Below are positions 1 through 59,921 of a stretch of DNA of 59,921 nucleotides, in pieces; within the stretch, counting starts at the first letter, position 1; each line of letters starts with the position of its first letter. Under the pieces are notes generated by a model, which was not told where the DNA came from, made no database searches, and saw only the letters and a program-made list of their open reading frames with translations. The stretch covers positions 1-59,921 of the forward strand of contig JAEEIG010000055.1 in NCBI GenBank assembly GCA_016281255.1, in the 5' to 3' direction. Both the position numbers and the translations under genes were made by a program. This DNA is from Bacteroidales bacterium (GTDB lineage: Bacteria; Bacteroidota; Bacteroidia; Bacteroidales; WCHB1-69).

Positions 1-13
1 CCGTTTCGGACAT

Positions 14-193
14 CTATTCAGGTTTGTTTTCGGACTCTTTCTCCGCAGGTTTCTCCTCCTTGCCGTCCATGCCGTTCTTGAAGGAGCGCACACCCTTGCC
101 AAGTCCGCTCATCAGTTCGGGAATCTTCTTGCCACCGAACAAAAGCAGCACAATCAGGGCGATGATGATGATCTCTGTCATTCCTATTCTCAT
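14..193 (-). CDS. tatA: twin-arginine translocase subunit TatA/E (59 aa, shorter than the ORF-track cutoff)
   Basis: Reverse-strand ATG at 193..191 and TAG at 16..14. The translation [59 protein letters not shown] shows an N-terminal TM helix, the FGxxKxPE hinge and an amphipathic helix typical of TatA. A further ATG (13..11, MSET...) follows the stop and runs off the window, which is where tatC would be expected. That stretch is too short to call. Confidence 0.85.
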
Positions 194-209
194 ATCTTTT
201 CGATTTATA

Positions 210-235
210 GACTTAAGACGTAAGACTTAAGACTT
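210..235. repeat. heptamer tandem array (GACKTAA) x3.7, left arm of composite element E1
   Basis: Read directly: gacttaa gacgtaa gacttaa gactt. It is the reverse complement of the CTYAAGT units at 317..413. Confidence 0.9.
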
Positions 236-316
236 TTGGGGTCTTACGTCAAGTTCTGATAATTTGTCAAATAATCCCTTTTTTTGTTTTTTTCCTTTGT
301 TTGCAATTCATATAAT

Positions 317-413
317 CTCAAGTCTCAGTCTTAAGTCTCAAGTCTTAAGTCTTAAGTCTTAAGTCTCAAGTCTTAAGTCTCAAGTCTTAAGTCCCAAGTC
401 TCAAGTCTCAAGT
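317..413. repeat. heptamer tandem array (CTYAAGT) x14, right arm of composite element E1
   Basis: Fourteen consecutive units were counted. One is a 6-nt unit, ctcagt. Variation is almost only C/T at position 3. The stop codon of the DUF721 gene (408..410) lies in the last unit. Confidence 0.95.
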
Positions 414-701
414 CCTGAACATGATATCCGTGACCAACGGGCCGAAGTCTACCTGTATTTTCTTGATTATCTGGGATTTGTGTCCAAAGAGCTCGAATTT
501 GAGCGCGGCGTTCTGCACGCGCACATAGAGGATGCCGTTGCGCAGGTCTTCGCACTTCGAGAACTGGGCGCACATCGGCCCGACGTATTCCGGCCACCGT
601 TCGAACAGCATCTGCTTGTCCATCAGATGCTGCTTCCCCGACTGGCTCACGAACCGCCCGATCAGTTCCTTCAAATTCATTTCATGACTATCTCTTTCCA
701 T
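408..701 (-). CDS. DUF721 (DciA-like) small protein
   Basis: 97-aa ORF with ATG at 701..699. An alternative start is M8 at 680. The sequence ...NLKELIGRFV...WPEYVGPMCAQFSKCEDLRNGILYVRVQNAALKFELFGHKSQIIKKI resembles DUF721 family proteins. Assignment is by motif memory only. Confidence 0.7.
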   Translation of the reverse strand: MERDSHEMNLKELIGRFVSQSGKQHLMDKQMLFERWPEYVGPMCAQFSKCEDLRNGILYVRVQNAALKFELFGHKSQIIKKIQVDFGPLVTDIMFRT

Positions 702-721
702 TATCTTATCCTCTTATCCTC
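701..721. repeat. short octamer repeat (TTATCCTC) x2.5 filling the queE-stop to DUF721-start gap
   Basis: Read as ttatc ttatcctc ttatcctc. On the coding (minus) strand this is TGA GAGGATAA GAGGATAA GATA ATG. Confidence 0.6.
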
Positions 722-1348
722 TCACAAAATCTGCATATACTTGTGCGTTTGCAGCGACATGCGCCATTTCGGGTTGTCCAGGATGTACTGCACCAGCCGT
801 CCGATGATGGCGTTGCAACGGTTCCAGTCGGGCTGGAGGAAGAGCAGACAATTCCCGGAGACTTTTTTCGCATTCTCCTCTGCCCAGTTGAAGTCCTCCT
901 CGCAACCGATGACCACCTTGAGTTCGTTGGCTTTGGCGAGCATCTCGGGCTTCGGGGCTGCGCCGTATTTCGGGGAGAGGCAAATCCAGTCCCAGTCGCC
1001 GGAGAGCGGTTCTGAACCGGAAGTTTCCAGGAAACAGCTGAGCCCGCGCTCATGCATCTTCGCGCAGAGGTAGTCCATGTTGTAGAGCATCGGTTCGCCG
1101 CCGGTGACCACCACCGCCCGGGCGGGCACCTTCGCCGCGCGCGCCACGATGTCGTCCACATCCAGTTTCGGATACTTGTCGGCATTCCAAGCCCGCATCT
1201 CGTCGCAGAAGGAGCAGCCCACCTCGCATCCGCCCACGCGCACGAAATAAGCCGCCTTCCCCGTATGATAACCTTCGCCCTGCAACGAATAAAACTCCTC
1301 AACCACAGGGATATACATTCCTTTGTCGCTTGCCATTTTCGATTTCAT
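722..1348 (-). CDS. queE: 7-carboxy-7-deazaguanine synthase QueE (radical SAM)
   Basis: Motifs: LQGEG, then the Cx3Cx2C cluster motif (CEVGCSFCD), VVVTGGEP, and C-terminal QTHKYMQIL. The ORF-track start at 1360 is a TTG codon. The first ATG is at 1348 (MKSKMASDKG...), and ATG 1336 is also possible. Confidence 0.9.
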   Translation of the reverse strand: MKSKMASDKGMYIPVVEEFYSLQGEGYHTGKAAYFVRVGGCEVGCSFCDEMRAWNADKYPKLDVDDIVARAAKVPARAVVVTGGEPMLYNMDYLCAKMHERGLSCFLETSGSEPLSGDWDWICLSPKYGAAPKPEMLAKANELKVVIGCEEDFNWAEENAKKVSGNCLLFLQPDWNRCNAIIGRLVQYILDNPKWRMSLQTHKYMQIL

Positions 1349-1357
1349 TACAACCCG

Positions 1358-1365
1358 CAAAAATA
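1358..1365 (-). promoter_or_regulatory. Bacteroidota -7 promoter box TATTTTTG (TAnnTTTG) for queE
   Basis: The plus strand reads caaaaata, which is TATTTTTG on the minus strand, 10 nt upstream of ATG 1348. Confidence 0.55.
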
Positions 1366-1382
1366 CAAAATTTTACAATAAG

Positions 1383-1472
1383 CCCCTAAACCTGTAAACC
1401 TGTAAACCCGTAAGCCTGTAAACCTGTAAGCCTGTAAACCCGTAAGCCTGTAAACCCGTAAGCCTGTAAGCC
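1383..1472. repeat. octamer tandem array (CCYNTAAR) x11
   Basis: Units read: cccctaaa cctgtaaa cctgtaaa cccgtaag cctgtaaa cctgtaag cctgtaaa cccgtaag cctgtaaa cccgtaag cctgtaag cc. The array occupies most of the 158-bp divergent queE/GNAT intergenic region. Confidence 0.95.
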
Positions 1473-1482
1473 AAAAAAATAG

Positions 1483-1490
1483 TATCTTTG
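1483..1490 (+). promoter_or_regulatory. -7 promoter box TATCTTTG for the GNAT gene
   Basis: Perfect TAnnTTTG match, 29 nt upstream of ATG 1519. The expected -33 position falls inside the octamer array. Confidence 0.6.
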
Positions 1491-1518
1491 CACCCTGAAT
1501 AAACAAAACGAGAAAAAT

Positions 1519-1953
1519 ATGCAAGAATATCAAATACGACTGATGACCATGGACGACTACGACCAGGTGTATGCGTTGTGGTCGATCACGGAAGGCATGG
1601 CGTTGCGCGGGTACGACGACTCCGCGGAGGGCATCGCCAAGTTCCTGAAAAAGAACCCCACCTCCAACTTCGTGGCCGTGATGGGCGGCGAAATCGTGGG
1701 CGTCATCCTGTGCGGCATGGACGGCCGCCGCGCCTACATCTACCACACCGTGGTGCGCAAAGACCTCCGCCAGCGCGGCATCGGCAAGGCGCTCCTCGGC
1801 ATGGTCTATCACGCCATCGAAGCGGAAGGCATCAAGAAGAACGGCCTGCTGGTGCTGAAGAACAACGAGGTGGGCAACACCTTCTGGAAGATGCAGGGCT
1901 GGACAGAGCGCGTCGATCTCAATTATTACAGCAAAAATAACGTGGAACAGTAA
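1519..1953 (+). CDS. GNAT family N-acetyltransferase
   Basis: 144 aa. The acetyl-CoA binding motif region reads ...VVRKDLRQRGIGKALL... (R/Q-x-x-G-x-G/A). Confidence 0.85.
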   Translation: MQEYQIRLMTMDDYDQVYALWSITEGMALRGYDDSAEGIAKFLKKNPTSNFVAVMGGEIVGVILCGMDGRRAYIYHTVVRKDLRQRGIGKALLGMVYHAIEAEGIKKNGLLVLKNNEVGNTFWKMQGWTERVDLNYYSKNNVEQ

Positions 1954-1965
1954 GCGTATTTTTTG

Positions 1966-1973
1966 TATCTTTG
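1966..1973 (+). promoter_or_regulatory. -7 promoter box TATCTTTG for the iorA operon
   Basis: Perfect TAnnTTTG match, 59 nt upstream of ATG 2032. Confidence 0.55.
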
Positions 1974-2031
1974 CCCACTCTTATTTAGAAACATAAGTTA
2001 TTATTATACAATCAATAAAGTACTTCAGATT

Positions 2032-3639
2032 ATGTCAAAAGCATTGTTTTTAGGCGACGAAGCGGTGGCTCAGGCCGCTTTGGATGCCGGATTATCCGGA
2101 GTCTATGCCTATCCGGGCACTCCTTCCACTGAAATCACCGAATTCATCCAGAACTCCAAGCAGGGCAAGGCCGGCGAGGTGCACAGCATCTGGGCCGGCA
2201 ACGAGAAAACCGCCATGGAGTCCGCCATCGGCATGTCCTACGCGGGCAAACGCGCCATGGTCTGCATGAAACACGTCGGCCTCAACGTGGCCGCCGACCC
2301 CTTCATGAACTCCTCCATCACCGGCGCCAACGGCGGCCTCGTGGTGGTGGTCGCCGACGACCCCTCCATGCACTCCTCGCAGGACGAGCAGGACTCCCGC
2401 TACTACGCGAAGTTCGCCCTCATCCCCTGTTTCGAGCCCTCCAACCAACAAGAGGCCTACGACATCACCTACTACGCGTTCGAGATGTCCGAGAAATTCC
2501 GCACCCCCGTGCTGATCCGCCTCACCACCCGCCTCTCCCACTCCCGCTCCGGCGTGGAACGCAAGGCTGAGCGCCCGCAAAACCCGCTCAACATCGAGAA
2601 AGACCCGAAACAATTCATCCTGCTGCCCGCCAACGCCCGCCGTCACTACCGCAAACTGTTGGACAAACAGCCCGAATTCGAGAACGATTCCCTCAATTCC
2701 CCGTTCAACAAATACATCGACGGCGCCGACAAGAGCATGGGCATCATCGCCTCCGGCATCGCCTACAACTACCTGATGGAGAACTTCGAGGGCGGCCAAT
2801 GCCCCTACCCTGTACTGAAGATCTCCCAATACCCCCTGCCCACCAAGCTCATCGCCAAGATGGTCGATGAATGCGGCAAGGTGCTCGTCGCCGAAGAGGG
2901 TTATCCCTTCATCGAAGAGCAGGTCCGCGGCGTGCTGAACCGCACCGGCAACATCATGGGCCGCCTGAGCGGCGAACTGCCCCGCGACGGCGAACTCAAC
3001 CCGAACCTCGTGGCCAAAGCCCTCGGCCTGCCCGACACCTACGGCGCACCCGTCCCCGAACTCGTCGTCCCGCGCCCGCCCGCATTGTGCGTGGGCTGTC
3101 CCCATATCGACTCCTACACCGCCCTCAACAAGGCGATGGAGAAACACGGCAAAGGCAAAGTCTTCTCCGACATCGGCTGCTACACCCTCGGTGCCCTGCC
3201 TCCTTATAACGCCATCTACACCACCGTCGACATGGGCGCCTCCATCACCATGGCCAAGGGTGCCGCCGACGCAGGCCTCAGCCCATGCGTGGCAGTCATC
3301 GGCGACTCCACCTTCACCCACAGCGGCATGACCTCCCTGCTGGACGCCATCTACGAGAACACCCCCATCACGGTGCTGATCCTCGACAACAGCACCACCG
3401 GCATGACGGGCGGCCAGGATTCCCACGCGCTCGGCGTTCTCGGCGAGATCTGCAAGGGCCTCGGCGTCAAGGAAGACCATATCCACCGCATCAACCCGCT
3501 GAAGGGCCATCTGGAAGAAAACGTGGCCATCATCGAGAAAGAGCTGGAATACCAAGGCGTCTCCGTGATCATCCCGACCCGCGAATGCATCCAGACCTTG
3601 AGCCGCAGAATGAAAAAACAGCAAGCCGCGAAAAAATAA
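2032..3639 (+). CDS. iorA: indolepyruvate ferredoxin oxidoreductase subunit alpha
   Basis: MSKALFLGDEAVAQAALDAGLSGVYAYPGTPSTEI is a typical IorA N-terminus. It also has the TPP motif IGDSTFTHSGM and the Cys pair CVGCPH. The ORF-track start at 1963 adds 23 implausible residues, so the ATG at 2032 is preferred. Confidence 0.92.
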   Translation: MSKALFLGDEAVAQAALDAGLSGVYAYPGTPSTEITEFIQNSKQGKAGEVHSIWAGNEKTAMESAIGMSYAGKRAMVCMKHVGLNVAADPFMNSSITGANGGLVVVVADDPSMHSSQDEQDSRYYAKFALIPCFEPSNQQEAYDITYYAFEMSEKFRTPVLIRLTTRLSHSRSGVERKAERPQNPLNIEKDPKQFILLPANARRHYRKLLDKQPEFENDSLNSPFNKYIDGADKSMGIIASGIAYNYLMENFEGGQCPYPVLKISQYPLPTKLIAKMVDECGKVLVAEEGYPFIEEQVRGVLNRTGNIMGRLSGELPRDGELNPNLVAKALGLPDTYGAPVPELVVPRPPALCVGCPHIDSYTALNKAMEKHGKGKVFSDIGCYTLGALPPYNAIYTTVDMGASITMAKGAADAGLSPCVAVIGDSTFTHSGMTSLLDAIYENTPITVLILDNSTTGMTGGQDSHALGVLGEICKGLGVKEDHIHRINPLKGHLEENVAIIEKELEYQGVSVIIPTRECIQTLSRRMKKQQAAKK

Positions 3640-3659
3640 TATCACGAATAATGTCCGTT

Positions 3660-3687
3660 GTAGGGACGTTTCACGAAACGTCTCTAC
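3660..3687. repeat. REP-like palindrome, family R1 (GTAGRGACG...CGTCYCTAC)
   Basis: GTAGGGACGTTTC-AC-GAAACGTCTCTAC forms a 13-bp stem with one G.U pair. A second family member lies at 55766..55793. Confidence 0.8.
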
Positions 3688-3721
3688 AGGGGGGGTAACA
3701 ACAAATAAAAAACAATCGCAG

Positions 3722-3740
3722 GGGCGTATCGCATACGCCC
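3722..3740. repeat. REP-like palindrome, family R2 (GGGCGTATCGCATACGCCC)
   Basis: 8-bp stem GGGCGTAT/ATACGCCC with loop CGC. The same core occurs with an 11-bp stem at 43740..43764. Confidence 0.8.
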
Positions 3741-3762
3741 GCCAACAAAAACGAAAAACATT

Positions 3763-4341
3763 ATGAAAATCGACATTATATTAGCAGGTGTAGGCGGCCA
3801 AGGCATCCTTTCCATCGCCACCATCGTGGGCGCAGCCGCCATCAAAAGAGGAATGTACATGAAACAGGCCGAAGTGCACGGCATGAGCCAGCGCGGCGGC
3901 GATGTGCAGTCCCATTTCCGTCTCTCCGACCAACCCATCGCTTCCGACCTCATCCCGTTGGGCAAGGCCGACATGATCATCTCCGTGGAGCCGATGGAGT
4001 CACTGCGCTATCTGCCGTGGCTGAAGAAGGACGGCTGGTTGATCACCAACGACCAACCCTTCGTGAACATCCCCAACTATCCCGACTTCGACGCCCTGAA
4101 GGCCGAATTGGCCAAGGTGAAGAACTGCGTGGCCATCAACGCCGACCAGATCGCCAAGGACCTCGGTTCCGCCCGCAGCTCCAACATGGTGATCCTGGGC
4201 GCCGCCTCCCCCTATCTGCAACTCCCTTACGAGGAGATCGAGAACGCCGTGCGCGAGAACTTCGCCCGCAAAGGCGATGACATCGTCAACGTGAACCTCG
4301 CCTGCATGAAGGCCGGCCGCGAACTCGCCGAAAAGAAATAG
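3763..4341 (+). CDS. iorB: indolepyruvate oxidoreductase subunit beta
   Basis: MKIDIILAGVGGQGILSI...HGMSQRGG is typical of the IorB / pyruvate-ferredoxin oxidoreductase gamma-like subunit. Confidence 0.9.
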   Translation: MKIDIILAGVGGQGILSIATIVGAAAIKRGMYMKQAEVHGMSQRGGDVQSHFRLSDQPIASDLIPLGKADMIISVEPMESLRYLPWLKKDGWLITNDQPFVNIPNYPDFDALKAELAKVKNCVAINADQIAKDLGSARSSNMVILGAASPYLQLPYEEIENAVRENFARKGDDIVNVNLACMKAGRELAEKK

Positions 4342-4356
4342 TTCACCCCCTGCCTG

Positions 4357-5205
4357 ATGAATGATCTCATAGAATTTTTCAAAAGGGCATTTCATATCAT
4401 CGTACTCGCCGTTCTTCTGATTCTGAGTGTCGTGATGTTGGGCAAGTCGTTGTCATTCAACGACTACCGGCTCTCAAGAGCCGTCCAGAGCATCGTGGGA
4501 CCGATTCAGAAGAGCGGTGCGGGTATGATGCATCGTCTGCGCCTGGGACCAGAAAACGAGGCCCTGGTGCAGCAGAACATCCAGCTGCTGCGCGAGCACG
4601 AGAACATGTTCATCGAAAAGACCGACACCACCCTGACGGAGATGAGCAGACCCGACTCCCTCAACACCACCCGGGTGCGCCTCTATGACTACACCTACGC
4701 GCACGTCATCTTCAAGACCACCGACCGCGCCTTCAACTACATGATTGTTGACAAGGGCGCCAACGACGGCATCGCCCGCGACATGGCGGTGCTCTCCCCG
4801 AACGGCGTCGCGGGCGTCGTCACCGACGTCTCCTCGAACTTCGCCACCGTCCGCCCGATCCTCCACCCCGAGACCCGCATCAGCGCGGTGGTGACCCCGG
4901 CCAACCAAAACGGCACCGTCATCTGGGAAGGCAACGACCCACGCGTGGCCTACCTCGAATCCATCCCGCAACACTCCGAAATCAACATCGGCGACTCCGT
5001 CTTCACCAACGGATTCTCCAACATCTTCCCCAAAGGACTGTTCATCGGCACCGTGAAAGAGGTGAAGGTGGGCAACAACGCCAGCTTCCTGACCATCAAA
5101 ATCAACCTGGCCACTAAATACACCGACCTCTACACGGTTTACCTCGTGGAGAACCTCTTCAAACCTGAAATCGATTCCCTGAAAGCAAATTTCAAAGATG
5201 AATAA
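4357..5205 (+). CDS. mreC: rod shape-determining protein MreC
   Basis: An N-terminal TM helix is followed by a beta-rich periplasmic domain (...GVAGVVTDVSSNFATVRPILHPETRISAV...VFTNGFSNIFPKGLFIGTV). It is followed by mreD with an overlap. Confidence 0.85.
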   Translation: MNDLIEFFKRAFHIIVLAVLLILSVVMLGKSLSFNDYRLSRAVQSIVGPIQKSGAGMMHRLRLGPENEALVQQNIQLLREHENMFIEKTDTTLTEMSRPDSLNTTRVRLYDYTYAHVIFKTTDRAFNYMIVDKGANDGIARDMAVLSPNGVAGVVTDVSSNFATVRPILHPETRISAVVTPANQNGTVIWEGNDPRVAYLESIPQHSEINIGDSVFTNGFSNIFPKGLFIGTVKEVKVGNNASFLTIKINLATKYTDLYTVYLVENLFKPEIDSLKANFKDE

Positions 5206-5722
5206 CATCATAGCCAACATATTGCGATTCACGATACTGCTCGCCGCGCAGGTGGCCGTCTGCCAGCATGTCTGCCTGTTCGGCTACATGAAGCCGGCCC
5301 TCTTCCTGCTCGCCCTCTTCCTGCTGCCCATGGAACTCCCCCTCTCCCTCCAGTATCTCATCGGATTCCTCTCGGGATTCGCGGTGGACGCCTTCGCCCA
5401 CACCTTCGGCGTCTCCTCCTTCGCCTGCACGCTGATGATGTTCCTCCGGCCCTACGTCGCGCACATGCTCAACGGCTCCAACAACGCCAAATTCGAAAAC
5501 ATCGACCGACCCGTGCCCGGCCCCAAAGACTTCCGCTGGGTCTCCCTATACACCCTCATCCTCTCCGCCATCTACCAAATCACCGCCGTGATGCTCGAAA
5601 CCATGTCCTTCAGGAATTTCGGCCACACCCTCCTGGTCATCCTCGGCAACACCCTCTTCACCGTGTTCGTCATCCTCTGCATCGAATACATTTTCCACTC
5701 CCGCACGAAGAATGAAGCGTAA
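5198..5722 (+). CDS. mreD: rod shape-determining protein MreD
   Basis: 174-aa polytopic membrane protein that overlaps the mreC end by 8 nt. Both position and hydrophobic profile fit MreD. Confidence 0.75.
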   Translation: MNNIIANILRFTILLAAQVAVCQHVCLFGYMKPALFLLALFLLPMELPLSLQYLIGFLSGFAVDAFAHTFGVSSFACTLMMFLRPYVAHMLNGSNNAKFENIDRPVPGPKDFRWVSLYTLILSAIYQITAVMLETMSFRNFGHTLLVILGNTLFTVFVILCIEYIFHSRTKNEA

Positions 5723-8108
5723 CCTCTGGCTTTTCATCTTTCTGCTCCTCAGCAGTGTATGCATGTTCTCCTGCAGCTCCGTCCGGCACCTCCCCGATGG
5801 AGAAAGCATGCTGGTCAGAAACAAGGTGAAAGTGGTGGACGCCAAAAGCCCCGACTTCGACAACCTCGCCTCCTACGTGCGCCCCGTCACCAACAAGAAG
5901 TTCATGGATATCTTCCGCATCAAAACGGTATTCTATGACTGGGGAACTCCCAAACTCCTCCCAAACGGGGAATATAAAGACACCAAATTCCGCAAGTTCC
6001 TGCGCGAGAAGATCGGCGAAGCCCCCGTCCTGCTCGACAGCACCGATATCACCAACTCCATCGACCAGCTGAAAATCGTCATGAAACAGCTCGGATACTT
6101 CGATTCGGAGGTCAACTACAACGTCTCCTTCCTGGGGAAAAAGAAGAAAAAGTCCAAGGTGGACTACTTCGTCACCGCCCACGACCCCTACTTCATCAGC
6201 CATGTGGAATACGACATCACCATCCCCGAGTACAAGCGGATCATGGTCATCCACCAGAAAGACAAGCTCCTGCACGACGGGATGCAATACAACGAATCCG
6301 TCATCAACGACGAGCTCACCCGCATCATCAACCTGATCCGCAACGAGGGGTACTACTATGTGGAGAAGTCCATCATCCGGTGCGAGGTGCAGTACGACCC
6401 GCCCGACAGCCTCGGCCACGACCCCAAAACCGTGAGGCTCACCATCATGATGAAGATCCCGCAGAACGAGAACGCCGCCCGCTACCTCTACAAATACCGC
6501 TACCACAACAACTACGTCTGCCCCGACCAGGAGTCGATGGCGACGCAGACCACGGGTTTCGACACCACCTACTACCGTTATACCAGCCGGCGCGACACCT
6601 CCAACTTCTTTTTCATTGAGGAGCTGAAAATCGACGGCAAGGAGCTGAAACCCTACTTCTCCTACAAAACCCTCGCCAACGCCATCTACACCTACAGCGG
6701 GGACGCCTACACCCAGATGGCGAGAACCAGCAGCAGCCGCGGACTGTCGAGCCTCGACAACTTCGACTACGTCAGTATCCTGTTCCGCGAGGACGAGTCG
6801 CTGCTGGACACCGTCAACAAGACCGGCTACCTGGACGTCATCTACCAGATGATCCGCAAAAAGCAGCACAGCGTGGGCGGACAGATAGAGCTGCGCAACG
6901 ACAAATCGGACATCTCGCTCACCTACACCAACCGCAACATCTTCAAAGGCGCCGAACACCTCTCCATCAACCTCTCGGGCGGCTATTACTACTACTCCCT
7001 CAACAACCTCTTCCGCAACAACACCTACTCCTACCCCGAATTCGGTATCACCGTCAAGCTCGACATCCCCAACCGCATCCTCCTCTTCAACCGCCACATC
7101 CGCGACGGAGCCGTCTCCAAAAGCACCGCCTTCAACTTCGGCGTCAACTACTCCGGACTCTACCGCCGGCTGGTTTACAACGCGTCGCTCACCTACCGAT
7201 GGACCCCCTCCTATTACATCTCCCACAGCTTCAGTCCGATAGACGTCAGCACCATCAACAACAGCGACAAGCGCATCACCTACCTGCTGAACTACGACAA
7301 ATATCCGGACTCCTACCAGAACAAGTTCGGCAAATTCATGCTCTTCTCCACCAAATACACCTTCAACTACCTGGTGCCCAAGTTCGTGAATTCCCGCAAG
7401 CACAACATGAACCTGAACATTTCCGGCGAGTCGTCCGGACTGCTCCTGAAGGGGCTGAACGCCCTTTTCGCCCCCAAAGAGCGCTGGGTGATCGGCCAGA
7501 ACGGGCTCGACAGCACGGGATACGACTACACCACCTTCGAAAAGGTGGAGGTGATGTGGAACTACACCTATTCCATCGACAAGGAGAACGCCGTCGCGAT
7601 GCGCGCCGACATCGGGGTCATGATCCCCTTGGACAAGGAGTCCTACGTCCCCTACGAAAAGGGGTTCTACATGGGCACCAGCAACAGCATGCGCGGCTGG
7701 GGCTACCGCGGACTGGGCCCCGGCAGCTACAAACACGGTTCCGACACGCTCTACACCGGCGACATCAAGATGGAGTTCAACCTCGAATACCGCGGCACCA
7801 TCTACCGCTCCATCAAATACGGCATCTTCGCCGACGTGGGCAACATCTGGCTCTCCCGCAAGGAGGCCGACATGCCCGGCGCGGAATTCTCCTTCCAGCG
7901 CTTCTACAAGGAACTCGCCTTCGACGCCGGCGTCGGACTGCGACTCGACTTCGACTTCTTCGTCATCCGCCTCGACTGGGCCATCCCCATCTACGACCCC
8001 ACCCGCGTCTCCGAACAGGGCTATTTCATCAACAAACGGTGGTTCAATCCCCCGCACGCCTTCAGACTGTTCCAAGGGCTGAAGTTGGCCATCGGATATG
8101 CCTTTTAG
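5712..8108 (+). CDS. Omp85 (BamA/TamA) family outer-membrane protein
   Basis: Signal/lipobox-like N-terminus (LLLSSVCMFSCSS). The C-terminal barrel carries Bac_surface_Ag-type motifs (MRGWGYRGLGPGSY, GIFADVGNIW, GVGLRLDFDFFVIRLDWAIPIYDP). It overlaps mreD by 11 nt. Confidence 0.8.
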   Translation: MKRNLWLFIFLLLSSVCMFSCSSVRHLPDGESMLVRNKVKVVDAKSPDFDNLASYVRPVTNKKFMDIFRIKTVFYDWGTPKLLPNGEYKDTKFRKFLREKIGEAPVLLDSTDITNSIDQLKIVMKQLGYFDSEVNYNVSFLGKKKKKSKVDYFVTAHDPYFISHVEYDITIPEYKRIMVIHQKDKLLHDGMQYNESVINDELTRIINLIRNEGYYYVEKSIIRCEVQYDPPDSLGHDPKTVRLTIMMKIPQNENAARYLYKYRYHNNYVCPDQESMATQTTGFDTTYYRYTSRRDTSNFFFIEELKIDGKELKPYFSYKTLANAIYTYSGDAYTQMARTSSSRGLSSLDNFDYVSILFREDESLLDTVNKTGYLDVIYQMIRKKQHSVGGQIELRNDKSDISLTYTNRNIFKGAEHLSINLSGGYYYYSLNNLFRNNTYSYPEFGITVKLDIPNRILLFNRHIRDGAVSKSTAFNFGVNYSGLYRRLVYNASLTYRWTPSYYISHSFSPIDVSTINNSDKRITYLLNYDKYPDSYQNKFGKFMLFSTKYTFNYLVPKFVNSRKHNMNLNISGESSGLLLKGLNALFAPKERWVIGQNGLDSTGYDYTTFEKVEVMWNYTYSIDKENAVAMRADIGVMIPLDKESYVPYEKGFYMGTSNSMRGWGYRGLGPGSYKHGSDTLYTGDIKMEFNLEYRGTIYRSIKYGIFADVGNIWLSRKEADMPGAEFSFQRFYKELAFDAGVGLRLDFDFFVIRLDWAIPIYDPTRVSEQGYFINKRWFNPPHAFRLFQGLKLAIGYAF

Positions 8109-8171
8109 GTTTACAGGTTTACAGGTTTACAGGCTTACAGGTTTACAGGCTTACAGGTTTAGGCGTTTACG
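8108..8171. repeat. octamer tandem array (GGYTTACA) x8, inverse orientation of the CCTGTAAR family
   Basis: Units read: ggtttaca x3, ggcttaca, ggtttaca, ggcttaca, ggtttagg, cgtttacg. The array starts on the last base of the Omp85 stop codon. It also contains the stop (8151..8153) of the minus-strand four-helix-bundle gene. Confidence 0.95.
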
Positions 8172-8528
8172 GAGGGAGGCGCGAAGGCCGATGAGCATAT
8201 TGGAGATAGAAAAGATTTTGGGTTTGACAGTAGCTATATCGGTTTCTTGAATGAAACCCAGGTCAGAAGCAACTTGTAACTGACAATATGTTTCCATTAA
8301 TGAACCGTATGCAATCTCAACAAAATGAATTTGCTCTTTGAGGGATCCTCTGCCAGTGCCTTCTGCAATGTTTGATGGAACTGAAACTATAGCTCGTCGA
8401 ACCTGGTCACCTAAAGCATATTTTTCTTCGTTTGTGAATTTACGAACTAGTTGGTAAATATCACTAACTAGTGTTCTGGACTCTTGCCATACGGCCAATT
8501 TTTCGAATGAGAATTTTGAATCTTTCAT
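8151..8528 (-). CDS. four-helix bundle protein (23S rRNA intervening-sequence protein / S23p family)
   Basis: MKDSKFSFEKLAVWQESRTLVSDIYQLVRKF...ALGDQVRRAIVSVPSNIAEGTGRGS.KE...F..IAYGSL.E is the classic signature of this family. The ATG at 8528 is preferred over the ORF-track start at 8651. The gene is markedly AT-richer than its neighbours. Confidence 0.88.
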   Translation of the reverse strand: MKDSKFSFEKLAVWQESRTLVSDIYQLVRKFTNEEKYALGDQVRRAIVSVPSNIAEGTGRGSLKEQIHFVEIAYGSLMETYCQLQVASDLGFIQETDIATVKPKIFSISNMLIGLRASLRKRLNL

Positions 8529-8581
8529 GATACAATGCTTTAACTTAATAAATTGTTTTTTATCAAATACATAATCAATTG

Positions 8582-8589
8582 CAAAATTA
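8582..8589 (-). promoter_or_regulatory. -7 promoter box TAATTTTG for the four-helix-bundle gene
   Basis: The plus strand reads caaaatta, a perfect TAnnTTTG on the minus strand, 54 nt upstream of ATG 8528. Confidence 0.5.
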
Positions 8590-8650
8590 ACAAGATAATT
8601 TTGAATAATAAAGGAAAACCAACAATTCTTCCAACACCACAATGTTAACA

Positions 8651-8690
8651 ACCCTAAGCCCCTAAACCTGTAAACCAGTAAGCATGTAAA
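8651..8690. repeat. octamer tandem array (CCNNTAAR) x5
   Basis: Units read: accctaag cccctaaa cctgtaaa ccagtaag catgtaaa. It is inverted relative to the array at 8108..8171. Confidence 0.9.
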
Positions 8691-8766
8691 CTATTGAGAA
8701 TCAGCACTGTTAATAACACTGTTTATAAAAATTCCGGCAAGGGTGACAACCTAAAAACGGAATTAT

Positions 8767-8774
8767 TATTTTTG
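8767..8774 (+). promoter_or_regulatory. -7 promoter box TATTTTTG driving the riboswitch-nrdDG transcript
   Basis: Perfect TAnnTTTG match immediately upstream of the riboswitch. Confidence 0.6.
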
Positions 8775-8777
8775 CAC

Positions 8778-8950
8778 GGGTTCAGGTTCTCCTGCAGATT
8801 AAAAGGGAACGCTGTGAGAATCAGCGACTATGCCCGTAGCTGTGAGTTCCGATTTGGCGCCCTCCCCAATATGTCACTGGCCTTTTCCGGGCCGGGAAGG
8901 CGGGGAGAGAGCGGGGACAAGCCAGAAGACCTGCCTGAAACCGCAGATCG
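8778..8950 (+). promoter_or_regulatory. cobalamin (B12) riboswitch
   Basis: Conserved blocks were read directly: AAAAGGGAACGCTGTGAGAATC, GCCCGTAGCTGT, TGTCACTGG...CCGGGAAGGC, and the B12 box AAGCCAGAAGACCTGCC (8919..8935). It lies in the 5' leader of nrdD. Confidence 0.85.
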
Positions 8951-9040
8951 TAGCTTTCGGGATTAAGAGCCGACGAGAAAAGCAGACAAGTGCAATTTCT
9001 CCCTGAGCTGTTTTATTAACCACCAAAACCTTAACCAGTA

Positions 9041-11131
9041 ATGGATCAACTGTACATCATCAAACGTAACGGCAAGCGGGAGCCCTTCTCCGCCGAAAAA
9101 ATCAAAAACGCCATCGCGAAAGCCTTCCTCTCCGTGAACAGCTTCGCCACGCAAGACGTGCTCATCAACGTCATGAGCCGCCTCAAAATCCATGACGGCA
9201 TCTCCGTGGAGGAGATCCAGAACCAAGTGGAGGTCTCCCTCATGGCCGAACGCTACTACGAGGTGGCCAAAGCCTACATCCTGTACAGACAACGCCATTA
9301 CGAGGACCGCGAGGTGAAGGAGAAACTCGACTTCCTCATCAACTACTGCAACGCCTCCAACGCCGCCACCGGCTCCAAATACGACGCCAACGCCAACGTC
9401 GAGAAGAAGAACATCGCCACCCTCATCGGCGAACTCCCCAAGTCGAACTTCATCCGCCTCAACCGCAGAATGCTCTGCGACCGCATCAAGGACCTGTACG
9501 GCAAGGAACTGTCCGACAAATACCTCTACCTGCTCAACCACCATTTCATCTACAAGAACGACGAGACCAGCATCGCCAACTACTGCGCCTCCATCACCAT
9601 GTACCCCTGGCTGCTCGACGGCACCAAGAGCATCGGCGGCAACGCCTCCGCCCCCACCAACCTCAAGTCCTACTGCGGCGGCTTCATCAACATGGTCTTC
9701 ATGGTCTCCAGCATGCTCAGCGGCGCCTGCGCCACCCCGGAGTTCCTGATGTACATGGACTACTTCATCCGCAAGGAATACGGCGACGACTACTACCAGC
9801 ACAGCGACAAGGTGGTCGATCTCTCCGTGCGCCAGCGCACCATCGACAAGATGATCACCGACTGCTTCGAACAGGTGGTCTATTCCATCAACCAGCCCAC
9901 CGGAGCGCGCAACTTCCAGTCCGTTTTCTGGAACGTGGCCTACTACGACCGCTACTACTTCCAAAGCCTCTTCGGCGAGTTCCGCTTCCCCGACGGCTCC
10001 AAGCCCATCTGGGACTCTCTCAGCTGGCTGCAGAAACGCTTCATGCGCTGGTTCAACCAGGAACGCCTCCGCTCGGTGCTCACCTTCCCCGTCGAAACCA
10101 TGGCCCTGCTCAGCAAAGACGGCGACATCATCGACTCCGAATACGCCGACTTCACCGCCGAAATGTACGCCGAAGGCCACTCCTTCTTCACCTATGTGAG
10201 CGACAATGCCGACTCCCTGAGCAGCTGCTGTCGTCTGCGCAACGAAATCCAGGATAACGGCTTCAGCTACACCCTCGGCGCCGGCGGCGTCTCCACCGGC
10301 TCCAAAAGCGTGCTCACCATCAACATCAACCGCTGCATCCAGTACGAATGCCGCAACAACATCCCGCAATTCCAGTTCGTGGAAGAGGTGATCGACCTCA
10401 TGCACAAGGTGCAGATCGCCTACAACGAAAACCTCAAATACCTCCAGTCCAAAGGCATGCTGCCGCTCTTCGACGCCGGCTACATCGCCATCAACCGACA
10501 GTATCTCACCATCGGCGTCAACGGACTGGTGGAGGCCGCCGAATTCCTCAGCATCCCCATCGACGACAACCCGCAGTACCAGAAATTCGTCGAAGACACC
10601 CTCGGACTCGTGGAGAAATACAACCACCAGTACCGTTCGAAGGAGCTGCTCTTCAACTGCGAGATGATCCCCGCGGAGAACGTGGGCGTCAAACACGCCA
10701 AATGGGACCGCGAAGACGGCTACCGCGTGCCCCGCGACTGCTACAACAGCTACTTCTACCGCGTGGAGGACGACTCGCTCAACCTGATCGACAAGTTCCG
10801 CCTCCACGGCTCCCGCTACATCGCGCACCTCACCGGCGGCTCCGCCCTGCACGCCAACCTCGAAGAACACCTCTCCCAGCCCCAATACCGTCAACTGCTC
10901 CGCATCGCCGCCCAGGAAGGCTGCAACTACTTCACCTTCAACATCCCCAACACCGTCTGCAACGACTGCGGCCACATCGACAAGCGCTACCTCCACGAAT
11001 GCCCCGAATGCCACAGCCAGAACCTCGACTACCTCACCCGCGTCATCGGCTACATGAAACGCGTCAGCAGCTTCTCCCAAGCCCGCCAAGAAGAAGCCTC
11101 CCGCCGCCACTACGAAAAGGCCACCATTTAA
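9041..11131 (+). CDS. nrdD: anaerobic ribonucleoside-triphosphate reductase (class III)
   Basis: N-terminal ATP-cone (MDQLYIIKRNGKREPFSAEKIKNAI). C-terminal Zn site CNDCGH...CPECHS and glycyl-radical motif TRVIGYM. Confidence 0.95.
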   Translation: MDQLYIIKRNGKREPFSAEKIKNAIAKAFLSVNSFATQDVLINVMSRLKIHDGISVEEIQNQVEVSLMAERYYEVAKAYILYRQRHYEDREVKEKLDFLINYCNASNAATGSKYDANANVEKKNIATLIGELPKSNFIRLNRRMLCDRIKDLYGKELSDKYLYLLNHHFIYKNDETSIANYCASITMYPWLLDGTKSIGGNASAPTNLKSYCGGFINMVFMVSSMLSGACATPEFLMYMDYFIRKEYGDDYYQHSDKVVDLSVRQRTIDKMITDCFEQVVYSINQPTGARNFQSVFWNVAYYDRYYFQSLFGEFRFPDGSKPIWDSLSWLQKRFMRWFNQERLRSVLTFPVETMALLSKDGDIIDSEYADFTAEMYAEGHSFFTYVSDNADSLSSCCRLRNEIQDNGFSYTLGAGGVSTGSKSVLTININRCIQYECRNNIPQFQFVEEVIDLMHKVQIAYNENLKYLQSKGMLPLFDAGYIAINRQYLTIGVNGLVEAAEFLSIPIDDNPQYQKFVEDTLGLVEKYNHQYRSKELLFNCEMIPAENVGVKHAKWDREDGYRVPRDCYNSYFYRVEDDSLNLIDKFRLHGSRYIAHLTGGSALHANLEEHLSQPQYRQLLRIAAQEGCNYFTFNIPNTVCNDCGHIDKRYLHECPECHSQNLDYLTRVIGYMKRVSSFSQARQEEASRRHYEKATI

Positions 11132-11183
11132 GAAACACTTCCATAACAGCCTCGGAGAGGCTGAACGCGCGAAGCGCAATTAA

Positions 11184-11268
11184 CCCCACACAAGCGCAGC
11201 GCAGTGTGGGGCCCACTGCCCCGACCACCGTGTGGGGCTCATCTCCCCCACAGCAGTGTGGGGCCCAT
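11184..11268. repeat. GTGTGGGGCYCA repeats and hairpins in the nrdD-nrdG spacer
   Basis: There are three copies of GTGTGGGGC(C/T)CA, starting at 11204, 11230 and 11257. Two are preceded by complementary CCCCACA(C), giving hairpins CCCCACAC-N12-GTGTGGGG and CCCCACA-GCAG-TGTGGGG. Confidence 0.8.
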
Positions 11269-11276
11269 CAAAAACT

Positions 11277-11729
11277 ATGCTAAAGTACTACAACTACGAT
11301 ATCGTCTTCCAAGAGATCCCCGACGAGGTGACCCTCGCCGTGAACATCACCAACTGCCCGCACCGGTGCGTGGGCTGCCACAGCCCGCACCTGCGCGAAG
11401 ACATCGGGCATGCCTTGACCGAAAAGGCGTTGGATTCGCTGTTGGACAAATACGGCAAGCAGATCACCTGCGTCTGCTTCATGGGGGGCGACGCACAGGC
11501 CAACGATGTGGAATCGCTGGCCCGGCATCTGCGTCAAAACACAAAACTGAAAGTCGCGTGGTATTCGGGCAACAACACCCTCCCGCGCAACGCACAACTG
11601 TTTGATTACGTGAAAATCGGCGGTTACCAGGCCAACCTCGGCGGACTCCGCTCCCGCACCACCAACCAGCGCCTCTACCGCACCTCCGGCCCCAAAACCG
11701 TGGACATCACGGAACGGTTCTGGCGGTAA
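11277..11729 (+). CDS. nrdG: anaerobic ribonucleotide reductase activating protein (radical SAM)
   Basis: MLKYYNYDIVFQEIPDEVTLAVNITNCPHRCVGCHSP carries the CxxxCxxC motif. The ATG at 11277 is preferred over the ORF-track start at 11232, which lies inside the repeat spacer. Confidence 0.9.
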   Translation: MLKYYNYDIVFQEIPDEVTLAVNITNCPHRCVGCHSPHLREDIGHALTEKALDSLLDKYGKQITCVCFMGGDAQANDVESLARHLRQNTKLKVAWYSGNNTLPRNAQLFDYVKIGGYQANLGGLRSRTTNQRLYRTSGPKTVDITERFWR

Positions 11730-11734
11730 GCCCA

Positions 11735-12475
11735 TTAAAAGGTTTTCGGGGTTTTAGGATTGATCATGGTGAACGTATCCTCCCCGCTCAATTTCAGGGT
11801 GAAAAGGCCCTGTTTTTGAGCATATCCGACGGCTTTCCCTTTATAGCTGATGGCGGCCATGGCACCATAGACTGTCTTCTCTCCAAATCTCGGAAAATAG
11901 TACCGGAATTTCTGCATTTGTTGAATGAAATACTTCACATCCTCCACAGAACAGGTGGTTTTCACTTCAACAGCGACGAGTACCGAGCAGTTCTCCAAAA
12001 GGACATCCACTTCCATCTTATCCACCCCATTGACAGTAGCCTTGATGGATTCGCCTTCCCTGTATATATTTTGGATACCGATGCCAAGGTCTTTGAACAA
12101 CTTCAAGGCAGCCGGTGCACACAGTGCCTCCACCAGACGCCCCCACTTCGTGGCATTCTCATCTCTCAAACGCTTCGTCTCCTCTTCCGATTTTTTCATC
12201 CACTCTTTGAACTCCGCATGTTTTCTTTGGTCCTCTTCCAACATACGATCCCATTTCGCCATCATCATTTCGCAAAAGTCCTTATGGGCTTGGCGTTCCT
12301 TTTCCCAATGCTCCTCTTTGGTCTTGCGCTCAGCTTCCCACTGAGCTTCCCGCTCGGCTTTCTCCTTGAGATACCGATTGTAGTTTTCATCCATTCGACG
12401 GCCATTTTCTTTCACGGATTCCAACAACGCCCCGAAGTCGGGGAACGGATAATTTTGAATACTTTGATTTTCCAT
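11735..12475 (-). CDS. hypothetical protein: N-terminal charged coiled coil plus C-terminal PD-(D/E)xK-like nuclease fold (DUF3782-like)
   Basis: 246 aa. Residues ~25-110 are E/K/R/W-rich heptad-like (AEREAQWEAERKTKEEHWEKERQAHKDF). The C-terminus reads ...GVDKMEVDVLLENCSVLVAVEVKTTCSVEDV, consistent with a D...E.K restriction-endonuclease-like core. The gene is AT-richer than the core genes. Confidence 0.7.
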   Translation of the reverse strand: MENQSIQNYPFPDFGALLESVKENGRRMDENYNRYLKEKAEREAQWEAERKTKEEHWEKERQAHKDFCEMMMAKWDRMLEEDQRKHAEFKEWMKKSEEETKRLRDENATKWGRLVEALCAPAALKLFKDLGIGIQNIYREGESIKATVNGVDKMEVDVLLENCSVLVAVEVKTTCSVEDVKYFIQQMQKFRYYFPRFGEKTVYGAMAAISYKGKAVGYAQKQGLFTLKLSGEDTFTMINPKTPKTF

Positions 12476-12512
12476 AATGATTGATTATAATGAAACATAA
12501 AATGAACATCCG

Positions 12513-12520
12513 CAAAAATA
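12513..12520 (-). promoter_or_regulatory. -7 promoter box TATTTTTG for the 11735..12475 gene
   Basis: The plus strand reads caaaaata, a perfect TAnnTTTG on the minus strand, 38 nt upstream of ATG 12475. Confidence 0.55.
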
Positions 12521-12754
12521 CAACACAAAACAATACCCACCACGAACCCTAATAAAATTTTTTTACCCCTGAAAGTCAGATCTTTATAAATTTTCCAAGA
12601 AACAAATTAACAAACAATTGTAAAATAAAACAAAGGAATTCGGAGAATTCAGAAAGAGATACCGAAAATCAAAACAGATCCCGTCCCGCCACCGCATAGA
12701 GAACCCCTTGCCATACCCCCTCCCCAAAACCCGGAATCATTAGACAAAAAAAAA

Positions 12755-12772
12755 GCCCCGCAAACGCGGGGC
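12755..12772 (-). terminator. rho-independent terminator of the 18125->12795 surface-protein operon
   Basis: The minus strand reads GCCCCGC-GTTT-GCGGGGC followed by T9 (the plus-strand A-run at 12746..12754). It lies 23 nt downstream of the stop at 12795. Confidence 0.8.
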
Positions 12773-12794
12773 CTTATATGCTAAAATATGCTTA

Positions 12795-14159
12795 TTATTG
12801 AACAGTAACAGATTTTTTTAAGACAGGACATCCATCTTTTGCCAACTTGAAAGTCAAAACTTGACCAGTGGTTAAGGGATAACATTCGCCTTCATAAACG
12901 TTATCTGATACCTGTACCCATGTAAGCAATTGTCCAACCGGGAAGTACAAGCCATTTTCATCATCAACAGTAAGAATGTTATTTACATTATCATTCAAAT
13001 TAAATCCTGCCACTTGAGCTGTTAATTTATTAATATGGGCAGTAGGATCTGCTGTGAAATAAGGACAACCAGCAGCTTTGGCCTTTGCATTTTCGAGTTC
13101 CTCTTTCAAATCACAAACAGTAGTAGTACCACATGCTTTAACATAATTGTTGCCAATGTAGCTTTCCAAGTAGGAATCGAATTTATTCTTAAGCTGTGTG
13201 TAAAGGGCAGGATTCTGATCACGCAGAGTAGCGTAAATTTCCTGAACATCCTGATACTTCAACACATTTTTGATATAATACTCGGCAACGGTCATCATGA
13301 GTTCCTTATGATTCATGACATAAACGATGGCGCTGTCGCGAACAGCATTGAAGATTTCATGGAACTGGGGATTCTCGCGGGCAGCGTTCCAAAGATCCTT
13401 GACCTCTTCCTTCGTGGTGTTCGTGAGATAATATTCGGCAATTTCGTAAGCCAGTTTCTTGTTGGCCTTGATGGAATCGACCAGCATTTCTTTGAGTTTC
13501 TGCTTCACTTCAGGGGTAACGGCGTTGTAAGCGTCCTTGGCGTCCTGAACAGAAGCATTGCCAATGAAGTAGAGAGCCAGATCCTTCACCGTGGCAGGCT
13601 GGGACTTGATGTAGCTGACGATGCTGTCTTTCACCGCTTTGGAGACAGAGGCATTGTTAAACAAAGCCGTGACGATTTGACCGACATCCTCACCTTTGGT
13701 GTTAGGATTGCTGAGATATTCAACAATCTTCGCGGTGGTGATATCCAAAGGATCCTGCACAGATTGCAGAGCCAACGGGACGGGCATCACAGGATTGATC
13801 ACCTCGGAGAGGGTAGTGGTGCCTGCAGCATCCATGAAGGTAGCCTTGATGATGGCATTGTTCCAATCAATGTTGGCAGGGATAGGATTCTTTTCCCCGA
13901 TGATGAAGGAAACCATACCGTTGCGGTTGGTCATAACATCCAAAGTGGTGGAATAGGCAGCACCAGCATAGTCGACTTGAAAAATCTCCACTGTTACTTT
14001 AACAGCTTCGTTCATCACCAAGTTGAAGTCGTGGTTTTGGTCACGAACCACTGCCTGATAATTAAATTTGGCTTGGGGGACTTGTTGATCCGCCGTCTGG
14101 GCCGAAAGGATGCTCACGCTTACGAAAAGCATCACTAAAAAGGTTAAAATCTTTTTCAT
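12795..14159 (-). CDS. secreted hypothetical protein, paralog of 16011..18125
   Basis: Signal peptide MKKILTFLVMLFVSVSILSAQ. N-terminal beta module ...KFNYQAVVRDQNHD...TNRNGMVSFIIGE. Three ~45-aa helical repeats (..KDSIVSYIK....LALYFIGNASVQDA.. / ..AEYYLTNTTKEEVKDLWNAA.. / ..AEYYIKNVLKYQDV..). Cys-bracketed C-terminal module ending ...CPVLKKSVTVQ. Confidence 0.85.
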   Translation of the reverse strand: MKKILTFLVMLFVSVSILSAQTADQQVPQAKFNYQAVVRDQNHDFNLVMNEAVKVTVEIFQVDYAGAAYSTTLDVMTNRNGMVSFIIGEKNPIPANIDWNNAIIKATFMDAAGTTTLSEVINPVMPVPLALQSVQDPLDITTAKIVEYLSNPNTKGEDVGQIVTALFNNASVSKAVKDSIVSYIKSQPATVKDLALYFIGNASVQDAKDAYNAVTPEVKQKLKEMLVDSIKANKKLAYEIAEYYLTNTTKEEVKDLWNAARENPQFHEIFNAVRDSAIVYVMNHKELMMTVAEYYIKNVLKYQDVQEIYATLRDQNPALYTQLKNKFDSYLESYIGNNYVKACGTTTVCDLKEELENAKAKAAGCPYFTADPTAHINKLTAQVAGFNLNDNVNNILTVDDENGLYFPVGQLLTWVQVSDNVYEGECYPLTTGQVLTFKLAKDGCPVLKKSVTVQ

Positions 14160-14198
14160 TGTTTTATTGTTTTTATTATTAATTATTATCGTTGAATA

Positions 14199-15956
14199 TT
14201 ATTGTTGAACATTAATAATTGTTGAAAATTCGTCGCATGTAGCAGACTCAGGGGTACTAACTTTAACTGATGTCACACTGCCGAAAGCCTGTACAAAATA
14301 ATCATCGGCATTCCATACGTAAGTACCATCAGCATTTATACCTGCACTTTTAAAATAAGATGTTGATTGTCCATCAATAAAAGTAACATATTCAATAGTC
14401 ACCGCATCAGAAATCTGACCAACAGTATAACCAATTACTGTTCCAGAGACACCATTAGGAATATTGCTGGTGGTAGTAGCAGAATAAAAGAATTGAGCAG
14501 TGATATCAGTGATAGTGCATGCAGGTTCTTCGTATTCAGGCATAAGTTCAACAGGAATATCCTTATAATCAGAACCAGTACAGATTTGGCCATCATAAAG
14601 AATGGTTGCAGTTGTATTGATTGCAACAAGTTCCATGTCAACGATAGAGACGCCTGGATTATTTTCTAAGGCTTGCTCTTCATTGTAAAACCAACTATAT
14701 TGAGGATTGTTGCCAGTATTTTCAAAAATAACCGTTTGACCATTAACAGATGCATCACCCTGAAGAGTCACGGTTTGCTCTGCATTTGTAGGAACACCAT
14801 AAACGGCTTCATAATGAACAGTGACATTACTTATTTTACTGGCATCATAATTATTGACAGCAAAGTAGTAACCTAAATCACCCACATTAGATACAGTACC
14901 AATAGTCGGGCAATCAGTTGTAGGAGGAGGGGTGGGAATAGGTGTAGGGTTAGGTGTGGGATCATCTTTATGATAATCATAAAGCATATCGAGGACGCAG
15001 CGCACGCTCATGGCGTCGGCGGTGTCATTGCGAGGCTCCTGTTTCGGCTTGTCGCAATAGTAGAGAATCTGGAAGTAGTTGGGTTTGCAAGTGGAATCGT
15101 TGTCGGCGAACCAGAAATCAGCTTCGCTGTGGTAGCCTTCGAAACGCTCGGCTAAGCCTTTGTAATAACCGGAAGGCTGGGCGGAGAACTTGGTGAGGTT
15201 GGTGATGTTCTCGGCAACCACCCAATAGTCACCCTCTGCACTGCGCAGATCGTCGGTGTTCTTCGCAAGGATAAGGGCAGTCTCGGCTGCGGTGGGAAGG
15301 TGCCAACCGCAAGGACAGATACCGGTCTTGTAGATGGAATCGCAATCAGAGCCCACGGCCTGATTCCATTTGTAGAGCAGACCGAAGGTATCGACATTCA
15401 GGGAGCTGACGATCTCGGAAGTGTAGCTCATGGTCTCCACATCTTCACCGGCGCAGTTCGTGGTCGTGCGCATATTGCTCTTGGTCCAGCAATGGGTGTT
15501 GTCGATAGCGATGACCTCGTAGGGGTTGCCGTCGGCATCGTCCACCGTGCACGGACACACAAAGAGGTGGAGCACTAAGAGCTGGTCGTAGTTGTAAATG
15601 GCGCTATTCGGATGCTGGATTGTGAGGAAGGTGTCGCGGGGACCATCATCGGCGAATTCGTCCACGATCTTTTGGACGTCGGCCACGGTAAGTTTAAACT
15701 CACCGATTGTCAGGCTGTCACCGCAGCCAACCACGGTCTCGAGGGTGTCGCCGACGATCTGTGCCTGTGCAAGACCTTCAGCCGCTTGGTAAGGATTGGC
15801 GCCGAAGTCAATGTCGCCGAACATCTGTCCGAAGACTGCGTAGGTCTGGTTGCCGGCGGCACCGGGCACGAACCCACGCACTGTGTTATGGTTCTGCGCA
15901 AAGGTAAAACCTGCGCAAAGAACCATGATCATCATAATCAGAAAATTCTTTTTCAT
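14199..15956 (-). CDS. secreted protein with FISUMP (Fibrobacter succinogenes major paralogous, TIGR02145-like) domain
   Basis: Signal peptide MKKNFLIMMIMVLCAGFTFAQ. FISUMP signature: DADGNPYEVIAIDNTHCWTKSNM...LLYKWNQAV...CPCGWHLPTAAE...FSAQPSGYY...ADFWFADN...SVRCV. A Pro/Thr linker (DPTPNPTPIPTPPPTT) is followed by C-terminal beta modules starting CPTIG and ending ...TIINVQQ. Confidence 0.85.
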   Translation of the reverse strand: MKKNFLIMMIMVLCAGFTFAQNHNTVRGFVPGAAGNQTYAVFGQMFGDIDFGANPYQAAEGLAQAQIVGDTLETVVGCGDSLTIGEFKLTVADVQKIVDEFADDGPRDTFLTIQHPNSAIYNYDQLLVLHLFVCPCTVDDADGNPYEVIAIDNTHCWTKSNMRTTTNCAGEDVETMSYTSEIVSSLNVDTFGLLYKWNQAVGSDCDSIYKTGICPCGWHLPTAAETALILAKNTDDLRSAEGDYWVVAENITNLTKFSAQPSGYYKGLAERFEGYHSEADFWFADNDSTCKPNYFQILYYCDKPKQEPRNDTADAMSVRCVLDMLYDYHKDDPTPNPTPIPTPPPTTDCPTIGTVSNVGDLGYYFAVNNYDASKISNVTVHYEAVYGVPTNAEQTVTLQGDASVNGQTVIFENTGNNPQYSWFYNEEQALENNPGVSIVDMELVAINTTATILYDGQICTGSDYKDIPVELMPEYEEPACTITDITAQFFYSATTTSNIPNGVSGTVIGYTVGQISDAVTIEYVTFIDGQSTSYFKSAGINADGTYVWNADDYFVQAFGSVTSVKVSTPESATCDEFSTIINVQQ

Positions 15957-16010
15957 ATCTTTATTTTTTTACTTTTCTAGAACTTAATTACTTGCAACAC
16001 AATACGAGGG

Positions 16011-18125
16011 TTATTGTTGAACAGTGATAGAGAAAGTCTTCTTCAACACACAATTTTCATTTGAGTTGAAGAGAGCAGGGATAGTGCATGTCACTGTATA
16101 GTAACCAGAGGATTCGATAGTGACAGTCTTGCCGGTTTGAGAATAACCAGTGCTTTCCCATTGGTATGTAGGTACTACATCTACACCGTACTGATTGCCA
16201 TATTTCTCGACAATCTGCTCAACTGAAGGCCAGTGAGTGCCGAACTCATTGGAACCAATATAAATACCATTTCTAACGGTAAACGCCGTAGGTCCGGTAA
16301 CAGGAGATTCAGGAGAAATAAAAAGATCGAATTGACGGAGTGTAATGGTTACACCATCTGAGTATTGGCCATAAAACTTGTCATTGCCACATTCAACATA
16401 AGGACGGACTAAGATAGTTTTACCACAGAAGTTCATCTTGATGGTATCAGAAACCGTCAATCCATCATTACTTAAAACCGCAGGAGAATTTGTGTTATGC
16501 AATGGTGTCCATTCTCCATCTCCCATTTTATATTCGAAACCGCAGTTCGCGCTCGTATTTTGATAGTAGTTGTTTGTCATCGTAGCCGTCAGAACAACAC
16601 CATGGTAGTTAATCAAATCACCGGCTGCATCAGAAGTGTGTGTGAAAGAAGCGATATCGGGACATTCACATGGTCCTTGACATTCGATTGCTGTAGCAGG
16701 TCCAAAAGTTTCGGTATCCATACATTCGGCTGTCATCTTAGGTCTCACACTAATATTGCGATTTTTATATTCCTGAGGTAATGTTGCTGTTATTTCATCC
16801 CCATTTACCGTCGCTTGAATAAGGACTGCGGAATAATTGCTATTCGGGAAAGTTAACTCATACCATGCTTGAATGTTATTAGCATTGCCGTTATTAGTAA
16901 AGGGTGTTTTTAATTCATCGTTAGTAGCAGTGTAGGTGGTTGCGCCGATCGTAGGACAAACCACAGTGCCATAATCCTTGAATTGTTCAATTTCGTTCAT
17001 CAAGGCACAGAGTTCAGTAATATCACATTGGACCTTTTGGTATTGGTTTGCAGCCATGTATTCGTCAATAAGATCATTCAGGATACCCTTGGCGGTGTCA
17101 TACGCGGCGGGATTGTTCGTCTTGGTGTAATTCTGGAGCGTGAAGACATCTTCCGCGGTCAGGTGTCTGACAACGTATTTAGCGGTTTTCGTGGCCAGTT
17201 CAGGATTCCTTTTGATATACTCGTTAACGCTGTCCACGATCATTTTGGCAATCTCATACACTTGCGCATTGTTCATAGCGGCGTTCCAGAAGCCGGAGAC
17301 ATCCTCCTTGGTGGTCTGGCCGATGTAATATTTCACGAGGTTATAGGCTTCCGTTCTGTGGTTTTTGATGTATTTCACGACGGTGTCCTTCACAAACTCC
17401 ACCACGTCCTGGCTGACAGTATCGGCGGCGTTTTCAACATCTTCGGGAGTGATCAGTCCGATGAAATAGAGGGCAAGTTCCTTGGTTCTGCCGGGGTTGC
17501 GTTTAATGGCATTGGCCACAGAGTCGCGCAGGGCGTTCATGAAGGGTACGTTACCGGTGATGGCTTCATCGACGGCAGCCACATCGTTGGTCTTGGCATT
17601 TTCGATGTACTTCACAATTCTCGGGGTCGTGATGTTTCTCTTCATGAAAGTTTTGTAAGCGAAAGGCACGGGAAGGATCTCCATGGTGTCCATGATTCCG
17701 TATTCGGGGATGGCCAGGACGACCTTGGCGTCTTGCCATTCGATCTCGTTGAACCATTTGAGATTCACCGTTGCGTTAACCGTATTAGGGATTTGGTAGC
17801 CGTCCGGCAGCGCCACCGGTTCGTAGTCGCTCAGTGTCAGGGAAAGCATACCGTTCATGTTGGTGGTAACCTGCGGGGCAATCATGCCGTTTCCGGTACC
17901 ATGTTCGGTAAAGGCCCACACCTTGGCGACATTGCCAGTAGCTTCGACAACAGCCACATAGACATTCATGGACTGGTTGTACACCAAGTCATTGGGTGCA
18001 AATGCGCCCACAGAATCCGTTGTCTGGTTTCGAACTATCATCTGATAGCTGAGGCTTGGCGCTTGGGCCAACAACGTGCTCACTGTCACCAGGAGCATCG
18101 TGAAAAGGGTTAAAATCTTTTTCAT
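16011..18125 (-). CDS. secreted hypothetical protein, paralog of 12795..14159
   Basis: Signal peptide MKKILTLFTMLLVTVSTLLAQ (the first 18 nt are identical to the 14159 gene). N-terminal module LSYQMIVRNQ. Three helical repeats (LALYFIGLITPEDV / VKYYIGQTTKEDVSGFWNAA / AKYVVRHLTAEDV). C-terminal Cys-rich beta modules (VVCPTIG...) ending ...CVLKKTFSITVQQ. Confidence 0.88.
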   Translation of the reverse strand: MKKILTLFTMLLVTVSTLLAQAPSLSYQMIVRNQTTDSVGAFAPNDLVYNQSMNVYVAVVEATGNVAKVWAFTEHGTGNGMIAPQVTTNMNGMLSLTLSDYEPVALPDGYQIPNTVNATVNLKWFNEIEWQDAKVVLAIPEYGIMDTMEILPVPFAYKTFMKRNITTPRIVKYIENAKTNDVAAVDEAITGNVPFMNALRDSVANAIKRNPGRTKELALYFIGLITPEDVENAADTVSQDVVEFVKDTVVKYIKNHRTEAYNLVKYYIGQTTKEDVSGFWNAAMNNAQVYEIAKMIVDSVNEYIKRNPELATKTAKYVVRHLTAEDVFTLQNYTKTNNPAAYDTAKGILNDLIDEYMAANQYQKVQCDITELCALMNEIEQFKDYGTVVCPTIGATTYTATNDELKTPFTNNGNANNIQAWYELTFPNSNYSAVLIQATVNGDEITATLPQEYKNRNISVRPKMTAECMDTETFGPATAIECQGPCECPDIASFTHTSDAAGDLINYHGVVLTATMTNNYYQNTSANCGFEYKMGDGEWTPLHNTNSPAVLSNDGLTVSDTIKMNFCGKTILVRPYVECGNDKFYGQYSDGVTITLRQFDLFISPESPVTGPTAFTVRNGIYIGSNEFGTHWPSVEQIVEKYGNQYGVDVVPTYQWESTGYSQTGKTVTIESSGYYTVTCTIPALFNSNENCVLKKTFSITVQQ

Positions 18126-18349
18126 TGTACTTATTTTTTTGTTATTACTATTATTTCGTCGTTAATTTGATTTGCTATTATATATATACTATATTAACTC
18201 AACTGCGATTCTTGTCCTCCGGCATCCAAATAGCACAAAACGCACGGAAAAATGCAAACCCCGAAACGGGCTTGTCCATGCGTAACCAACTGCTATTTAG
18301 ACACTTACTAAATATCATTCTACACTATTTTACACTATAATTCAAGTCG

Positions 18350-18357
18350 CAAATATA
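18350..18357 (-). promoter_or_regulatory. candidate -7 promoter box TATATTTG for the surface-protein operon
   Basis: The plus strand reads caaatata, a perfect TAnnTTTG on the minus strand. It would give a leader of roughly 220 nt to ATG 18125. Confidence 0.4.
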
Positions 18358-18375
18358 TAAAAAATATAAATAGAT

Positions 18376-18418
18376 ATCAACGGTGTTGATTTTTTTGATT
18401 TTTTTCTGATTTTTTTCG
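18376..18418 (+). repeat. hairpin ATCAAC-GGT-GTTGAT followed by three TGATTTTTT(TC) decamer repeats
   Basis: Read directly. It looks like a plus-strand intrinsic terminator, but there is no plus-strand gene upstream. Confidence 0.6.
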
Positions 18419-18421
18419 GTC

Positions 18422-18512
18422 ATACCCCTACCCCGGCCTATCGGCCACCCCTTCCCGGAGAAGGGAGGGGAATTCCCCTTCTTTTAGAAGGGGTGCCCGA
18501 AGGGCGGGGTAG
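18422..18512. repeat. ~90-bp imperfect palindromic element (REP/BIME-like)
   Basis: The left arm CTACCCCGGCCTATCGGCCACCCCTTC pairs imperfectly with the right arm GAAGGGGTGCCCGAAGGGCGGGGTAG. There are internal hairpins such as CCCCTTC-TTTTA-GAAGGGG. The first 34 nt recur identically at 18611..18644. Confidence 0.8.
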
Positions 18513-18549
18513 TAATATAAAAAGATTGGCCGACAGGCCATCCTTTTTA

Positions 18550-18589
18550 GATGATAAGATGATGAGATAATGAGATGATGAGATGATGA
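18550..18589. repeat. octamer tandem array (GATRATRA) x5
   Basis: Units read: gatgataa gatgatga gataatga gatgatga gatgatga. Two mutually inverted small hairpins flank it: ATTGGCC-GACA-GGCCAT (18525..18541) and ATGGCC-TTAC-GGCCAAT (18589..18605). Confidence 0.9.
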
Positions 18590-18610
18590 TGGCCTTACGG
18601 CCAATTGTCT

Positions 18611-18644
18611 ATACCCCTACCCCGGCCTATCGGCCACCCCTTCC
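18611..18644. repeat. second copy (left arm only) of the 18422 element
   Basis: ATACCCCTACCCCGGCCTATCGGCCACCCCTTCC matches 18422..18455 at 34 of 34 positions. Confidence 0.9.
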
Positions 18645-18751
18645 CCAAGGAAGGGGAATTGGGCTTCGACCGAAGCAATCCACCACAACCGAAACATTCT
18701 TTCCCCAACCGAATCACTCCGTGCCAACACGAAGTAACCAACAGCCGAAGG

Positions 18752-21247
18752 CTAAACAACAGCGAAGCTGATCAGCCGCACCGCGAAGGCGGCGAGCCAG
18801 GCGACGGCCGTGGTATAGAAGATGACGAAGAGCATCCATTTGCGGCCGGCCTCGCGACGGATGGCGGTGACCGCCGCCACGCACGGGAAATAGAGCAGGA
18901 TGAAGACCATGAACCCGTAGGCCACCCACGGGGTGAAGACCGGCTTGCCGATGTCGGGACCCGACGACCATGTGTGTGTGCGCAAACTCCGCTGCAACGC
19001 CGAGCTGTGCTCGTCGGCCTCCGCGTCGCTGTGGTAGAGCACCCCCATCGAGGCCACCACGATCTCCTTCGCCGCGAAACCGGTGATGATGGAGACCCCC
19101 ATCTGCCAGTCGAAGCCCAGCGGGCGGAAGACCGGCGCGATGAACTTGCCGAACCGTCCGAGGTAGGAGTTCTCGATCTGGCAGGCGGATCGGTCGAGCT
19201 CCAGCTGCGCGATCCGGGCGTCCCTGTCGGCCTCGCTCAAACCGGCATCCGCCTCCACTTGCTCGATCCGGGCGGTGTAGCCGTCGATTTGCGGACTGTG
19301 CTGCGGGAAATACTCCAGCGCCCAGATGATGACCGTGGCCACCAGAATCACCGTGCCCATCTTCTTGAGATACTGCACGCTCTTGTCCCACATGTGGACC
19401 ATGGCGTTGCGGAAGGTGGGGATGCGGTAGGGCGGCAGCTCCATCACGAACTGGTCGCGCTCGTTCTGGAAAGCGGCCTTCTTGACGATCAGCGAGGTGA
19501 CGATCGACATGACAATGCCGAGCAGGTATATGGAGGTGAGCACCAGTCCCTGGTGCTTCACGAAAAAGGCGGAGATGATGAGCGTGTAGAGCGGCAGCCG
19601 CGCCGAACACGACATGAACGGGATGGTGATGATGGTGAGGATGCGGTCCTTGCGGTTCTCCAGGGTGCGGGTGGCCATCACGGCGGGCACGCTGCAGCCG
19701 AAACCGATGATGTAGGGGATGAACGACTTGCCGTGCAACCCCATCCGGTGCATCAGCTTGTCCATGATGAAGGCGGCGCGCGCCATATAGCCGGTGTCCT
19801 CCAGAATGGAAATGAAGAAGAAGAGGATCAGGATGTTAGGCAGAAATGAACAAACGCCCCCTACCCCGGCGATGATGCCGTCAACCAGCAGGTTCTTGAG
19901 GATGCCGTCGGGCAGCACACGGGTGACGACATCGCCGAGCCAGCCGAAGAAGCTCTCCAGCCACGCCTGCGGATAGGCACCCAACGTGAAGGTCATCTGG
20001 AACATGAACCAGAGGAAGAAGACCAAAATGGGGAACCCCAGCCATCTGTTGGTCAGTATTTTATCAACAGAATAGGCCGGCTGCTTGCTCTTGTCCCGGC
20101 CTTGGGTGTAGGTTTCGAGGAGGGCGCCGCGCACGAAGCCGTACTTCGCGCCGGAAACGATGGTGGCGGCATCCTCGTTGTAGCGTTTCTCGATGATCGC
20201 CCGCTGCTCGCCGGCCACTTTGGCGACGCTGCCGTCATCGTCGAATTTGCCCACCAACTCGGTAATCACCTTGTCGCCGGCCAGCATCTCGATGGCTAAA
20301 TAGCGGGTGGAATAAGCCCCCGAAAGGTCCAGGTGTTCCCTCATCTCCTCCTTGATGATGTCGATGGATTTCTCCAGATCCACGCCATAGTTGATATGCA
20401 CATGCTTGGTGTGCTCCTCGAGGTTCTCGTAGAGGTCCACGATACGGGCCATCACCTCGTCGATGCCGGTGCCGCGCGAGGAGACCGTGGGGACGATGGG
20501 GAAGCCGAAGAGTTCGCTGAGGGTGGCGATGTCGAGGGTGTCGCCGTTGCGTTCCAGTTCGTCGTACATGTTGAGGGCCATCACCATGGGCACGTTCATG
20601 TCGATGAGCTGGGTGGTGAGGAAGAGGTTGCGTTCCAGGTTGGAGGCATCGGCAATGTTGAGCACGATGTCGGGACGCTCGTCCATGATATACTGGCGCA
20701 CATAGAGCTCCTCGGGCGTGTATTCGGTGAGCGAATAGGTGCCGGGAAGGTCGGCGATCTCGATGGTGTAGTCGCGGAAAGGGTGATAGCCCACCTTGGC
20801 ATCCACGGTGACGCCGCTGTAGTTGCCCACCTTCTCCCTCATGCCGGTGACGTGGTTGAAGAAGGAGGTCTTGCCGCAGTTGGGGTTGCCCACGAGGGCG
20901 ACGCGGATGCGCTTGCCGGCCTTGCCGAGGATGCGCTCGGTCTCCTCGGTGATGGTGCCGTGGAAAAGGTAGTTGTTGGCGATCTCCTCGGTGACGGGCA
21001 CCACCTCGACACGACGCGCCTCGATGCGGCGCAGCGAGACGTGACCGCCCATGATTTCGTATTCGATGGGGTCGCGCAATGGGGCATTCCGGATCACCTT
21101 CACCTTCTCGCCTCGCACGAAGCCCATCTCCATCAACCGGTGACGGAAACTGCCGTGACCCGTAATTCTCACAATCACACCATATTCGCCGGTCGGAACG
21201 TCGGCGAGAGTCAACACTTGTTTGCTACTGTCTTCCTTGTTTATCAT
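18752..21247 (-). CDS. feoB: ferrous iron transporter FeoB with N-terminal FeoA domain fusion
   Basis: FeoA-like SH3 domain (LADVPTGEYGVIVRITGHGSFRHRLMEMGFVRGEKVKVIRNAP), then the G domain (IRVALVGNPNCGKTSFFN, DLPGTYSL) and a polytopic permease. Confidence 0.95.
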   Translation of the reverse strand: MINKEDSSKQVLTLADVPTGEYGVIVRITGHGSFRHRLMEMGFVRGEKVKVIRNAPLRDPIEYEIMGGHVSLRRIEARRVEVVPVTEEIANNYLFHGTITEETERILGKAGKRIRVALVGNPNCGKTSFFNHVTGMREKVGNYSGVTVDAKVGYHPFRDYTIEIADLPGTYSLTEYTPEELYVRQYIMDERPDIVLNIADASNLERNLFLTTQLIDMNVPMVMALNMYDELERNGDTLDIATLSELFGFPIVPTVSSRGTGIDEVMARIVDLYENLEEHTKHVHINYGVDLEKSIDIIKEEMREHLDLSGAYSTRYLAIEMLAGDKVITELVGKFDDDGSVAKVAGEQRAIIEKRYNEDAATIVSGAKYGFVRGALLETYTQGRDKSKQPAYSVDKILTNRWLGFPILVFFLWFMFQMTFTLGAYPQAWLESFFGWLGDVVTRVLPDGILKNLLVDGIIAGVGGVCSFLPNILILFFFISILEDTGYMARAAFIMDKLMHRMGLHGKSFIPYIIGFGCSVPAVMATRTLENRKDRILTIITIPFMSCSARLPLYTLIISAFFVKHQGLVLTSIYLLGIVMSIVTSLIVKKAAFQNERDQFVMELPPYRIPTFRNAMVHMWDKSVQYLKKMGTVILVATVIIWALEYFPQHSPQIDGYTARIEQVEADAGLSEADRDARIAQLELDRSACQIENSYLGRFGKFIAPVFRPLGFDWQMGVSIITGFAAKEIVVASMGVLYHSDAEADEHSSALQRSLRTHTWSSGPDIGKPVFTPWVAYGFMVFILLYFPCVAAVTAIRREAGRKWMLFVIFYTTAVAWLAAFAVRLISFAVV

Positions 21248-21267
21248 TCTTCGGCTGATTTACGGTT

Positions 21268-21300
21268 GATTTAAGACGTAAGACTTGAGACTTTAGACTC
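21268..21300. repeat. heptamer array (GAYKTRA) x4.7, left arm of composite element E2
   Basis: Units read: gatttaa gacgtaa gacttga gacttta gactc. The 16-mer TTAAGACGTAAGACTT is identical to that in the 210..235 array. Confidence 0.9.
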
Positions 21301-21381
21301 TTGGGGTTTTTCGTTAGTTTGTATACTTATTATCAAATGTTATCTTGATATTCTTATTTCTTTCTTTTTTTACCTACTTCT

Positions 21382-21437
21382 CCTAAGTCTCACGTCTCAA
21401 GTCCCAAGTCCCAAGTCTCAAGTCTCAAGTCTCAAGT
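21382..21437. repeat. heptamer array (CYYAMGT) x8, right arm of composite element E2
   Basis: Units read: cctaagt ctcacgt ctcaagt cccaagt cccaagt ctcaagt ctcaagt ctcaagt. Confidence 0.95.
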
Positions 21438-21479
21438 CTAATTCAACGTGCAAAAGTGCATTTTTCCGAAAAACAGGGC

Positions 21480-21501
21480 ATCCCCAAAAATGGGGATTTT
21501 T
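21480..21501. terminator. hairpin ATCCCCA-AAAA-TGGGGAT plus T-run (canonical on the plus strand)
   Basis: 7-bp stem followed by TTTTT on the plus strand. On the minus strand it lies 22 nt downstream of the 21523 stop, but the T-run there is displaced (GCCCTGTTTTT). Confidence 0.55.
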
Positions 21502-21522
21502 ACAGGACGGTGACGGTGCCGG

Positions 21523-21798
21523 TCAGACGGTGCGGGCCGTTTCCCCTGTGCTCCACCTATAATCCGGCATGGAGGTCTCCACCGTCAGCTCCATCGTCTG
21601 GTCTTCGCAGAAATCGTGGGTCAACGGAAGAATCTGCACCTCGGTGCCGATGACAGAAAGATGCATAAGCACCGTACTGTCCGCCCCGCAGAAAGTGTTC
21701 AAGCCCGCCTGATAATCGTTCGCCTCCGTCACCCAGACGCCATTCCACACAATATGACTGACCATTTTTACATTACCGACCATCATGGTAAGCACCAT
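21523..21798 (-). pseudogene. possible remnant of a large repeat-containing surface protein (91-aa ORF)
   Basis: ...WNGVWVTEANDYQAGLNTFCGADSTVLMHLSVIG...CEDQTMELTVETSMPDYRWSTGETA resembles about 1.5 units of the Y.W.NG...GCDS.V.L.LTV...Y.WSTGET repeats of Bacteroidota adhesins. It has no signal peptide and no CTD. Confidence 0.35.
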
Positions 21799-21861
21799 CT
21801 AAAATGTAAACAAATAGCCCTAAAGCAAAAAAAATCGTATTTTCGCGGCTTAAATTTTAAT

Positions 21862-24800
21862 ATGAATAACAATATATTAAAGATAGGTATCGACATCGGC
21901 TCCACCACCGTGAAAGTAGTGGTACTCAACGAAGAAAACACCATTCTTCACGCCGACTACCGGCGACACAACATGAACGTGCGCGAGACGGTGCTGACCA
22001 TGTTAGGGGGCGACGCTTCCAGCGTCGCATTGTTTTCCGACGCTGGAAGCGGCGGCTCCTGCCGCGTGGCCATCACCGGCAGCGTGGGCATGGGCTACGC
22101 CGAGCTCTGGGGATTCCCCTTCGTGCAGGAGGTGATCTCCGCCGCCACGCTCGTCAAGGAGTCCTTCCCGCAGACCCGCACCTTCATCGACATCGGCGGC
22201 GAGGACAGCAAGATGATCTTCTTCGACGAGGGCCGGATGCCCGACATCCGCATGAACGGGAACTGTGCCGGCGGCACCGGCGCTTTCATCGACCAAACCG
22301 CCAGTCTGCTGAACGTGGAGACGAGCGAGCTCAACACCCTCGCCGAACAGGCGCAGCGCGTCTATCCCATCGCCTCCCGCTGCGGGGTTTTCTCCAAGAC
22401 TGATATCCAGAACCTGTTGGCCCGCAACGTGAGCAAGGCCGATGTGGCCCTCTCCGTCTTCCACGCCGTCTGCCTGCAGGTGCTCGGCACCCTCTCGCGC
22501 GGCGTCGATGTGCAGGCGCCCGTCTTCTTCTGCGGCGGTCCCTTCGCCTTCCTGCCCAAACTGCGGGAGGTGTTCCTCGGAAACCTGCATCTCACAGAAG
22601 GCGACTGCATTGCCGTGCCCGACGCCCGTGTGGTGCCCGCCCACGGCGCCGCCCTCATGGCCGCCACCGCCTGTTCCGAGCCGATACCCCTCCCCCACTT
22701 CTTAGAGACGATCCGGAACCAGGCCATAGGCGACGAAGCCCGTCTTCTCGCCAACCGTCTGGCCCCCCTGTTCTCGGACAGACAGCACTTCGAGAAATGG
22801 AAAGCCGAGAAGCAGAACTTTTTTGTGGATCGTGTGGAGTGGGACAACCTCAAGAGCAACGAAGTTTTCATCGGCGTGGACTCCGGCTCCACCACGACGA
22901 AACTGGTGGTGTTGGATGCCGAAGGGCGGCTGCTCTTCTCCGACTACAGTTCCAACAACGGCAACAGCTTCGAGGCGTTCCACAACGCCCTCAAACGGTT
23001 CGCGCAGGCGTGCAAAGAGCACGACTTCGAGCCCAATATCCTCAACAGCGCGGTCACCGGATACGGTGAAAATTTGTTAAAAACGGCCTTCGGGCTGCAT
23101 CACGGCGTGGTGGAGACGATGGCGCACTATCTGGGGGCCCGTCGCGTCTCCCCGGAAGTCTCCTTCATCTTGGACATCGGCGGTCAGGACATGAAGGCCA
23201 TCTTTGTGGAGAACCAGGCGATCAGAAGGCTCGAAATCAACGAAGCCTGCTCCTCGGGCTGCGGCTCCTTCATCGAGACCTTCGCCCGGATGATGGGTTA
23301 CACGGTGTCTGACTTCGCCAGCATCGCCTGCGAGGCGAAACATCCCTACGACCTGGGCACCCGCTGCACCGTCTTCATGAACTCCAAAGTGAAACAGGCC
23401 ATGCGCGAAGGCACCTCTCCCGAGGACATCTCGGCAGGGTTCGCCTATTCCGTCATCAAGAACTGCCTGTTTAAAGTGTTAAAATTACGAAAAACCGAGG
23501 AGCTCGGCGACCATCTCGTGGTGCAAGGCGGCACCTTCAAGAACCTCGCGGTGGTGCGTGCCTTGGAGCTGCTCACCGGCAAGGATGTGCGTTTCGCCGA
23601 CATTCCCGAGCTGATGGGAGCCTACGGCTGCGCCCTCTTCGCCCGCGAGCAGGCGGTCACCAAGGTGCTGACCTTGGAGGACCTGCTCTCCATCCGGCAA
23701 TTCGAGAACAAACAGCAGATATGCCCCGGCTGTCCCAACCACTGCACCGTCCTGGAGTACCATTTCTCCAACGGGCAGATCTTCTACTCCGGCAACAACT
23801 GCGAAAAAATATACACCAACCACACGGAAGTGAGGGAAAAGGGGTTCAACCAGCACCACCGGCGTCTGAAGATGCTTTTCCGCCGTCCGATGCTGAACGA
23901 CGCGGGCGGCAAGCCGGTCATCGGCATCCCTCGCGCCCTCGGCATGTTCGAGCTCTACCCCTTCTGGCACGCGCTCTTCCGCGCCTGCGGCATCCGCACG
24001 GTGATGTCCGGCCCCTCCACCGTGAAACAGTACGAAAAGGGCGTCCACACCGTGATGTCCGAGAACATCTGCTTCCCCGCCAAACTGATGCACGGGCACA
24101 TCTACGACCTGGCCCGCCAGAAGGTCGATCGCATCTTCTACCCCTTCATCGTCATGGAGGCCCCCGCCGACAGCCAGGCCCGCAACAGCTACAACTGCCC
24201 CATCGTGGCTGGATACTCCGAGGTGGTGCGCAACGCCATCGACACGGAGGAGCGTTTCGGCATCCCCACCGACGCACCCATCATCTCCATGAACAACGAG
24301 AAGTTCCTGCGCGAAGGATGCCGCAAATATCTGAAAACATTAGGCATAGACAAAAAAACGGCGGACATGGCGATTCAAAAAGCCATTGTCGCCCAACAGG
24401 AATATCTGGAAGAGCTCCACACCGAAGCATTGGAAATCGTGGAGAAAGCCCGCAAGGAGAACCGCATGGTGGTGGTGCTTGCGGGCCGACCCTACCACTC
24501 CGACCCCCTCATCCAGCACAAAATCTCCGACTGCATCGCCGACATGGGCATCGATGTGGTGACGGAGTTCATCGCCGGCGACGAGGACGTCAGCGTCTAT
24601 CGCGAACTGATGGCGGTGACCCAGTGGACCTACCCGAACCGCATCTTCAAGGCGGCGCACTACGTGGCCAACAGTCCCGACAACGTGCATTTCATGATGG
24701 TCACCTCCTTCGGCTGCGGCCCTGATGCGTTCATCATCGACGAAACCCACGACATCCTCGACCGCAAAGGCAAGAGTTTCACGCTGCTGAAGGTGGATGA

Positions 24801-26118
24801 TGTCAACAACATCGGCTCGCTGCACCTGCGCGTGCGCTCCATGGTGGAGAGCCTCAAGTTCAGCCGTCAGCAGAAGGTGGACAAGCCGTTCGTCACCACT
24901 CCGGTTTTCACGGAAGCCGACCGCCGCAGGACGATACTCGCGCCCTATTTCGCCGGCGGTTACTCGGAATTTGTCCCGACAGCCTTCAAAATGGCCGGCT
25001 ACAACATGATCAACCTGCCGCTCGGCGACAAAGAGTGCGTGGAACTCGGTCTGCAGTACGCCAACAACGAGGTCTGCTACCCCGCCACCGTCGTGGTCGG
25101 CAGCCTGCTGAAGGCGTTGCAAAGCGGGAAATACCCCCTGGACGACACAGCAGTCATCATCACCCAAACGGGCGGACAGTGTCGCGCCACCAACTACATC
25201 ATGCTGATCAAGAAGGCACTGGTGGCGGCCGGCTTCGAAAACGTGCCGGTGTTGTCTTTGGCCTTCGGCAGCACATTGGCAAACGAACAGCCCGGATTCC
25301 ACTTCAACGCCAAGGAGATGGCGTTGCCGGCCGTGTGCGGTATGCTCTACGCCGACTGCCTGTCGCGTATCTACTACGCTTCCCGCCCGCGCGAAAAGGA
25401 GCCCGGAGTGGCCAAAGCGTTACACCAGCAATACATCGACAAGGCACTGCCGCTCATCGAAAACCGCGACTATCGCGGACTCAAACGCATGATCAAGGAG
25501 GCCGCCGCCGCGTTCACCGAAAACATCGACACCTCGAAAAAACTCCCGCGCGTGGGTGTGGTGGGCGAAATCTACATCAAATACAACGCCTTCGGACACC
25601 TGAACGTCCTCGACTGGCTCGCCGACCAGGGCGTGGAGGTCGTCGCTCCCTCCATCTACAACTTCTTCGCCAACAACTTCGTGAACCGGCACATCAACAA
25701 GGAAAACCACCTCAAACCCGTCGATTTACCGCTCTTCGTGACGGACGTGATCTACAAAATCCTCTTCCGTTACGCCAAGACCTACGACGAGGCCTGCAAG
25801 GACTTCCCGTTCTACCGTCCGTTCGCCGATATGTTCCACGAGGCGAAATTAGCCTCCCGCGTCATCAGCATGGCGGCCAACTTCGGCGAAGGTTGGCTCA
25901 TCCCCGCCGAGATGTCCTCCCTGGCGGAAGAGGGCATCCAGAACATCATCAGCCTCCAACCGTTCGCCTGCATCTCCAACCACATCATCGCCAAAGGCAT
26001 CGAAAAGAAAATGCGCAAACTCTATCCCAAACTGAACATCCTCTTCCTCGACTTCGATGCCGGCACCTCCGAAGCCAACGTCTTCAACCGCCTGCACTTC
26101 CTCATCGAAAACTCCTAA
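21862..26118 (+). CDS. acyl-CoA dehydratase activase-related fusion protein (2x BcrAD/BadFG ATPase plus C-terminal DUF2229/HgdB-like region), 1418 aa
   Basis: Two ATPase starts (IGIDIGSTTVKVVVL and IGVDSGSTTTKLVVL). CSSGCGSFIE and CPGCPNHC Cys motifs. The long C-terminal region is typical of this family. ATG 21862 (MNNNILKIG) is preferred over the ORF-track start at 21616. Confidence 0.9.
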   Translation: MNNNILKIGIDIGSTTVKVVVLNEENTILHADYRRHNMNVRETVLTMLGGDASSVALFSDAGSGGSCRVAITGSVGMGYAELWGFPFVQEVISAATLVKESFPQTRTFIDIGGEDSKMIFFDEGRMPDIRMNGNCAGGTGAFIDQTASLLNVETSELNTLAEQAQRVYPIASRCGVFSKTDIQNLLARNVSKADVALSVFHAVCLQVLGTLSRGVDVQAPVFFCGGPFAFLPKLREVFLGNLHLTEGDCIAVPDARVVPAHGAALMAATACSEPIPLPHFLETIRNQAIGDEARLLANRLAPLFSDRQHFEKWKAEKQNFFVDRVEWDNLKSNEVFIGVDSGSTTTKLVVLDAEGRLLFSDYSSNNGNSFEAFHNALKRFAQACKEHDFEPNILNSAVTGYGENLLKTAFGLHHGVVETMAHYLGARRVSPEVSFILDIGGQDMKAIFVENQAIRRLEINEACSSGCGSFIETFARMMGYTVSDFASIACEAKHPYDLGTRCTVFMNSKVKQAMREGTSPEDISAGFAYSVIKNCLFKVLKLRKTEELGDHLVVQGGTFKNLAVVRALELLTGKDVRFADIPELMGAYGCALFAREQAVTKVLTLEDLLSIRQFENKQQICPGCPNHCTVLEYHFSNGQIFYSGNNCEKIYTNHTEVREKGFNQHHRRLKMLFRRPMLNDAGGKPVIGIPRALGMFELYPFWHALFRACGIRTVMSGPSTVKQYEKGVHTVMSENICFPAKLMHGHIYDLARQKVDRIFYPFIVMEAPADSQARNSYNCPIVAGYSEVVRNAIDTEERFGIPTDAPIISMNNEKFLREGCRKYLKTLGIDKKTADMAIQKAIVAQQEYLEELHTEALEIVEKARKENRMVVVLAGRPYHSDPLIQHKISDCIADMGIDVVTEFIAGDEDVSVYRELMAVTQWTYPNRIFKAAHYVANSPDNVHFMMVTSFGCGPDAFIIDETHDILDRKGKSFTLLKVDDVNNIGSLHLRVRSMVESLKFSRQQKVDKPFVTTPVFTEADRRRTILAPYFAGGYSEFVPTAFKMAGYNMINLPLGDKECVELGLQYANNEVCYPATVVVGSLLKALQSGKYPLDDTAVIITQTGGQCRATNYIMLIKKALVAAGFENVPVLSLAFGSTLANEQPGFHFNAKEMALPAVCGMLYADCLSRIYYASRPREKEPGVAKALHQQYIDKALPLIENRDYRGLKRMIKEAAAAFTENIDTSKKLPRVGVVGEIYIKYNAFGHLNVLDWLADQGVEVVAPSIYNFFANNFVNRHINKENHLKPVDLPLFVTDVIYKILFRYAKTYDEACKDFPFYRPFADMFHEAKLASRVISMAANFGEGWLIPAEMSSLAEEGIQNIISLQPFACISNHIIAKGIEKKMRKLYPKLNILFLDFDAGTSEANVFNRLHFLIENS

Positions 26119-26137
26119 GCGTGTAAGCGTGTAAGCC
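26119..26137. repeat. octamer repeat (GCGTGTAA) x2.4 immediately after the stop codon
   Basis: gcgtgtaa gcgtgtaa gcc begins on the base after TAA 26116..26118. Confidence 0.8.
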
Positions 26138-26176
26138 AAAAAAAAACGGGTACCGACCTCATGCCGATACCCGTTT
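26138..26176. terminator. bidirectional terminator between convergent genes
   Basis: A9 run, then stem AAACGGGTA ... TACCCGTTT. It is strong on the minus strand (T9 follows the stem) and weaker on the plus strand. Confidence 0.75.
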
Positions 26177-26180
26177 AATC

Positions 26181-26204
26181 ATCCATTATCCTTTATCCAC
26201 TATC
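26181..26204. repeat. heptamer repeat (ATCCNNT) x3.5 overlapping the stop of the 950-aa gene
   Basis: Units read: atccatt atccttt atccact atc. The stop codon at 26200..26202 lies inside it. Confidence 0.7.
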
Positions 26205-29052
26205 GAACGATCGTGATGGAACCGTTGAACGTGATGTCCTTCGCCTTTCCTTTATACTGGAAAGAGTAGTAATACACACCATCGGCAAGACCGGCGCCGT
26301 CGAAATATTGGGAACCCGGATAGATTGTGCCGTCCTTGGCGTAGGTGTCGTAGTTCTTGGCGTCATACACCTTCTTGCCCCAGCGGTCGAAAATCTGCAG
26401 GCGGTTGTTGCGATAGCCGTCGGGATCCTCGGGATTCACGTTGGTGTTCAGGTTCTCGATAGCCCACACGTCGTTGATACCGTCGCCGTTCGGCGTGATC
26501 ACGTTCGGGAAGACCAGATCCTGCTCGATGACCACCAAGTGGGTGATTTCGCTGCTACAACCCGAATTGCTCTCCACATGCAGGGTCACGTTGTAGTCGC
26601 CCCATGAGGTGTAGATGTGCGGGTCGGAGAAGTTAGTGGAGTCGATGGTGCCGTCGCCGAAGTCCCAATAGAAACTGCCTTGGCCGCCGGTCACCATGGA
26701 TTGGTCGGCATAGTTGATGAAGTTCACCAGTCCTCCGTTCTCACTCAGCATGGAGATGGCAGGGTCGGCCTCGAACTCGGCAATAGGCTGCGGATTCACT
26801 ATGATAGCGTTATACATGGCAACGGAGTCTTGACATCCGTCGGGAGTCGTCACCTTCATGATGATGGAATAGGTGCCGGGTTCAGTGAACTGGAACACCG
26901 GAGAGGTCTGCAAGGAACTGTAAGCCACGCGTTGGCTGCCGTCAGGCATATATTCGACGATATACCACTCATATTGCCCGTCCGCCGGGGTGGAGTTGTT
27001 CTGCAACCGCACATTCAGCGGGACACAGCCTGTCAGGCCCGCGGTGTCAAATTGTAACACCGGCCGTTCGAAGATGTCGATATTGATGGTGTCGGAGCCC
27101 TCGCAAGCCAATCCCGTTTCGTCACTCGTGGTGATGATGTGCACGTAATACTGACCGGCGGTAAGCACCTCGATAGAGTCAGTGACGTCGCCCGTGTTCC
27201 AGTAATACTCGGTGGTTTGACCCGGTGCGCCGGCCTGTGCATAGTTGGCGGCCAGCATGGTGATGTCACCGTAACAGATGTTGTAGTCCGGGCCGAGGTT
27301 GGGTTCCGGATGACCCACCACTTCCATGTGGTTCACGGTATCATAGATACATCCCAGCTCATCCAGCACGTAGATGTTGTATTCCAGCTCACCGGCTTGG
27401 TCGGGAACCACGGTGGGGCCGTTAGCGCCAGGACCGACCACCCATGCGCTGTCCAATAACACATTGTATGACCAGTCTTGCGGAAGCAATGCCGGATCAA
27501 GGGCGATTTCCCACTCCGTCATCCATCCATTATCGATGGAATAACCGTCCATCACCTCAATACTCCAAGTACCATTCATCGGACAGCCAATCAAGTTGGC
27601 AAAAGATCCATCAGGGTGATACACATTGGTCATATTCGCAACATTAGTGGAGTCTATCGGTTGACCGCTGGTGGAATTGGAATAAACATAGTAATTGTTG
27701 GAATAGACATAGTTTTGGTTTGTCGCATTGGACCAGCAATAGTTCCAAGGAATACCCATTGCATTTTGAGACTCGTTAGGATTACATTTATCAGAGGCGC
27801 CATAGTCGTATGCCTGTCCGAAATATGCACCTCCCGAACCTGATCCATTCCATCCCCACTCTGAAGCAGGAATATTACCTGAACATGAGGAAGAACCGCC
27901 AGACATCTTCTTCAAAATGGACACATACTGCTGGTTCGGGCAAATCAATCTGATCCAAATATCACCGATAAATGAGTGTTCGATTTTGACTCTGACAAAC
28001 AAAATATCATTGGCTGACTGGATGGTAGCGGATGGGGAGAAACTGGTGAAGGTTACAGGAGAAATATAGGAACAACTGGGGGGATTACCGCAAGGTTGTC
28101 CGTCTGGCAAGAAGATGGTGTCGGTAACTGACAATGCAGTGGCCTGTTCGCTACCCACGGAGTCAACCTGCAGGGCGGAGAGGAAGTCGTAACCCACGGT
28201 CAATTCCACCTCGGTACCGGCACAGACAGCGGGGAAGTCCAGCACGTCACGAATCGGGTTGGAGGAAGTTCTCACACGGAAAGTGTACGGAATATAAGCC
28301 TCGCAACCAGCACTGTCAACAATACCGATAGCCACGTCGTAACCGCGTCCTTGCGGGAAGAGGTAATCGATGGCGTTGCCGCCCAGGGTGTCAAAAGTCT
28401 CCCAACTCATATCCCAATGGAAAGTACATTGGGCATCATCCTGATGGTAACTGTAGTCGTTGTCGGGGAATTCACCGTGCACCACCATGTGGATGGTGTC
28501 ATAGGGACACACGTCGAGGTAGAGGTAACCGTCATCCTCGAGATGAGGGACCTTGTTGGAGGCCTGATCGTCAAACAAGACGTTGATGCGCTGGCAAGGA
28601 CGCACACAGTCGGTGGTGATGGCGAAACCGGCACCTTCGTCCTGACCGTCAGTCTTGAAACGGATGGTCAGACAGCCTGAAGCGTTATAGACCGTGGCGG
28701 CATACGACAGCGTCGGTGACGTAATAGAGTCGGTGATGCAATTTGTCAAAGCGACCAACAACGGGTCGTTGACGGACTGTCCATCGTAAATGAAGAGCGT
28801 GTCCGAGCAATCCACGTCAAAAGATGCCAGATTCAGGTTCACCCGAACCGAGTGGTTGTTGGGATCGTTGGAGCAGATGGTGACGTAATTGTCCATGTTG
28901 GGACTATAGTCTCCGGTCAGTCCGCCATTGTCATACACAGACACGGAGCAGCCCGTCACGGAGGTTTGTGTGCTCACGCCCAAGGTGATGACCTGGGCGT
29001 TCAAGGCAAACACTCCACATATCAAAGCAAAGAGAGCGATTATCTTTTTCAT
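26200..29052 (-). CDS. secreted multidomain protein: CUB-like, proprotein-convertase P-domain, PKD repeats, T9SS type B (CHU_C / gliding-motility) C-terminal domain
   Basis: Signal peptide MKKIIALFALICGVFALNAQ. CUB-like SVYDNGGLTGDYSPNMDNYVTI...DTLFIYDG. P-domain FVRVKIEHSFIGDIWIRLICPN...GTWSIEVMD. PKD FYWDFGDGT...GDYNVTLHV. C-terminus FPNVITPNGDGINDVWAI...LQIFDRWGKKVY... Confidence 0.9.
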   Translation of the reverse strand: MKKIIALFALICGVFALNAQVITLGVSTQTSVTGCSVSVYDNGGLTGDYSPNMDNYVTICSNDPNNHSVRVNLNLASFDVDCSDTLFIYDGQSVNDPLLVALTNCITDSITSPTLSYAATVYNASGCLTIRFKTDGQDEGAGFAITTDCVRPCQRINVLFDDQASNKVPHLEDDGYLYLDVCPYDTIHMVVHGEFPDNDYSYHQDDAQCTFHWDMSWETFDTLGGNAIDYLFPQGRGYDVAIGIVDSAGCEAYIPYTFRVRTSSNPIRDVLDFPAVCAGTEVELTVGYDFLSALQVDSVGSEQATALSVTDTIFLPDGQPCGNPPSCSYISPVTFTSFSPSATIQSANDILFVRVKIEHSFIGDIWIRLICPNQQYVSILKKMSGGSSSCSGNIPASEWGWNGSGSGGAYFGQAYDYGASDKCNPNESQNAMGIPWNYCWSNATNQNYVYSNNYYVYSNSTSGQPIDSTNVANMTNVYHPDGSFANLIGCPMNGTWSIEVMDGYSIDNGWMTEWEIALDPALLPQDWSYNVLLDSAWVVGPGANGPTVVPDQAGELEYNIYVLDELGCIYDTVNHMEVVGHPEPNLGPDYNICYGDITMLAANYAQAGAPGQTTEYYWNTGDVTDSIEVLTAGQYYVHIITTSDETGLACEGSDTINIDIFERPVLQFDTAGLTGCVPLNVRLQNNSTPADGQYEWYIVEYMPDGSQRVAYSSLQTSPVFQFTEPGTYSIIMKVTTPDGCQDSVAMYNAIIVNPQPIAEFEADPAISMLSENGGLVNFINYADQSMVTGGQGSFYWDFGDGTIDSTNFSDPHIYTSWGDYNVTLHVESNSGCSSEITHLVVIEQDLVFPNVITPNGDGINDVWAIENLNTNVNPEDPDGYRNNRLQIFDRWGKKVYDAKNYDTYAKDGTIYPGSQYFDGAGLADGVYYYSFQYKGKAKDITFNGSITIVR

Positions 29053-29067
29053 TTTTCCGAATTTTTC

Positions 29068-29520
29068 TTAAAAACCATATTGTTGTAAATGTGCATTCAG
29101 ACGCTCGTCCCAGGTCACCTTCGGCATCACGATCACGTAATAGCCGCTGCGGCGCAATTTATAGACGTTATAGCGATACATATCCTGAGGCAGGTTCCAT
29201 TTGTAGGGATTCACATAACCCTTTTGGATGATATCCTCTTCCAAATAGGTTGTGCCTTCAGGAAGATACTGTTCCAACATGCCCATTTGCTGGAGATTGC
29301 CGTCCCAGAGCTTGGTGGTGACAACCGCAAAGTTGAACATGGTATAGTTCACACGGAGCAATTCCGCGGGGTTGTTCGCACGCAGGTCTGCCACCTTGGC
29401 GGCCGTGATCTCCTCTGCCAACTGAGGAGTCACATAGTACTCGCTCAAAAGCATTTGCCGCTGTGCGAAACCGATGAGCATCAAACCCATCATCATCGTG
29501 GTTAAAATCGTTTTTTTCAT
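29068..29520 (-). CDS. small secreted hypothetical protein (150 aa), 15 nt upstream of the 950-aa gene
   Basis: MKKTILTTMMMGLMLIGFAQ signal peptide. I recognise no family. ATG 29520 is preferred over the GTG at 29526. Confidence 0.75.
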   Translation of the reverse strand: MKKTILTTMMMGLMLIGFAQRQMLLSEYYVTPQLAEEITAAKVADLRANNPAELLRVNYTMFNFAVVTTKLWDGNLQQMGMLEQYLPEGTTYLEEDIIQKGYVNPYKWNLPQDMYRYNVYKLRRSGYYVIVMPKVTWDERLNAHLQQYGF

Positions 29521-29666
29521 AATCACTATTTTATCATTATTATCTTCAAAATTCTCTTCCTTCTATTATATTAGTCGCGTCAACCGCCCATTTTATCACG
29601 TCTGAAAGTAACTTTTTTTCAGATAAATCGCATTTAGCTATAAACCAACTAATTACAACCGATTTT

Positions 29667-30851
29667 TCAGTATAGCAAATACATTTCGCGAACCTTCTTG
29701 AAGCGATCCAGCTCTTTCTGCCATGAATCGCGGATCTTCTCTTCCGGCCATCCCTCTTCGATCTGCTTGCGCAACTGGTCGTTACCCGCCAGCTTGTCGA
29801 AGAAATTGTTGGTCAAGAAGAATTGTCCCTTGTCGGCATAATTCCGATAGGCGGTCAAGAGATACGACAGGTTGAATTGTCCCTCCTCGCGCTCCAGACC
29901 TTGCTCCGCCTCTTCGTGCAGCAGGAATCCGCGGCACTCTTTGTCTTTATGCGGCGGATTCTCCGACACGCCGGGGATGGCGTGCGGGGTGAAAGTGTAG
30001 TCACCGGCCTTCAACAACGGGGCTCCGTACATCTCGAAGGGCTGCTTCGTGCCGCGCCCCACACTGATGTTCGTCCCCTCAAACAGGCACAACGAAGGGT
30101 ACAGGTATATCGACTCCCGGGTCTGCAAATTGGGGGACGGGGGCATGGGCAGCTCATAGCGGGCTTGACGGTCATACCCTGAGATCTTCACCACGGTCAG
30201 GTCGCACTGCACACCGTTGGCCAGCCATTTCTCGCCGTTGATCATCCGGGCATACTCCCCTATCGTCATGCCATACACCACCGGCACGGGATGCATCCCC
30301 ACAAACGACTGGTACTTGGGGTCCAACACAGGCCCGTCCACATAAAATCCATTGGGATTGGGGTTGTCGAGCACAATGACTTTGACGTGACTTTCGGCGG
30401 CGGCCTCCATCACATAGTGCAACGTGGAGATGTAGGTATAGAAACGGCAGCCCACATCCTGCAGATCGAAGAGAATCACCTCCACATCCTGCAATTGCCC
30501 GGCCGTCGGCTTCTTGTTCTTGCCGTAAAGCGAGACCACCGGCAGACCGGTCTGGGCATCTTTTCCCGAAGCGACCGTCGCACCCGCCTCCGCCTGTCCG
30601 CGGAAGCCGTGCTCAGGACAGAAGAGCTTCACCACGTTGACACGGAGGGAGAGCAGACTATCCACCAGATGTTTTTTCCCGACTATGGCTGTCTGGTTGC
30701 CGCAGAAGGCCACGCGCTTGCCGGCCAACAGAGGCAGGTACTCCTCCGTCTGAAAACGTCCGGGCGTCATCTTCATCGGCATCTTGGGGGGCTGCGCGCA
30801 CGCCGCCAACGCCAGCATCAGGCACAAAACAGTCAATATTTGTCGCTTCAT
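29667..30851 (-). CDS. DUF1343 family protein (YbbC/NamZ-like exo-beta-N-acetylmuramidase)
   Basis: Signal peptide plus ...GKRVAFCGNQTAIVG...LFCPEHGFRG...DLQDVGCRFYTYISTL...GMTIGEYA, typical of DUF1343. Confidence 0.85.
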   Translation of the reverse strand: MKRQILTVLCLMLALAACAQPPKMPMKMTPGRFQTEEYLPLLAGKRVAFCGNQTAIVGKKHLVDSLLSLRVNVVKLFCPEHGFRGQAEAGATVASGKDAQTGLPVVSLYGKNKKPTAGQLQDVEVILFDLQDVGCRFYTYISTLHYVMEAAAESHVKVIVLDNPNPNGFYVDGPVLDPKYQSFVGMHPVPVVYGMTIGEYARMINGEKWLANGVQCDLTVVKISGYDRQARYELPMPPSPNLQTRESIYLYPSLCLFEGTNISVGRGTKQPFEMYGAPLLKAGDYTFTPHAIPGVSENPPHKDKECRGFLLHEEAEQGLEREEGQFNLSYLLTAYRNYADKGQFFLTNNFFDKLAGNDQLRKQIEEGWPEEKIRDSWQKELDRFKKVREMYLLY

Positions 30852-30876
30852 TTGTATTCTGCTTGGACAAAAAGAA

Positions 30877-30898
30877 AGCTACCCCCGTAGGAGTAGCT
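30877..30898 (-). terminator. rho-independent terminator after the 3302-aa gene
   Basis: The minus strand reads AGCTAC-TCCTACGGGG-GTAGCT followed by TTCTTTTTG. Confidence 0.6.
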
Positions 30899-30917
30899 CC
30901 TTTCGTTAAGAAGAGGA

Positions 30918-33900
30918 TTATTTTTCAACAACCATCTTCTTGGTTAATGTAATATCCTTATAATGAATGGTATAGTAGTAAATACCCACAGCGAGGTCAG
31001 ACGTCTTCATCTCGAAGTAGTTGAGACCTTGCTCCGCCTCCTGGACATCGGTGTAGATCACCTGGCCAAGAGTCGTGGAGACCTCCAACGTCACCTTGCC
31101 AGCCTCAGGCAAAGAGTACGGGATACGCGTGGTCGTGATGGCCGGGTTAGGCTCGTTCTGACCCAGATAGACATTCGCCTCGTTCTCGTAATCCGGCAGA
31201 CCGACATTGGTGCAGGAGAGGTTACGTTTGGTATTATTGTAGATGTTCTTGTCGTTGGGAATGATCACGGTGGCCTTCACCTCCCAGTTGGTAGTCAAGT
31301 TGGTGACCACGAAGTCATTCACACTGGTGTAGATCATAGTGTCGCCGGGCAGCATGTGGTGAGCCACGAACTGCGTGTCGGTCATGATATCGTTACCTGT
31401 ACCGACATTGAACACCACGTAGAATTCCTGCACGGCGGAGTTACCGTTGTTGTAGAGTTCGATCACGGGATTGATCACGCTGTTCACCTGCAGACACTCG
31501 TCGGTGACGGATTTGTCCTCAGGATAGACGACGCGGTTCACCGCCATGTCGGGTTGACCGATGACAAGGTTGATATCGTCGATACTCGGATCGATCTTGT
31601 TGCGTTGGCCGGTGATCGTGAAACGAAGACGGGCCACCTCGTCAACAGAGTGCAGGACGATCAAGTGCGGGGTCCATACATCCGTGCTGCCGGTTTGGCC
31701 GCCGTCAGCCTTCGACAGGGTATCCACTGTCTGGAAATAAGCACCGGAACCCATCTCGACGCGCATCTCGAAATCCGCGTTGGCAGGACCTGCGAAATAC
31801 TTGTAGAAGTTGAGCTCAGCCGGATAGATATCGCTGTAGTGCATGTTGATACAACCGCTGGTGAGGGAGGTCCACTTGTTCTGGTTGCCGTTGCCGTTGA
31901 CACCGTTCACTGAAGCGTAACCGCCGAAGTCTTCCTGATAGGTACCTGCGTAGGTATGGTCATGGGCGGGACCGCCGCCGGTAGCGCTGTTCTGGGATGC
32001 ACCCACCGTCTCGTGCCAGAAATAGTTGGCGGCAGATTGTGTCACCTCCCAATCGCCGGGCAGCTGCGGGTTGGAAGGATCGGTGCCCTGCGGCAGGAAG
32101 GACTCCACGAACGGCAGTTGCGACACCGTGTTGCTGCTAACCACAGCGTTGCTGCTTCGGGTATTGTTGGTGAGATATTGGTCGCTGGCGTACGTCAGCT
32201 GGAAGGAGACATTGTAGTTGCCCACCGCACTCAGGTCGATGTTCGGGATAACGACCGTCATCTCTGCATTCGGAGCGATGGAGCCGCTTTCCACGGTCTT
32301 CGTGTAAGTACCCGGCACTGCGCCGGTCACGGTGGCCGTGACGGTCATCGGGTTGTCCATGCCCAACGTCTGGGTCTGTGTACCGTAGTTACGCACATTG
32401 ACGCGGATATTGGCGTTGGCGTCGGCACAGACATCACCCACAGGATGGAGGACGGAAGGAATACCCAAGTCGATCTCCATCGGAGAGTTCAAAAGCACGG
32501 AATAGTCCTCCGTTTCACCTTCGGCGTTATAGAACGAACAAGGTGTGAAGGAGTTTGTGGCGGCGCAAATCACACGCATACGGGTCATGCCCAGCGTGGC
32601 GTTCACCGGCACATTCACGTAAGTGGCAGTGGTGGCGTTGGTGTCGCCGGCCGGGATGGCGGCAGAGGCGAAAATGGCCTCCGTCTCCTGGAAGATACCA
32701 TCGCGGTTGTAGTCGATATATGCACGTTTATAGACCGTCTTGGTGGCAGTGCCCGTGAAGGCGTGCGTGATAGAGAGGAAATACTCCTGACCGAGAATCA
32801 GTTCCACAGGAGCAACCGACTGTGTATAGTCAGAATACATGCCGTTGCCTGGAGCCACAGGATGGTTGAGATACGGAGCGGCGGTGCCGTTGTTCAAGGC
32901 AGCGAAAGTCACATTGGAGATGTGCGCGCCATCAGCGGTGGACAACGGACGAGACGGACACGGATCCTCTTTGCTCAGGTAGATCGTCGTGGTATCGTTG
33001 TTGTGGTAACCGTCGGAGGTCAAACCGGTGTAGGCTCTGAACGGAGTATTGAAGTAAACCGATGTCAGGTCGGCATTGTTGGTGAAGGTCTTCGTGGCCG
33101 TCGCACCCGGTGCGAGGGAACCGGTGTAGTTTTCAGTGACAGGCGCGCCGTTGTCCAACTGGTAGGAAACCGGGAAGTTGGAGGCAGCCTGAGCACCGAA
33201 GTTCTCAATCGTCACCGTAACCGTCTCGTTGGCAGAATAGGAGTTGCTCTGCGTCACAGGAGCGGAAATCGCCACAACGCCCACATCGTGCTGCGGGACA
33301 GTGGTGTTGAGGGTGATGGTGGCCTTCGGGGACTCACAAGTGTAGTTCACCTTGAACTTCGTATTCACACGATAACCGGAGAGCGAGAAGCTGGTGGCCG
33401 CGGTCAGCGGGGTGTTCTGCGCCTTGGTCAGCACCTTCTTGGCATTGTTGGCCATCTGGGTGTTGGTGAACTTCGGAGCCGGGTTGATACCGTAGTTGGT
33501 CACGCAGCTGGCGTCACCGCAATTGTGTTCGGCATAGAGGTAAAGGCCGCCACCGGTGTAGTCGAAACCACCGTTCACCGCGAAACCGATCCAACCGGTA
33601 TGGTCCAGAACCATCTCGCCGTCGAACACCAACGTGGCGTTGGCCGTTTCATTCGCCCAGTTGATCTGCGTGGAGCCCGTGGCAATGGCCTGCGCGTCGT
33701 TCGTGTTGGCCAACCAGAACTTCATCGGGATGCCCACACCGTTGTTCTCTGCCGTGCAGACTTGGAGGTAGATGCTGTCGATACGACCCTCCGCATGGTT
33801 GAAATCATCGCTGTTGTAGAGAATCTTCGCGTAAGAGTGGCCATTGGTCAGCGTGAACGGCGCCGCATTGGACTGGCTGGTGTTGTTGCCCGTTCCGGCT

Positions 33901-36900
33901 ATCACGTCGGCATTGAATCCGTTAGACTCGATACGGCCGCTGTAATAGTAGGTGGTCGGAGCATAGACAGGATCCGTGGTGAAGGAGTTGCCCTCGGCAA
34001 ACGGCTCGCTGTCGCCGGCATTCTCATAGAAGTAGAAATGGTTCAGGACAGAAGCTCCCGGCGTCACCGTCTGGGTACCACCGTAAGGAACCGTGTAGCT
34101 CAACGGCTGCGGAGCGACCGGAAGTGCCGGGAAATACATGGATCCGTAGATGGTGTCGTTCAAGGTGTAAACCGGCATCGTGGGATCCACAGGCGTGGTG
34201 TAAATCATATATTGGTAGATGCGGTTCTGCGTAGTGGAACCCAAATCCATACCATTGTTGAACGTGATGGTGTCCTGAATCAATGAGGAGACCGGCTCGC
34301 TGATCAGGTTGACCCCGTTCACCGTCGCGGAACCCGTGAAGTGGGCGTTCAGATTGAACGTGCCTGCCGGGATCTGCGTGTTGGACGTGGTGTCCTGATT
34401 GGTGACGGAAACTCTCAGATTCGGACTCAATGAGGTCGCGCACTGATAGGAAACCGGATAGACCAATTCGTCGGTACTGAAATCATATTGAGGACTGAAA
34501 ACATTGATAATCACAGGAATACGTTTTGTAACACAGTTACTCTGCTGCGTTTTGCCGGACACCCAATAGACGATCGTGTCATACAAAGCAGGAGTGGTGT
34601 AATAGGGAGCAGCTGTCGTAGTCGTATGGAACGGGTTGGCATCGTCCTCCTGATAGTAGAAATAGTATTGCGTAATGTCGGACGGTCTGTCCGCCTGTGC
34701 CAAAATGGTGTAGTTCTGAGTGAAATTACCCGTATAGACAATGCTGTCCGGCAGATAAGCGGTACGGGTGGAAACGAAGTTACCCGTGATGGTGTCGTTA
34801 CCGGTATAGACAATCGTCTCGTTGTTCATGGTCGTGTAGATGACATAGTTGAACGTGATGTTCGCCGTCGGGGCGCTGAAGTCGAACGGGGTGGTGAACT
34901 CCACAATCTTGACTTCCTCGGAAGCGAAAGGCTCATCCACCGTATGGGTGACCTCGGTGCCGTTGAACAGCGCGTGAACCACCACTTTGTTGGCGGGAAT
35001 CGGAGTGTTCAACATGTTCTTGACCTGCACTTGGATATGTTCGTTGTAGAGTGCGCAGTTCGTCGTCGGGTAGAGCAGTTCTTGCGTCTCCACGTCATAG
35101 TCCGGAATGTCGGGCACGTGGATGTACATCGGGACCTTCTCACTACCGCAATCCAGGTTGGCTAGCGTGAAGCGCGTATTGATGCGTTTGCTCACATTGG
35201 TGTAGGCACCTGTCATGGCAGCGGCGTTGTTGCCCGACTTCTTCTGACAGAGCGTGCCCGTGGTGTTGGTCACATTGAAAGAAGGATAGCTGGCTGCACC
35301 GGAGACATACTGGCCGCAGTTGTTGCACTGGTTGCCAGTGCCGGTACAGTAGTCGGCGCAAAGGGTCTCCAAATAGACCACCAGGTTGCCGCTGTTGAAG
35401 TCAAACGGCGTCAACAGGTCGAAATAGAACCAGCCGGTATGGTCGAAGAAGACGCGATCGTCCAACACCAAAGTGGCGCCATTGATCTCGTCGTCCCAGT
35501 TCACTGCCGTGGAGGAGAAGACGTTTTCGTTCGTGCACTTCATGTAAATTCTCATCGGGATACCTTCTGAAGCGTTGGCATTGGACGCCGTCTTCACGCT
35601 GAAGGCGAACGAGGAGATGGTACCGTGGGTGCCCAACTCCTGCTCCAGATAGAGCATACGGCCTCTGGAATAACCGTTGGTGAAGGTGAACGGATCGGTG
35701 CCGGAGCCCGTGCCTGTGCCCACGATCACGTCATCCACCGTGCCGGGATTGGCCGTGACATAGTAGGTGGTGTCGAAATAGATGAGCGGAGTGGTATAGG
35801 TGGGACTGTAGCCCAACAGATTCCATGACTCGTAGCCCGTGTTCGTGTACCAGCCGATAACACCTTGAGGGATGGATGCCGGAAGCTGTGCCGACAAAGT
35901 AGCGGCGGTATGGTAGTTCACGATCACCGTGTCCTGGACAATGGGCTGGTTGGCCTTGCCCTTGGAGACCACCGTCTCGCTCAACGTGTCGTTGAAGGTC
36001 AAACGGTCTAACGGCAGCTTGGTAGCCCAAACCTTCACGGCATAGTTGTCGTCCACATTGATCTGATGGTTCGTGAAATCGTAAATGCTGTTGAAGGTGA
36101 AGACCACGGTCTCGTGGCTGCGCAGCGTGTCGGTGAAGTTCTCCGAAACAGGAGTGCCGTTGTTGATGGTGTAATGCAGCTGGATGGGCGGCACAATGTC
36201 GGTGGTGCCGTTGTTGGTGATTCTCACTTGGAGATGTTCATGGCCCAAGTCGCAGTTGGAGACCGGGTTCACCAGTTCCAGCAGCGCGACATCGTGGATA
36301 TAAGGCGTGTCCACCACGGCGCCGAGCATGAAGCGGCCGCTCAGCTGCGGCTCGTAGGTGCCGTTGTTCAGATAGTAGAACGTGGAATCGCGCAAGGGAG
36401 TCTCCACCTGGGCGCACAGATAGTTGCCGTGCGCGAGCATCTCAAGACCCACATAGACCTCACCCGTGCAGTTGGTCAGAGCGAAGTTGTGAATCGGGAT
36501 GATGTTCCATTGACCCTGCTGCAGCGTGCTGAAATCCACCAACTCGGAGGTGGCGAGCACGGTGCCGTCGGCATCCGCCACAAAGGCCTTGAAGCCGTTC
36601 TCAGGATCCGCGATATAGGTCTGGTCATAGTAATATTTCACGGCTGTGACGGCCAGTTCCTCGTTGAGTTTGTAACGTACGCAAGGACGGATGATGCTGT
36701 TGTAGTCGCCGATCAGCACAATGTCCGTGGTAGTGTCGGCGATGGTGGCGGCATTCTGGGTGGTCACCATGCGCCAATGCTTGGCGTTGTTGATATTGTT
36801 CTGGTCGTTGGCGGCGCGCACCTCCACATCTTTCACTTCCGCCACGTTGTAGTGGTGGTCGGGGAAGGTGACCAACGTCTCGGTGTTATACGGCAGGCTG

Positions 36901-39900
36901 GCGATGGTGACGGAATCGTGCCATTGCTCAGCGGCTCCCGTCACGTTCAAATAGACCTTCACGTTGCTCTGGGCCTGCGCACCTTCGTTCTTCACCAAGG
37001 CACTCACCACACCGCGCATCTCATACTCGGTGGGCGTCTCGCCGGCACCGTAGATCTTCGACACCGCAATGTCGTTGTCGTAGAGGTTTCTCACACGGAT
37101 ACGGTCGATGTTGATGTTGTTACCCGCTTTGGACTGCGCTTCGAATGCGATGTAGATACAACCTGCGGAGACGTAGTTGGACAAATCAAAGGTGTACAGT
37201 TGCCATTCCGGGGTGGTGGCCGTCGCTTTGTAACGTTTGAGAGGAGCCTCGGACTGGCCCTGGGCGGTCAAAGCGGTATAGGTGGTGCCACCGTTGGTGG
37301 AGACCTTCACCGTCACCTGATCGTTCTTGTTGTTGACGGCATTGTCGTGTGCAAACCAAACCTCCAGAATAGGATTGAAAGCGTTCGTCAGGGAGACCGG
37401 CGGCATGATGGCGCGTGAAGTGGTTCCGTTGACGAAAGTCTTGGAGTTGAAGAAGAGACGGCCCGTGCCATAGACCGGAGTGATGGTCGGGTTCGTGCCC
37501 GTGCCGTTCTGGAACGTCCAGTTACCGGCACCGGTCGTACCCACCTGCTCAATCGTCCAGGCTTGCTGAGTACCGTTGCTGAAGTCTTCCACATAGTCCG
37601 GAATGACCGCTTCCAAGGTGAAGTTGACGGACAATGTGTCGTTCAGGTGGTTGTTGTCGCCAGGGGTCGTCATCACAATCAGGAAGTCGATCGGCTGGTT
37701 GACCGGAATGACCACATTCTGGGAGAGCACCTTGTCAATGCTGGCCAATGCAGACACTGAACCAGTGTTCACCGTCACCGTCTGGTCCAGATTCAACGCC
37801 GCGGAATGCAACGTGACCGTGGCCGGGGTGCTGGAGAAGTTGATGGTCTCGGAACCCTTGTTCGTGATTTCCACCGTGATATTGTAAGAGCTCTGCGGAC
37901 ATTCACCCAACGCGGGGCTGACCAGTGCGGTCAAAGCAGCGTCCGTAGTCGGAATCTGGTCGGCGTAAGCACCCATGTAGGTCACCGATGAACGGTTGAG
38001 GCCGCGGATATCGGTCATGGCATCGGTGTTGCGCCAGCACTCCAGGTCAGTGAAGAGCGTCGGCAGCAAGCTTTGCGTGATGTCGGCGAAAGGAGGCAGG
38101 ATGCTGAAAGCGTCGGTGAGCGTGGTAATGGCTGTCAACAACTCCGGAATGGAGTTTCTGGCCACCGTCTTGAAGGCCACTACGCCGGAGAGAGAATTAA
38201 AGTCGTTATAACTACCTGTAACCGTGGAATTTGCATTCAAATACAACGGATAATCCGTATTGTCGGTGCAAACCACCTGGTTCATGAAAATATTATTGTA
38301 TATATAAGTATTGTTATTACCATTGGAGATATACAACGCCGCGGTGTTGCTGTAGGGAGCGTCGGACTTGACCAGCAAGCTGTTGTTCACCAAACGCAGG
38401 TTGTTGCTGTTGTTGATCTGCATGGCGTAGCTGTTGTTGGACGTGGCCGGATAGAGAATCACCTCGTTGTTGTAAAGATAACCCGTCATCGCGGAGGAAG
38501 AGGAGCTGTTGGTCACATAGATACCAGCCAGACCGTTGCCCACCTTGACATGGTTGTTACGGATGAAGTAGTCGCTTGTCGTGCCGTTGGTGAGATAAAT
38601 ACCGTATTCCAACTTGGTCACGGAATCCACCGTGTTGCCGTCGATGGCACCGCCGTAGAGGTAGTTCGCATGAATACCGGTGAAGTTCTGCGGATTGGTG
38701 GAAGCCACCTGCTTGAGATGGTTGTTGGAGATCGTACCCGTCCAGTAGTTGGTATAAATAGCTCTGTAGCAGGAGGTGATGTCGCAGTTGTCGATCAACA
38801 GGTTGTTTTTGCGGGCGGAAGAACCCACATAATGGATACCGAAGTTACCACCGGTGATGGTACAGTTCCGGAACTCGATGGTGTCGGGAATGGCGTTGGC
38901 GGCGGTGGTACGGCTGACGGCCGCACTGGTCGCGGCCGTGGAGTGGGTGTTGTGAGCCGTGATCAGACAGTTGTCGAACTGGATGTCCGTGCTACCGTTG
39001 CCACGCACGACCACCGCACGGGATGCCGCGGCATTGTCCTTGCCCTGGATGGTCAGGTTCTTGAATCTGTAATTCTTGACATTCACCAACGTGACCGCGC
39101 CGAAGACGTTGGCGCCTGCGTCGGTGCTGTTGTTCGTCAAGATGACCGTGTTCTTGTTGTCACCCTCGAAGGTGATGGTGTTCACCGCCGACTGACCGAT
39201 GTAGTTCTCGTCGAAGTTGAAACCGGTGTAGGTGCCGGGACGGAGATGGAAGGTGACCGGGCCGCCCAGACCGCAGTAGTTCAGCGACACCTTCGCGGCA
39301 TCCAAATCCACAAAATCGGGATTGGCACCGCCGATGGTATAGTGGCCGCTCATCAAACTGTCACAAGCGTAGGGTGAAATTCGGACGGTGTCGTTAGCAT
39401 GGTGCCCGTCGGCCTGTCCGTTACGCGTGGACACGCAAACCGTCACGTAGTTATAGCCATGTTGGGGCGTGAAGGTGCCCAACGGCAATGAATCCGGAAT
39501 GTCGAAGCAGATGTCGCCGGTCCAAGTGTAGGTGGCGTCATGGAACATGACACCGCTTTCATTCTTGACCATTATCCGGAAAGTACCCGACACCATGCTG
39601 TTGGCGGTGGGTGAATGCTGTGCGTCGCTTCGGTTGGTGAAATAGACCGTGACCGGCTGCGGCTGACCTGTGATCAGACAGTGCGGCATCGGGTTGACCG
39701 TATCCACCCTGACGTCGTTCTGGTAGATGTTGGGATAGTTGTGGTGGGCCACCAGGAAGGTGTCGAACTGGTCGGGGCTTCCGTGCGTGTCCTCCATGTA
39801 AATGTGGTAGTAAATCGTATCCTGATAACAGACGGCAGGCAAAGTCCACTGCGCCTGGATAGTATGTCCGTTGGCGTTCAGCACATTGCTGGTGAAGGCG

Positions 39901-40826
39901 CCGTCATTGGAAAGGTGCACCGTGTCGCCGCTGTTGATCTTGTACCAGCAAAGCACAAGGTTTTCCGCGATGGTGTCGTTGTCGAAAAGTTTCGCTTTGA
40001 TAGTATAAGGTCCCGGATTATTGGTGAAAGAGCTGTTGGTGTTGTAATAAAACGGGGGCTGCATGGTGATGGCGGGACGGATGAGCTCGCAGTTGGAAAG
40101 ACGGACCGTCAGGTTGTCGAGATACCAACCTGCGCAGTTCTGGGTACCGGAAGTGGACGGAGAGAGCTTGTTCAAACGGAACTGAATACGGAAGTGGGTC
40201 GGGAAGTTGCCGTTGGCGAAGACCAGGGAGGTGATGTCGAACATCTCGTGTTTCCACCAGGCGTTGGTAGGGGTGGCCGTGGTGGAGTTGGACTGCCATG
40301 TGGAGTAGCCATTGTCGGCAAAGGCACCGCCGGTGTAGTTGCCCGAGCCGTAGTACCACGGGCTGCTGCTGTTGAAGTTCATCAGCGACCACGGGCTCCA
40401 GAGCAGGTTGCCGTCCTCGTCAACGCCAGAGCTGACGGAATAGTAGATATTGGCACCGTCCAGCACGTTCACTTTGCAAATGTGGTCGAAATCCAAGTAA
40501 ACATGGTTCACATCCACACCCGGGGAGGTCAACGGGATGGCCGGCGAGGTACACTGAGAGGTGTTGGTCGCGGAATAGACCGGAGAGTGGTACGATTGCG
40601 GGGATGTCTGGAACAGCTGGAGGTTGTTCCAGTTATCGTAGGTGATGCCCGTACCGACAACACGCCAGTCGCCGCCTGCCCCGCCTAAGCTCGGGGAGTT
40701 CTGCGTAGTCATCTGTTGGGTGGCCCCATCGAAGTTCTCGCTGAAAATAGTGACATAATTCATGGGCTGCGCTTTCACCAAAAACGGCATCGCGGCAACC
40801 ATCAAAAAGAGTAACAGCTTTTTCAT
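30918..40826 (-). CDS. giant T9SS-secreted surface protein (3302 aa): right-handed beta-helix, multiple CARDB-like Ig modules, MAM/choice-of-anchor-like modules, GEVED-like domain, type A Por secretion-tail CTD
   Basis: Signal peptide MKKLLLFLMVAAMPFLVKAQ. Beta-helix repeats at ~aa 575-875 (NLTIQGKDN..., FDNCLITAHN, FRNCTITGGN, IDNCDITS). At least six CARDB-like starts (HDVALLELVNP.., YDVETQELLYP.., HDVGVVAISAP..). GEVED-like ...MTRMRVICA...EGETEDYSVLL. C-terminus ...LAVGIYYYTIHYKDITLTKKMVVEK. Confidence 0.95.
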   Translation of the reverse strand: MKKLLLFLMVAAMPFLVKAQPMNYVTIFSENFDGATQQMTTQNSPSLGGAGGDWRVVGTGITYDNWNNLQLFQTSPQSYHSPVYSATNTSQCTSPAIPLTSPGVDVNHVYLDFDHICKVNVLDGANIYYSVSSGVDEDGNLLWSPWSLMNFNSSSPWYYGSGNYTGGAFADNGYSTWQSNSTTATPTNAWWKHEMFDITSLVFANGNFPTHFRIQFRLNKLSPSTSGTQNCAGWYLDNLTVRLSNCELIRPAITMQPPFYYNTNSSFTNNPGPYTIKAKLFDNDTIAENLVLCWYKINSGDTVHLSNDGAFTSNVLNANGHTIQAQWTLPAVCYQDTIYYHIYMEDTHGSPDQFDTFLVAHHNYPNIYQNDVRVDTVNPMPHCLITGQPQPVTVYFTNRSDAQHSPTANSMVSGTFRIMVKNESGVMFHDATYTWTGDICFDIPDSLPLGTFTPQHGYNYVTVCVSTRNGQADGHHANDTVRISPYACDSLMSGHYTIGGANPDFVDLDAAKVSLNYCGLGGPVTFHLRPGTYTGFNFDENYIGQSAVNTITFEGDNKNTVILTNNSTDAGANVFGAVTLVNVKNYRFKNLTIQGKDNAAASRAVVVRGNGSTDIQFDNCLITAHNTHSTAATSAAVSRTTAANAIPDTIEFRNCTITGGNFGIHYVGSSARKNNLLIDNCDITSCYRAIYTNYWTGTISNNHLKQVASTNPQNFTGIHANYLYGGAIDGNTVDSVTKLEYGIYLTNGTTSDYFIRNNHVKVGNGLAGIYVTNSSSSSAMTGYLYNNEVILYPATSNNSYAMQINNSNNLRLVNNSLLVKSDAPYSNTAALYISNGNNNTYIYNNIFMNQVVCTDNTDYPLYLNANSTVTGSYNDFNSLSGVVAFKTVARNSIPELLTAITTLTDAFSILPPFADITQSLLPTLFTDLECWRNTDAMTDIRGLNRSSVTYMGAYADQIPTTDAALTALVSPALGECPQSSYNITVEITNKGSETINFSSTPATVTLHSAALNLDQTVTVNTGSVSALASIDKVLSQNVVIPVNQPIDFLIVMTTPGDNNHLNDTLSVNFTLEAVIPDYVEDFSNGTQQAWTIEQVGTTGAGNWTFQNGTGTNPTITPVYGTGRLFFNSKTFVNGTTSRAIMPPVSLTNAFNPILEVWFAHDNAVNNKNDQVTVKVSTNGGTTYTALTAQGQSEAPLKRYKATATTPEWQLYTFDLSNYVSAGCIYIAFEAQSKAGNNINIDRIRVRNLYDNDIAVSKIYGAGETPTEYEMRGVVSALVKNEGAQAQSNVKVYLNVTGAAEQWHDSVTIASLPYNTETLVTFPDHHYNVAEVKDVEVRAANDQNNINNAKHWRMVTTQNAATIADTTTDIVLIGDYNSIIRPCVRYKLNEELAVTAVKYYYDQTYIADPENGFKAFVADADGTVLATSELVDFSTLQQGQWNIIPIHNFALTNCTGEVYVGLEMLAHGNYLCAQVETPLRDSTFYYLNNGTYEPQLSGRFMLGAVVDTPYIHDVALLELVNPVSNCDLGHEHLQVRITNNGTTDIVPPIQLHYTINNGTPVSENFTDTLRSHETVVFTFNSIYDFTNHQINVDDNYAVKVWATKLPLDRLTFNDTLSETVVSKGKANQPIVQDTVIVNYHTAATLSAQLPASIPQGVIGWYTNTGYESWNLLGYSPTYTTPLIYFDTTYYVTANPGTVDDVIVGTGTGSGTDPFTFTNGYSRGRMLYLEQELGTHGTISSFAFSVKTASNANASEGIPMRIYMKCTNENVFSSTAVNWDDEINGATLVLDDRVFFDHTGWFYFDLLTPFDFNSGNLVVYLETLCADYCTGTGNQCNNCGQYVSGAASYPSFNVTNTTGTLCQKKSGNNAAAMTGAYTNVSKRINTRFTLANLDCGSEKVPMYIHVPDIPDYDVETQELLYPTTNCALYNEHIQVQVKNMLNTPIPANKVVVHALFNGTEVTHTVDEPFASEEVKIVEFTTPFDFSAPTANITFNYVIYTTMNNETIVYTGNDTITGNFVSTRTAYLPDSIVYTGNFTQNYTILAQADRPSDITQYYFYYQEDDANPFHTTTTAAPYYTTPALYDTIVYWVSGKTQQSNCVTKRIPVIINVFSPQYDFSTDELVYPVSYQCATSLSPNLRVSVTNQDTTSNTQIPAGTFNLNAHFTGSATVNGVNLISEPVSSLIQDTITFNNGMDLGSTTQNRIYQYMIYTTPVDPTMPVYTLNDTIYGSMYFPALPVAPQPLSYTVPYGGTQTVTPGASVLNHFYFYENAGDSEPFAEGNSFTTDPVYAPTTYYYSGRIESNGFNADVIAGTGNNTSQSNAAPFTLTNGHSYAKILYNSDDFNHAEGRIDSIYLQVCTAENNGVGIPMKFWLANTNDAQAIATGSTQINWANETANATLVFDGEMVLDHTGWIGFAVNGGFDYTGGGLYLYAEHNCGDASCVTNYGINPAPKFTNTQMANNAKKVLTKAQNTPLTAATSFSLSGYRVNTKFKVNYTCESPKATITLNTTVPQHDVGVVAISAPVTQSNSYSANETVTVTIENFGAQAASNFPVSYQLDNGAPVTENYTGSLAPGATATKTFTNNADLTSVYFNTPFRAYTGLTSDGYHNNDTTTIYLSKEDPCPSRPLSTADGAHISNVTFAALNNGTAAPYLNHPVAPGNGMYSDYTQSVAPVELILGQEYFLSITHAFTGTATKTVYKRAYIDYNRDGIFQETEAIFASAAIPAGDTNATTATYVNVPVNATLGMTRMRVICAATNSFTPCSFYNAEGETEDYSVLLNSPMEIDLGIPSVLHPVGDVCADANANIRVNVRNYGTQTQTLGMDNPMTVTATVTGAVPGTYTKTVESGSIAPNAEMTVVIPNIDLSAVGNYNVSFQLTYASDQYLTNNTRSSNAVVSSNTVSQLPFVESFLPQGTDPSNPQLPGDWEVTQSAANYFWHETVGASQNSATGGGPAHDHTYAGTYQEDFGGYASVNGVNGNGNQNKWTSLTSGCINMHYSDIYPAELNFYKYFAGPANADFEMRVEMGSGAYFQTVDTLSKADGGQTGSTDVWTPHLIVLHSVDEVARLRFTITGQRNKIDPSIDDINLVIGQPDMAVNRVVYPEDKSVTDECLQVNSVINPVIELYNNGNSAVQEFYVVFNVGTGNDIMTDTQFVAHHMLPGDTMIYTSVNDFVVTNLTTNWEVKATVIIPNDKNIYNNTKRNLSCTNVGLPDYENEANVYLGQNEPNPAITTTRIPYSLPEAGKVTLEVSTTLGQVIYTDVQEAEQGLNYFEMKTSDLAVGIYYYTIHYKDITLTKKMVVEK

Positions 40827-40975
40827 ATTTTTACTTTTTTTATCTTTCTAAATTATTAATAATCAAACTACTAAGCCGTCATTCCTCCGATTGGGAGGGT
40901 GTGGCGGCCCTATCTGCACACCATACGTGAAAAACCAGACCGAAGCTGATTAACACTAATATACAAATAAGGGGG

Positions 40976-40983
40976 CAAAGATA
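40976..40983 (-). promoter_or_regulatory. -7 promoter box TATCTTTG for the giant adhesin gene
   Basis: The plus strand reads caaagata, a perfect TAnnTTTG on the minus strand. It gives a leader of ~140 nt. Confidence 0.55.
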
Positions 40984-41022
40984 TAAAAATATTTGGAATA
41001 TTGCGGTGAAAAAAAACTTTTT

Positions 41023-41982
41023 TTAACCGCGCAAAATATCTTCGCATTCGGCGATGGTCTGGGCGGCCATCAGCCGGATTTTTTTCGGTTTGAAATTGGA
41101 AACGCCACGGAAGTAGCCGGAATAGAGCGTCCGCATCTCCAGCACAGCCGCACGCTCGCCCTTCACGCGCTCGTTTTCGCGCAAATGGCGCATCACCAGC
41201 GAGACCCGCTCTTCATAGGTGGGCGTCTCGCAAGGCTCATGGTTCAGCAAGCACTTGATCTGGCGGAAGATCCAGGGATTGCCGATGGCGGCACGACCGA
41301 TCATGACGGCATCCACCCCGTACCGTTCCTTGTACTCGAAGGCTTTTTCCGCGCTGTTGATGTCACCGTTGCCGATCACGGGGATCCGCATCCGCGGATT
41401 GTCCTTCACCTCGCCGATCAACGTCCAGTCCGCCTCGCCGCCATATTGCTGCGCGCGAGTGCGCCCGTGTATGGCAATCGCTTGGATGCCGACATCCTGC
41501 AGGCGTTCCGCGACCTCCACAATGGGTTTGTCCGCACTCTCCCACCCCAGACGCGTCTTCACGGTCACGGGAAGGTCAACCGACTTGACCACCGCGGCGG
41601 TGAGGCGCACCATCTTGGGGATGTCCTGGAGGATAGCCGCCCCCGCGCCCTTGCTCACGATCTTCTTCACCGGGCAGCCCCAGTTGATGTCGATGAAGTC
41701 CGGCCTCTGCGCCGCGGCGAACTGCGCCGCCGACACCAGCGCCTCTTCGTGGCTGCCGAAAATCTGCACCCCGAAAGGCCGCTCGTCCTCCAAAAACTCC
41801 ATCTTACGGATGCTTTTCTCCACCTCGCGCGACAACGCATCCGAAGAGATGAACTCCGAAATCACCACATCCGCGCCGTATTCCTTGCAAATACAACGGA
41901 ACCCCCGGTCCGTCACCCCCTCCATCGGGGCCAAATAGACCGGAAAGTCGAATCGGTGCAGTATCTCGTGAATCTTTGTCAT
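41023..41982 (-). CDS. dusB: tRNA-dihydrouridine synthase
   Basis: ...VYLAPMEGVTDRGFRCICKEYGADVVISEF...INWGCPVKKIV...AIHGRT is a typical Dus TIM-barrel signature. Confidence 0.9.
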   Translation of the reverse strand: MTKIHEILHRFDFPVYLAPMEGVTDRGFRCICKEYGADVVISEFISSDALSREVEKSIRKMEFLEDERPFGVQIFGSHEEALVSAAQFAAAQRPDFIDINWGCPVKKIVSKGAGAAILQDIPKMVRLTAAVVKSVDLPVTVKTRLGWESADKPIVEVAERLQDVGIQAIAIHGRTRAQQYGGEADWTLIGEVKDNPRMRIPVIGNGDINSAEKAFEYKERYGVDAVMIGRAAIGNPWIFRQIKCLLNHEPCETPTYEERVSLVMRHLRENERVKGERAAVLEMRTLYSGYFRGVSNFKPKKIRLMAAQTIAECEDILRG

Positions 41983-41993
41983 TTTTTGGGCGG

Positions 41994-42001
41994 CAAAAAT
42001 A
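41994..42001 (-). promoter_or_regulatory. -7 promoter box TATTTTTG for dusB
   Basis: The plus strand reads caaaaata, 12 nt upstream of ATG 41982. Confidence 0.5.
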
Positions 42002-42008
42002 AATTTTT

Positions 42009-42016
42009 TATCTTTG
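42009..42016 (+). promoter_or_regulatory. -7 promoter box TATCTTTG for the 42065 gene and folD
   Basis: Perfect TAnnTTTG match, 49 nt upstream of ATG 42065. Confidence 0.55.
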
Positions 42017-42064
42017 CAGCCTCTTTTGAATCGAGTATAATTTTAAAAAAAAACAATAGCAATT

Positions 42065-42814
42065 ATGATGAAAAAAATCTTAGTTTTAGTGGTTATGGCA
42101 AGCGCATTTTTCTCATTATCAGCGCAAAAAGTCAACGAGACCGTGGTTCTTTACGGCAAAGAACAGATCAAAGGCTTCACCATCAACATCTATGACAACT
42201 CTTCTGACATTGTGGAAGGAGCCCTGGCCGACAAGTTCGAAACCTATTACAAACTGAAAGGCTCCAAGAAAAAAGGCTACCACGTGTACGAAAACCAGAC
42301 ATGCGACGCCTTCGGAGACGCCCGCTACGACATCTATTTCACCACGACGGAAGTGGGAAAGAAGAAGGACAAAACCACCCAAGTGGTCCTGGTGGTATCC
42401 ACGGGCAACCTCAACTGCATCACCTTCGCCAACGACCCCCGCTCCTCCCGCAACATCGTCGCCTTCCTGGAGAACCTGAACAAAGACATTGAGGCCTACA
42501 AAATCAAACTGCGCATCGAGGAACTGAGAAACAACCTCAACAGCCTCAACAAAGACCGCCAGTCCCTGCTCAAGGAACAGACCAAGCTGCAAGAGAAACG
42601 GAATGCCACCGACGAAGAGGTCAAAAGCCTGACCCAACAAATCGAGCAAGCCACCTCTCCAGAGGAGAAAGAACCCCTCCAGAAAAACCTCAAATCAGCG
42701 CAAAAATCCCTGCAGAACCTGGAAGAGAAACTCTATAAGATCGGCGTCAAATTGGAGACAAACCAGAAGGACACCGACTCCGCCCAAAAAGAGCTGGATT
42801 CACTCACCAAGTAA
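42065..42814 (+). CDS. secreted hypothetical protein with C-terminal coiled coil
   Basis: Signal peptide MMKKILVLVVMASAFFSLSAQ. A ~130-aa globular part is followed by a heptad-rich K/E/Q/L tail (LRIEELRNNLNSLNKDRQSLLKEQTKLQEKR...). Confidence 0.8.
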   Translation: MMKKILVLVVMASAFFSLSAQKVNETVVLYGKEQIKGFTINIYDNSSDIVEGALADKFETYYKLKGSKKKGYHVYENQTCDAFGDARYDIYFTTTEVGKKKDKTTQVVLVVSTGNLNCITFANDPRSSRNIVAFLENLNKDIEAYKIKLRIEELRNNLNSLNKDRQSLLKEQTKLQEKRNATDEEVKSLTQQIEQATSPEEKEPLQKNLKSAQKSLQNLEEKLYKIGVKLETNQKDTDSAQKELDSLTK

Positions 42815-42841
42815 TTCATTCACCTAATCGTCATTGAGATC

Positions 42842-43714
42842 ATGGCTACCATCATCGACGGCAAAATGATTTCCGACACCATCAAAACGGAAATCGCCAC
42901 ATCTGTCAAAGAATTGTTGGACAAAGGCTTGCGCGCGCCGCATCTGGCCGCGATCATCGCAGGCGACGACGGTGCCGCGCTCAGCTACGTCAGCAGCATC
43001 GAAAAACAGTGCAAAGGGGTCGGCTTCATGTCGTCGGTTTACCACCTGTCGGCCAACATCCCCGAGGAGGAGTTCCTCGGCACCATCGACTTCCTCAACC
43101 AGGACGAGGAGATTGACGGCTACATCATCCAGATGCCGCTGCCGAAGCATATCTCCATCGACAAGGTGACCGCACACGTGAGTCCCGAGAAGGACATGGA
43201 CTGTTTCCATCCCGAGAACATGGGCAACCTGCTGTTGGGCAAAGACTGCTATCTGCCCGCCACCCCCCACGGGGTCATGGAGCTGATCCAGCGCAGCAAC
43301 ATCGAGACGAAAGGCAAAAACTGCGTGATTGTGGGACGCAGCAACATCGTTGGCAAGCCCCTGGCCATGTTGATGCTACAGAAGAGCGTCAACGCCACGG
43401 TCACCGTGTGCCACAGCCACACCCAAAACCTGCCGCAGGTGTGCCGCCGCGCCGACATCCTCATCGTGGCCATCGGCCAGCCCGAGATGATCACCGCCGA
43501 GTATGTGAAGGAGGGCGCCACCGTCATCGACGTCGGCATCCACCGCCTCAACGCGCCCGACCAACCCAAAGGCTACCGCCTCTGCGGCGACGTGCTCTTC
43601 GACGAGGTCTCCAAAGTCTGCGGGGCCATCACCCCCACCCCCGGCGGCACCGGCGCCATGACCACCGCATGCCTCCTGCAGAACACCCTCAAGGCCCGAA
43701 TGAAAAAACTGTAA
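42842..43714 (+). CDS. folD: bifunctional methylenetetrahydrofolate dehydrogenase/cyclohydrolase
   Basis: MATIIDGKMISDTIK...YIIQMPLPKHI...PATPHGVMELI...VIVGRSNIVGKPLAMLM...TPTPGGTG. Confidence 0.95.
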   Translation: MATIIDGKMISDTIKTEIATSVKELLDKGLRAPHLAAIIAGDDGAALSYVSSIEKQCKGVGFMSSVYHLSANIPEEEFLGTIDFLNQDEEIDGYIIQMPLPKHISIDKVTAHVSPEKDMDCFHPENMGNLLLGKDCYLPATPHGVMELIQRSNIETKGKNCVIVGRSNIVGKPLAMLMLQKSVNATVTVCHSHTQNLPQVCRRADILIVAIGQPEMITAEYVKEGATVIDVGIHRLNAPDQPKGYRLCGDVLFDEVSKVCGAITPTPGGTGAMTTACLLQNTLKARMKKL

Positions 43715-43739
43715 TCGAAAAATATCGCGTTATCCCGCG

Positions 43740-43769
43740 CAGGGGCGTATCGCATACGCCCCTGTTTTT
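43740..43769. terminator. R2-family palindrome acting as a terminator between convergent folD and the addB-like gene
   Basis: CAGGGGCGTAT-CGC-ATACGCCCCTG forms an 11-bp stem followed by TTTTTA on the plus strand. Confidence 0.8.
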
Positions 43770-46722
43770 ATATCCGGTTTTCTGTAACTGTTTGACGGCC
43801 GCAAATATGCAAAAAATCGCACATCCGGCATTTATCCTCGTCGTCCGTCTGCGTGAAAGCGACGTCCCCGTCGAAAATCTCGCACAAAAGCAGATTCAGC
43901 CTTTCCGACAATAACGATTTGTACGTCAGTATGTCAGCGTCTCCGAAAAGCGTGCCGTCGAGGATATAATCCGCGTGGTTCATGTTGATTTCGCGGGTGC
44001 TGACTATGCCCACCTGCACGGAAGCGGGCTTCTCCTTCGCCCAATAATCGTACATCAACGCATAAACGGCTAATTGGAACAGCTTGTCGTACTTGCTGTC
44101 AGTGAAGATCTTGTCAATGGCCGCCCGCATCGCCTCCTCATTGCCCGCATCCTCCTTTTTGAGGGTCACTTTCAGGTTGGCGGTCTCCACCTTGCCGGTC
44201 TTGTAGTCCAATATCTTCACTTCACGCCCGTTGTTCTGCACCCGGTCCAGACTGCCCGTCATCTTCACCGACCAGTCTCGCCGGCCATCGGGACTTCGCA
44301 CCGGATAAGCCGGAATATCCACCCTCAATTCGTTCGCATAGATCCTCCACGGCAACATGTCGGCCAACTCCTTCTTGGCCTTCTCCAAATAGTGATGCAC
44401 CGTCTCCCGGACAATCTGCCGGTTGACAAGCCAGTGCCCCTGTTCCAAATCACTCTGTGTCAACGATTCACGACCTTTCAACTTCGTGATTTCACAACAG
44501 ATGTCATGGTCGGAAGTCTCGATATGCTTTTGCAGAATCTGCCCAAAACGGCCCGGATCGGACTCACCGGCAATTTCATCGAGCGCCGACTTGAAAATCG
44601 CGTGAATGACGGTGCCCAGCTCGTAGGGCTCCAGATGGTCGGTCAGCGGACGGTCTTCCCGCACCTTCATCAGATGCTGGAAACAGAACTTCAGCGGACA
44701 GGCGATGTAGGTCTGCAACGAGGAGGCCGAGAAAACATACCGGTTGAGCCGCTCCATCACCTCTTGGCTTTTGGGCATGGAGAGCGGCTTACGCACAGGC
44801 AGTGACAAATTGAAATCGAGCTGCCGATGCTGGATATGAATCACCTCTTCCAGATGTTGCGACTTCACCTCATATTCCAACTGGTTGATGAAACGGCTCT
44901 TCTCCGCCATACTGACATCTGAAGCATCGTTGTATATAAGCATCACATTTTCAGCGCGTTGCAACAACCTGAAAAAGTGATAGGCATAGACTTGATCCTG
45001 ATACAGATAATTGGGAAGCGCCTCCTGACCGTCGAACTTGAACTTGAAATCGAAGGGCAGGAGCGAGTTGTAGGTGATGCCTTTGGGGAGGATTCCTTCG
45101 TTCACGGAGAGCATGATCACGTTCCGGAAATCCATCATACGGGTCTCCAAGAGGCCCATCACTTGCAATCCGGTGTCGGGATCGCCCTGCATGGAGATGG
45201 CCACATCCCCCATCCGTTTGGTAACGGTGAACTTGGCAAATGCAAAATCCACAATCTGCTCATTATCAGCAAATACGGAATCAAAAAGAGCTTGCAATTC
45301 CTCTAATCGGCGGTTCACCTCCTGCCATAACTGCTGGTAAACCTCCTCAGTGGTCAGCGATGCGGCATAGGTGCAGAAGCGAAGCAGTACCGAAGGCAAA
45401 CGGCGGGACAATGCGGTCTTCGGACAATTCTCAAACAACTGTTTGTCAGTTAGTTGACTGTATCTTATCACCGTAGGGAAATAGCTTTTCCCCTTGGGCT
45501 GCAAAAGTTCATGCTTCCACAGCTGTTCCATCAATTCGCCGCTGAAGAGCAACTCCTTGTCATCATCGGCAGTCAGGGCGAAAACCGACTCATAGACGGC
45601 CAGCAGTTGTTGAAACAGGGAATAGACCGGCGTGGCCTCAAACGGGAAACCCATAGTCGCGTTAACGGTCACATTGTCGGATTTATAGGAGAGCAGGAAA
45701 GGCAGCAGGAGGTTTTCATCGGCCAGTACCACTGCGGTGTCGGACATATCTACCACCCTGCCGTTCCGGCATTGTTCGGGGTTGGCTTCCAACTTTTGCC
45801 GCTTGATGCGCTCCACCGCCCGGATGGCGGCATAAATCTGCCGCATGTTCTTGGAAGTGGAGACCACATTCACCGTCTTCGCAATGGTGGCGAAATGGTT
45901 CTCGTTGAAAAGCAGCTTCTTGGGATCGAGGTTCAACTTGTCGCAATTGCGTTGGATAAAGAACGAGGTTTCGCGCTGTGCGTAGGGTTTTCCCGACTGT
46001 CGGGCTTCCCCTATATGACAGTAGAACGGATCGATATCGAAGTAAATCTCGGTGCGGAAGCGCTCTTTCTGCGACTCCTTCAGATAACGGACAATGGTCA
46101 GTTCCGAAGGCGAAAGGGCATAAAACCCGGCAAAAATCAGCCGTTTGAAGGGCAGTTTCCGTGCGTATTCGTCCATATTCTCGGCGCAATCCCGGTAAAT
46201 CATCCCTTCGTATGCCTCGGAGGAGGCCGACAACGCGGACTTGTACTGCAGGTAAATACCCGCCAGCTGATGATAGAACTCCAGCTTTTCACGGTCCTCG
46301 GAAGAGATCTCCTCTTTTCCGAAGGGCACCTCGAAACGGGCCGCCGCGGCGAATTCCTTGAAGATGGCCGGTACGTCCTGCATCTGCATGTCCATGTCGC
46401 TGATGTCCTTCAGGAAGGCGTTGCCCCACGAAAGGAGGCTGTGCATCTCGAAATAGCCGCCGGAGCACTCCCGGGTCAACGTGTAGAGCCGCATGAGCTG
46501 GGTGACGGGATCCAGCACGCGAAGCGGGGAGAGCCAGGCCACGAACTCCTCCATCGGGAAGATCTGCGGCGCGAACATAGGCTGCCTCCCGTTGGCCACC
46601 GACAGCCCCTGCAACAACAGCCTTCTCGCACGTCGGTTCGGCAGAATCACGGCGACGTCATGCAACGGAATGGATTTGTCCGCAAGGATTATGTCTATTA
46701 TTTTCTTCAGAAACGGCTCCAT
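43768..46722 (-). CDS. PD-(D/E)xK nuclease family protein, AddB-like (984 aa)
   Basis: Large helicase-like inactivated N-region. The C-terminal nuclease carries the Cys cluster ...ACPLKFCF... and ...CRMCDFLHICG, the AddB/Cas4-type Fe-S motif. Confidence 0.8.
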   Translation of the reverse strand: MEPFLKKIIDIILADKSIPLHDVAVILPNRRARRLLLQGLSVANGRQPMFAPQIFPMEEFVAWLSPLRVLDPVTQLMRLYTLTRECSGGYFEMHSLLSWGNAFLKDISDMDMQMQDVPAIFKEFAAAARFEVPFGKEEISSEDREKLEFYHQLAGIYLQYKSALSASSEAYEGMIYRDCAENMDEYARKLPFKRLIFAGFYALSPSELTIVRYLKESQKERFRTEIYFDIDPFYCHIGEARQSGKPYAQRETSFFIQRNCDKLNLDPKKLLFNENHFATIAKTVNVVSTSKNMRQIYAAIRAVERIKRQKLEANPEQCRNGRVVDMSDTAVVLADENLLLPFLLSYKSDNVTVNATMGFPFEATPVYSLFQQLLAVYESVFALTADDDKELLFSGELMEQLWKHELLQPKGKSYFPTVIRYSQLTDKQLFENCPKTALSRRLPSVLLRFCTYAASLTTEEVYQQLWQEVNRRLEELQALFDSVFADNEQIVDFAFAKFTVTKRMGDVAISMQGDPDTGLQVMGLLETRMMDFRNVIMLSVNEGILPKGITYNSLLPFDFKFKFDGQEALPNYLYQDQVYAYHFFRLLQRAENVMLIYNDASDVSMAEKSRFINQLEYEVKSQHLEEVIHIQHRQLDFNLSLPVRKPLSMPKSQEVMERLNRYVFSASSLQTYIACPLKFCFQHLMKVREDRPLTDHLEPYELGTVIHAIFKSALDEIAGESDPGRFGQILQKHIETSDHDICCEITKLKGRESLTQSDLEQGHWLVNRQIVRETVHHYLEKAKKELADMLPWRIYANELRVDIPAYPVRSPDGRRDWSVKMTGSLDRVQNNGREVKILDYKTGKVETANLKVTLKKEDAGNEEAMRAAIDKIFTDSKYDKLFQLAVYALMYDYWAKEKPASVQVGIVSTREINMNHADYILDGTLFGDADILTYKSLLSERLNLLLCEIFDGDVAFTQTDDEDKCRMCDFLHICGRQTVTENRI

Positions 46723-46754
46723 GTGGAACTATTATTATTCTATGAACTTCAAAA

Positions 46755-46778
46755 CCTGTAAGCCTCTAAGCCCCTATA
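46755..46778. repeat. octamer repeat (CCNNTAWR) x3 at the ung stop
   Basis: Units read: cctgtaag cctctaag cccctata. The ung stop (46774..46776) lies inside it. Confidence 0.75.
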
Positions 46779-47448
46779 ACTGCCAATCAATCGGGCTTTT
46801 CCCCATTGACACTAAAATCTCGTTCGTCTTGGAGAAGTGACGGCAGCCGAAGAAGCCTCGGGAGGCGGATAGTGGCGACGGATGAGGCGCGGTGAGGACG
46901 TGATGCTTGCTCGTGTCGATAAGCCGTTGTTTCTCGATGGCATAGTTGCCCCAAAGCAGAAAGACGATTCCTTCGCGCTGCTCCGACAGCCGCTGGATGG
47001 CGCAGTCGGTGAAGGTCTCCCAGCCGTGACGCTGGTGCGAACCCGCCTGATGCGCACGCACCGTGAGAGTCGCGTTGAGCAACAGCACCCCCTGGTCCGC
47101 CCACGATTGCAAGTTGCCACTCACCGGAATCCGGAACCCTACATCCGCACTCAACTCCTTGAAGATGTTCTGCAGCGACTTGGGAATCGGCACACCGTCC
47201 TGCACCGAAAAGCAGAGACCGTGCGCCTGCCCTTCGCCATGGTAGGGGTCCTGCCCGATAATCACCACCTTCACTTGGTCGAACGGCGTGGAATTGAATG
47301 CATTGAAGATCTTCGGTCCGGGCGGAAACACCTGATAGTGCTTCTTCTCCTCCACCAGAAACGCTTTCAACTCCGCAAAATACGGTGCTTGGAACTGATC
47401 CCAGAGCACGCGTTTCCAGGATTCCTCAATAATCGGATTAACGGTCAT
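46774..47448 (-). CDS. ung: uracil-DNA glycosylase
   Basis: ...[22 protein letters not shown]...LLLNATLTV...HPSPLSA are family-1 UDG motifs. Confidence 0.95.
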
Positions 47449-47490
47449 AAACCTGAAACTTGAAACTTGAAACCTGAAACCTGAAACTTA
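47449..47490. repeat. heptamer tandem array (AAACYTG) x6 filling the whole purH-stop to ung-start gap
   Basis: Units read: aaacctg aaacttg aaacttg aaacctg aaacctg aaactta. The first base follows the ung ATG (47448). The last unit contains the purH stop (47488..47490). Confidence 0.95.
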
Positions 47491-49023
47491 GTGCTTAAAA
47501 TGCCGCACTCCGGTGAACACCATCGAAATCCCAAACTCGTTGCAGGCCTTGATGGAGTCTTCGTCGCGGACACTGCCGCCAGGTTGGATGATGGCGGTGA
47601 CACCGTACTCTTTCGCCATTTTCACCACATCGTCGAAGGGGAAGAAGGCGTCACTGGCGAGGCAGAGATTCGACGTAAGTCCCTTTTCCTTAGCCTCTTC
47701 CAAGGCGATATGCGCGGCGCCCACACGATTCATCTGTCCGGCGCCGATGCCGGCGATGCGACCATCGCAGGCCACCGTGATGGCGTTGGAACGCACATGT
47801 TTGCAAATCGTCATCGCAAGCTTCAGGTTCTCCATCTCTTCGGCAGTTGGAGCCTTTTCGGTCACCACCTTGATCTCGTAATCCTCAAAGCGTTTGCGGT
47901 CGAGCGACTGGCAGAGCAGACCACCGGCCACGCTCACGAACATCTTCTCGTCGGCATTGGATTTGTCGGTGCTGAAGGTCATCAGCCGGATGTTCTTCTT
48001 GGTGGAAAGGTGGTCGAAGGCCTCCTGTGTGAACGACGGCGCGAGGATGATTTCGAGGAAGACGGGCTTCATCGCCTCGGCGGTCGGCAAGTCGATTTCG
48101 CGGTTCGAAGCCACGATGCCGCCGAAGATGGAGACGCTGTCGGCCTCGTACGCGCGGGTCCATGCCTCCAAGGCACTCTCGCCGATGCCCACGCCGCAGG
48201 GGTTCTTGTGCTTCACGGCCACCATCGTCGGGCGGTCGAACTCGCGCAAGATCTGCAAAGCGGCGTCCGCATCTTGTATGTTGTTGTAAGACAGCTCTTT
48301 ACCATGCAATTGCTCGGCCCATGCCATCGAAAAGCCCTGCTTCTTGCCGGCATAGAAGGCAGCTTCCTGATGCGGGTTCTCTCCGTAACGCAGCGACTGC
48401 TTCTTGGTAAATGTAAGCGTCAGATTCTCAGGTTCTTTCTCTCCTACCTTCTCAGTCAGATAGGTAGAAATGTAAGTGTCGTAAGCGGCAGTGTGACGGA
48501 AAACCTTGGCGGCCAAACGACGGCGGGTCTCCAACGTGGTGTCGCCATGCGCTTTGAGTTCTTCGAGAACGGCGGCGTAGTCGGCATTATCGACCACCAC
48601 GGTCACGAAAGCGTGGTTTTTGGCCGCGCTGCGCAGCATGGAAGGACCGCCGATGTCGATGTTCTCGATGGCATCCTCAAACGTGGTTCCCTCTTTCTCA
48701 ATGGTTTGCTTGAAAGGATAGAGGTTCACCACCACCATGTCGATAGGGGAAATATGGTTGGTTTCCATCTCCTTCACATGCTCGGGATTGGTGCGCACGG
48801 AGAGCAGACCGCCATGCACCTTCGGGTGCAGGGTTTTCACACGGCCGTCCATGATTTCCGGAAAGCCGGTCACATCGCTGATACCGATAGTCTTCACGCC
48901 CGCGGCCTCTAACGCCTTGCGGGTGCCACCCGTGGAGATGATTTCAAAACCCAATTTGGTAAGTTCCTGAGCAAAAGGCACTACGCCTTCCTTGTTGCTC
49001 ACACTGATAATCGCTCTTTTCAT
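47488..49023 (-). CDS. purH: bifunctional AICAR transformylase / IMP cyclohydrolase
   Basis: MKRAIISVSNKEGVVPFAQELTKLGFEIISTGGT...GRVKTLHPKVHGG... is typical PurH. ATG 49023 is preferred over the ORF-track start at 49113. Confidence 0.95.
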   Translation of the reverse strand: MKRAIISVSNKEGVVPFAQELTKLGFEIISTGGTRKALEAAGVKTIGISDVTGFPEIMDGRVKTLHPKVHGGLLSVRTNPEHVKEMETNHISPIDMVVVNLYPFKQTIEKEGTTFEDAIENIDIGGPSMLRSAAKNHAFVTVVVDNADYAAVLEELKAHGDTTLETRRRLAAKVFRHTAAYDTYISTYLTEKVGEKEPENLTLTFTKKQSLRYGENPHQEAAFYAGKKQGFSMAWAEQLHGKELSYNNIQDADAALQILREFDRPTMVAVKHKNPCGVGIGESALEAWTRAYEADSVSIFGGIVASNREIDLPTAEAMKPVFLEIILAPSFTQEAFDHLSTKKNIRLMTFSTDKSNADEKMFVSVAGGLLCQSLDRKRFEDYEIKVVTEKAPTAEEMENLKLAMTICKHVRSNAITVACDGRIAGIGAGQMNRVGAAHIALEEAKEKGLTSNLCLASDAFFPFDDVVKMAKEYGVTAIIQPGGSVRDEDSIKACNEFGISMVFTGVRHFKH

Positions 49024-49082
49024 ATTCTTAAATTTTATTGACTTGCATTCAAACAAAAGCGCAAAAATACAAAAATCCGTTT

Positions 49083-49110
49083 TCCCTAAGCCCCTATGCC
49101 CGTAAGCCTT
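49083..49110. repeat. octamer repeat (YCCNTAWG) x3.5 next to the recO stop
   Basis: Units read: tccctaag cccctatg cccgtaag cctt. The last base is the first base of the recO stop triplet (49110..49112). Confidence 0.75.
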
Positions 49111-49820
49111 CAATGCAGAACCGTTGACAAAATCTCCAGCGAATCAATCTTCCGTATCTGCTCGTTATGTATCTGGAAATAGGCGACCAGACTCTTCAAA
49201 AGGGCGGTGCGGACGCCGCGCGAGACCTGCACCGGCTCCTCCTGATTCAACAATTGGTGCAGATAGCGGCTCTGCTGCTCGGACAGAATGCCCGCGCCTT
49301 CCACAAAGAAAGGCTGGAAAAGGCACTCCTGCAAGGAGAAGAAGGGATTCTCCCCGGAAAAATTGTCTTCGGGATAGTAACCCATCACCATGCTGAGTCG
49401 CAGCAAAAACCGCAACGGCAGCTCCGCCATATTATCCTTGGCGTCGTGCACCTTGGCGATTTCCTCCTGCAAAAAGCGGAACAGCACCTCATCCTCCCCC
49501 GCATCCATCAGCAGCTTATACAATATCTCATTGTAAAACAGCAGGATGGAACTTTTTACGGGATCATAATAGAGGGTCGAAGGGCGCCGCGGCGCGATGT
49601 CTTTCAAATATTTCAGGGAGCTCCTGCTGTGGTCGTCATAGGAGATGTCCATCTCCGCCAAAGGGGAGAAGTAGGAGGCGGCGAAACGATTGTTTTTCCG
49701 GAAGGCATTTTTGATGATAAACGACTGGTTCCCTTGCTGTTGTGTGAATATCTTCACAATCAGCGAGGTGTCGCCGTATTTCGTGGCGTGCATCACTATC
49801 CCCGGAGTCGAAACGATCAT
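49110..49820 (-). CDS. recO: DNA repair protein RecO
   Basis: MIVSTPGIVMHATKYGDTSLIVKIFTQQQGNQSFIIKNA is a typical RecO OB-fold N-terminus. 236 aa. Confidence 0.85.
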   Translation of the reverse strand: MIVSTPGIVMHATKYGDTSLIVKIFTQQQGNQSFIIKNAFRKNNRFAASYFSPLAEMDISYDDHSRSSLKYLKDIAPRRPSTLYYDPVKSSILLFYNEILYKLLMDAGEDEVLFRFLQEEIAKVHDAKDNMAELPLRFLLRLSMVMGYYPEDNFSGENPFFSLQECLFQPFFVEGAGILSEQQSRYLHQLLNQEEPVQVSRGVRTALLKSLVAYFQIHNEQIRKIDSLEILSTVLH

Positions 49821-49822
49821 AT

Positions 49823-49857
49823 CCTTTTGCCTTTTGCCTATTCCCTGTTGCCTTTAA
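49823..49857. repeat. heptamer repeat (CCTNTTS) x5 filling the porZ-like stop to recO start gap
   Basis: Units read: ccttttg ccttttg cctattc cctgttg cctttaa. The stop at 49854..49856 lies in the last unit, and the array starts 2 nt after the recO ATG. Confidence 0.8.
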
Positions 49858-52190
49858 TGAATAAACACGAATTTGGTGACCATTTTCTCCTTGCCCGTCT
49901 CGTCGGAAGCCATGACGTAATAGACGCCCGTGGCCGGACGGTTGCCGTAGTGGTCTTTGCAATGCCACACCAACTGGCCTCCGTCGCTGTAACCTTGCCA
50001 GACGAGCTTGCCGGAGCTGTCGGTAATCTTACACAACGAATTGTATTTCAACCCGTTTACCGCCACCACGCCCGTATAGTCGTGAGGCACGGGATTCGGA
50101 TAGACGGGCAGATCCTCGTAGGTGTCGAAAGCACCTGTGGCGGTGCCTTTATAGCTGACAAGCCCCTTTTCGGTGGCAAAGAAAACCTCGCCGGTGAACT
50201 GGTTCACGCATATATCCACAATCTGGTTGGAGAAGAGCGGGTGGTCATCCGCCGTGAAATGGAGCAGCTGTTCCTGCCCGTTCTCGCTCATCAGGAAAAC
50301 GCCGGCTTTGTTCGTGCCGATCCATTTCCGGTTGGCACCATCCACGGCAATCGCCGTAACTTCCTCATACTCAAAGAGCACCGACACATATCCATCCTGT
50401 TCCAAAAGGATGTTCCGCGGATAGACGTTGCCGTCGAAGACCTTGCTGGGATAGTAGATCACCTTCACGCCCTTATCGGTGCCTATCCAGATCTCGCCGT
50501 CCAGATCCTCGGCCATGCAATAGACCGTGGAGGAGCTGACTTCAGCCGCCGCATTCATGTCGATACGCATCAGCCTGTCGTCTCCCAAATTGTCGTAAGT
50601 ACCATTGTCGGTGAAAGCTATCAAATGGTAATCAGAGGCGCCACGTGGGAAATTCACCCACTTGTAGCCGCGTGAATCGATAAGCAGATTCTCCGCCACC
50701 ACCTCTTTCAAATCAGAGGCGCCGATGGTTGAGGTAATGTTGTAAGAATGCCATGTTCCGTCGGTGGCCAACATCTTCAGCATCGTGTTGCAATAGCTGT
50801 TGGTCATCCAGAGATTGCCCTTCTTGTCGTACTGCAGCCCCGACACAAAAGTCACGCTCCCCGTGCTGTCCAGGGGGGAGTTGGAGGCGTTGTAATGTTC
50901 GGTGACCCGGTGGTTTTTGCACTTGAAAACGCCATTGGTCCAAGAGGCCACGGCCCACTCATCCTCATGTTTGGGATTGATGGCCACCCGGGTCAAGTCT
51001 GTGGTGGCGTGTAGCGTGTCAAAGCTGGCGAAATCGTCAGCATTATACTGCCACTCCTGGCCCTCAAACCAGCTAAGCGCCGGATAGCGATACGCGGGCG
51101 CGTATGCCGTGGAGCCCCGGCGGGAACCGTGTACCGCCGCCACCACACCGTTGCGGGAGTCGAGATGCTCCACATAGTCGGTGTAGGGACCCGGCGCCGC
51201 ATAATAAAGAGACGTATAATAGGGCATACTGTAACCGACCAATCCGTACGCCATGTCGGCCACCCAGATGAAGTCACCGTCGAGCACGCCCTCTCGAATG
51301 TCTGGATAGCGGCCGTCAACATACCAGTAAGCTACACGAAACTGCTCCAGATCAGGGTTACACAACTCGACATAGTCCCAATTGCAGATCATCATCGTAT
51401 CGTGTTGCACCGACATGCAGCGCACCGACTCGTAAGTCCGGTCGGTGGCCATCCATTCATCCCCGAACGAGACACACAAGGTGTCCACACTCCCCTCTCC
51501 ATCTCCGGCGCGAATCGCATAGATCCTGTCGGGGCAACCCGCCAAAAAGGAGACATTCCAGTTGTTTTCCTCATCCCACTGCGAAAAATCCGGAGCCAAC
51601 GAGGAATTCTCCGGAATGCTGAACACCCCCTGTGTGGTGGAGAGATAGTATTTCTGGTTGCAGACCGCCACATCCGTCGGCGTGAGCTGCTCGCTGCCGC
51701 GCTTCGTGAACCAGGTGTCGGAGATGACCATATTCTCCAGATCAAAAAGCACCACCCCGAAGGGATAGACCAAAAAGGCGCGGCTGCCGATAATCCGGCA
51801 ATTCTGCAGGCGCTTCGAGCCCGTGATAGTCTTGTCCTTCACATCGCGCACATTCAACAGCCGGTCGTCGCGAATCATGTCAATATTGCCATTTTCATAG
51901 CAGATTATCAACACGTTATGGTTTTTGTCATAGTGAATCCGGATAATGTCGATATCCGACAGCCCGTCCACTTTCGACCAAGAGGTGAGTTCCGGCTGAC
52001 TCTGCGCCAAAGAGCTCTTGTCCAACAGCATCAGTCCATTCTCCGTTGCTGCATAGACGGTGTTGTCATCAGCAGCCACTGAAAAAAAGCGATTCAGGGA
52101 AATATGGGAACGGAATTGCCCGATAGGGGTCTGCGCCATCCCCGAAAAGAGGCATGACACCATGATTATCAAGACGATAAATTGTTTCAT
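49854..52190 (-). CDS. porZ: double beta-propeller (two-component-regulator propeller repeats) protein with T9SS CTD, PorZ-like
   Basis: 778 aa with a signal peptide. Recurrent Reg_prop-like motifs (VYAATENGLMLL, IWIGTDKGVKVIY, KWIGTNKAGVFLM, VFFATEKGLVSYKG). The C-terminal sorting domain reads ...GVYYVMASDETGKEKMVTKFVFIH. Size and architecture match PorZ. The name is an inference. Confidence 0.7.
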   Translation of the reverse strand: MKQFIVLIIMVSCLFSGMAQTPIGQFRSHISLNRFFSVAADDNTVYAATENGLMLLDKSSLAQSQPELTSWSKVDGLSDIDIIRIHYDKNHNVLIICYENGNIDMIRDDRLLNVRDVKDKTITGSKRLQNCRIIGSRAFLVYPFGVVLFDLENMVISDTWFTKRGSEQLTPTDVAVCNQKYYLSTTQGVFSIPENSSLAPDFSQWDEENNWNVSFLAGCPDRIYAIRAGDGEGSVDTLCVSFGDEWMATDRTYESVRCMSVQHDTMMICNWDYVELCNPDLEQFRVAYWYVDGRYPDIREGVLDGDFIWVADMAYGLVGYSMPYYTSLYYAAPGPYTDYVEHLDSRNGVVAAVHGSRRGSTAYAPAYRYPALSWFEGQEWQYNADDFASFDTLHATTDLTRVAINPKHEDEWAVASWTNGVFKCKNHRVTEHYNASNSPLDSTGSVTFVSGLQYDKKGNLWMTNSYCNTMLKMLATDGTWHSYNITSTIGASDLKEVVAENLLIDSRGYKWVNFPRGASDYHLIAFTDNGTYDNLGDDRLMRIDMNAAAEVSSSTVYCMAEDLDGEIWIGTDKGVKVIYYPSKVFDGNVYPRNILLEQDGYVSVLFEYEEVTAIAVDGANRKWIGTNKAGVFLMSENGQEQLLHFTADDHPLFSNQIVDICVNQFTGEVFFATEKGLVSYKGTATGAFDTYEDLPVYPNPVPHDYTGVVAVNGLKYNSLCKITDSSGKLVWQGYSDGGQLVWHCKDHYGNRPATGVYYVMASDETGKEKMVTKFVFIH

Positions 52191-53434
52191 AAGGCAGTAT
52201 TTCGATATAGGGCTGATTTTTTAAGGTTATAGGCTGGAATTAATGATGTCAACAGGCTGATTAGCAGTATAGTTGCCATTACCACAAGCAAGTCGGCAAC
52301 CTGTATCTGCACGGGGTAGTAAGGGATGATGTAATGGGCGCCGCCGCCGCCTAATTTCACGATATGGAAGACCTGCTGCAGGAAACAGACAAATGCCCCC
52401 AACAGCGTGCCCGCCACGCCGCCCAAGGCGGAAACCAGCATCCCTTCATAGACAAAGACCCTTTGTATCAACGATTTGGAAGCGCCCATACTGAAGAGCA
52501 CCGCGGTATCCATCTTCTTCTCCAGAATCAGCATGCCCAAAGCTCCGATGATGTTGAATGCCGCCAAAATCAGGATAAACGCCAGAATCAGGTAAATCAT
52601 GAATTTTTCCGACTTCATGGTTTTATACAGGGAGTCCTCCTGCTCCTGTTGGTCCTTGATGATGTACTTATCACCCACGACACCGGCAATTTGCGAACGG
52701 GCACGGGATAAATTCGCCCCCTCGTTCAACTCCACCTCCACCGATGTCACCTCCCCGTCATAGTTCATCAGCTCACGAACAAACCCGATCGGACAGAAGA
52801 TGTAGTTCTCGTCGTAATTGGTGTTGGTGCTAAGCACTCCGGACGGCATAAGATACTGGGTGTTAAAGGCATCGGCGGGATTGGCGAAGTTCTTTTTCGT
52901 CCGTTTGGGGTAATAGACCTTCATCAGCTCGTAGCTCAACAGGTTGACTTCCAGCCTGCCGGCTACACCCGAGCCCATCACGGCGCAAGGTTGGTCCATC
53001 TTGTACATGGTCGCGTCGCCGTCGATGATCATCTGTTCGAAATGGTTGTTCCGGAAATAGCCGGCAGGCACGCCTTTCAGGTAGAGGAGTTCCTGACGGT
53101 CGTCGTATTGGGCCAAGGCCATGTCACACACGATTTCGTTGACGGCCTGCACTTCGGGAAGCTGCCGCAGCCGGGCCATCGGGAAGCTGTCGGTGGAAAA
53201 GGACTTGCCCTCGCGCAGGGTTATTTCGTAGTCGGCGTGCAGCGCGTTGAACCACCCCCCGATGATGTCGGACATGCCGTTGAAAACGGAGAGCACCACG
53301 ACGAGCGCGGCAGTGCTCACCATGATGCCGATCATGGAGACTCCGGAGATGACGTTGATGATATTGTGTTCTTTTTTGGAGAAAAGATAACGCCACGCCA
53401 GGAAAAAGGCCGTTTTATGCGCTTCGCGGGACAC
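52187..53434 (-). CDS. FtsX-like ABC transporter permease (LolC/E family)
   Basis: ...FFLAWRYLFSKKEHNIINVISGVSMIGIMV... is a typical LolE N-terminus, and the FtsX domain is at the C-terminus. The start is GTG at 53434, overlapping the rbfA stop by 1 nt. Its stop overlaps the porZ-like ATG (ATGA). Confidence 0.85.
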   Translation of the reverse strand: MSREAHKTAFFLAWRYLFSKKEHNIINVISGVSMIGIMVSTAALVVVLSVFNGMSDIIGGWFNALHADYEITLREGKSFSTDSFPMARLRQLPEVQAVNEIVCDMALAQYDDRQELLYLKGVPAGYFRNNHFEQMIIDGDATMYKMDQPCAVMGSGVAGRLEVNLLSYELMKVYYPKRTKKNFANPADAFNTQYLMPSGVLSTNTNYDENYIFCPIGFVRELMNYDGEVTSVEVELNEGANLSRARSQIAGVVGDKYIIKDQQEQEDSLYKTMKSEKFMIYLILAFILILAAFNIIGALGMLILEKKMDTAVLFSMGASKSLIQRVFVYEGMLVSALGGVAGTLLGAFVCFLQQVFHIVKLGGGGAHYIIPYYPVQIQVADLLVVMATILLISLLTSLIPAYNLKKSALYRNTAL

Positions 53435-53769
53435 TATTTCTTCAAAAGTTCGTCGATATGCTCCAAGTAATCCAGCGTGTCGTCCAGAAAGAACTCAAGA
53501 GTGGGGACCACACGCATCTGGTTGCGGATCTGCTGTCCGAGGCGGTAGCGGATGTCTTTTGTATTTTCCTTTATCAGATTGATAATCACCTCTTTGTCCT
53601 GTGTATTGTAGATACTCAAGTAGGCACGCGCAATAGACAGGTCGGAGGTGATGGTCACCTTCGTCACCGTAATCATGCATTTGTAGATATTTCGGCTGTC
53701 CTGCAGGAAGATATTCGCCAATTCGCGTTGCAGCATGGCTGCGATTTTCTGTTGTCTTGTCGTATTCAT
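53434..53769 (-). CDS. rbfA: ribosome-binding factor A
   Basis: MNTTRQQKIAAMLQRELANIF...ITVTKVTITSDLSIARAYLSIY. ATG 53769 is preferred over the ORF-track start at 53817. Confidence 0.9.
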   Translation of the reverse strand: MNTTRQQKIAAMLQRELANIFLQDSRNIYKCMITVTKVTITSDLSIARAYLSIYNTQDKEVIINLIKENTKDIRYRLGQQIRNQMRVVPTLEFFLDDTLDYLEHIDELLKK

Positions 53770-53788
53770 CGTCTCGAATTTGAAACGG

Positions 53789-53796
53789 CAAAGGTA
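53789..53796 (-). promoter_or_regulatory. -7 promoter box TACCTTTG for the rbfA operon
   Basis: The plus strand reads caaaggta, a perfect TAnnTTTG on the minus strand, 20 nt upstream of ATG 53769. Confidence 0.55.
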
Positions 53797-53861
53797 CACA
53801 AAATTCAAATACACCAAGACAATTTATGTTTCACATATAGAGAGGCAAATAATCGTCCCTG

Positions 53862-54713
53862 CTATGAAGCGTTGTCGCGGATGTGCACGTCCATTTGGTT
53901 GAACGGGATCTCCAATCCTTCTTCGCAGAAGGCGTTGTATATCCCTTCGTTCAGCGAGTAGAGTGTGGCCCAATAATTCTCGGGAAGCGTCCAAGCGTAG
54001 AGTCGCATGTGGAGAGAACTGTCTTCGAAATTTTCCAACGTGGCGTACGGGGCTTTCGGCTCGTGCAGCACTAACGGATTCTCCGCAGCCACCCTGACCA
54101 TCACCTCCTTGGCCTTCTCCACCGACATGCCGTAGGCCAACCCCACGTCGATGGCCACACGCCGCTGAGGCAGGTTGAAGTGGTTCACCAACGACTTGGT
54201 CGCCAGTTCAGTGTTCGGCACAATGATCTTGCGGGCGTCATAGGTGCGCAACGTGGTGTTGAAGATCTGGATGCTCTCCACAAAACCGGCATACGGGCCC
54301 TGCTCGACATAGTCTCCCACCTTGAACGGTTTGAGCAACAGGATGATAACACCGCCGGCGAAATTCTGCAACGTGCCTTGCAACCCCATGCCGATGGCCA
54401 CACCCGCAGCTCCCAGGATGGCGATGAAAGAGGTCATCTGGATACCCATGATACCCATGGCCGTGACCACCAACAGCACCTTCAGGACGATGTCGATCAG
54501 TGAATGCAGGAACTCTTGCAGCGACGGGTCAACTTTGTGCCGGTCGTAAGCCCGCTTCATCACCTTGTTCAGCAGCTTGATGAGCTTCCAGCCCACAAAG
54601 AGCACAATACACGCCACGATGAGCTTCGGCACATACTGGAACACCACGTCGTTCAGAAACTGTTTCGCCCCTTCGGCGAAGGAACCCCAATGGGTATCTC
54701 CTGTTTTATCCAT
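53862..54713 (-). CDS. mechanosensitive ion channel (MscS family)
   Basis: Three TM helices followed by ...NFAGGVIILLLKPFKVGDYV...IQIFNTTLRTYDARKIIVPN, the MscS beta-domain signature. Confidence 0.9.
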   Translation of the reverse strand: MDKTGDTHWGSFAEGAKQFLNDVVFQYVPKLIVACIVLFVGWKLIKLLNKVMKRAYDRHKVDPSLQEFLHSLIDIVLKVLLVVTAMGIMGIQMTSFIAILGAAGVAIGMGLQGTLQNFAGGVIILLLKPFKVGDYVEQGPYAGFVESIQIFNTTLRTYDARKIIVPNTELATKSLVNHFNLPQRRVAIDVGLAYGMSVEKAKEVMVRVAAENPLVLHEPKAPYATLENFEDSSLHMRLYAWTLPENYWATLYSLNEGIYNAFCEEGLEIPFNQMDVHIRDNAS

Positions 54714-54733
54714 ATCCGATGACTTTGAAAATG

Positions 54734-54741
54734 CAAAAATA
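54734..54741 (-). promoter_or_regulatory. -7 promoter box TATTTTTG for the mscS-family gene
   Basis: The plus strand reads caaaaata, 21 nt upstream of ATG 54713. Confidence 0.55.
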
Positions 54742-54810
54742 AAAATTTTGCGTTTCCAACCCCCTTTTTCGTTTTCATAAAAAAAGTTTCCAACCCATTC
54801 AATAAATTCC

Positions 54811-54818
54811 GTATTTTT
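54811..54818 (+). promoter_or_regulatory. -7 promoter box TATTTTTG for the 54844 operon
   Basis: Perfect TAnnTTTG match, 26 nt upstream of ATG 54844. Confidence 0.55.
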
Positions 54819-54843
54819 GCCGTTTGATTAAAAACGTAAAAAA

Positions 54844-54984
54844 ATGAAAAAGATCATTGCATTAGTTGTCCTGTTTTTAGGCTCTGTTTTGGTATTCTCC
54901 GCTTGTGACACGCAAAAACGTTGCGCCGCTTACGGCCATTATACCTACTTTGCTCCGGCTGAAAATCCGGGCAACGCCGACTAA
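54844..54984 (+). CDS. small putative lipoprotein (46 aa, below the ORF-track cutoff)
   Basis: MKKIIALVVLFLGSVLVFSACDTQKRCAAYGHYTYFAPAENPGNAD has a signal peptide with lipobox-like VFSAC. A promoter box lies just upstream, and the stop is 11 nt before the next ATG. Confidence 0.5.
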   Translation: MKKIIALVVLFLGSVLVFSACDTQKRCAAYGHYTYFAPAENPGNAD

Positions 54985-54995
54985 CACGCCTGCTC

Positions 54996-55763
54996 ATGCC
55001 ATCCCGGGGCGCCACACGGAGACATCTGCACAAAGCGCTGCTAACCATGCTGTTGGCGGCTGCTTTTGTCATGTCTGACGCCCAGAATGTCGGAGAGTAT
55101 CACCACGACGTGACCACCAAAGAGTGGAATTTCCAGATTTTCGCCAACACGGCCGGTTTCGGCGGCGGGTTCCAGCACGGCCGCACCCCCGACCTCTACA
55201 ACAAGCACTTCTGGGAGCTGCAGTTCATGTCGAACCGGCACCCGAAGTCGGTGCGCTCCATCAACGCCCTGTACGAAAACGTGCGCCCCATCCGCTACGG
55301 ACAGCTCTACTCGCTCTTTTTCCTGCAAGGCGGCTACGGCTATCAACGCACCCTGCACCTGAAGCCCTATTGGGGCGGCGTGCAGATCAGCTACTCATTG
55401 TCGGCGGGTCCTGCACTCGGCATCGGCATCCCCAACTATGTGGAGGTATTGAACTATAACACAGGTTTTTCCGAGATTGTTCGCTACGACCCCGACAAGC
55501 ACAACCTCAACAACATCCTCGGCGGCGCCCGCTGGTACTCCGGGCTCTCCGAGACCATTTTCCGGCCCGGTTTCTACGCCAAAACCGGACTCACCTTCGA
55601 TTTCGCGAAGAGCGACTACAAGCTCCGCGCACTCGAAATCGGACTGCAGGTCCAGATGGTCTTCCCCTTCATCCAGCAGATGGCCTTCAACCCTGCCAAA
55701 AAGTTCTACCTCACCGGCTACCTCAGCTTCAACTTCGGCAAAAAAGTGGGTGTCCACGGGTAA
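54996..55763 (+). CDS. hypothetical outer-membrane beta-barrel-like protein
   Basis: 255 aa with signal-like LLTMLLAAAFVMSDAQ. It has alternating aromatic/glycine-rich strands and a C-terminal YLSFNFGKK. I recognise no family. Confidence 0.7.
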   Translation: MPSRGATRRHLHKALLTMLLAAAFVMSDAQNVGEYHHDVTTKEWNFQIFANTAGFGGGFQHGRTPDLYNKHFWELQFMSNRHPKSVRSINALYENVRPIRYGQLYSLFFLQGGYGYQRTLHLKPYWGGVQISYSLSAGPALGIGIPNYVEVLNYNTGFSEIVRYDPDKHNLNNILGGARWYSGLSETIFRPGFYAKTGLTFDFAKSDYKLRALEIGLQVQMVFPFIQQMAFNPAKKFYLTGYLSFNFGKKVGVHG

Positions 55764-55765
55764 CC

Positions 55766-55793
55766 GTAGAGACGTGCCAGGGCGCGTCCCTAC
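55766..55793. repeat. REP-like palindrome, family R1
   Basis: GTAGAGACGTGC-CAGG-GCGCGTCCCTAC forms a 12-bp stem with one mismatch and one wobble pair. It has the same GTAGRGACG...CGTCYCTAC ends as 3660..3687. Confidence 0.8.
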
Positions 55794-55817
55794 CATCGTA
55801 AAACGAAAACATAAAAT

Positions 55818-57461
55818 ATGAAAAAACGCATTATAACCGCGATTATCATCGCCATCTCAGGATTTCTCACCGGCATCCACGCCCAAAACGACTTCGAGAT
55901 CGTCAAAAACGTGGACATCTTCATCAGCGTGCTCAACGAGCTGAACGACAAATACGCCGATGAAATCTCGCCCGGCGAGCTCACCCAGACCGCCATCAAG
56001 GCCATGCTCAAAAGCCTCGACCCCTACACCGTCTATTACAACGAAGGGGAAATCGAGACCTACCGCATGCAGAACGCCGGCGAATCGGGCGATATCGACA
56101 TCACGCTGAAATCCATTGACAAACAGCTGGTTATCACCGACATGGTGAAAGACGGCCCCTCCGCAAAGGCCGGTCTGCGCGTGGGCGACCGCATCCTCAG
56201 CGTCAACGGACAGTCGTCGGAGAGCCGGGGCATCGACGCCATCTACCTGGCCATGCACGGTCAACCCGGCAGCACCTACAACGTGGAGGTTTTCCGTCCC
56301 ACCGACAGCAAGAACCTGACTTTCAAGGTGAAACGGGAGAAGGTGAAGCAGCCCAACATCCCCTACTCCGGCATCCTCGGCGACAAAGTGGGCTACATCA
56401 AGCTCAACCAGTTCCTCGAAAAGGCCGGCAGCGAAGTCTATGACGCCCTCAAGCAGCTGAAGGATGAAGGAATGCAGTATCTTATCATCGACCTGCGCGA
56501 CAACGGCGGCGGTCTGCTCGGCGAGGCCGTCAACATCATCGACCTCTTTGTGGGCAAGGATGTGAAAGTCGTGGAAACCAAGGGTAAAATCGAGGAGATG
56601 AACCGCATTTACAGCACCCGCAACCCCGCCGCCGACCCTGACATCCCCATCGTCGTGCTGGTGAACGAACACAGCGCCTCCGCCTCCGAGATCGTCTCCG
56701 GCACGCTGCAGGACCTCGACCGCGCCGTCATCGTGGGGCACAAGTCCTTCGGTAAGGGACTGGTACAGAAAGTCTATCCAATGGACTACAACACCAGCAT
56801 GAAAATCACCATATCGAAATACTATATCCCCAGCGGCCGTTGCGTGCAGAACATCGAGTATTTCGACCGCGACACCACCAAGGGGGGATACAAAATCCCA
56901 GATTCGCTGGCGGTTGCGTATAAGACCAAGAACGGCAGAACCGTCTATGACAAGGGCGGTGTGGAACCCGACGTGGCGGTTCCCGACGAGGTGCAGCCCG
57001 ACATCCTGACAGCGCTCATCGAGGCGCAAGCCATCTTCGACTTCGCCAACGAATACCGCGCCAAGCACGAGACCATCGCCGAGGCGGCGACCTTTACCGT
57101 GGACGACGCCCTCTACAACGAGTTTCTGGCCTTCCTGAAAGCGAAAAAATACAACTATACAACCGCATTGGAAGAGGCATTGGAGGATCTGAAGACTACC
57201 GCGGTAGATGAAAAGGCCTTTGCAAGCATCCAAACGGCCTACAATCAGCTGAAAGCGCAGGTGGAGAACCTCAAAACGCAGGATTTGACCACCTACAAGC
57301 CCGAAATCGCCCGCGCGCTGACACAGGAGATCGTTTCACGCTACTACTACAGCACCGGCAAGCTCATCAACAGTCTGCACCATGACCGCTACATCGAAGC
57401 GGCCAAGTCGGTGCTGCTCAATCCGAGCCGCTACCAATCGATCCTCTCCCCGAAAAAATAG
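55818..57461 (+). CDS. S41 family C-terminal processing peptidase
   Basis: PDZ region (GLRVGDRILSVNG). Catalytic region ...LIIDLRDNGGGLL...IVVLVNEHSASASEIVSGTLQD...VIVGHKSFGKGLVQ. Confidence 0.9.
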   Translation: MKKRIITAIIIAISGFLTGIHAQNDFEIVKNVDIFISVLNELNDKYADEISPGELTQTAIKAMLKSLDPYTVYYNEGEIETYRMQNAGESGDIDITLKSIDKQLVITDMVKDGPSAKAGLRVGDRILSVNGQSSESRGIDAIYLAMHGQPGSTYNVEVFRPTDSKNLTFKVKREKVKQPNIPYSGILGDKVGYIKLNQFLEKAGSEVYDALKQLKDEGMQYLIIDLRDNGGGLLGEAVNIIDLFVGKDVKVVETKGKIEEMNRIYSTRNPAADPDIPIVVLVNEHSASASEIVSGTLQDLDRAVIVGHKSFGKGLVQKVYPMDYNTSMKITISKYYIPSGRCVQNIEYFDRDTTKGGYKIPDSLAVAYKTKNGRTVYDKGGVEPDVAVPDEVQPDILTALIEAQAIFDFANEYRAKHETIAEAATFTVDDALYNEFLAFLKAKKYNYTTALEEALEDLKTTAVDEKAFASIQTAYNQLKAQVENLKTQDLTTYKPEIARALTQEIVSRYYYSTGKLINSLHHDRYIEAAKSVLLNPSRYQSILSPKK

Positions 57462-57464
57462 CGC

Positions 57465-58994
57465 ATGACCCGGAAGAGCTTCCATCAGACGTTCTATCTG
57501 CTCGGCACCGTCGCAGCGGTCGTGGCGTTGCCGCTGTCGCATTTCCTGATGGGACTGTCCAGCTTCCTGCTCGTCCTCAACTGGCTGGCCGAATGGAACT
57601 GGCAGGAGAAAAAGCGGTATTGGCAGAGGAACCGCCAAGGGCTTCTGTTTCCCGCATTCTACCTTGTCTATGCCATCGGACTGGTGAATGTCACCGACTG
57701 GGGTGCGGCGGGCTCCGACATGCTTTCAAAGCTCCCGTTCTTGCTTTCACCGCTCATCATCATCTCCTCCAAACCATTCAACAAAAGGCAATTACAACTC
57801 ATCTTCAGCTCTTTCGCCCTTGCCACCCTGATAGGTTGTATCTGCAATTTCACCTACGCCCAAACCCACGTCCTTGAGGATTACCGCCAGATGTCGCACT
57901 TCATCGACCACATCCGCTTCGGCCTCTGCGTGGTGATGTCCATCGTTTTCTGCATCCACTACCTGCTCCATCCCACCGGCAGCGGTTCCATTCTGAAGCT
58001 CATATACCTGTTTGTCAGCCTATTACTCCTTGTCTATCTGATCTATTCCCAAACCCTCTCCGGCATCCTCATTCTGATGGCGATTACCTTCTGTTTCATC
58101 ATCCATCTTATTCTAAATCAGAAGAATACCCGTCTAAAATGGACCTTGGGCGGTTTGACGGGCGCGTTGCTGACTGCCGCCATCGTTTACATTCTGTACA
58201 TCTCCTACGACTATTTCCACGTGAAGGATCCCGCACCCGACACAACCGAACTCACCGCATCCGGAAATCCGTACAGTTTCGACGACAATCCCATGGTGGA
58301 GAGCGGGCACTACCTCGAATATTGGGTTTGCGCGCCGGAGCTCGAGACCGCATGGGCCATGCGTTCCGATTCCGACTATAACGAACTGATTGCCTCCACC
58401 TTATGCAGATACCTCAATTCGCTCGGCTTGCGCAAGGACTCCGCCGCGGTGATGCAGCTCACCGACGAAGACATCCGCAACATCGAGCGGAAAACCGCCA
58501 ACGTCTATTACGTGCGCAACGGGCATATTCGGCGGGCACTGTACGAGACCTACTTCGGACTTTCGCGCTACGAGAAGCATGGTGTCATCACCAAATCGTC
58601 GCTGTTGGAGCGCATGGAACTGTGGCGGGCATCGTGGCAGGTCATCCGCGAACACTGGCTGTTCGGGGTGGGCATCGGGCAGCAGCGTGCGGCCTTGGAC
58701 CGTCAGTTAGAGCTTCAACACTCGCCTGTCATCGACAAGAGGAAGGGGCGCGGCAGTCACAACCAATTCCTCACCTTCTGGATCGCCGCCGGCATCATCC
58801 CCATGCTCTATTTCGGCTTCCTGCTGGTCTATCCTTTCGCCGCGATGCCGAAACGCATCACCTTCGTCTATTTCGCCTTCATCCTGCTCCTGTTCCTCTC
58901 CATGCTCGTCGAGGACACCCTCAACGCCCAAACCGGCCGCATGATGTTCACGGTTTTCGCGCCGATTCTGTTGTTTCATAACGACGAACTATAA
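57465..58994 (+). CDS. O-antigen ligase (Wzy_C) family membrane protein
   Basis: Polytopic, 509 aa. The loop ...GVGIGQQ....GSHNQFLTFWIAAGI is typical of the O-antigen ligase / Wzy_C domain. Confidence 0.8.
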   Translation: MTRKSFHQTFYLLGTVAAVVALPLSHFLMGLSSFLLVLNWLAEWNWQEKKRYWQRNRQGLLFPAFYLVYAIGLVNVTDWGAAGSDMLSKLPFLLSPLIIISSKPFNKRQLQLIFSSFALATLIGCICNFTYAQTHVLEDYRQMSHFIDHIRFGLCVVMSIVFCIHYLLHPTGSGSILKLIYLFVSLLLLVYLIYSQTLSGILILMAITFCFIIHLILNQKNTRLKWTLGGLTGALLTAAIVYILYISYDYFHVKDPAPDTTELTASGNPYSFDDNPMVESGHYLEYWVCAPELETAWAMRSDSDYNELIASTLCRYLNSLGLRKDSAAVMQLTDEDIRNIERKTANVYYVRNGHIRRALYETYFGLSRYEKHGVITKSSLLERMELWRASWQVIREHWLFGVGIGQQRAALDRQLELQHSPVIDKRKGRGSHNQFLTFWIAAGIIPMLYFGFLLVYPFAAMPKRITFVYFAFILLLFLSMLVEDTLNAQTGRMMFTVFAPILLFHNDEL

Positions 58995-59009
58995 TCTGCC
59001 CTACCGAGC

Positions 59010-59270
59010 TTTTGTCCCTGTCGGGACGGCTCAAGGAATATTTTTTTTACGTTGTCACCTTTTGTCCCTGTCGGGACGGCTCAAGGAATATTTTTTTCAC
59101 GTTGTCACCTTTTGTCCCTGTCGGGACGGCTCAAGGAATATTTTTTTTTCACGTTGTCACCTTTTGTCCCTGTCGGGACGGCTCAAGGAATATTTTTTTT
59201 CACGTTGTCACCTTTTGTCCCTGTCGGGACGGCTCAAGGAATATTTTTTTTCACGTTGTCACCTTTTGTC
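59010..59270 (+). repeat. 50-52 bp tandem repeat, 5 full copies plus a 9-nt partial sixth
   Basis: The unit is TTTTGTCCCTGTCGGGACGGCTCAAGGAATA-T(7-9)-(C)ACGTTGTCACC. The GTCCC motif starts at 59014, 59064, 59114, 59166 and 59217, with a partial copy at 59268. Copies differ in poly-T length (8, 7, 9, 8, 8), and one C is missing in copy 1. Confidence 0.95.
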
Positions 59271-59341
59271 TCATTCGTTCGTTTAACAGTTGAATCGATT
59301 CGGTAATAAACGAAAATGTGTAACCTTAAAAATTAATAGTC

Positions 59342-59797
59342 ATGGAAGAAATTTTTGAAGTATTAATGTTAGTCATCGTAGTAATCGGCTGTTGTGTAGT
59401 GCTGCCGCTGATGATTGTGTGGCTGACCAACAAACGCAAAAACCATGAAATCGACAAACAGACGGAAATTTTGATGGCGATGATGGAGAAACACCCCGAT
59501 CTCGATCCTGCCGAGGTGATGAAGAAGCTGAATGTGTCGAGCAAATCGCATAAAACCATCAAACAGAAACTGTTAGATAACGTCCTCACCGGCGGTTTTA
59601 TGACGTTGATGGGCCTTGCCGTCCTCATTCCTCACCTCTGCGGAATGGTCTTTTTCGGCAACAAAGAAAACGGCATCTTCTGCGGCGGAATCATGTTAGC
59701 CGTGGGCTTGGCGTTCCTCATCCACTACTTGGTGTCGAAAAAACAGCTGAGCGGTGAAATTGAGGCCGAAGAGAAACAATTGAAAGAACAGCAATAA
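59342..59797 (+). CDS. small membrane protein (about 3 TM) preceding an ECF sigma factor gene
   Basis: 151 aa: an N-terminal TM helix, a charged helix (MAMMEKHPDLDPAEVMKKL), two C-terminal TM helices and an acidic coiled tail. Possibly a DUF6249-like family, with low certainty. Confidence 0.7.
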   Translation: MEEIFEVLMLVIVVIGCCVVLPLMIVWLTNKRKNHEIDKQTEILMAMMEKHPDLDPAEVMKKLNVSSKSHKTIKQKLLDNVLTGGFMTLMGLAVLIPHLCGMVFFGNKENGIFCGGIMLAVGLAFLIHYLVSKKQLSGEIEAEEKQLKEQQ

Positions 59798-59805
59798 TCG
59801 CACTG

Positions 59806-59921
59806 ATGGAGCGAGAACAATTCATAGCCTTAGTTTCGGAGGAGCAGGAGTCTTTGCGGAGATTCCTGCTTGCCCTGTGTGAGGGCGACCGGATGGAGGC
59901 GGAGGACATCGCGCAGGAGGC
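59806..59921 (+). CDS. RNA polymerase ECF-type sigma-70 factor, N-terminal fragment (runs off the window)
   Basis: MEREQFIALVSEEQESLRRFLLALCEGDRMEAEDIAQE matches sigma-70 region 2.1 (…A.DI.QE). Only 38 codons are visible. Confidence 0.6.
   Translation, partial: MEREQFIALVSEEQESLRRFLLALCEGDRMEAEDIAQE

Follow-up and report, generated by a model that had tools for sequence, protein, structure and literature searches.

Polymorphic tandem arrays of 7- and 8-nucleotide units in the intergenic DNA of an uncultured gut/rumen Bacteroidales bacterium

Arrays in the intergenic DNA of the window

The intergenic DNA of an uncultured gut/rumen Bacteroidales bacterium is packed with tandem repeats of 7 or 8 bases whose copy number varies between strains. 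We analysed a Bacteroidales contig of 59,921 nucleotides (JAEEIG010000055.1), here called the window, for which a preliminary description from the sequence alone had listed at least 15 arrays, all intergenic. In agreement with inspection of the sequence, Tandem Repeats Finder (TRF) recovered an array at every coordinate of that listing, and the 11 strong and 4 degenerate arrays are each intergenic (Table 1) on a gene map based on Pfam matches and gene calls on conspecific contigs. Our own detector, at a cut-off score of at least 11, returned six arrays of period 7 and five of period 8, 11 of 11 intergenic, and none of periods 4-6 or 9-12 in the window; shuffled intergenic segments gave a mean of 0.007 arrays compared with the 11 observed. 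The short or degenerate arrays (8651-8690, 46755-46778, 49083-49110 and 26181-26204) are non-significant when taken alone and belong to the same unit families as the strong ones. Intergenic DNA makes up 7.4% of the window, and the arrays occupy 671 nt or ~15% of it. Their density of 18 per 100 kb compares with ~2 at other Bacteroidota loci and 0.4 in other phyla (1.2 Mb).

All nine contacts with stop codons proposed before are correct against the gene map, namely those of dciA (408), omp85 (8106), IVP (8151), the CoA-activase (26116), a T9SS protein (26200), ung (46774), purH (47488), recO (49110) and porZ (49854). Arrays filling whole stop-to-ATG gaps had also been described, and three such gaps are found (radical-SAM gene to dciA, purH to ung, porZ to recO). 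The statement that units differ almost exclusively by transitions is true of the six long arrays, which have 37 transitions against 9 transversions, most of the transversions being at array edges, but not of the short or degenerate ones (16 against 29). The canonical hairpin terminators of the genome are distinct from the arrays, and an Rfam search of the arrays gave no match. G-tracts are absent from the window arrays, which hence have no G-quadruplex potential.

Short-read contigs often break at arrays, which would fit an assembly or sequencing artefact. However, ~20 independent assemblies (ENA, NCBI, Logan) carry these arrays at identical sites and with clean, unique flanking sequence, and the arrays also occur in a related species. 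The artefact reading, to which we attach practically no weight, is therefore rejected as refuted by the independent assemblies.

Table 1. Tandem arrays of the window and the gene enclosed by one pair of them, with variation among strains (L numbers, other loci).
Feature	Position	Strand	Basis	Context	Pairing and variation
GACKTAA x ~4	209..236		TRF	Short arm of composite inverted-array element, dciA stop to tatA start	Inverted repeat with 340-366, 96% complementary; RNA fold -67 kcal/mol, z -8.0
TCTYAAG x ~14	316..414		TRF	Long arm, dciA-tatA composite element; includes dciA stop codon 408-410	~14 units in window, ~6 in L100-L102
TCTTATCC x 2.4	704..722		TRF, detector	Radical-SAM stop to dciA ATG gap	L100-L102 one unit fewer; L099 with ATCCATT-type 7-mer array instead
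TAARCCYG x 12	1379..1474		TRF	Between divergent promoters, -7 boxes 1365 (-) and 1483 (+)	Missing from L099-L102, where a CCTTTTG-family 7-mer array ends at equal distance from the -7 box
AGGYTTAC x 8	8107..8170		TRF	Begins at omp85 stop, includes IVP stop; one IVP hairpin arm	Interval 8080-8200: 105/114/121/129 nt; short-read contigs L105 and L106 terminate within the array
Four-helix-bundle IVP gene, PF05635 / TIGR02436	8151..8528	-	Pfam, NCBIfam	Between two inverted arrays	
Degenerate TAARCCYG x ~5	8647..8694			Second IVP hairpin arm	Inverted repeat with 8117-8153, 84% complementary; constant length among strains; kept in related species L152
AGATGATR x 5	18549..18591		TRF, detector	Loop of 17-bp hairpin within GC-rich repeat element	Metagenome locus L116 also with AGATGATT array
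GACKTAA x ~4.5	21268..21302		TRF	Short arm of second composite element, feoAB downstream	RNA fold z -6.0
TCYCAAG x 8	21382..21439		TRF, detector	Long arm of second composite element	
TAAGCGTG x 2.6	26116..26139		TRF, detector	From CoA-activase stop codon, ahead of bidirectional hairpin terminator 26144-26176	
ATCCATT x 3.4	26181..26204		TRF	Overlaps convergent T9SS gene stop, far side of terminator 26144-26176	
Degenerate TAARCCYS x ~4	46751..46782		TRF	Overlaps ung stop codon	Base substitutions only, constant length
AAACYTG x 5.6	47449..47490		TRF, detector	Entire purH stop to ung ATG gap	Interval 47425-47510: 72/79/86 nt, 7-nt steps
Degenerate TAAGCCCC x 3	49087..49110		TRF	recO stop codon to purH promoter, -7 box 49069	No variation in 8 strains
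CCTTTTG-family x ~5	49823..49857		TRF, detector	porZ stop to recO ATG gap	Interval 49800-49875: 62 nt in L096, 76 nt otherwise (minus two units)

Position and turnover of the arrays

The unit families of the window were found again in more than 100 metagenome contigs, and a few of them (GGYTTACR, GGGGCTTA, GGTTTAA/G, GTTTCAG, AAGTCTC and AGATGATT) recur across contigs of varied GC and gene content. Coding DNA excludes the arrays, 214 of the 235 at these metagenome loci being located outside ORFs of at least 100 aa, and their orientation to transcription is random (17 vs 23 arrays relative to the coding strand). The closing of reading frames by TAA- or TGA-bearing units, to which attention had been drawn, is better read as a by-product, since ORFs merely run until they meet an array and the orientation is random. 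Proximity to stops is seen at co-directional junctions, where 22 of 54 arrays begin between -10 and +3 nt from the upstream stop, with median distances of ~10 nt from the stop and ~82 nt from the next ATG. At promoters, arrays end 5-19 nt upstream of Bacteroidota TAnnTTTG -7 boxes. Generally, arrays are located where added DNA costs least, i.e. after a stop, in an intercistronic gap, between stop and terminator, or at the upstream edge of a core promoter.

Comparison of the ~20 independent same-species assemblies, at ~99% identity, shows how the arrays change. Whole units are gained and lost between strains, with copy number moving in exact unit steps (Table 1; a further example is 53/61 nt), which is the VNTR behaviour that had been suggested as a check. 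Arrays also arise, vanish or swap family in place, some sites differing between strains in that the array is gone or replaced by one of another family. Point mutation turns arrays into length-stable remnants, as seen in the degenerate arrays, which keep a constant length among strains. In a related species, arrays occupy other gene junctions. The array-bracketed genes dciA and IVP show 4-10 times the divergence of their neighbours between strains, which hints at recombination activity.

An IVP gene between inverted arrays

The inverted pairing of several arrays, and the four-helix-bundle gene inside one pair, were absent from the preliminary description. This gene (PF05635 / TIGR02436) belongs to the 23S rRNA intervening-sequence protein (IVP) family. 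In the window, the two arrays of this IVP cassette are predicted to pair as a closing stem of ~45 bp (z -5.1); two other inverted pairs enclose no gene and have an AT-rich spacer of ~80 nt each. On related contigs 9 of 9 IVP genes likewise lie between inverted arrays, whereas 541 other genes had a median flank score of 16 and only 6 (~1%) reached 40. We also examined 14 plasmid IVP genes from cyanobacteria, Riemerella, Gemmatirosa and Azospirillum. Arrays of 7-8-nt units are found on both sides of 13, in 11 pairs inverted and in two direct. The 14 include one genuine 23S rRNA intervening sequence (IVS), and in the Azospirillum rRNA IVS examined the arms are heptamer arrays. Among 42 genes in 50 kb of a Nostoc punctiforme plasmid, such flanking is limited to the IVP gene and the gene next to it, and the other arrays there are mostly inverted pairs with short spacers. 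The plasmid IVP matches cluster in STRR-bearing Nostocales, and some IVP genes are inserted within operons, between cas6 and cas4 (twice), cas10 and cmr3, and RNR beta and alpha.

The cassette shares with the 23S rRNA IVS carrying an S23p ORF in Coxiella (PMC4990558) a small ORF of the same family (PF05635 / TIGR02436), terminal inverted repeats around it that pair into a long stem (~28 bp in Coxiella, ~45 bp as predicted for the window) and a sporadic distribution, as for selfish elements. In contrast to the IVS, it is not located in rRNA but between the protein genes omp85 and nrdD, and its arms are tandem arrays of variable copy number.

Known repeats and the origin of the arrays

The heptameric STRR repeats of heterocystous cyanobacteria had been named as the nearest analogue. 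This is correct in kind, as both are short, non-coding and not a multiple of three in unit length, with inverted pairs, stop bias and length variation, but not in membership, as no STRR, TAACTGA or GGGAATC unit occurs in the window. Like STRR, Nostoc GGGGA(C/T)T and Xanthomonas GGGAATC repeats, the arrays are intergenic, often overlap or lie <50 bp from a stop codon, have no coding-strand preference, frequently form inverted pairs and vary strongly in length between close relatives (PMC4692102). They differ in unit sequence, in lacking G-tracts and in having units of 7 and 8 rather than only 7 nt, and the flanking of a four-helix-bundle gene is absent from the published accounts ('S23' does not occur in PMC4692102). 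With prokaryotic long SSRs (LSSRs; units of 5-11 nt; Mrazek, Guo and Shah 2007, as summarised in PMC4679880 and PMC4692102) they share, as far as these summaries go, short head-to-tail units, dominant heptamers, intergenic-only location of non-multiple-of-3 units, a sporadic, lineage-specific distribution and slippage as proposed cause. On the same basis, the window departs from LSSRs in that octamers match heptamers in frequency, a number of related unit families occur side by side and convert into one another, and the host is an uncultured Bacteroidales outside the described LSSR-rich taxa. TAACTGA direct repeats, known from Beggiatoaceae, some Cyanobacteria and five Bacteroidetes, are also intergenic heptamers with stops in all three frames, sometimes over the upstream stop, and in Bacteroidetes include some very long arrays with other heptamers alongside; they mostly point to a nearby start codon, from which a translational role was suggested (PMC4679880), whereas the window families are randomly oriented. 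As heptamer arrays occur in these five Bacteroidetes, including Paludibacter (PMC4679880), the statement that STRR-like arrays are unknown in Bacteroidota was too strong; the particular families of the window were not found for Bacteroidales in the literature searched.

The translational regulator proposed for TAACTGA repeats (PMC4679880) is a precedent for arrays as cis-acting sites of a sequence-specific factor, whether a nucleoid or other DNA-binding protein or a translational regulator that binds RNA, with control over the flanking genes. The limited unit families conserved across contigs and the location of several arrays directly upstream of start codons or -7 boxes are consistent with this. 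We nevertheless consider it improbable: the random orientation rules out a simple RNA-level role, the flanking genes are unrelated housekeeping genes, copy number spans 2.4 to 14, Rfam gave no match, and at ~99% identity arrays are present, absent or swapped for another family without other change. In contingency repeats the units are 1-7 nt long, and the repeats occur within the ORFs of surface or virulence genes or between the hexamers of their promoters. As in Haemophilus and Neisseria, the window arrays are slippage-prone tandem repeats with copy number polymorphic between strains, and some are in promoter regions. However, phase variation, with unit changes toggling the neighbours, is very hard to reconcile with zero arrays inside ORFs or between -33 and -7 promoter elements; the polymorphic arrays are post-stop or intercistronic, where an added unit recreates the same sequence beside stop and start, and the neighbours are core metabolism or DNA repair genes (purH, ung, recO, tatA) rather than surface antigens.

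It is possible, if rather doubtful, that the arrays are arms or footprints of IVS-like selfish hairpin cassettes whose loop may carry an S23p/IVP gene, dispersed by element movement, decay or recombination, with the IVP protein possibly acting on the arrays and slippage only adjusting length afterwards. IVS mobility has been suspected (PMC4990558), and the flanking of IVP genes in the window, on related contigs (9/9 vs ~1% of other genes) and on plasmids (13/14, with 11 inverted pairs and one genuine IVS), its restriction in Nostoc punctiforme, the IVP genes wedged in operons, the matches focused on STRR-bearing Nostocales and the two cargo-less pairs all argue for such an origin. Against it, 9 of the 15 window arrays are solo, several in direct orientation at consecutive junctions of one gene string, and a single IVP gene accompanies 15 arrays. 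Two IVP genes have direct flanking arrays, and neither a transposase, integrase or target-site duplication nor a solo array at an empty site was seen. Four contexts contain one and the same IVP protein, and the DNA they have in common reaches ~1 kb past the arrays; therefore, the arrays are not established as element ends.

On balance, the arrays are probably slippage-driven, mostly neutral long SSRs with 7-/8-bp units, of the STRR and Xanthomonas GGGAATC kind, and a known kind of element rather than a separate new system is the best reading. Replication slippage would produce the length changes; loops of 7-8 nt exceed the range of MutS-type mismatch repair. The majority of arrays would be selectively near-neutral filler, and existing arrays may seed new ones via recombination or local copying, which would account for unit families and boundary motifs (for example TAAGCCCCTAAACC and GTAAGCC-A7) that arrays have in common, and for 7-mers derived from 8-mer units. 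The heptamers of Xanthomonas and Nostoc are described as behaving in the same way (PMC4692102), as are, in summary, LSSRs in general (Mrazek 2007, in PMC4679880). Pure slippage leaves unaccounted for the recurrence of few unit families across diverse contigs, the restriction to periods 7 and 8, and the use of the same unit on both arms of an IVP cassette with another unit in each cassette. The higher divergence of dciA and IVP, and a tendency of arrays of one contig to share a strand (74 observed vs 63 expected), count against slippage-driven, neutral arrays.

In the inverted-pair subset, long stems would form around the cargo, as modelled from the sequence, and the IVP pair would resemble the 23S rRNA intervening-sequence architecture. 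Within a cassette the arms always match in unit type, whereas the unit varies from one cassette to the next; arm-to-arm homogenisation or stem selection is likely here. Array pairs bracket a small "selfish" four-helix-bundle gene in the window and in bacteria of four phyla, and STRR-like repeats are thereby tied to IVS-like cassettes.

Arrays in the intergenic DNA

At every position named in the preliminary description, Tandem Repeats Finder (TRF) reports an array, and the repeats can also be seen in the raw sequence (see table). A gene map compiled from Pfam hits, gene calls on conspecific contigs and ORFs checked to be free of internal stops leaves 7.4% of the window intergenic, and all arrays fall within this fraction, as had been claimed. 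With a simple period detector (score ≥11, periods 4-12 scanned), six arrays of period 7 and five of period 8 were found in the window, while periods 4-6 and 9-12 gave none. All 11 are intergenic; shuffled intergenic segments yielded a mean of 0.007 arrays. The four other arrays (8651, 46755, 49083 and 26181, named by start coordinate) are short and degenerate and have unit families in common with the strong ones. Together, the arrays amount to 671 nt or ~15% of the intergenic DNA. According to TRF and the sequence, the units follow each other head to tail without spacers, and since TRF also gives periods of 14 and 16, the long arrays consist of two alternating unit variants. With 37 transitions and 9 transversions, the six long arrays bear out that units differ almost exclusively by transitions; with 16 and 29, respectively, the degenerate arrays do not.

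Arrays and associated features of the window; strain lengths refer to compared intervals that hold one array each
Feature	Coordinates (nt)	Location or content	Interval lengths among strains (nt)
Inverted array pair	209-414	upstream of tatA; long arm 316-414	
dciA interval	415-722	bracketed by arrays	
Array 701	from 701		53/61
Array	1379-1474	94 nt	
Array 8107	8107-8170	first array of IVP cassette	105/114/121/129
Array	8647-8694	second array of IVP cassette	
Complementary arms	8117-8153 / 8655-8691	IVP cassette	
IVP gene	8151-8528 (-)	23S rRNA intervening-sequence protein family	
IVP interval	8171-8646	bracketed by arrays	
Spurious ORF	8694-8966		
Cobalamin riboswitch	8767-8952 (+)	RF00174, upstream of nrdD	
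G4 pattern	8889	in cobalamin riboswitch	
MKKILT start regions	14098-14181, 18064-18147	gene 5' ends and upstream regions	
GC-rich palindromic repeat element	18413-18660	626-nt gap between hyp704 and feoAB	
54-nt piece	18471-18522		
Array 18549	from 18549		
Inverted array pair	21268-21439	upstream of feoAB	
Two arrays at convergent stops	26116-26204	flank a shared terminator	
Hairpin terminators	26144-26176, 43739-43765	apart from arrays	
Array 47449	from 47449		72/79/86
Array 49823	from 49823		62/76
51-bp tandem repeat	59009-59270	between Wzy_C gene and 151-aa gene	

The nine stop-codon contacts claimed previously are all right against the gene map, and three stop-to-ATG gaps are indeed completely occupied by arrays. 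Of 235 arrays in the non-redundant set of metagenome loci, 214 are located outside ORFs of ≥100 aa. At co-directional junctions, 22 of 54 arrays begin between -10 and +3 nt from the upstream stop, with median distances of ~10 nt to this stop and ~82 nt to the next ATG, and several arrays finish 5-19 nt upstream of a -7 box, separated from it only by an A-tract. These positions fit insertion-tolerant sites. The closing of reading frames by the units, which the preliminary description had emphasized, is better seen as a by-product, because ORFs simply extend until an array is reached.

Where neighbouring genes run in the same direction, the G-rich strand of the array coincides with the coding strand 17 times and with the opposite strand 23 times. 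There is thus no strand bias pointing to a function at the RNA level, and the random orientation makes a simple role of this kind unlikely. Intrinsic terminators combine, at the ends of genes, a GC-rich hairpin with a T-run behind it; the arrays are not built in this way, and ordinary hairpin terminators are present apart from them. Between two convergent genes, each of two arrays lies between a stop codon and the shared terminator, hence the arrays are not terminators. At gene starts, two neighbouring genes that encode secreted or lipoproteins (454 and 704 aa, both beginning with MKKILT) are 75% identical over 84 nt in their 5' ends and upstream regions, and positions 15930, 29042 and 40816 have a similar start context; the regions are paralogous and comprise signal peptide and promoter.

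Inverted array pairs and IVP genes

Among the 15 arrays there are three inverted pairs. The pairs upstream of tatA and feoAB are one architecture in two copies, with a long TCYCAAG arm, a ~80-nt AT-rich spacer and a short arm in equal orientation relative to the downstream gene. If transcribed whole, they are predicted to fold with z values of -8.0 (tatA) and -6.0 (feoAB). As no further copy was present in any fetched locus, the composite element was rejected as a dispersed MITE. The third pair encloses the IVP gene, whose 125-aa product matches PF05635 (E = 2e-35) and TIGR02436, "four helix bundle protein" (E = 5e-34), and shows weak similarity to the DGR protein Avd; a place in a defence system was dismissed, there being no PADLOC match. 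The two arms of this cassette are 84% complementary, and the minimum-free-energy fold pairs them in a predicted closing stem of ~45 bp (z -5.1). Next to it, a cobalamin riboswitch (114.7 bits) precedes the anaerobic ribonucleotide reductase gene nrdD, which renders the ORF overlapping it spurious.

The arrangement is not confined to the window. In array-bearing metagenome contigs and two look-ups that started from IVP genes, each of the nine distinct IVP genes has inverted tandem arrays on its two sides, with local inverted-repeat scores of 36-76, compared with a median of 16 and a 95th percentile of 22 for 541 other genes in the same loci, only six of which reach ≥40. The arm unit varies by cassette (7-mers, 8-mers, a ~14-nt unit, a 22-mer), while the two arms of any one cassette always have matching units. 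A tblastn search of PLSDB plasmids with the window protein gave 32 records, mostly from Nostoc, Calothrix, Trichormus, Anabaena and Scytonema, the taxa of the heptameric STRR repeats, and also from Riemerella, Gemmatirosa and Azospirillum. Of 14 plasmid IVP genes examined from these records, 13 have 7-8-nt arrays on both sides within ~100 nt, 11 pairs being inverted and two direct; units of the inverted pairs include GGTGACA, GGGAGTA, GGGTGTA, CAGGAGT, GGGAACA, GGGAAAA and, in Riemerella, GGTTTAA. In a control of 50 kb of Nostoc punctiforme plasmid with 42 genes, array-flanked genes are limited to the IVP gene and the one directly next to it, the remaining arrays being mostly inverted pairs with short spacers. 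Overall, TIGR02436 genes are bracketed by arrays across four phyla, an association based on 23 cassettes; this is the part for which no description was found in the literature searched. The arrays were rejected as the ends of a mobile unit carrying P0171, an IVP protein that occurs in four contexts, as the shared DNA reaches ~1 kb beyond them.

The Azospirillum gene sits within a 23S rRNA gene. On plasmid AZO_p2 of Azospirillum lipoferum 4B (L265, 13698-15445), an intervening sequence (IVS) splits this gene (RF02541, model positions 572-1977); the IVS carries an unannotated IVP ORF, and its stem arms are GGACAGA/GGACGGA heptamer repeats. Heptamer-array arms are thus present in a genuine IVS. 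In rRNA, an IVS has an S23p ORF enclosed by a long terminal stem, which is cut by RNase III (PMC4990558). The cassette at 8107-8694 is built alike, with an S23p/PF05635/TIGR02436 ORF and inverted terminal repeats predicted to form a long stem. It differs in location: rRNA IVSs are inserted in helix 25 or 45 of 23S rRNA, whereas this cassette is outside rRNA, since it lies between omp85 and the nrdD riboswitch and the window contains no rRNA. On cyanobacterial plasmids (L255, L261, L263, L256), TIGR02436 genes are wedged into operons: Anabaena sp. 90 and Pseudanabaena galeata each have one between cas6 and cas4, Picosynechococcus has one between cas10 and cmr3, and Nostoc edaphicum one between the ribonucleotide reductase beta and alpha genes.

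Variation among strains and distribution of unit families

Exact-protein look-ups recovered ~20 contigs of other samples that are ~99% identical to the window. Conspecific material includes assembly GCA_978016855.1 and contigs of 188-213 kb. The strain comparison extends over 1-13.8 kb and 39-60 kb and leaves out arrays 18549, 21268-21439 and 26116-26204, since dciA, feoAB and namZ had no exact protein match. At four arrays, the assemblies differ by unit-exact steps of 7 or 8 nt (see table), the copy-number variation between strains that the preliminary description had suggested checking. The long arm of the tatA pair has ~14 units in the window versus ~6 in three other strains, and array 701 is swapped for a different 7-mer family in one strain. 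The array at 1379-1474 is missing from four strains, which instead have a CCTTTTG-family 7-mer array with the same end point, ~10 nt upstream of the -7 box of a GNAT gene. The degenerate arrays 8651, 46755 and 49083 are constant in length. Polymorphic arrays are situated after stops, in intercistronic gaps or upstream of a whole core promoter, positions incompatible with a -33/-7 spacer or an on/off switch.

Synteny around purH is gone already at 88-98% protein identity, which confines the comparison of orthologous sites across species to the omp85-IVP-nrdD region. A related species with 85-88% identity has kept both arrays around the IVP gene. A second one (80-93% identity) has no array after omp85 and carries arrays in the iorA-iorB junction, which is array-free in the window. 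This turnover among strains and species is the cycle of birth, expansion, decay and loss expected of slippage-prone repeats.

Other differences between strains were observed in the same contigs. The 51-bp tandem repeat has 5.2 copies in the window, each unit with a small GTCCC...GGGAC hairpin and a T-run, and one to two copies in other strains; in strain L098 a novel array of the 8-mer AACCRTYA takes its place. The array-bracketed dciA and IVP intervals diverge by 1.7-5.5% in most strains, their neighbours by only 0.3-0.6%; recombination tracts bounded by arrays or relaxed constraint could account for the excess. In several strains, gene callers give a 48-aa product or nothing at the IVP locus.

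The window contains 18 arrays per 100 kb, compared with 0.4 in 1.2 Mb of PurH loci from other phyla and ~2 in loci of named Bacteroidota and relatives with 88-98% PurH identity; by this density comparison, the abundance of arrays is lineage-specific and sporadic, a trait of prokaryotic long simple sequence repeats (LSSRs). The matches listed for species-representative genomes are mostly from distant taxa, and the top PurH identity among them is 72%. At least 119 JGI metagenome loci match three CCYGTAAR units, and many hold several 7-/8-mer arrays of window families, those in common being GGYTTACR, GGGGCTTA/GGAGCTTA, GGTTTAA/GGTTTAG, GTTTCAG, AAGTCTC and AGATGATT. Small edits join families (AAACCTG is TAAACCTG less one base), and in metagenome loci single tracts switch from an 8-mer to a 7-mer. 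Judging from the counts, AAGTCTC and AAACYTG recur among ~77 secondary heptamer arrays far above chance, reckoned on ~1,170 possible canonical heptamers. Some high-GC contigs with a single array are probably unrelated background. Viral contigs gave few matches, six and one for two array patterns.

Two further genomes, a Horse_feces118 Bacteroidales MAG (L024) and a Paludibacteraceae MAG (L047), are also rich in 7-, 8- and 10-nt arrays with other units (e.g. TATCTCA, TCTTATAA, AGTTAGA, TTGAACAATT), so that array-richness recurs in the order with lineage-specific units. On JGI contig Ga0310690_10007969 (L139, 760-7990), 7-/8-mer arrays, one of them 182 nt long, fill nearly all junctions of an 8-kb co-directional gene string; on the same contig there are two IVP genes with arm units unlike each other. 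The GC-rich palindromic element of the window contains the ~35-nt motif ATACCCCTACCCCGGCCTATCGGCCACCCCTTCCC twice (~18413 and ~18612); its 54-nt piece occurs in two copies each in metagenome loci L218 and L227 (94-96% identity), and the element probably belongs to a REP- or MITE-like family.

Relation to known repeats and possible origin

The arrays show all defining features of LSSRs, whose units measure 5-11 nt: head-to-tail units beyond chance (11 arrays versus 0.007 in shuffles), exclusion of non-multiple-of-3 units from coding DNA, and whole-unit copy changes between close relatives, here at four arrays. The likeness to STRRs noted in the preliminary description extends to kind and behaviour, but not to membership, as STRR units are absent. 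The STRR heptamers reportedly described by Mazel et al. in 1990 are CCCCAGT, TTGGTCA and CAACAGT, none of which occurs in tandem copy on either strand of the window. The hosts differ as well, STRRs being found in heterocystous cyanobacteria, whereas the window has Bacteroidota-type TAnnTTTG promoters, T9SS domains and nearest named proteins from Bacteroidales MAGs, features that point to an uncultured member of the Bacteroidales. The GGGAATC repeats of Xanthomonas and GGGGAYT repeats of Nostoc behave like the window arrays (PMC4692102), which nevertheless fall outside these families, lacking both the units and G-tracts. TAACTGA repeats mostly face the downstream start codon (PMC4679880), while the window arrays are randomly oriented and do not contain this unit. 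G-quadruplex formation was discarded, since no array has ≥4 tracts of ≥3 G and the sole G4 pattern in the window is outside the arrays. Rfam at gathering threshold reports only the cobalamin riboswitch and matches no array. CRISPR repeats are split by unique spacers of similar length; the contiguous array units have no such spacers. The arrays themselves belong to a known repeat class. A few Bacteroidetes were already on record as having heptamer arrays, which weakens the earlier suggestion that such arrays are new to Bacteroidota.

The best-supported reading, which we consider rather probable, is that the arrays are STRR-type LSSRs. It is based on the observed gain and loss in unit steps, the turnover, the exclusion from genes, the random strand and the tolerant positions. 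Replication slippage would change array lengths by loops presumably too long for mismatch repair, most arrays would be near-neutral, and new ones may be seeded from existing ones. Slippage alone, however, does not explain why only periods 7 and 8 occur, why a few unit families recur across contigs, why the arms on either side of each IVP gene evolve in concert, or why array-bracketed dciA and IVP have a 4-10-fold higher divergence between strains.

The main rival takes the arrays for arms and remnants of IVS-like selfish cassettes, in line with the IVP genes bracketed by arrays in metagenome contigs and plasmids of several phyla. Yet solo arrays are in the majority (9 of 15), a single string of genes has several arrays in direct orientation, neither a mobility gene nor a target duplication was seen, and the single element-boundary test failed, so we regard this origin as unlikely. 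Arrays of binding sites seem less likely again and quite improbable. At phase-variation loci the repeat lies in an ORF or between promoter elements; no array of the window does, and a function as such switches is very improbable. An assembly artefact is excluded by the ~20 contigs from other samples that carry the same region, and the chance that assembly or sequencing created the arrays is negligible.

A broader proposal, which we put forward only tentatively, would unite the STRR-type arrays and the S23p/four-helix-bundle (TIGR02436, Avd-like) genes in a single widespread selfish element, a hairpin with a 7-8-nt-repeat stem and an optional gene-bearing loop. The classic 23S rRNA IVS would be its rRNA-inserted case, and the intergenic arrays of Bacteroidales, Nostocales and other groups would be its arms, derivatives without cargo, and remnants; the encoded protein or a processing of RNase III type might make or maintain them.

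The arrays add a well-documented Bacteroidales case to the poorly understood repeats represented by STRRs and the heptamers of Xanthomonas and Beggiatoa. For typing strains in rumen and gut metagenomes they are natural VNTR markers, and in short-read assemblies they are a practical reason why contigs break. The association with four-helix-bundle genes is of larger potential value. If true genome-wide, it would connect STRR-like repeats with rRNA intervening sequences and with the abundant TIGR02436 proteins, all three of them unexplained, and would provide a testable hypothesis for each, in the form of stem formation and processing or of a protein-array interaction.

Follow-up and report, generated by a model that had tools for sequence, protein, structure and literature searches.

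Tandem arrays of heptamers, among them STRRs, LSSRs and TAACTGA repeats, were recognized in bacteria decades ago, and their function is mostly unsettled. In the literature considered here, a mechanism has been worked out for just one array, in the 5′ UTR of Haemophilus influenzae hmw1A, where a heptamer SSR gives rise to a long hairpin that is cleaved by RNase III (Rapun-Araiz et al. 2025, PMC12721329). In cyanobacteria, STRRs can form hairpins, with examples in the hupS–hupL interval and upstream of hoxW (PMC2670836). Roles in transcript stability, termination or translational coupling have been proposed for STRRs and LSSRs (PMC2670836, PMC4679880). The TAACTGA repeats, described in marine Beggiatoaceae, in cyanobacteria and in a few Bacteroidetes, are heptamers that contain stop codons and lie a few nucleotides before start codons (MacGregor 2015, PMC4679880).

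Here, we analyze a 59,921-nt stretch of DNA from a Bacteroidales bacterium (the window) and find that two composite elements within it, E1 upstream of tatA and E2 upstream of feoB, are best read as two cases of a lineage-wide class of heptamer/octamer tandem arrays, of the STRR/LSSR type, in uncultured rumen Bacteroidales. Like LSSRs and STRRs, these arrays consist of head-to-tail units within the range of 5–11 nt, in runs longer than chance, occupy many loci, favor intergenic regions and change between strains in unit steps. They share with STRRs (PMC2670836) and with LSSRs as summarized in PMC4679880 (citing Mrazek et al. 2007) 7-nt tandem units, many intergenic copies per genome and the capacity to form hairpins. 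STRRs belong to another phylum and have other units, however, and the class described here has a two-arm layout, an ACCCCAA junction, a short arm at the start codon, and loops that can hold AT-rich cores of 80–90 nt. The likeness to hmw1A/hmw2A lies in a tandem heptamer array between promoter and start codon, which is transcribed in the 5′ UTR, pairs into a long hairpin and varies by slippage (PMC12721329); for E1 and E2, transcription is presumed and the hairpin predicted. The second arm is a G-rich region in hmw1A/hmw2A and an inverted copy of the array in E1/E2, and a single phase-variable adhesin locus of a pathogen contrasts with a genome-wide feature of a rumen lineage. RNase III cleavage and copy-number dependence, both demonstrated for hmw1A/hmw2A, are putative for E1/E2. 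TAACTGA repeats resemble the rumen arrays in their units and position, in preceding genes of unrelated function, and in that close relatives lack arrays at the same site (PMC4679880). They differ in being nearly all direct, with one indirect set, and in having 2–6 copies (PMC4679880), whereas the rumen arrays form inverted pairs, combine many unit families and occupy about half of the spacers.

The relevant features of the window are as follows.

14–193, minus strand: tatA, 59 aa (PF02416).
210–235, minus strand: E1 proximal arm, (AAGTCTT)x3.9 in tatA sense with one ACG variant, 16 nt from the tatA ATG (TRF, pattern search and unit parse).
236–242, minus strand: junction TTGGGGT, ACCCCAA in gene sense, the sole core part common to E1, E2 and the elements of related genomes.
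236–316, no strand assigned: E1 core or loop, 81 nt, 28% GC, 51% T, A-rich in gene sense.
258–276, no strand assigned: imperfect palindrome GATAATTTGTCAAATAATC; both strands carry weak (4/6) -7-like boxes, ATTATTTG being at 275–268 on the minus strand.
317–414, minus strand: E1 distal arm, 14 units CTYAAGT (GACTTRA in gene sense), the last of which holds the dciA stop codon (410–408).
408–701, minus strand: dciA-like gene, 97 aa (PF05258), upstream of tatA and co-oriented with it.
1379–1469, no strand assigned: kindred array with another unit, (TAAACCTG/TAAGCCTG)x10, in a divergent rSAM/GNAT spacer.
18752–21247, minus strand: feoA-feoB fusion gene, 831 aa (Pfam).
21271–21299, minus strand: E2 proximal arm (GACGTAA, GACTTGA, GACTTTA), 23–27 nt before the feoAB ATG at 21247.
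21300–21384, no strand assigned: E2 core, 85 nt, 27% GC, with the junction TTGGGGT at 21301–21307; its gene sense holds AACATTTG, a 5/6 match to the -7 box.
21385–21439, minus strand: E2 distal arm, 8 units (CTCACGT, CTCAAGT, CCCAAGT and others).
21451–21458, minus strand: -7-like box CACTTTTG, just outside E2, conserved ahead of feoB in E2-less relatives.
21480–21497, minus strand: terminator-like hairpin ATCCCCATTTTTGGGGAT plus T run, kept in relatives, where it precedes the feoB promoter box.
47449–47487, no strand assigned: kindred array (AAACCTG)x5.6, which fills the entire 39-nt gap between two co-oriented genes.
49823–49855: kindred array (CCTTTTG)x4.7.

Much of the architecture set out in the original prediction is confirmed. 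Reverse-complement heptamer arrays, (GACKTAA)3.9 and (CTYAAGT)14 in E1, do bracket an AT-rich core, in a window whose overall GC content is 53.5%. TRF detects period-7 arrays at 209–235 (3.9 copies, 90% matches) and 316–414 (14.3 copies, 87% matches, with a 14-nt super-period as well). A second element, built alike, lies upstream of feoB as claimed, at 21271–21439, and the 16-mer said to be common to both, TTAAGACGTAAGACTT, is found at 213 and 21271 and nowhere else in the window. With one mismatch or fewer allowed, the 12-mer AAGTCTYAAGTC has 24 matches, all within E1/E2, versus 0.41 in shuffles; 0 of 100 shuffles reach 24. The downstream genes were correctly named, since Pfam confirms tatA and a feoA-feoB fusion; exact-protein look-ups for DciA and FeoB returned no match, and homologues were taken instead. 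Other details held in part or not at all. Of the shared junction, the 7-mer TTGGGGT is present at 236 and 21301, whereas CTTGGGGT is found only in E2. The left arm was placed 16–20 nt from a minus-strand ATG, which is right for E1 (16 nt) but not for E2 (23–27 nt). The purported core identity of about 70% is rejected by a shuffle test: with the junction included, the local alignment score is 25, versus 18.5 ± 3.1 for dinucleotide shuffles (p ~0.04), and without it p is ~0.2. Finally, the E1 right arm does not mirror the ACG variant: its ctcagt unit reads ctcaagt in other samples, and is therefore an ordinary unit that has lost 1 nt. Arrays of this kind elsewhere commonly include GACG units.

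Folding of the arms in silico, which had been suggested, predicts strong hairpins in gene-sense RNA, with the arms paired in both MFE and centroid structures (E1, -67.7 kcal/mol, z -7.8; E2, -57.9 kcal/mol, z -6.0). A search of positions 1–800 yielded no terminator-like site, and what follows the arms in gene sense is A-rich, not U-rich; the GC-rich stem-loop plus U tract of an intrinsic terminator is not seen. Against Rfam 15, neither element matched any family at gathering score; the sub-threshold matches, to eukaryotic miRNA-precursor models only, are hairpin artefacts. A tRNA scan found none.

Arrays of this kind are abundant. The window contains 13 arrays of intergenic type with a period of 6–9 and at least 3 copies, versus 0.4 in block shuffles. 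In the window and 34 orthologous loci (281 kb in total), there are 151 arrays, with period 7 dominant (90); 125 of them lie between genes, where 83 of the 177 gaps hold one. Between strains of 98.5–99.9% identity, the main differences are 7- or 14-nt indels within arrays. The octamer count differs between L118 and L120, and in other samples E1 has either lost its defective 6-nt unit or carries a 1-nt change inside that unit. At the long arms of E1 and E2 themselves, contigs break in the repeat, and copy number was read from other arrays.

Such turnover, with wholly different units at the same site in close relatives, is what one would expect if the arrays were neutral by-products, expanded by slippage wherever tolerated, with inverted pairs left behind where hairpins undergo template switching or inverted duplication, and without any role in expression. 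Also in line with neutrality, the distribution of arrays over the Bacteroidetes is patchy, the CTYAAGT heptamer array is matched in Acidobacteriota, Planctomycetota, Myxococcota and cyanobacteria as well (among the matches listed, which were selected by search pattern), and no link with gene function is seen. On the other hand, arrays just upstream of start codons are strand-biased, the sense strand being A/C-rich and G-poor (C>G in 59 of 78). Moreover, arrays often span the whole gap between co-oriented genes and must therefore at least permit downstream expression. On balance, we consider neutrality possible but unlikely. We also entertained the idea that TRRGACT units act as stop-codon arrays in all three frames. 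This suits arrays that follow stop codons; however, the (AGGTTTAC)n array after the stop at 8108 is opposite in orientation, and the idea gives no general rule.

The composite architecture was predicted to be more than two chance arrays, and further copies in related genomes bear this out. A shared layout, with a distal (GACTTRA)n arm, a variable core, the ACCCCAAA junction, a proximal (AGTCTWA)3–6 arm, and an ATG 3–40 nt further on, recurs before unrelated genes in MAGs of related rumen Bacteroidales (L001, L004 twice, L085, L077 and L148). In all, 13 Bacteroidales elements are alike in arm order, junction and nearness to the ATG. Their cores are 14–92 nt long and have only the junction in common. 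Core-less forms, in L027, L057 and L112, are plain hairpins with loops of 16–19 nt; in L198 and L199, array-armed hairpins with a 3-nt loop directly follow the feoB stop codon. [quoted passage not shown] Sense and antisense duplex energies, compared as a test of RNA-level selection, are more in keeping with it: the sense strand is favored in 9 of 13 elements, a weak form of the asymmetry that such selection would predict.

Pure slippage does not account for the conserved ACCCCAA junction, which suggests some copying between loci. A stronger version of this idea is that the array-armed hairpin, with its junction and a proximal arm of 3–4 units, is a dispersed leader module that is copied from one intergenic site to another, the arrays serving as substrate for recombination or template switching, and that it acts genome-wide as a slippage-tunable, RNase III-processed switch before start codons. 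We regard this version as distinctly improbable. It is also conceivable that the heptamers are cooperative sites for a DNA- or RNA-level regulator (e.g., ribosomal protein S1, Csp or another factor), as has been proposed for the TAACTGA repeats of Beggiatoaceae and the heptamers of Nostoc. Conservation of the proximal arm and junction would fit such a role, as would a location right before start codons, which matches the TAACTGA pattern (PMC4679880), and deletion of a heptamer repeat in Nostoc altered the responses of the recO promoter (bioRxiv 10.1101/2022.06.06.494920). Yet many unrelated units are interchangeable at one orthologous site, which argues against a single sequence-specific binder, and no candidate protein emerged from the analysis. 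We consider this explanation highly doubtful.

The original prediction took E1 and E2 for MITE-like promoter cassettes, i.e., non-autonomous mobile elements with array-type terminal inverted repeats (TIRs) that transpose upstream of genes, the AT-rich core supplying a promoter. In common with MITEs and REP/BIME elements, which can affect the expression of neighboring genes, E1 and E2 are small, non-coding, intergenic, dispersed inverted repeats, and transposition would account for the arm/junction/arm layout before unrelated genes in several genomes. It would also account for the absence of the element, as foreseen, from orthologous sites of very close relatives: L118, L119 and L120 lack E1, L198–L202 lack E2, and L149 lacks the element of L148. 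These sites are not clean-empty, however. In near-identical relatives the orthologous spacers hold wholly different arrays or other small elements, and because element-less sites are filled by unrelated arrays, no clean insertion boundary can be drawn. Although inverted, the termini vary in length, being tandem arrays where MITEs and REP/BIME elements would have fixed TIRs or palindromes. No target-site duplication is evident, as the flanks of E1 (GATTTATA / CTGAACAT) and E2 (TTGATTTAA / TAATTCAAC) contain no direct repeat. Past the ~12-nt junction the cores are non-homologous, and that of E1 is single-copy in four rumen metagenomes, where its depth equals that of the flanks and the arms are 20–40 times deeper.

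One of the supposed TIRs of E1 was, moreover, already present in relatives. After the dciA stop codon, L118, L120 and L125 have two or three GACTTGA units, where the window has 14; by sequence comparison, the E1 distal arm is evidently an in-situ expansion of these units. The dciA-tatA spacers of relatives measure 43–163 nt, with arrays reaching the ATG, and contain no promoter box discernible by eye. At E2, the outer flanks are inverted relative to each other, and the inverted repeat runs ~10 nt into flanking ancestral sequence (CGTTGAATTA versus TTAAATCAACCG), which fits the in-situ inverted duplication posited under neutrality.

The promoter half of the cassette model fares no better. A sigma-70 scan, uninformative for Bacteroidetes, was replaced by a scan for the -7 box TAnnTTTG, calibrated on the window's own genes. 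Despite clear use of this box in the organism's promoters, every gene-sense match to it in E1 falls short of 5/6. At E2, a promoter-like box outside the element, CACTTTTG (21458–21451), and a terminator hairpin both lie upstream of it; relatives devoid of E2 retain the two, the box there being 20 nt from the ATG. This box is likely the ancestral feoB promoter, judging by its conservation. The cores of E1, E2 and L004b do each have an A-tract followed by an ATTTG-type motif, 16–26 nt before the junction, as a mobile promoter might; nonetheless, as read from the sequences, 4 of 8 cored elements have no TTTG in gene sense. RNA contigs give a mixed picture, and are of low depth, assembled, strandless, uninformative as to 5′ ends, prone to break in arrays and potentially inclusive of DNA. 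One (X25) extends over 20800–21389 and includes the whole E2 core, another, possibly RNA (X35), covers 141–344 with the whole E1 core, and two low-depth contigs end at 264 and 238, inside or beside the E1 core, as a promoter cassette would allow. Depths of dciA and tatA are uncoupled between runs. These contig ends and depths fit an internal start or a terminator, such that a start within E1 is possible. Taken as a whole, the mobile promoter cassette appears very unlikely.

We favor, with a probability of roughly 0.55, the reading that E1 and E2 are slippage-driven STRR/LSSR-type arrays that form a transcribed spacer or 5′-leader hairpin, rather than a transposing unit with its own promoter. 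Arrays lengthen, shorten and turn over unit by unit through replication slippage, as relatives demonstrate and as probably applies to E1 and E2. In each element, inverted arrays of one unit would have come to flank the core, such that a long distal array abuts the upstream gene or promoter, and a short proximal array of 3–4 units follows the ACCCCAA(A) junction, about 15–27 nt before the start codon. The whole element would be transcribed, E1 as part of a dciA-tatA co-transcript and E2 as part of the feoB 5′ UTR, driven by the conserved promoter just outside it. The arms would then pair into a duplex of ~25 bp, leaving the AT-rich core as a loop. Such a hairpin at the start codon may occlude the leader and thereby modulate the downstream gene. 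Bacteroidetes do not rely on Shine-Dalgarno pairing and require a single-stranded leader, so occlusion could matter in these organisms. Alternatively or additionally, the hairpin may serve as an RNase III-type processing site that uncouples downstream from upstream mRNA, or may stabilize RNA ends. Changes in unit number might tune any of these effects. It could also be that the hairpin is selectively neutral.

The lineage represents an extreme natural case, in that about half of its intergenic spacers are array-built, the arrays of relatives are wholly different at each site, and a two-arm hairpin can stand right before start codons. If these hairpins are processed or occlude leaders, they would constitute a widespread, fast-evolving form of post-transcriptional regulation among rumen bacteria that are abundant and uncultured, and would be relevant to translation initiation in Bacteroidetes, which proceeds without Shine-Dalgarno pairing. 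Should the hairpins be dispersed leader modules, array spacers would serve this clade of rumen Bacteroidales as a general means of tuning expression. On a practical level, the arrays cause short-read assemblies to fragment, and may be misread as mobile elements or promoters.

The 19-bp imperfect palindrome reported in the E1 core, at 258–276, is indeed there (8/9 + 1 + 8/9), although 2% of shuffles contain one as good and E2 has no counterpart, its best candidate reaching 6/9. It agrees at 11 of 19 positions with the classical Fur box consensus, but a Fur-box reading was set aside, as the palindrome precedes tatA, not feoB.

E1, the two-arm heptamer-array element ahead of tatA, consists of inverted arrays around an 81-nt core of 28% GC and 51% T, within a window of 53.5% GC, in agreement with the original prediction of reverse-complementary arms around an AT-rich core. 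A second element of the same build, E2, does lie upstream of feoB, at 21271–21439.

The two elements and their adjacent genes
14–193, minus strand, tatA (Pfam)
209–235, E1 left array, period 7, 3.9 copies (TRF); parsed units GACTTAA, GACGTAA, GACTTAA
316–414, E1 right array, period 7, 14.3 copies, 14-nt super-period TCTTAAGTCTCAAG (TRF); parsed units CTCAAGT, CTTAAGT, CCCAAGT and one 6-nt ctcagt
408–701, minus strand, dciA-like gene (Pfam)
18752–21247, minus strand, feoA–feoB fusion gene, here feoB (Pfam)
21271–21299, E2 arm
21300–21384, E2 core
21385–21439, E2 arm

The 16-mer TTAAGACGTAAGACTT, said to be common to both elements, occurs in the window solely at 213 and 21271, and the unit 12-mer, allowing at most one mismatch, has 24 matches, all inside E1 or E2, versus 0.41 in shuffles. 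Other details differ from what was proposed. The sequence CTTGGGGT, put forward as a shared junction, is confined to E2; the junction common to both is TTGGGGT. The supposed likeness of the cores (about 70%) reaches p ~0.04 against shuffles with this junction and ~0.2 without it, and outside TTGGGGT the cores are no closer than shuffled T-rich DNA. The E2 arm lies 23–27 nt from the ATG, rather than 16–20 nt. The 6-nt unit of the E1 right arm reads ctcaagt in other samples, so there is no mirrored ACG variant. The palindrome at 258–276 does pair at 8 of 9 arm positions, but 2% of shuffles contain one as good, and E2 lacks a counterpart.

These elements had been read as a MITE-like mobile promoter cassette. 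Inverted termini are present. Target-site duplications are absent at E1 and E2, no homologous interior is shared among the cores of E1, E2 and related elements, and relatives' orthologous spacers provide no clean empty sites. Nor is the interior multi-copy: in four rumen metagenomes the E1 core has the depth of its flanks, with the arms 20–40 times deeper. The conserved junction and proximal arm (the arm nearer the downstream ATG) suggest some copying between loci, and to that extent the original idea stands.

Rumen metagenomes, bovine and sheep, match the window, and the closest FeoB homologues are at most 93% identical. Scanning metagenomes with the neighbouring radical-SAM (rSAM) protein as query gave 34 orthologous rSAM-dciA-tatA loci (72–100% protein identity). 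Tandem arrays make up the dciA-tatA spacer of each relative, with units wholly different between relatives, while the alignment of the coding flanks is clean as far as the stop codon and resumes ~6 nt before the ATG. In locus L118, whose rSAM is 99.5% identical, two GACTTGA units precede (TAAACNNG)n, which reaches the ATG; the L119 spacer is 43 nt; and L121–L147 have other heptamers, some with a terminator hairpin. The two to three GACTTGA units that follow the dciA stop in L118, L120 and L125 show that the E1 distal arm (farther from the ATG) expanded in situ. Locus L148 carries a two-arm element in its rSAM–dciA spacer, whereas L149, 99% identical to it in adjacent coding DNA, has an unrelated 45-nt spacer at that site. 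From these comparisons, therefore, close relatives gain or lose the element always by exchange of the entire spacer, never by a clean insertion flanked by duplicated target sequence.

Another family of small elements is dispersed through intergenic DNA. This second family, with short GC hairpins and GAAG-type loops in the order TTCCTTGAGCAG, CCTCGAAGAGG, AAAACGCGCGAAGCGCAA, CCCCACAC..GTGTGGGG, is found at 11147–11270 and 59009–59270 of the window and in L001, L113, L139, L142, L148, L149, L198 and L199. In relatives' tatA and feoB leaders it occupies the exact positions of E1 and E2. At 59009–59270 the minus strand bears a related unit, 51 nt long and tandemly repeated in 5.2 copies.

Many intergenic gaps of the window hold 7–8 nt arrays with units unlike those of E1 and E2, and two of the arrays listed here occupy the whole gap between co-oriented genes.

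Further arrays in the window
704–722, TCTTATCC, intergenic
1379–1469, (TAAACCTG/TAAGCCTG)n, intergenic
8107–8170, (AGGTTTAC)n, with its inverse at 8650–8691
18549–18589, AGATGATG, intergenic
26116–26136, TAAGCGTG, intergenic
47449–47487, (AAACCTG)n, intergenic
49823–49855, (CCTTTTG)n, intergenic

Arrays of period 6–9 and at least three copies number 13 in the window, versus 0.4 in block shuffles. In a count over the window and the 34 loci together (281 kb) there are 151 arrays (90 of period 7, 33 of period 8). Intergenic positions account for 125 of them, with at least one array in 83 of 177 such gaps; these counts are not independent, since the loci are orthologous. Between strains 98.5–99.9% identical (18.5 kb), the differences are mainly 7- and 14-nt indels within arrays, the signature of slippage. 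In Bacteroidetes loci farther off, arrays are patchy (20 of 46 loci). On their sense strand, arrays shortly before start codons are rich in A and C and poor in G (A 0.38, C 0.23, T 0.26, G 0.13; C exceeds G in 59 of 78). In the dciA-tatA and neighbouring spacers of L122, L123, L134, L146 and L147, many of the upstream arrays use units, CCCTAAA, TAACCCA and TTAACCC among them, that are the same as, or near, eukaryotic telomere repeat units; with a composition rich in A and C and poor in G, this is probably coincidence.

The two-arm architecture recurs in rumen Bacteroidales MAGs, namely RGIG1517 (L001, L004 twice, L027, L057, L112), RUG13189 (L077, L085) and RGIG6723 (L060, L106), and in a rumen metagenome contig from the radical-SAM scan (L148). 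In the orientation of the downstream gene, a distal (GACTTRA)n, which frequently begins at the stop codon of the upstream gene, is followed by a core of 14–92 nt, a junction near CGWAARACCCCAAA, and a proximal (AGTCTWA)3–6, frequently with one ACG unit; the ATG comes 3–40 nt beyond. L027, L057 and L112 are core-less, plain hairpins with loops of 16–19 nt, and in L198 and L199 a hairpin with array arms and a loop of 3 nt lies directly 3′ of feoB. Rumen metagenome contigs contain many further short-spacer two-arm loci, several with ACCCCAA at the end. A unit scan of the genome collection gave at least 117 loci in many phyla, chosen by pattern and thus uninformative on spread. In Acidobacteriota the arm order is reversed (AAGTCYC ... 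GACTTGR), with loops of 5–30 nt. Here L014, L016, L021, L073 and other loci form near-perfect hairpins with arms of four to five units of the E1/E2-type heptamer, so array-armed hairpins are not limited to Bacteroidales. They are common in Pyrinomonadaceae MAGs, and that of L073 lies directly 3′ of a TAA, apparently a gene's stop codon.

What might such elements do? Most likely, we believe, they act as transcribed, slippage-driven hairpins. Arrays would originate and alter by slippage, and an inverted pair transcribed together with the downstream gene would fold into a duplex of ~25 bp, its strength set by unit number. Predicted folding energies are −67.7 kcal/mol for E1 (z −7.8) and −57.9 kcal/mol for E2 (z −6.0). 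Because translation initiation in Bacteroidetes dispenses with Shine-Dalgarno pairing and relies on unstructured A-rich leaders, a hairpin 15–27 nt before the ATG could damp translation. Alternatively, it could be a double-strand-specific processing site, or could shield RNA ends. Neutral origin of the arrays or inverted pairs is a serious rival to the transcribed hairpin; a test for RNA-level selection (G-U versus C-A strand asymmetry) is weakly positive, in 9 of 13 elements.

Promoter boxes bear on whether the hairpin is transcribed. The window's own genes have a clear TAnnTTTG box (TATYTTTG), mostly 11–50 nt from the ATG. Upstream of feoB, relatives combine a terminator hairpin (ATCCCCAWWWWWGGGGAT) with a GCAYTTTTGCA box, the G of which is 20 nt from the ATG in L200–L202; L198 and L199 have a different small element, of ~100 nt, at E2's position. 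The window retains the terminator hairpin (21497–21480) and box (21458–21451) on the minus strand, directly outside the E2 distal arm. This external box, CACTTTTG, matches TAnnTTTG at 5 of 6 positions, is conserved upstream of feoB and is likely the feoB promoter, in which case E2 would fall inside the 5′ UTR. The E2 core also holds a 5/6 box (AACATTTG); E1, scanned in gene sense, has none of 5/6 or better. Among assembled metatranscriptome contigs, which carry no strand information, are broken in arrays and may include DNA, one of depth 8.9 spans 20800–21389, including the entire E2 core; at E1, contigs from three runs stop at 264, 238 and 194, with 265–329 left uncovered, and a further run, labelled 'RNA?', supplies a contig spanning 141–344. 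Depths of tatA and dciA are uncoupled from run to run.

Heptamer arrays as a class are already known. In the hmw1A 5′ UTR of H. influenzae, an (ATCTTTC)n array gives rise to a long hairpin cleaved by RNase III, and more repeats lower expression (PMC12721329), an experimentally established parallel to the mechanism that we infer here. Heptamers are the commonest unit of long simple sequence repeats, according to the summary in PMC4679880; TAACTGA repeats occur shortly before start codons in Beggiatoaceae, cyanobacteria and five Bacteroidetes (PMC4679880). In cyanobacteria, STRRs lying between hupS and hupL can fold into hairpins (PMC2670836), and heptamer repeats influence recO and recF expression in Nostoc (bioRxiv 10.1101/2022.06.06.494920). 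Our literature search, of incomplete coverage, found no account of an array density like that of this rumen clade, of complete unit turnover between close relatives, or of a recurrent two-arm element with an ACCCCAA junction beside a start codon.

Several other features of the window deserve mention. The octamer arrays (AGGTTTAC)n at 8107–8170 and (TAAACCTG)n at 8650–8691 are mutually inverted and bracket a low-GC 166-aa gene (GC3 0.32) for a PF05635 '23S rRNA intervening-sequence' four-helix-bundle protein; 8107–8691 has the look of a foreign cassette held between arms of array type, E1-like at larger scale. A cobalamin riboswitch (RF00174, 114.7 bits) at 8767–8952 on the plus strand, ahead of the 9041–11131 gene, rules out the 90-aa ORF at 8694–8966 as spurious. 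The short minus-strand ORF at 21523–21798 is similar to the C-terminus of the long CHU_C-type proteins preceding feoB in relatives and probably represents the remnant of a gene. Since the nominal GTG start (21616) of an opposite-strand gene for a 1500-aa BcrAD/BadFG-type activase falls within this ORF, the activase gene probably starts further downstream. Finally, the four large minus-strand genes of 11735–18340 have a GC3 of 0.49–0.57, versus ~0.8 elsewhere, and are possibly a horizontally acquired locus.
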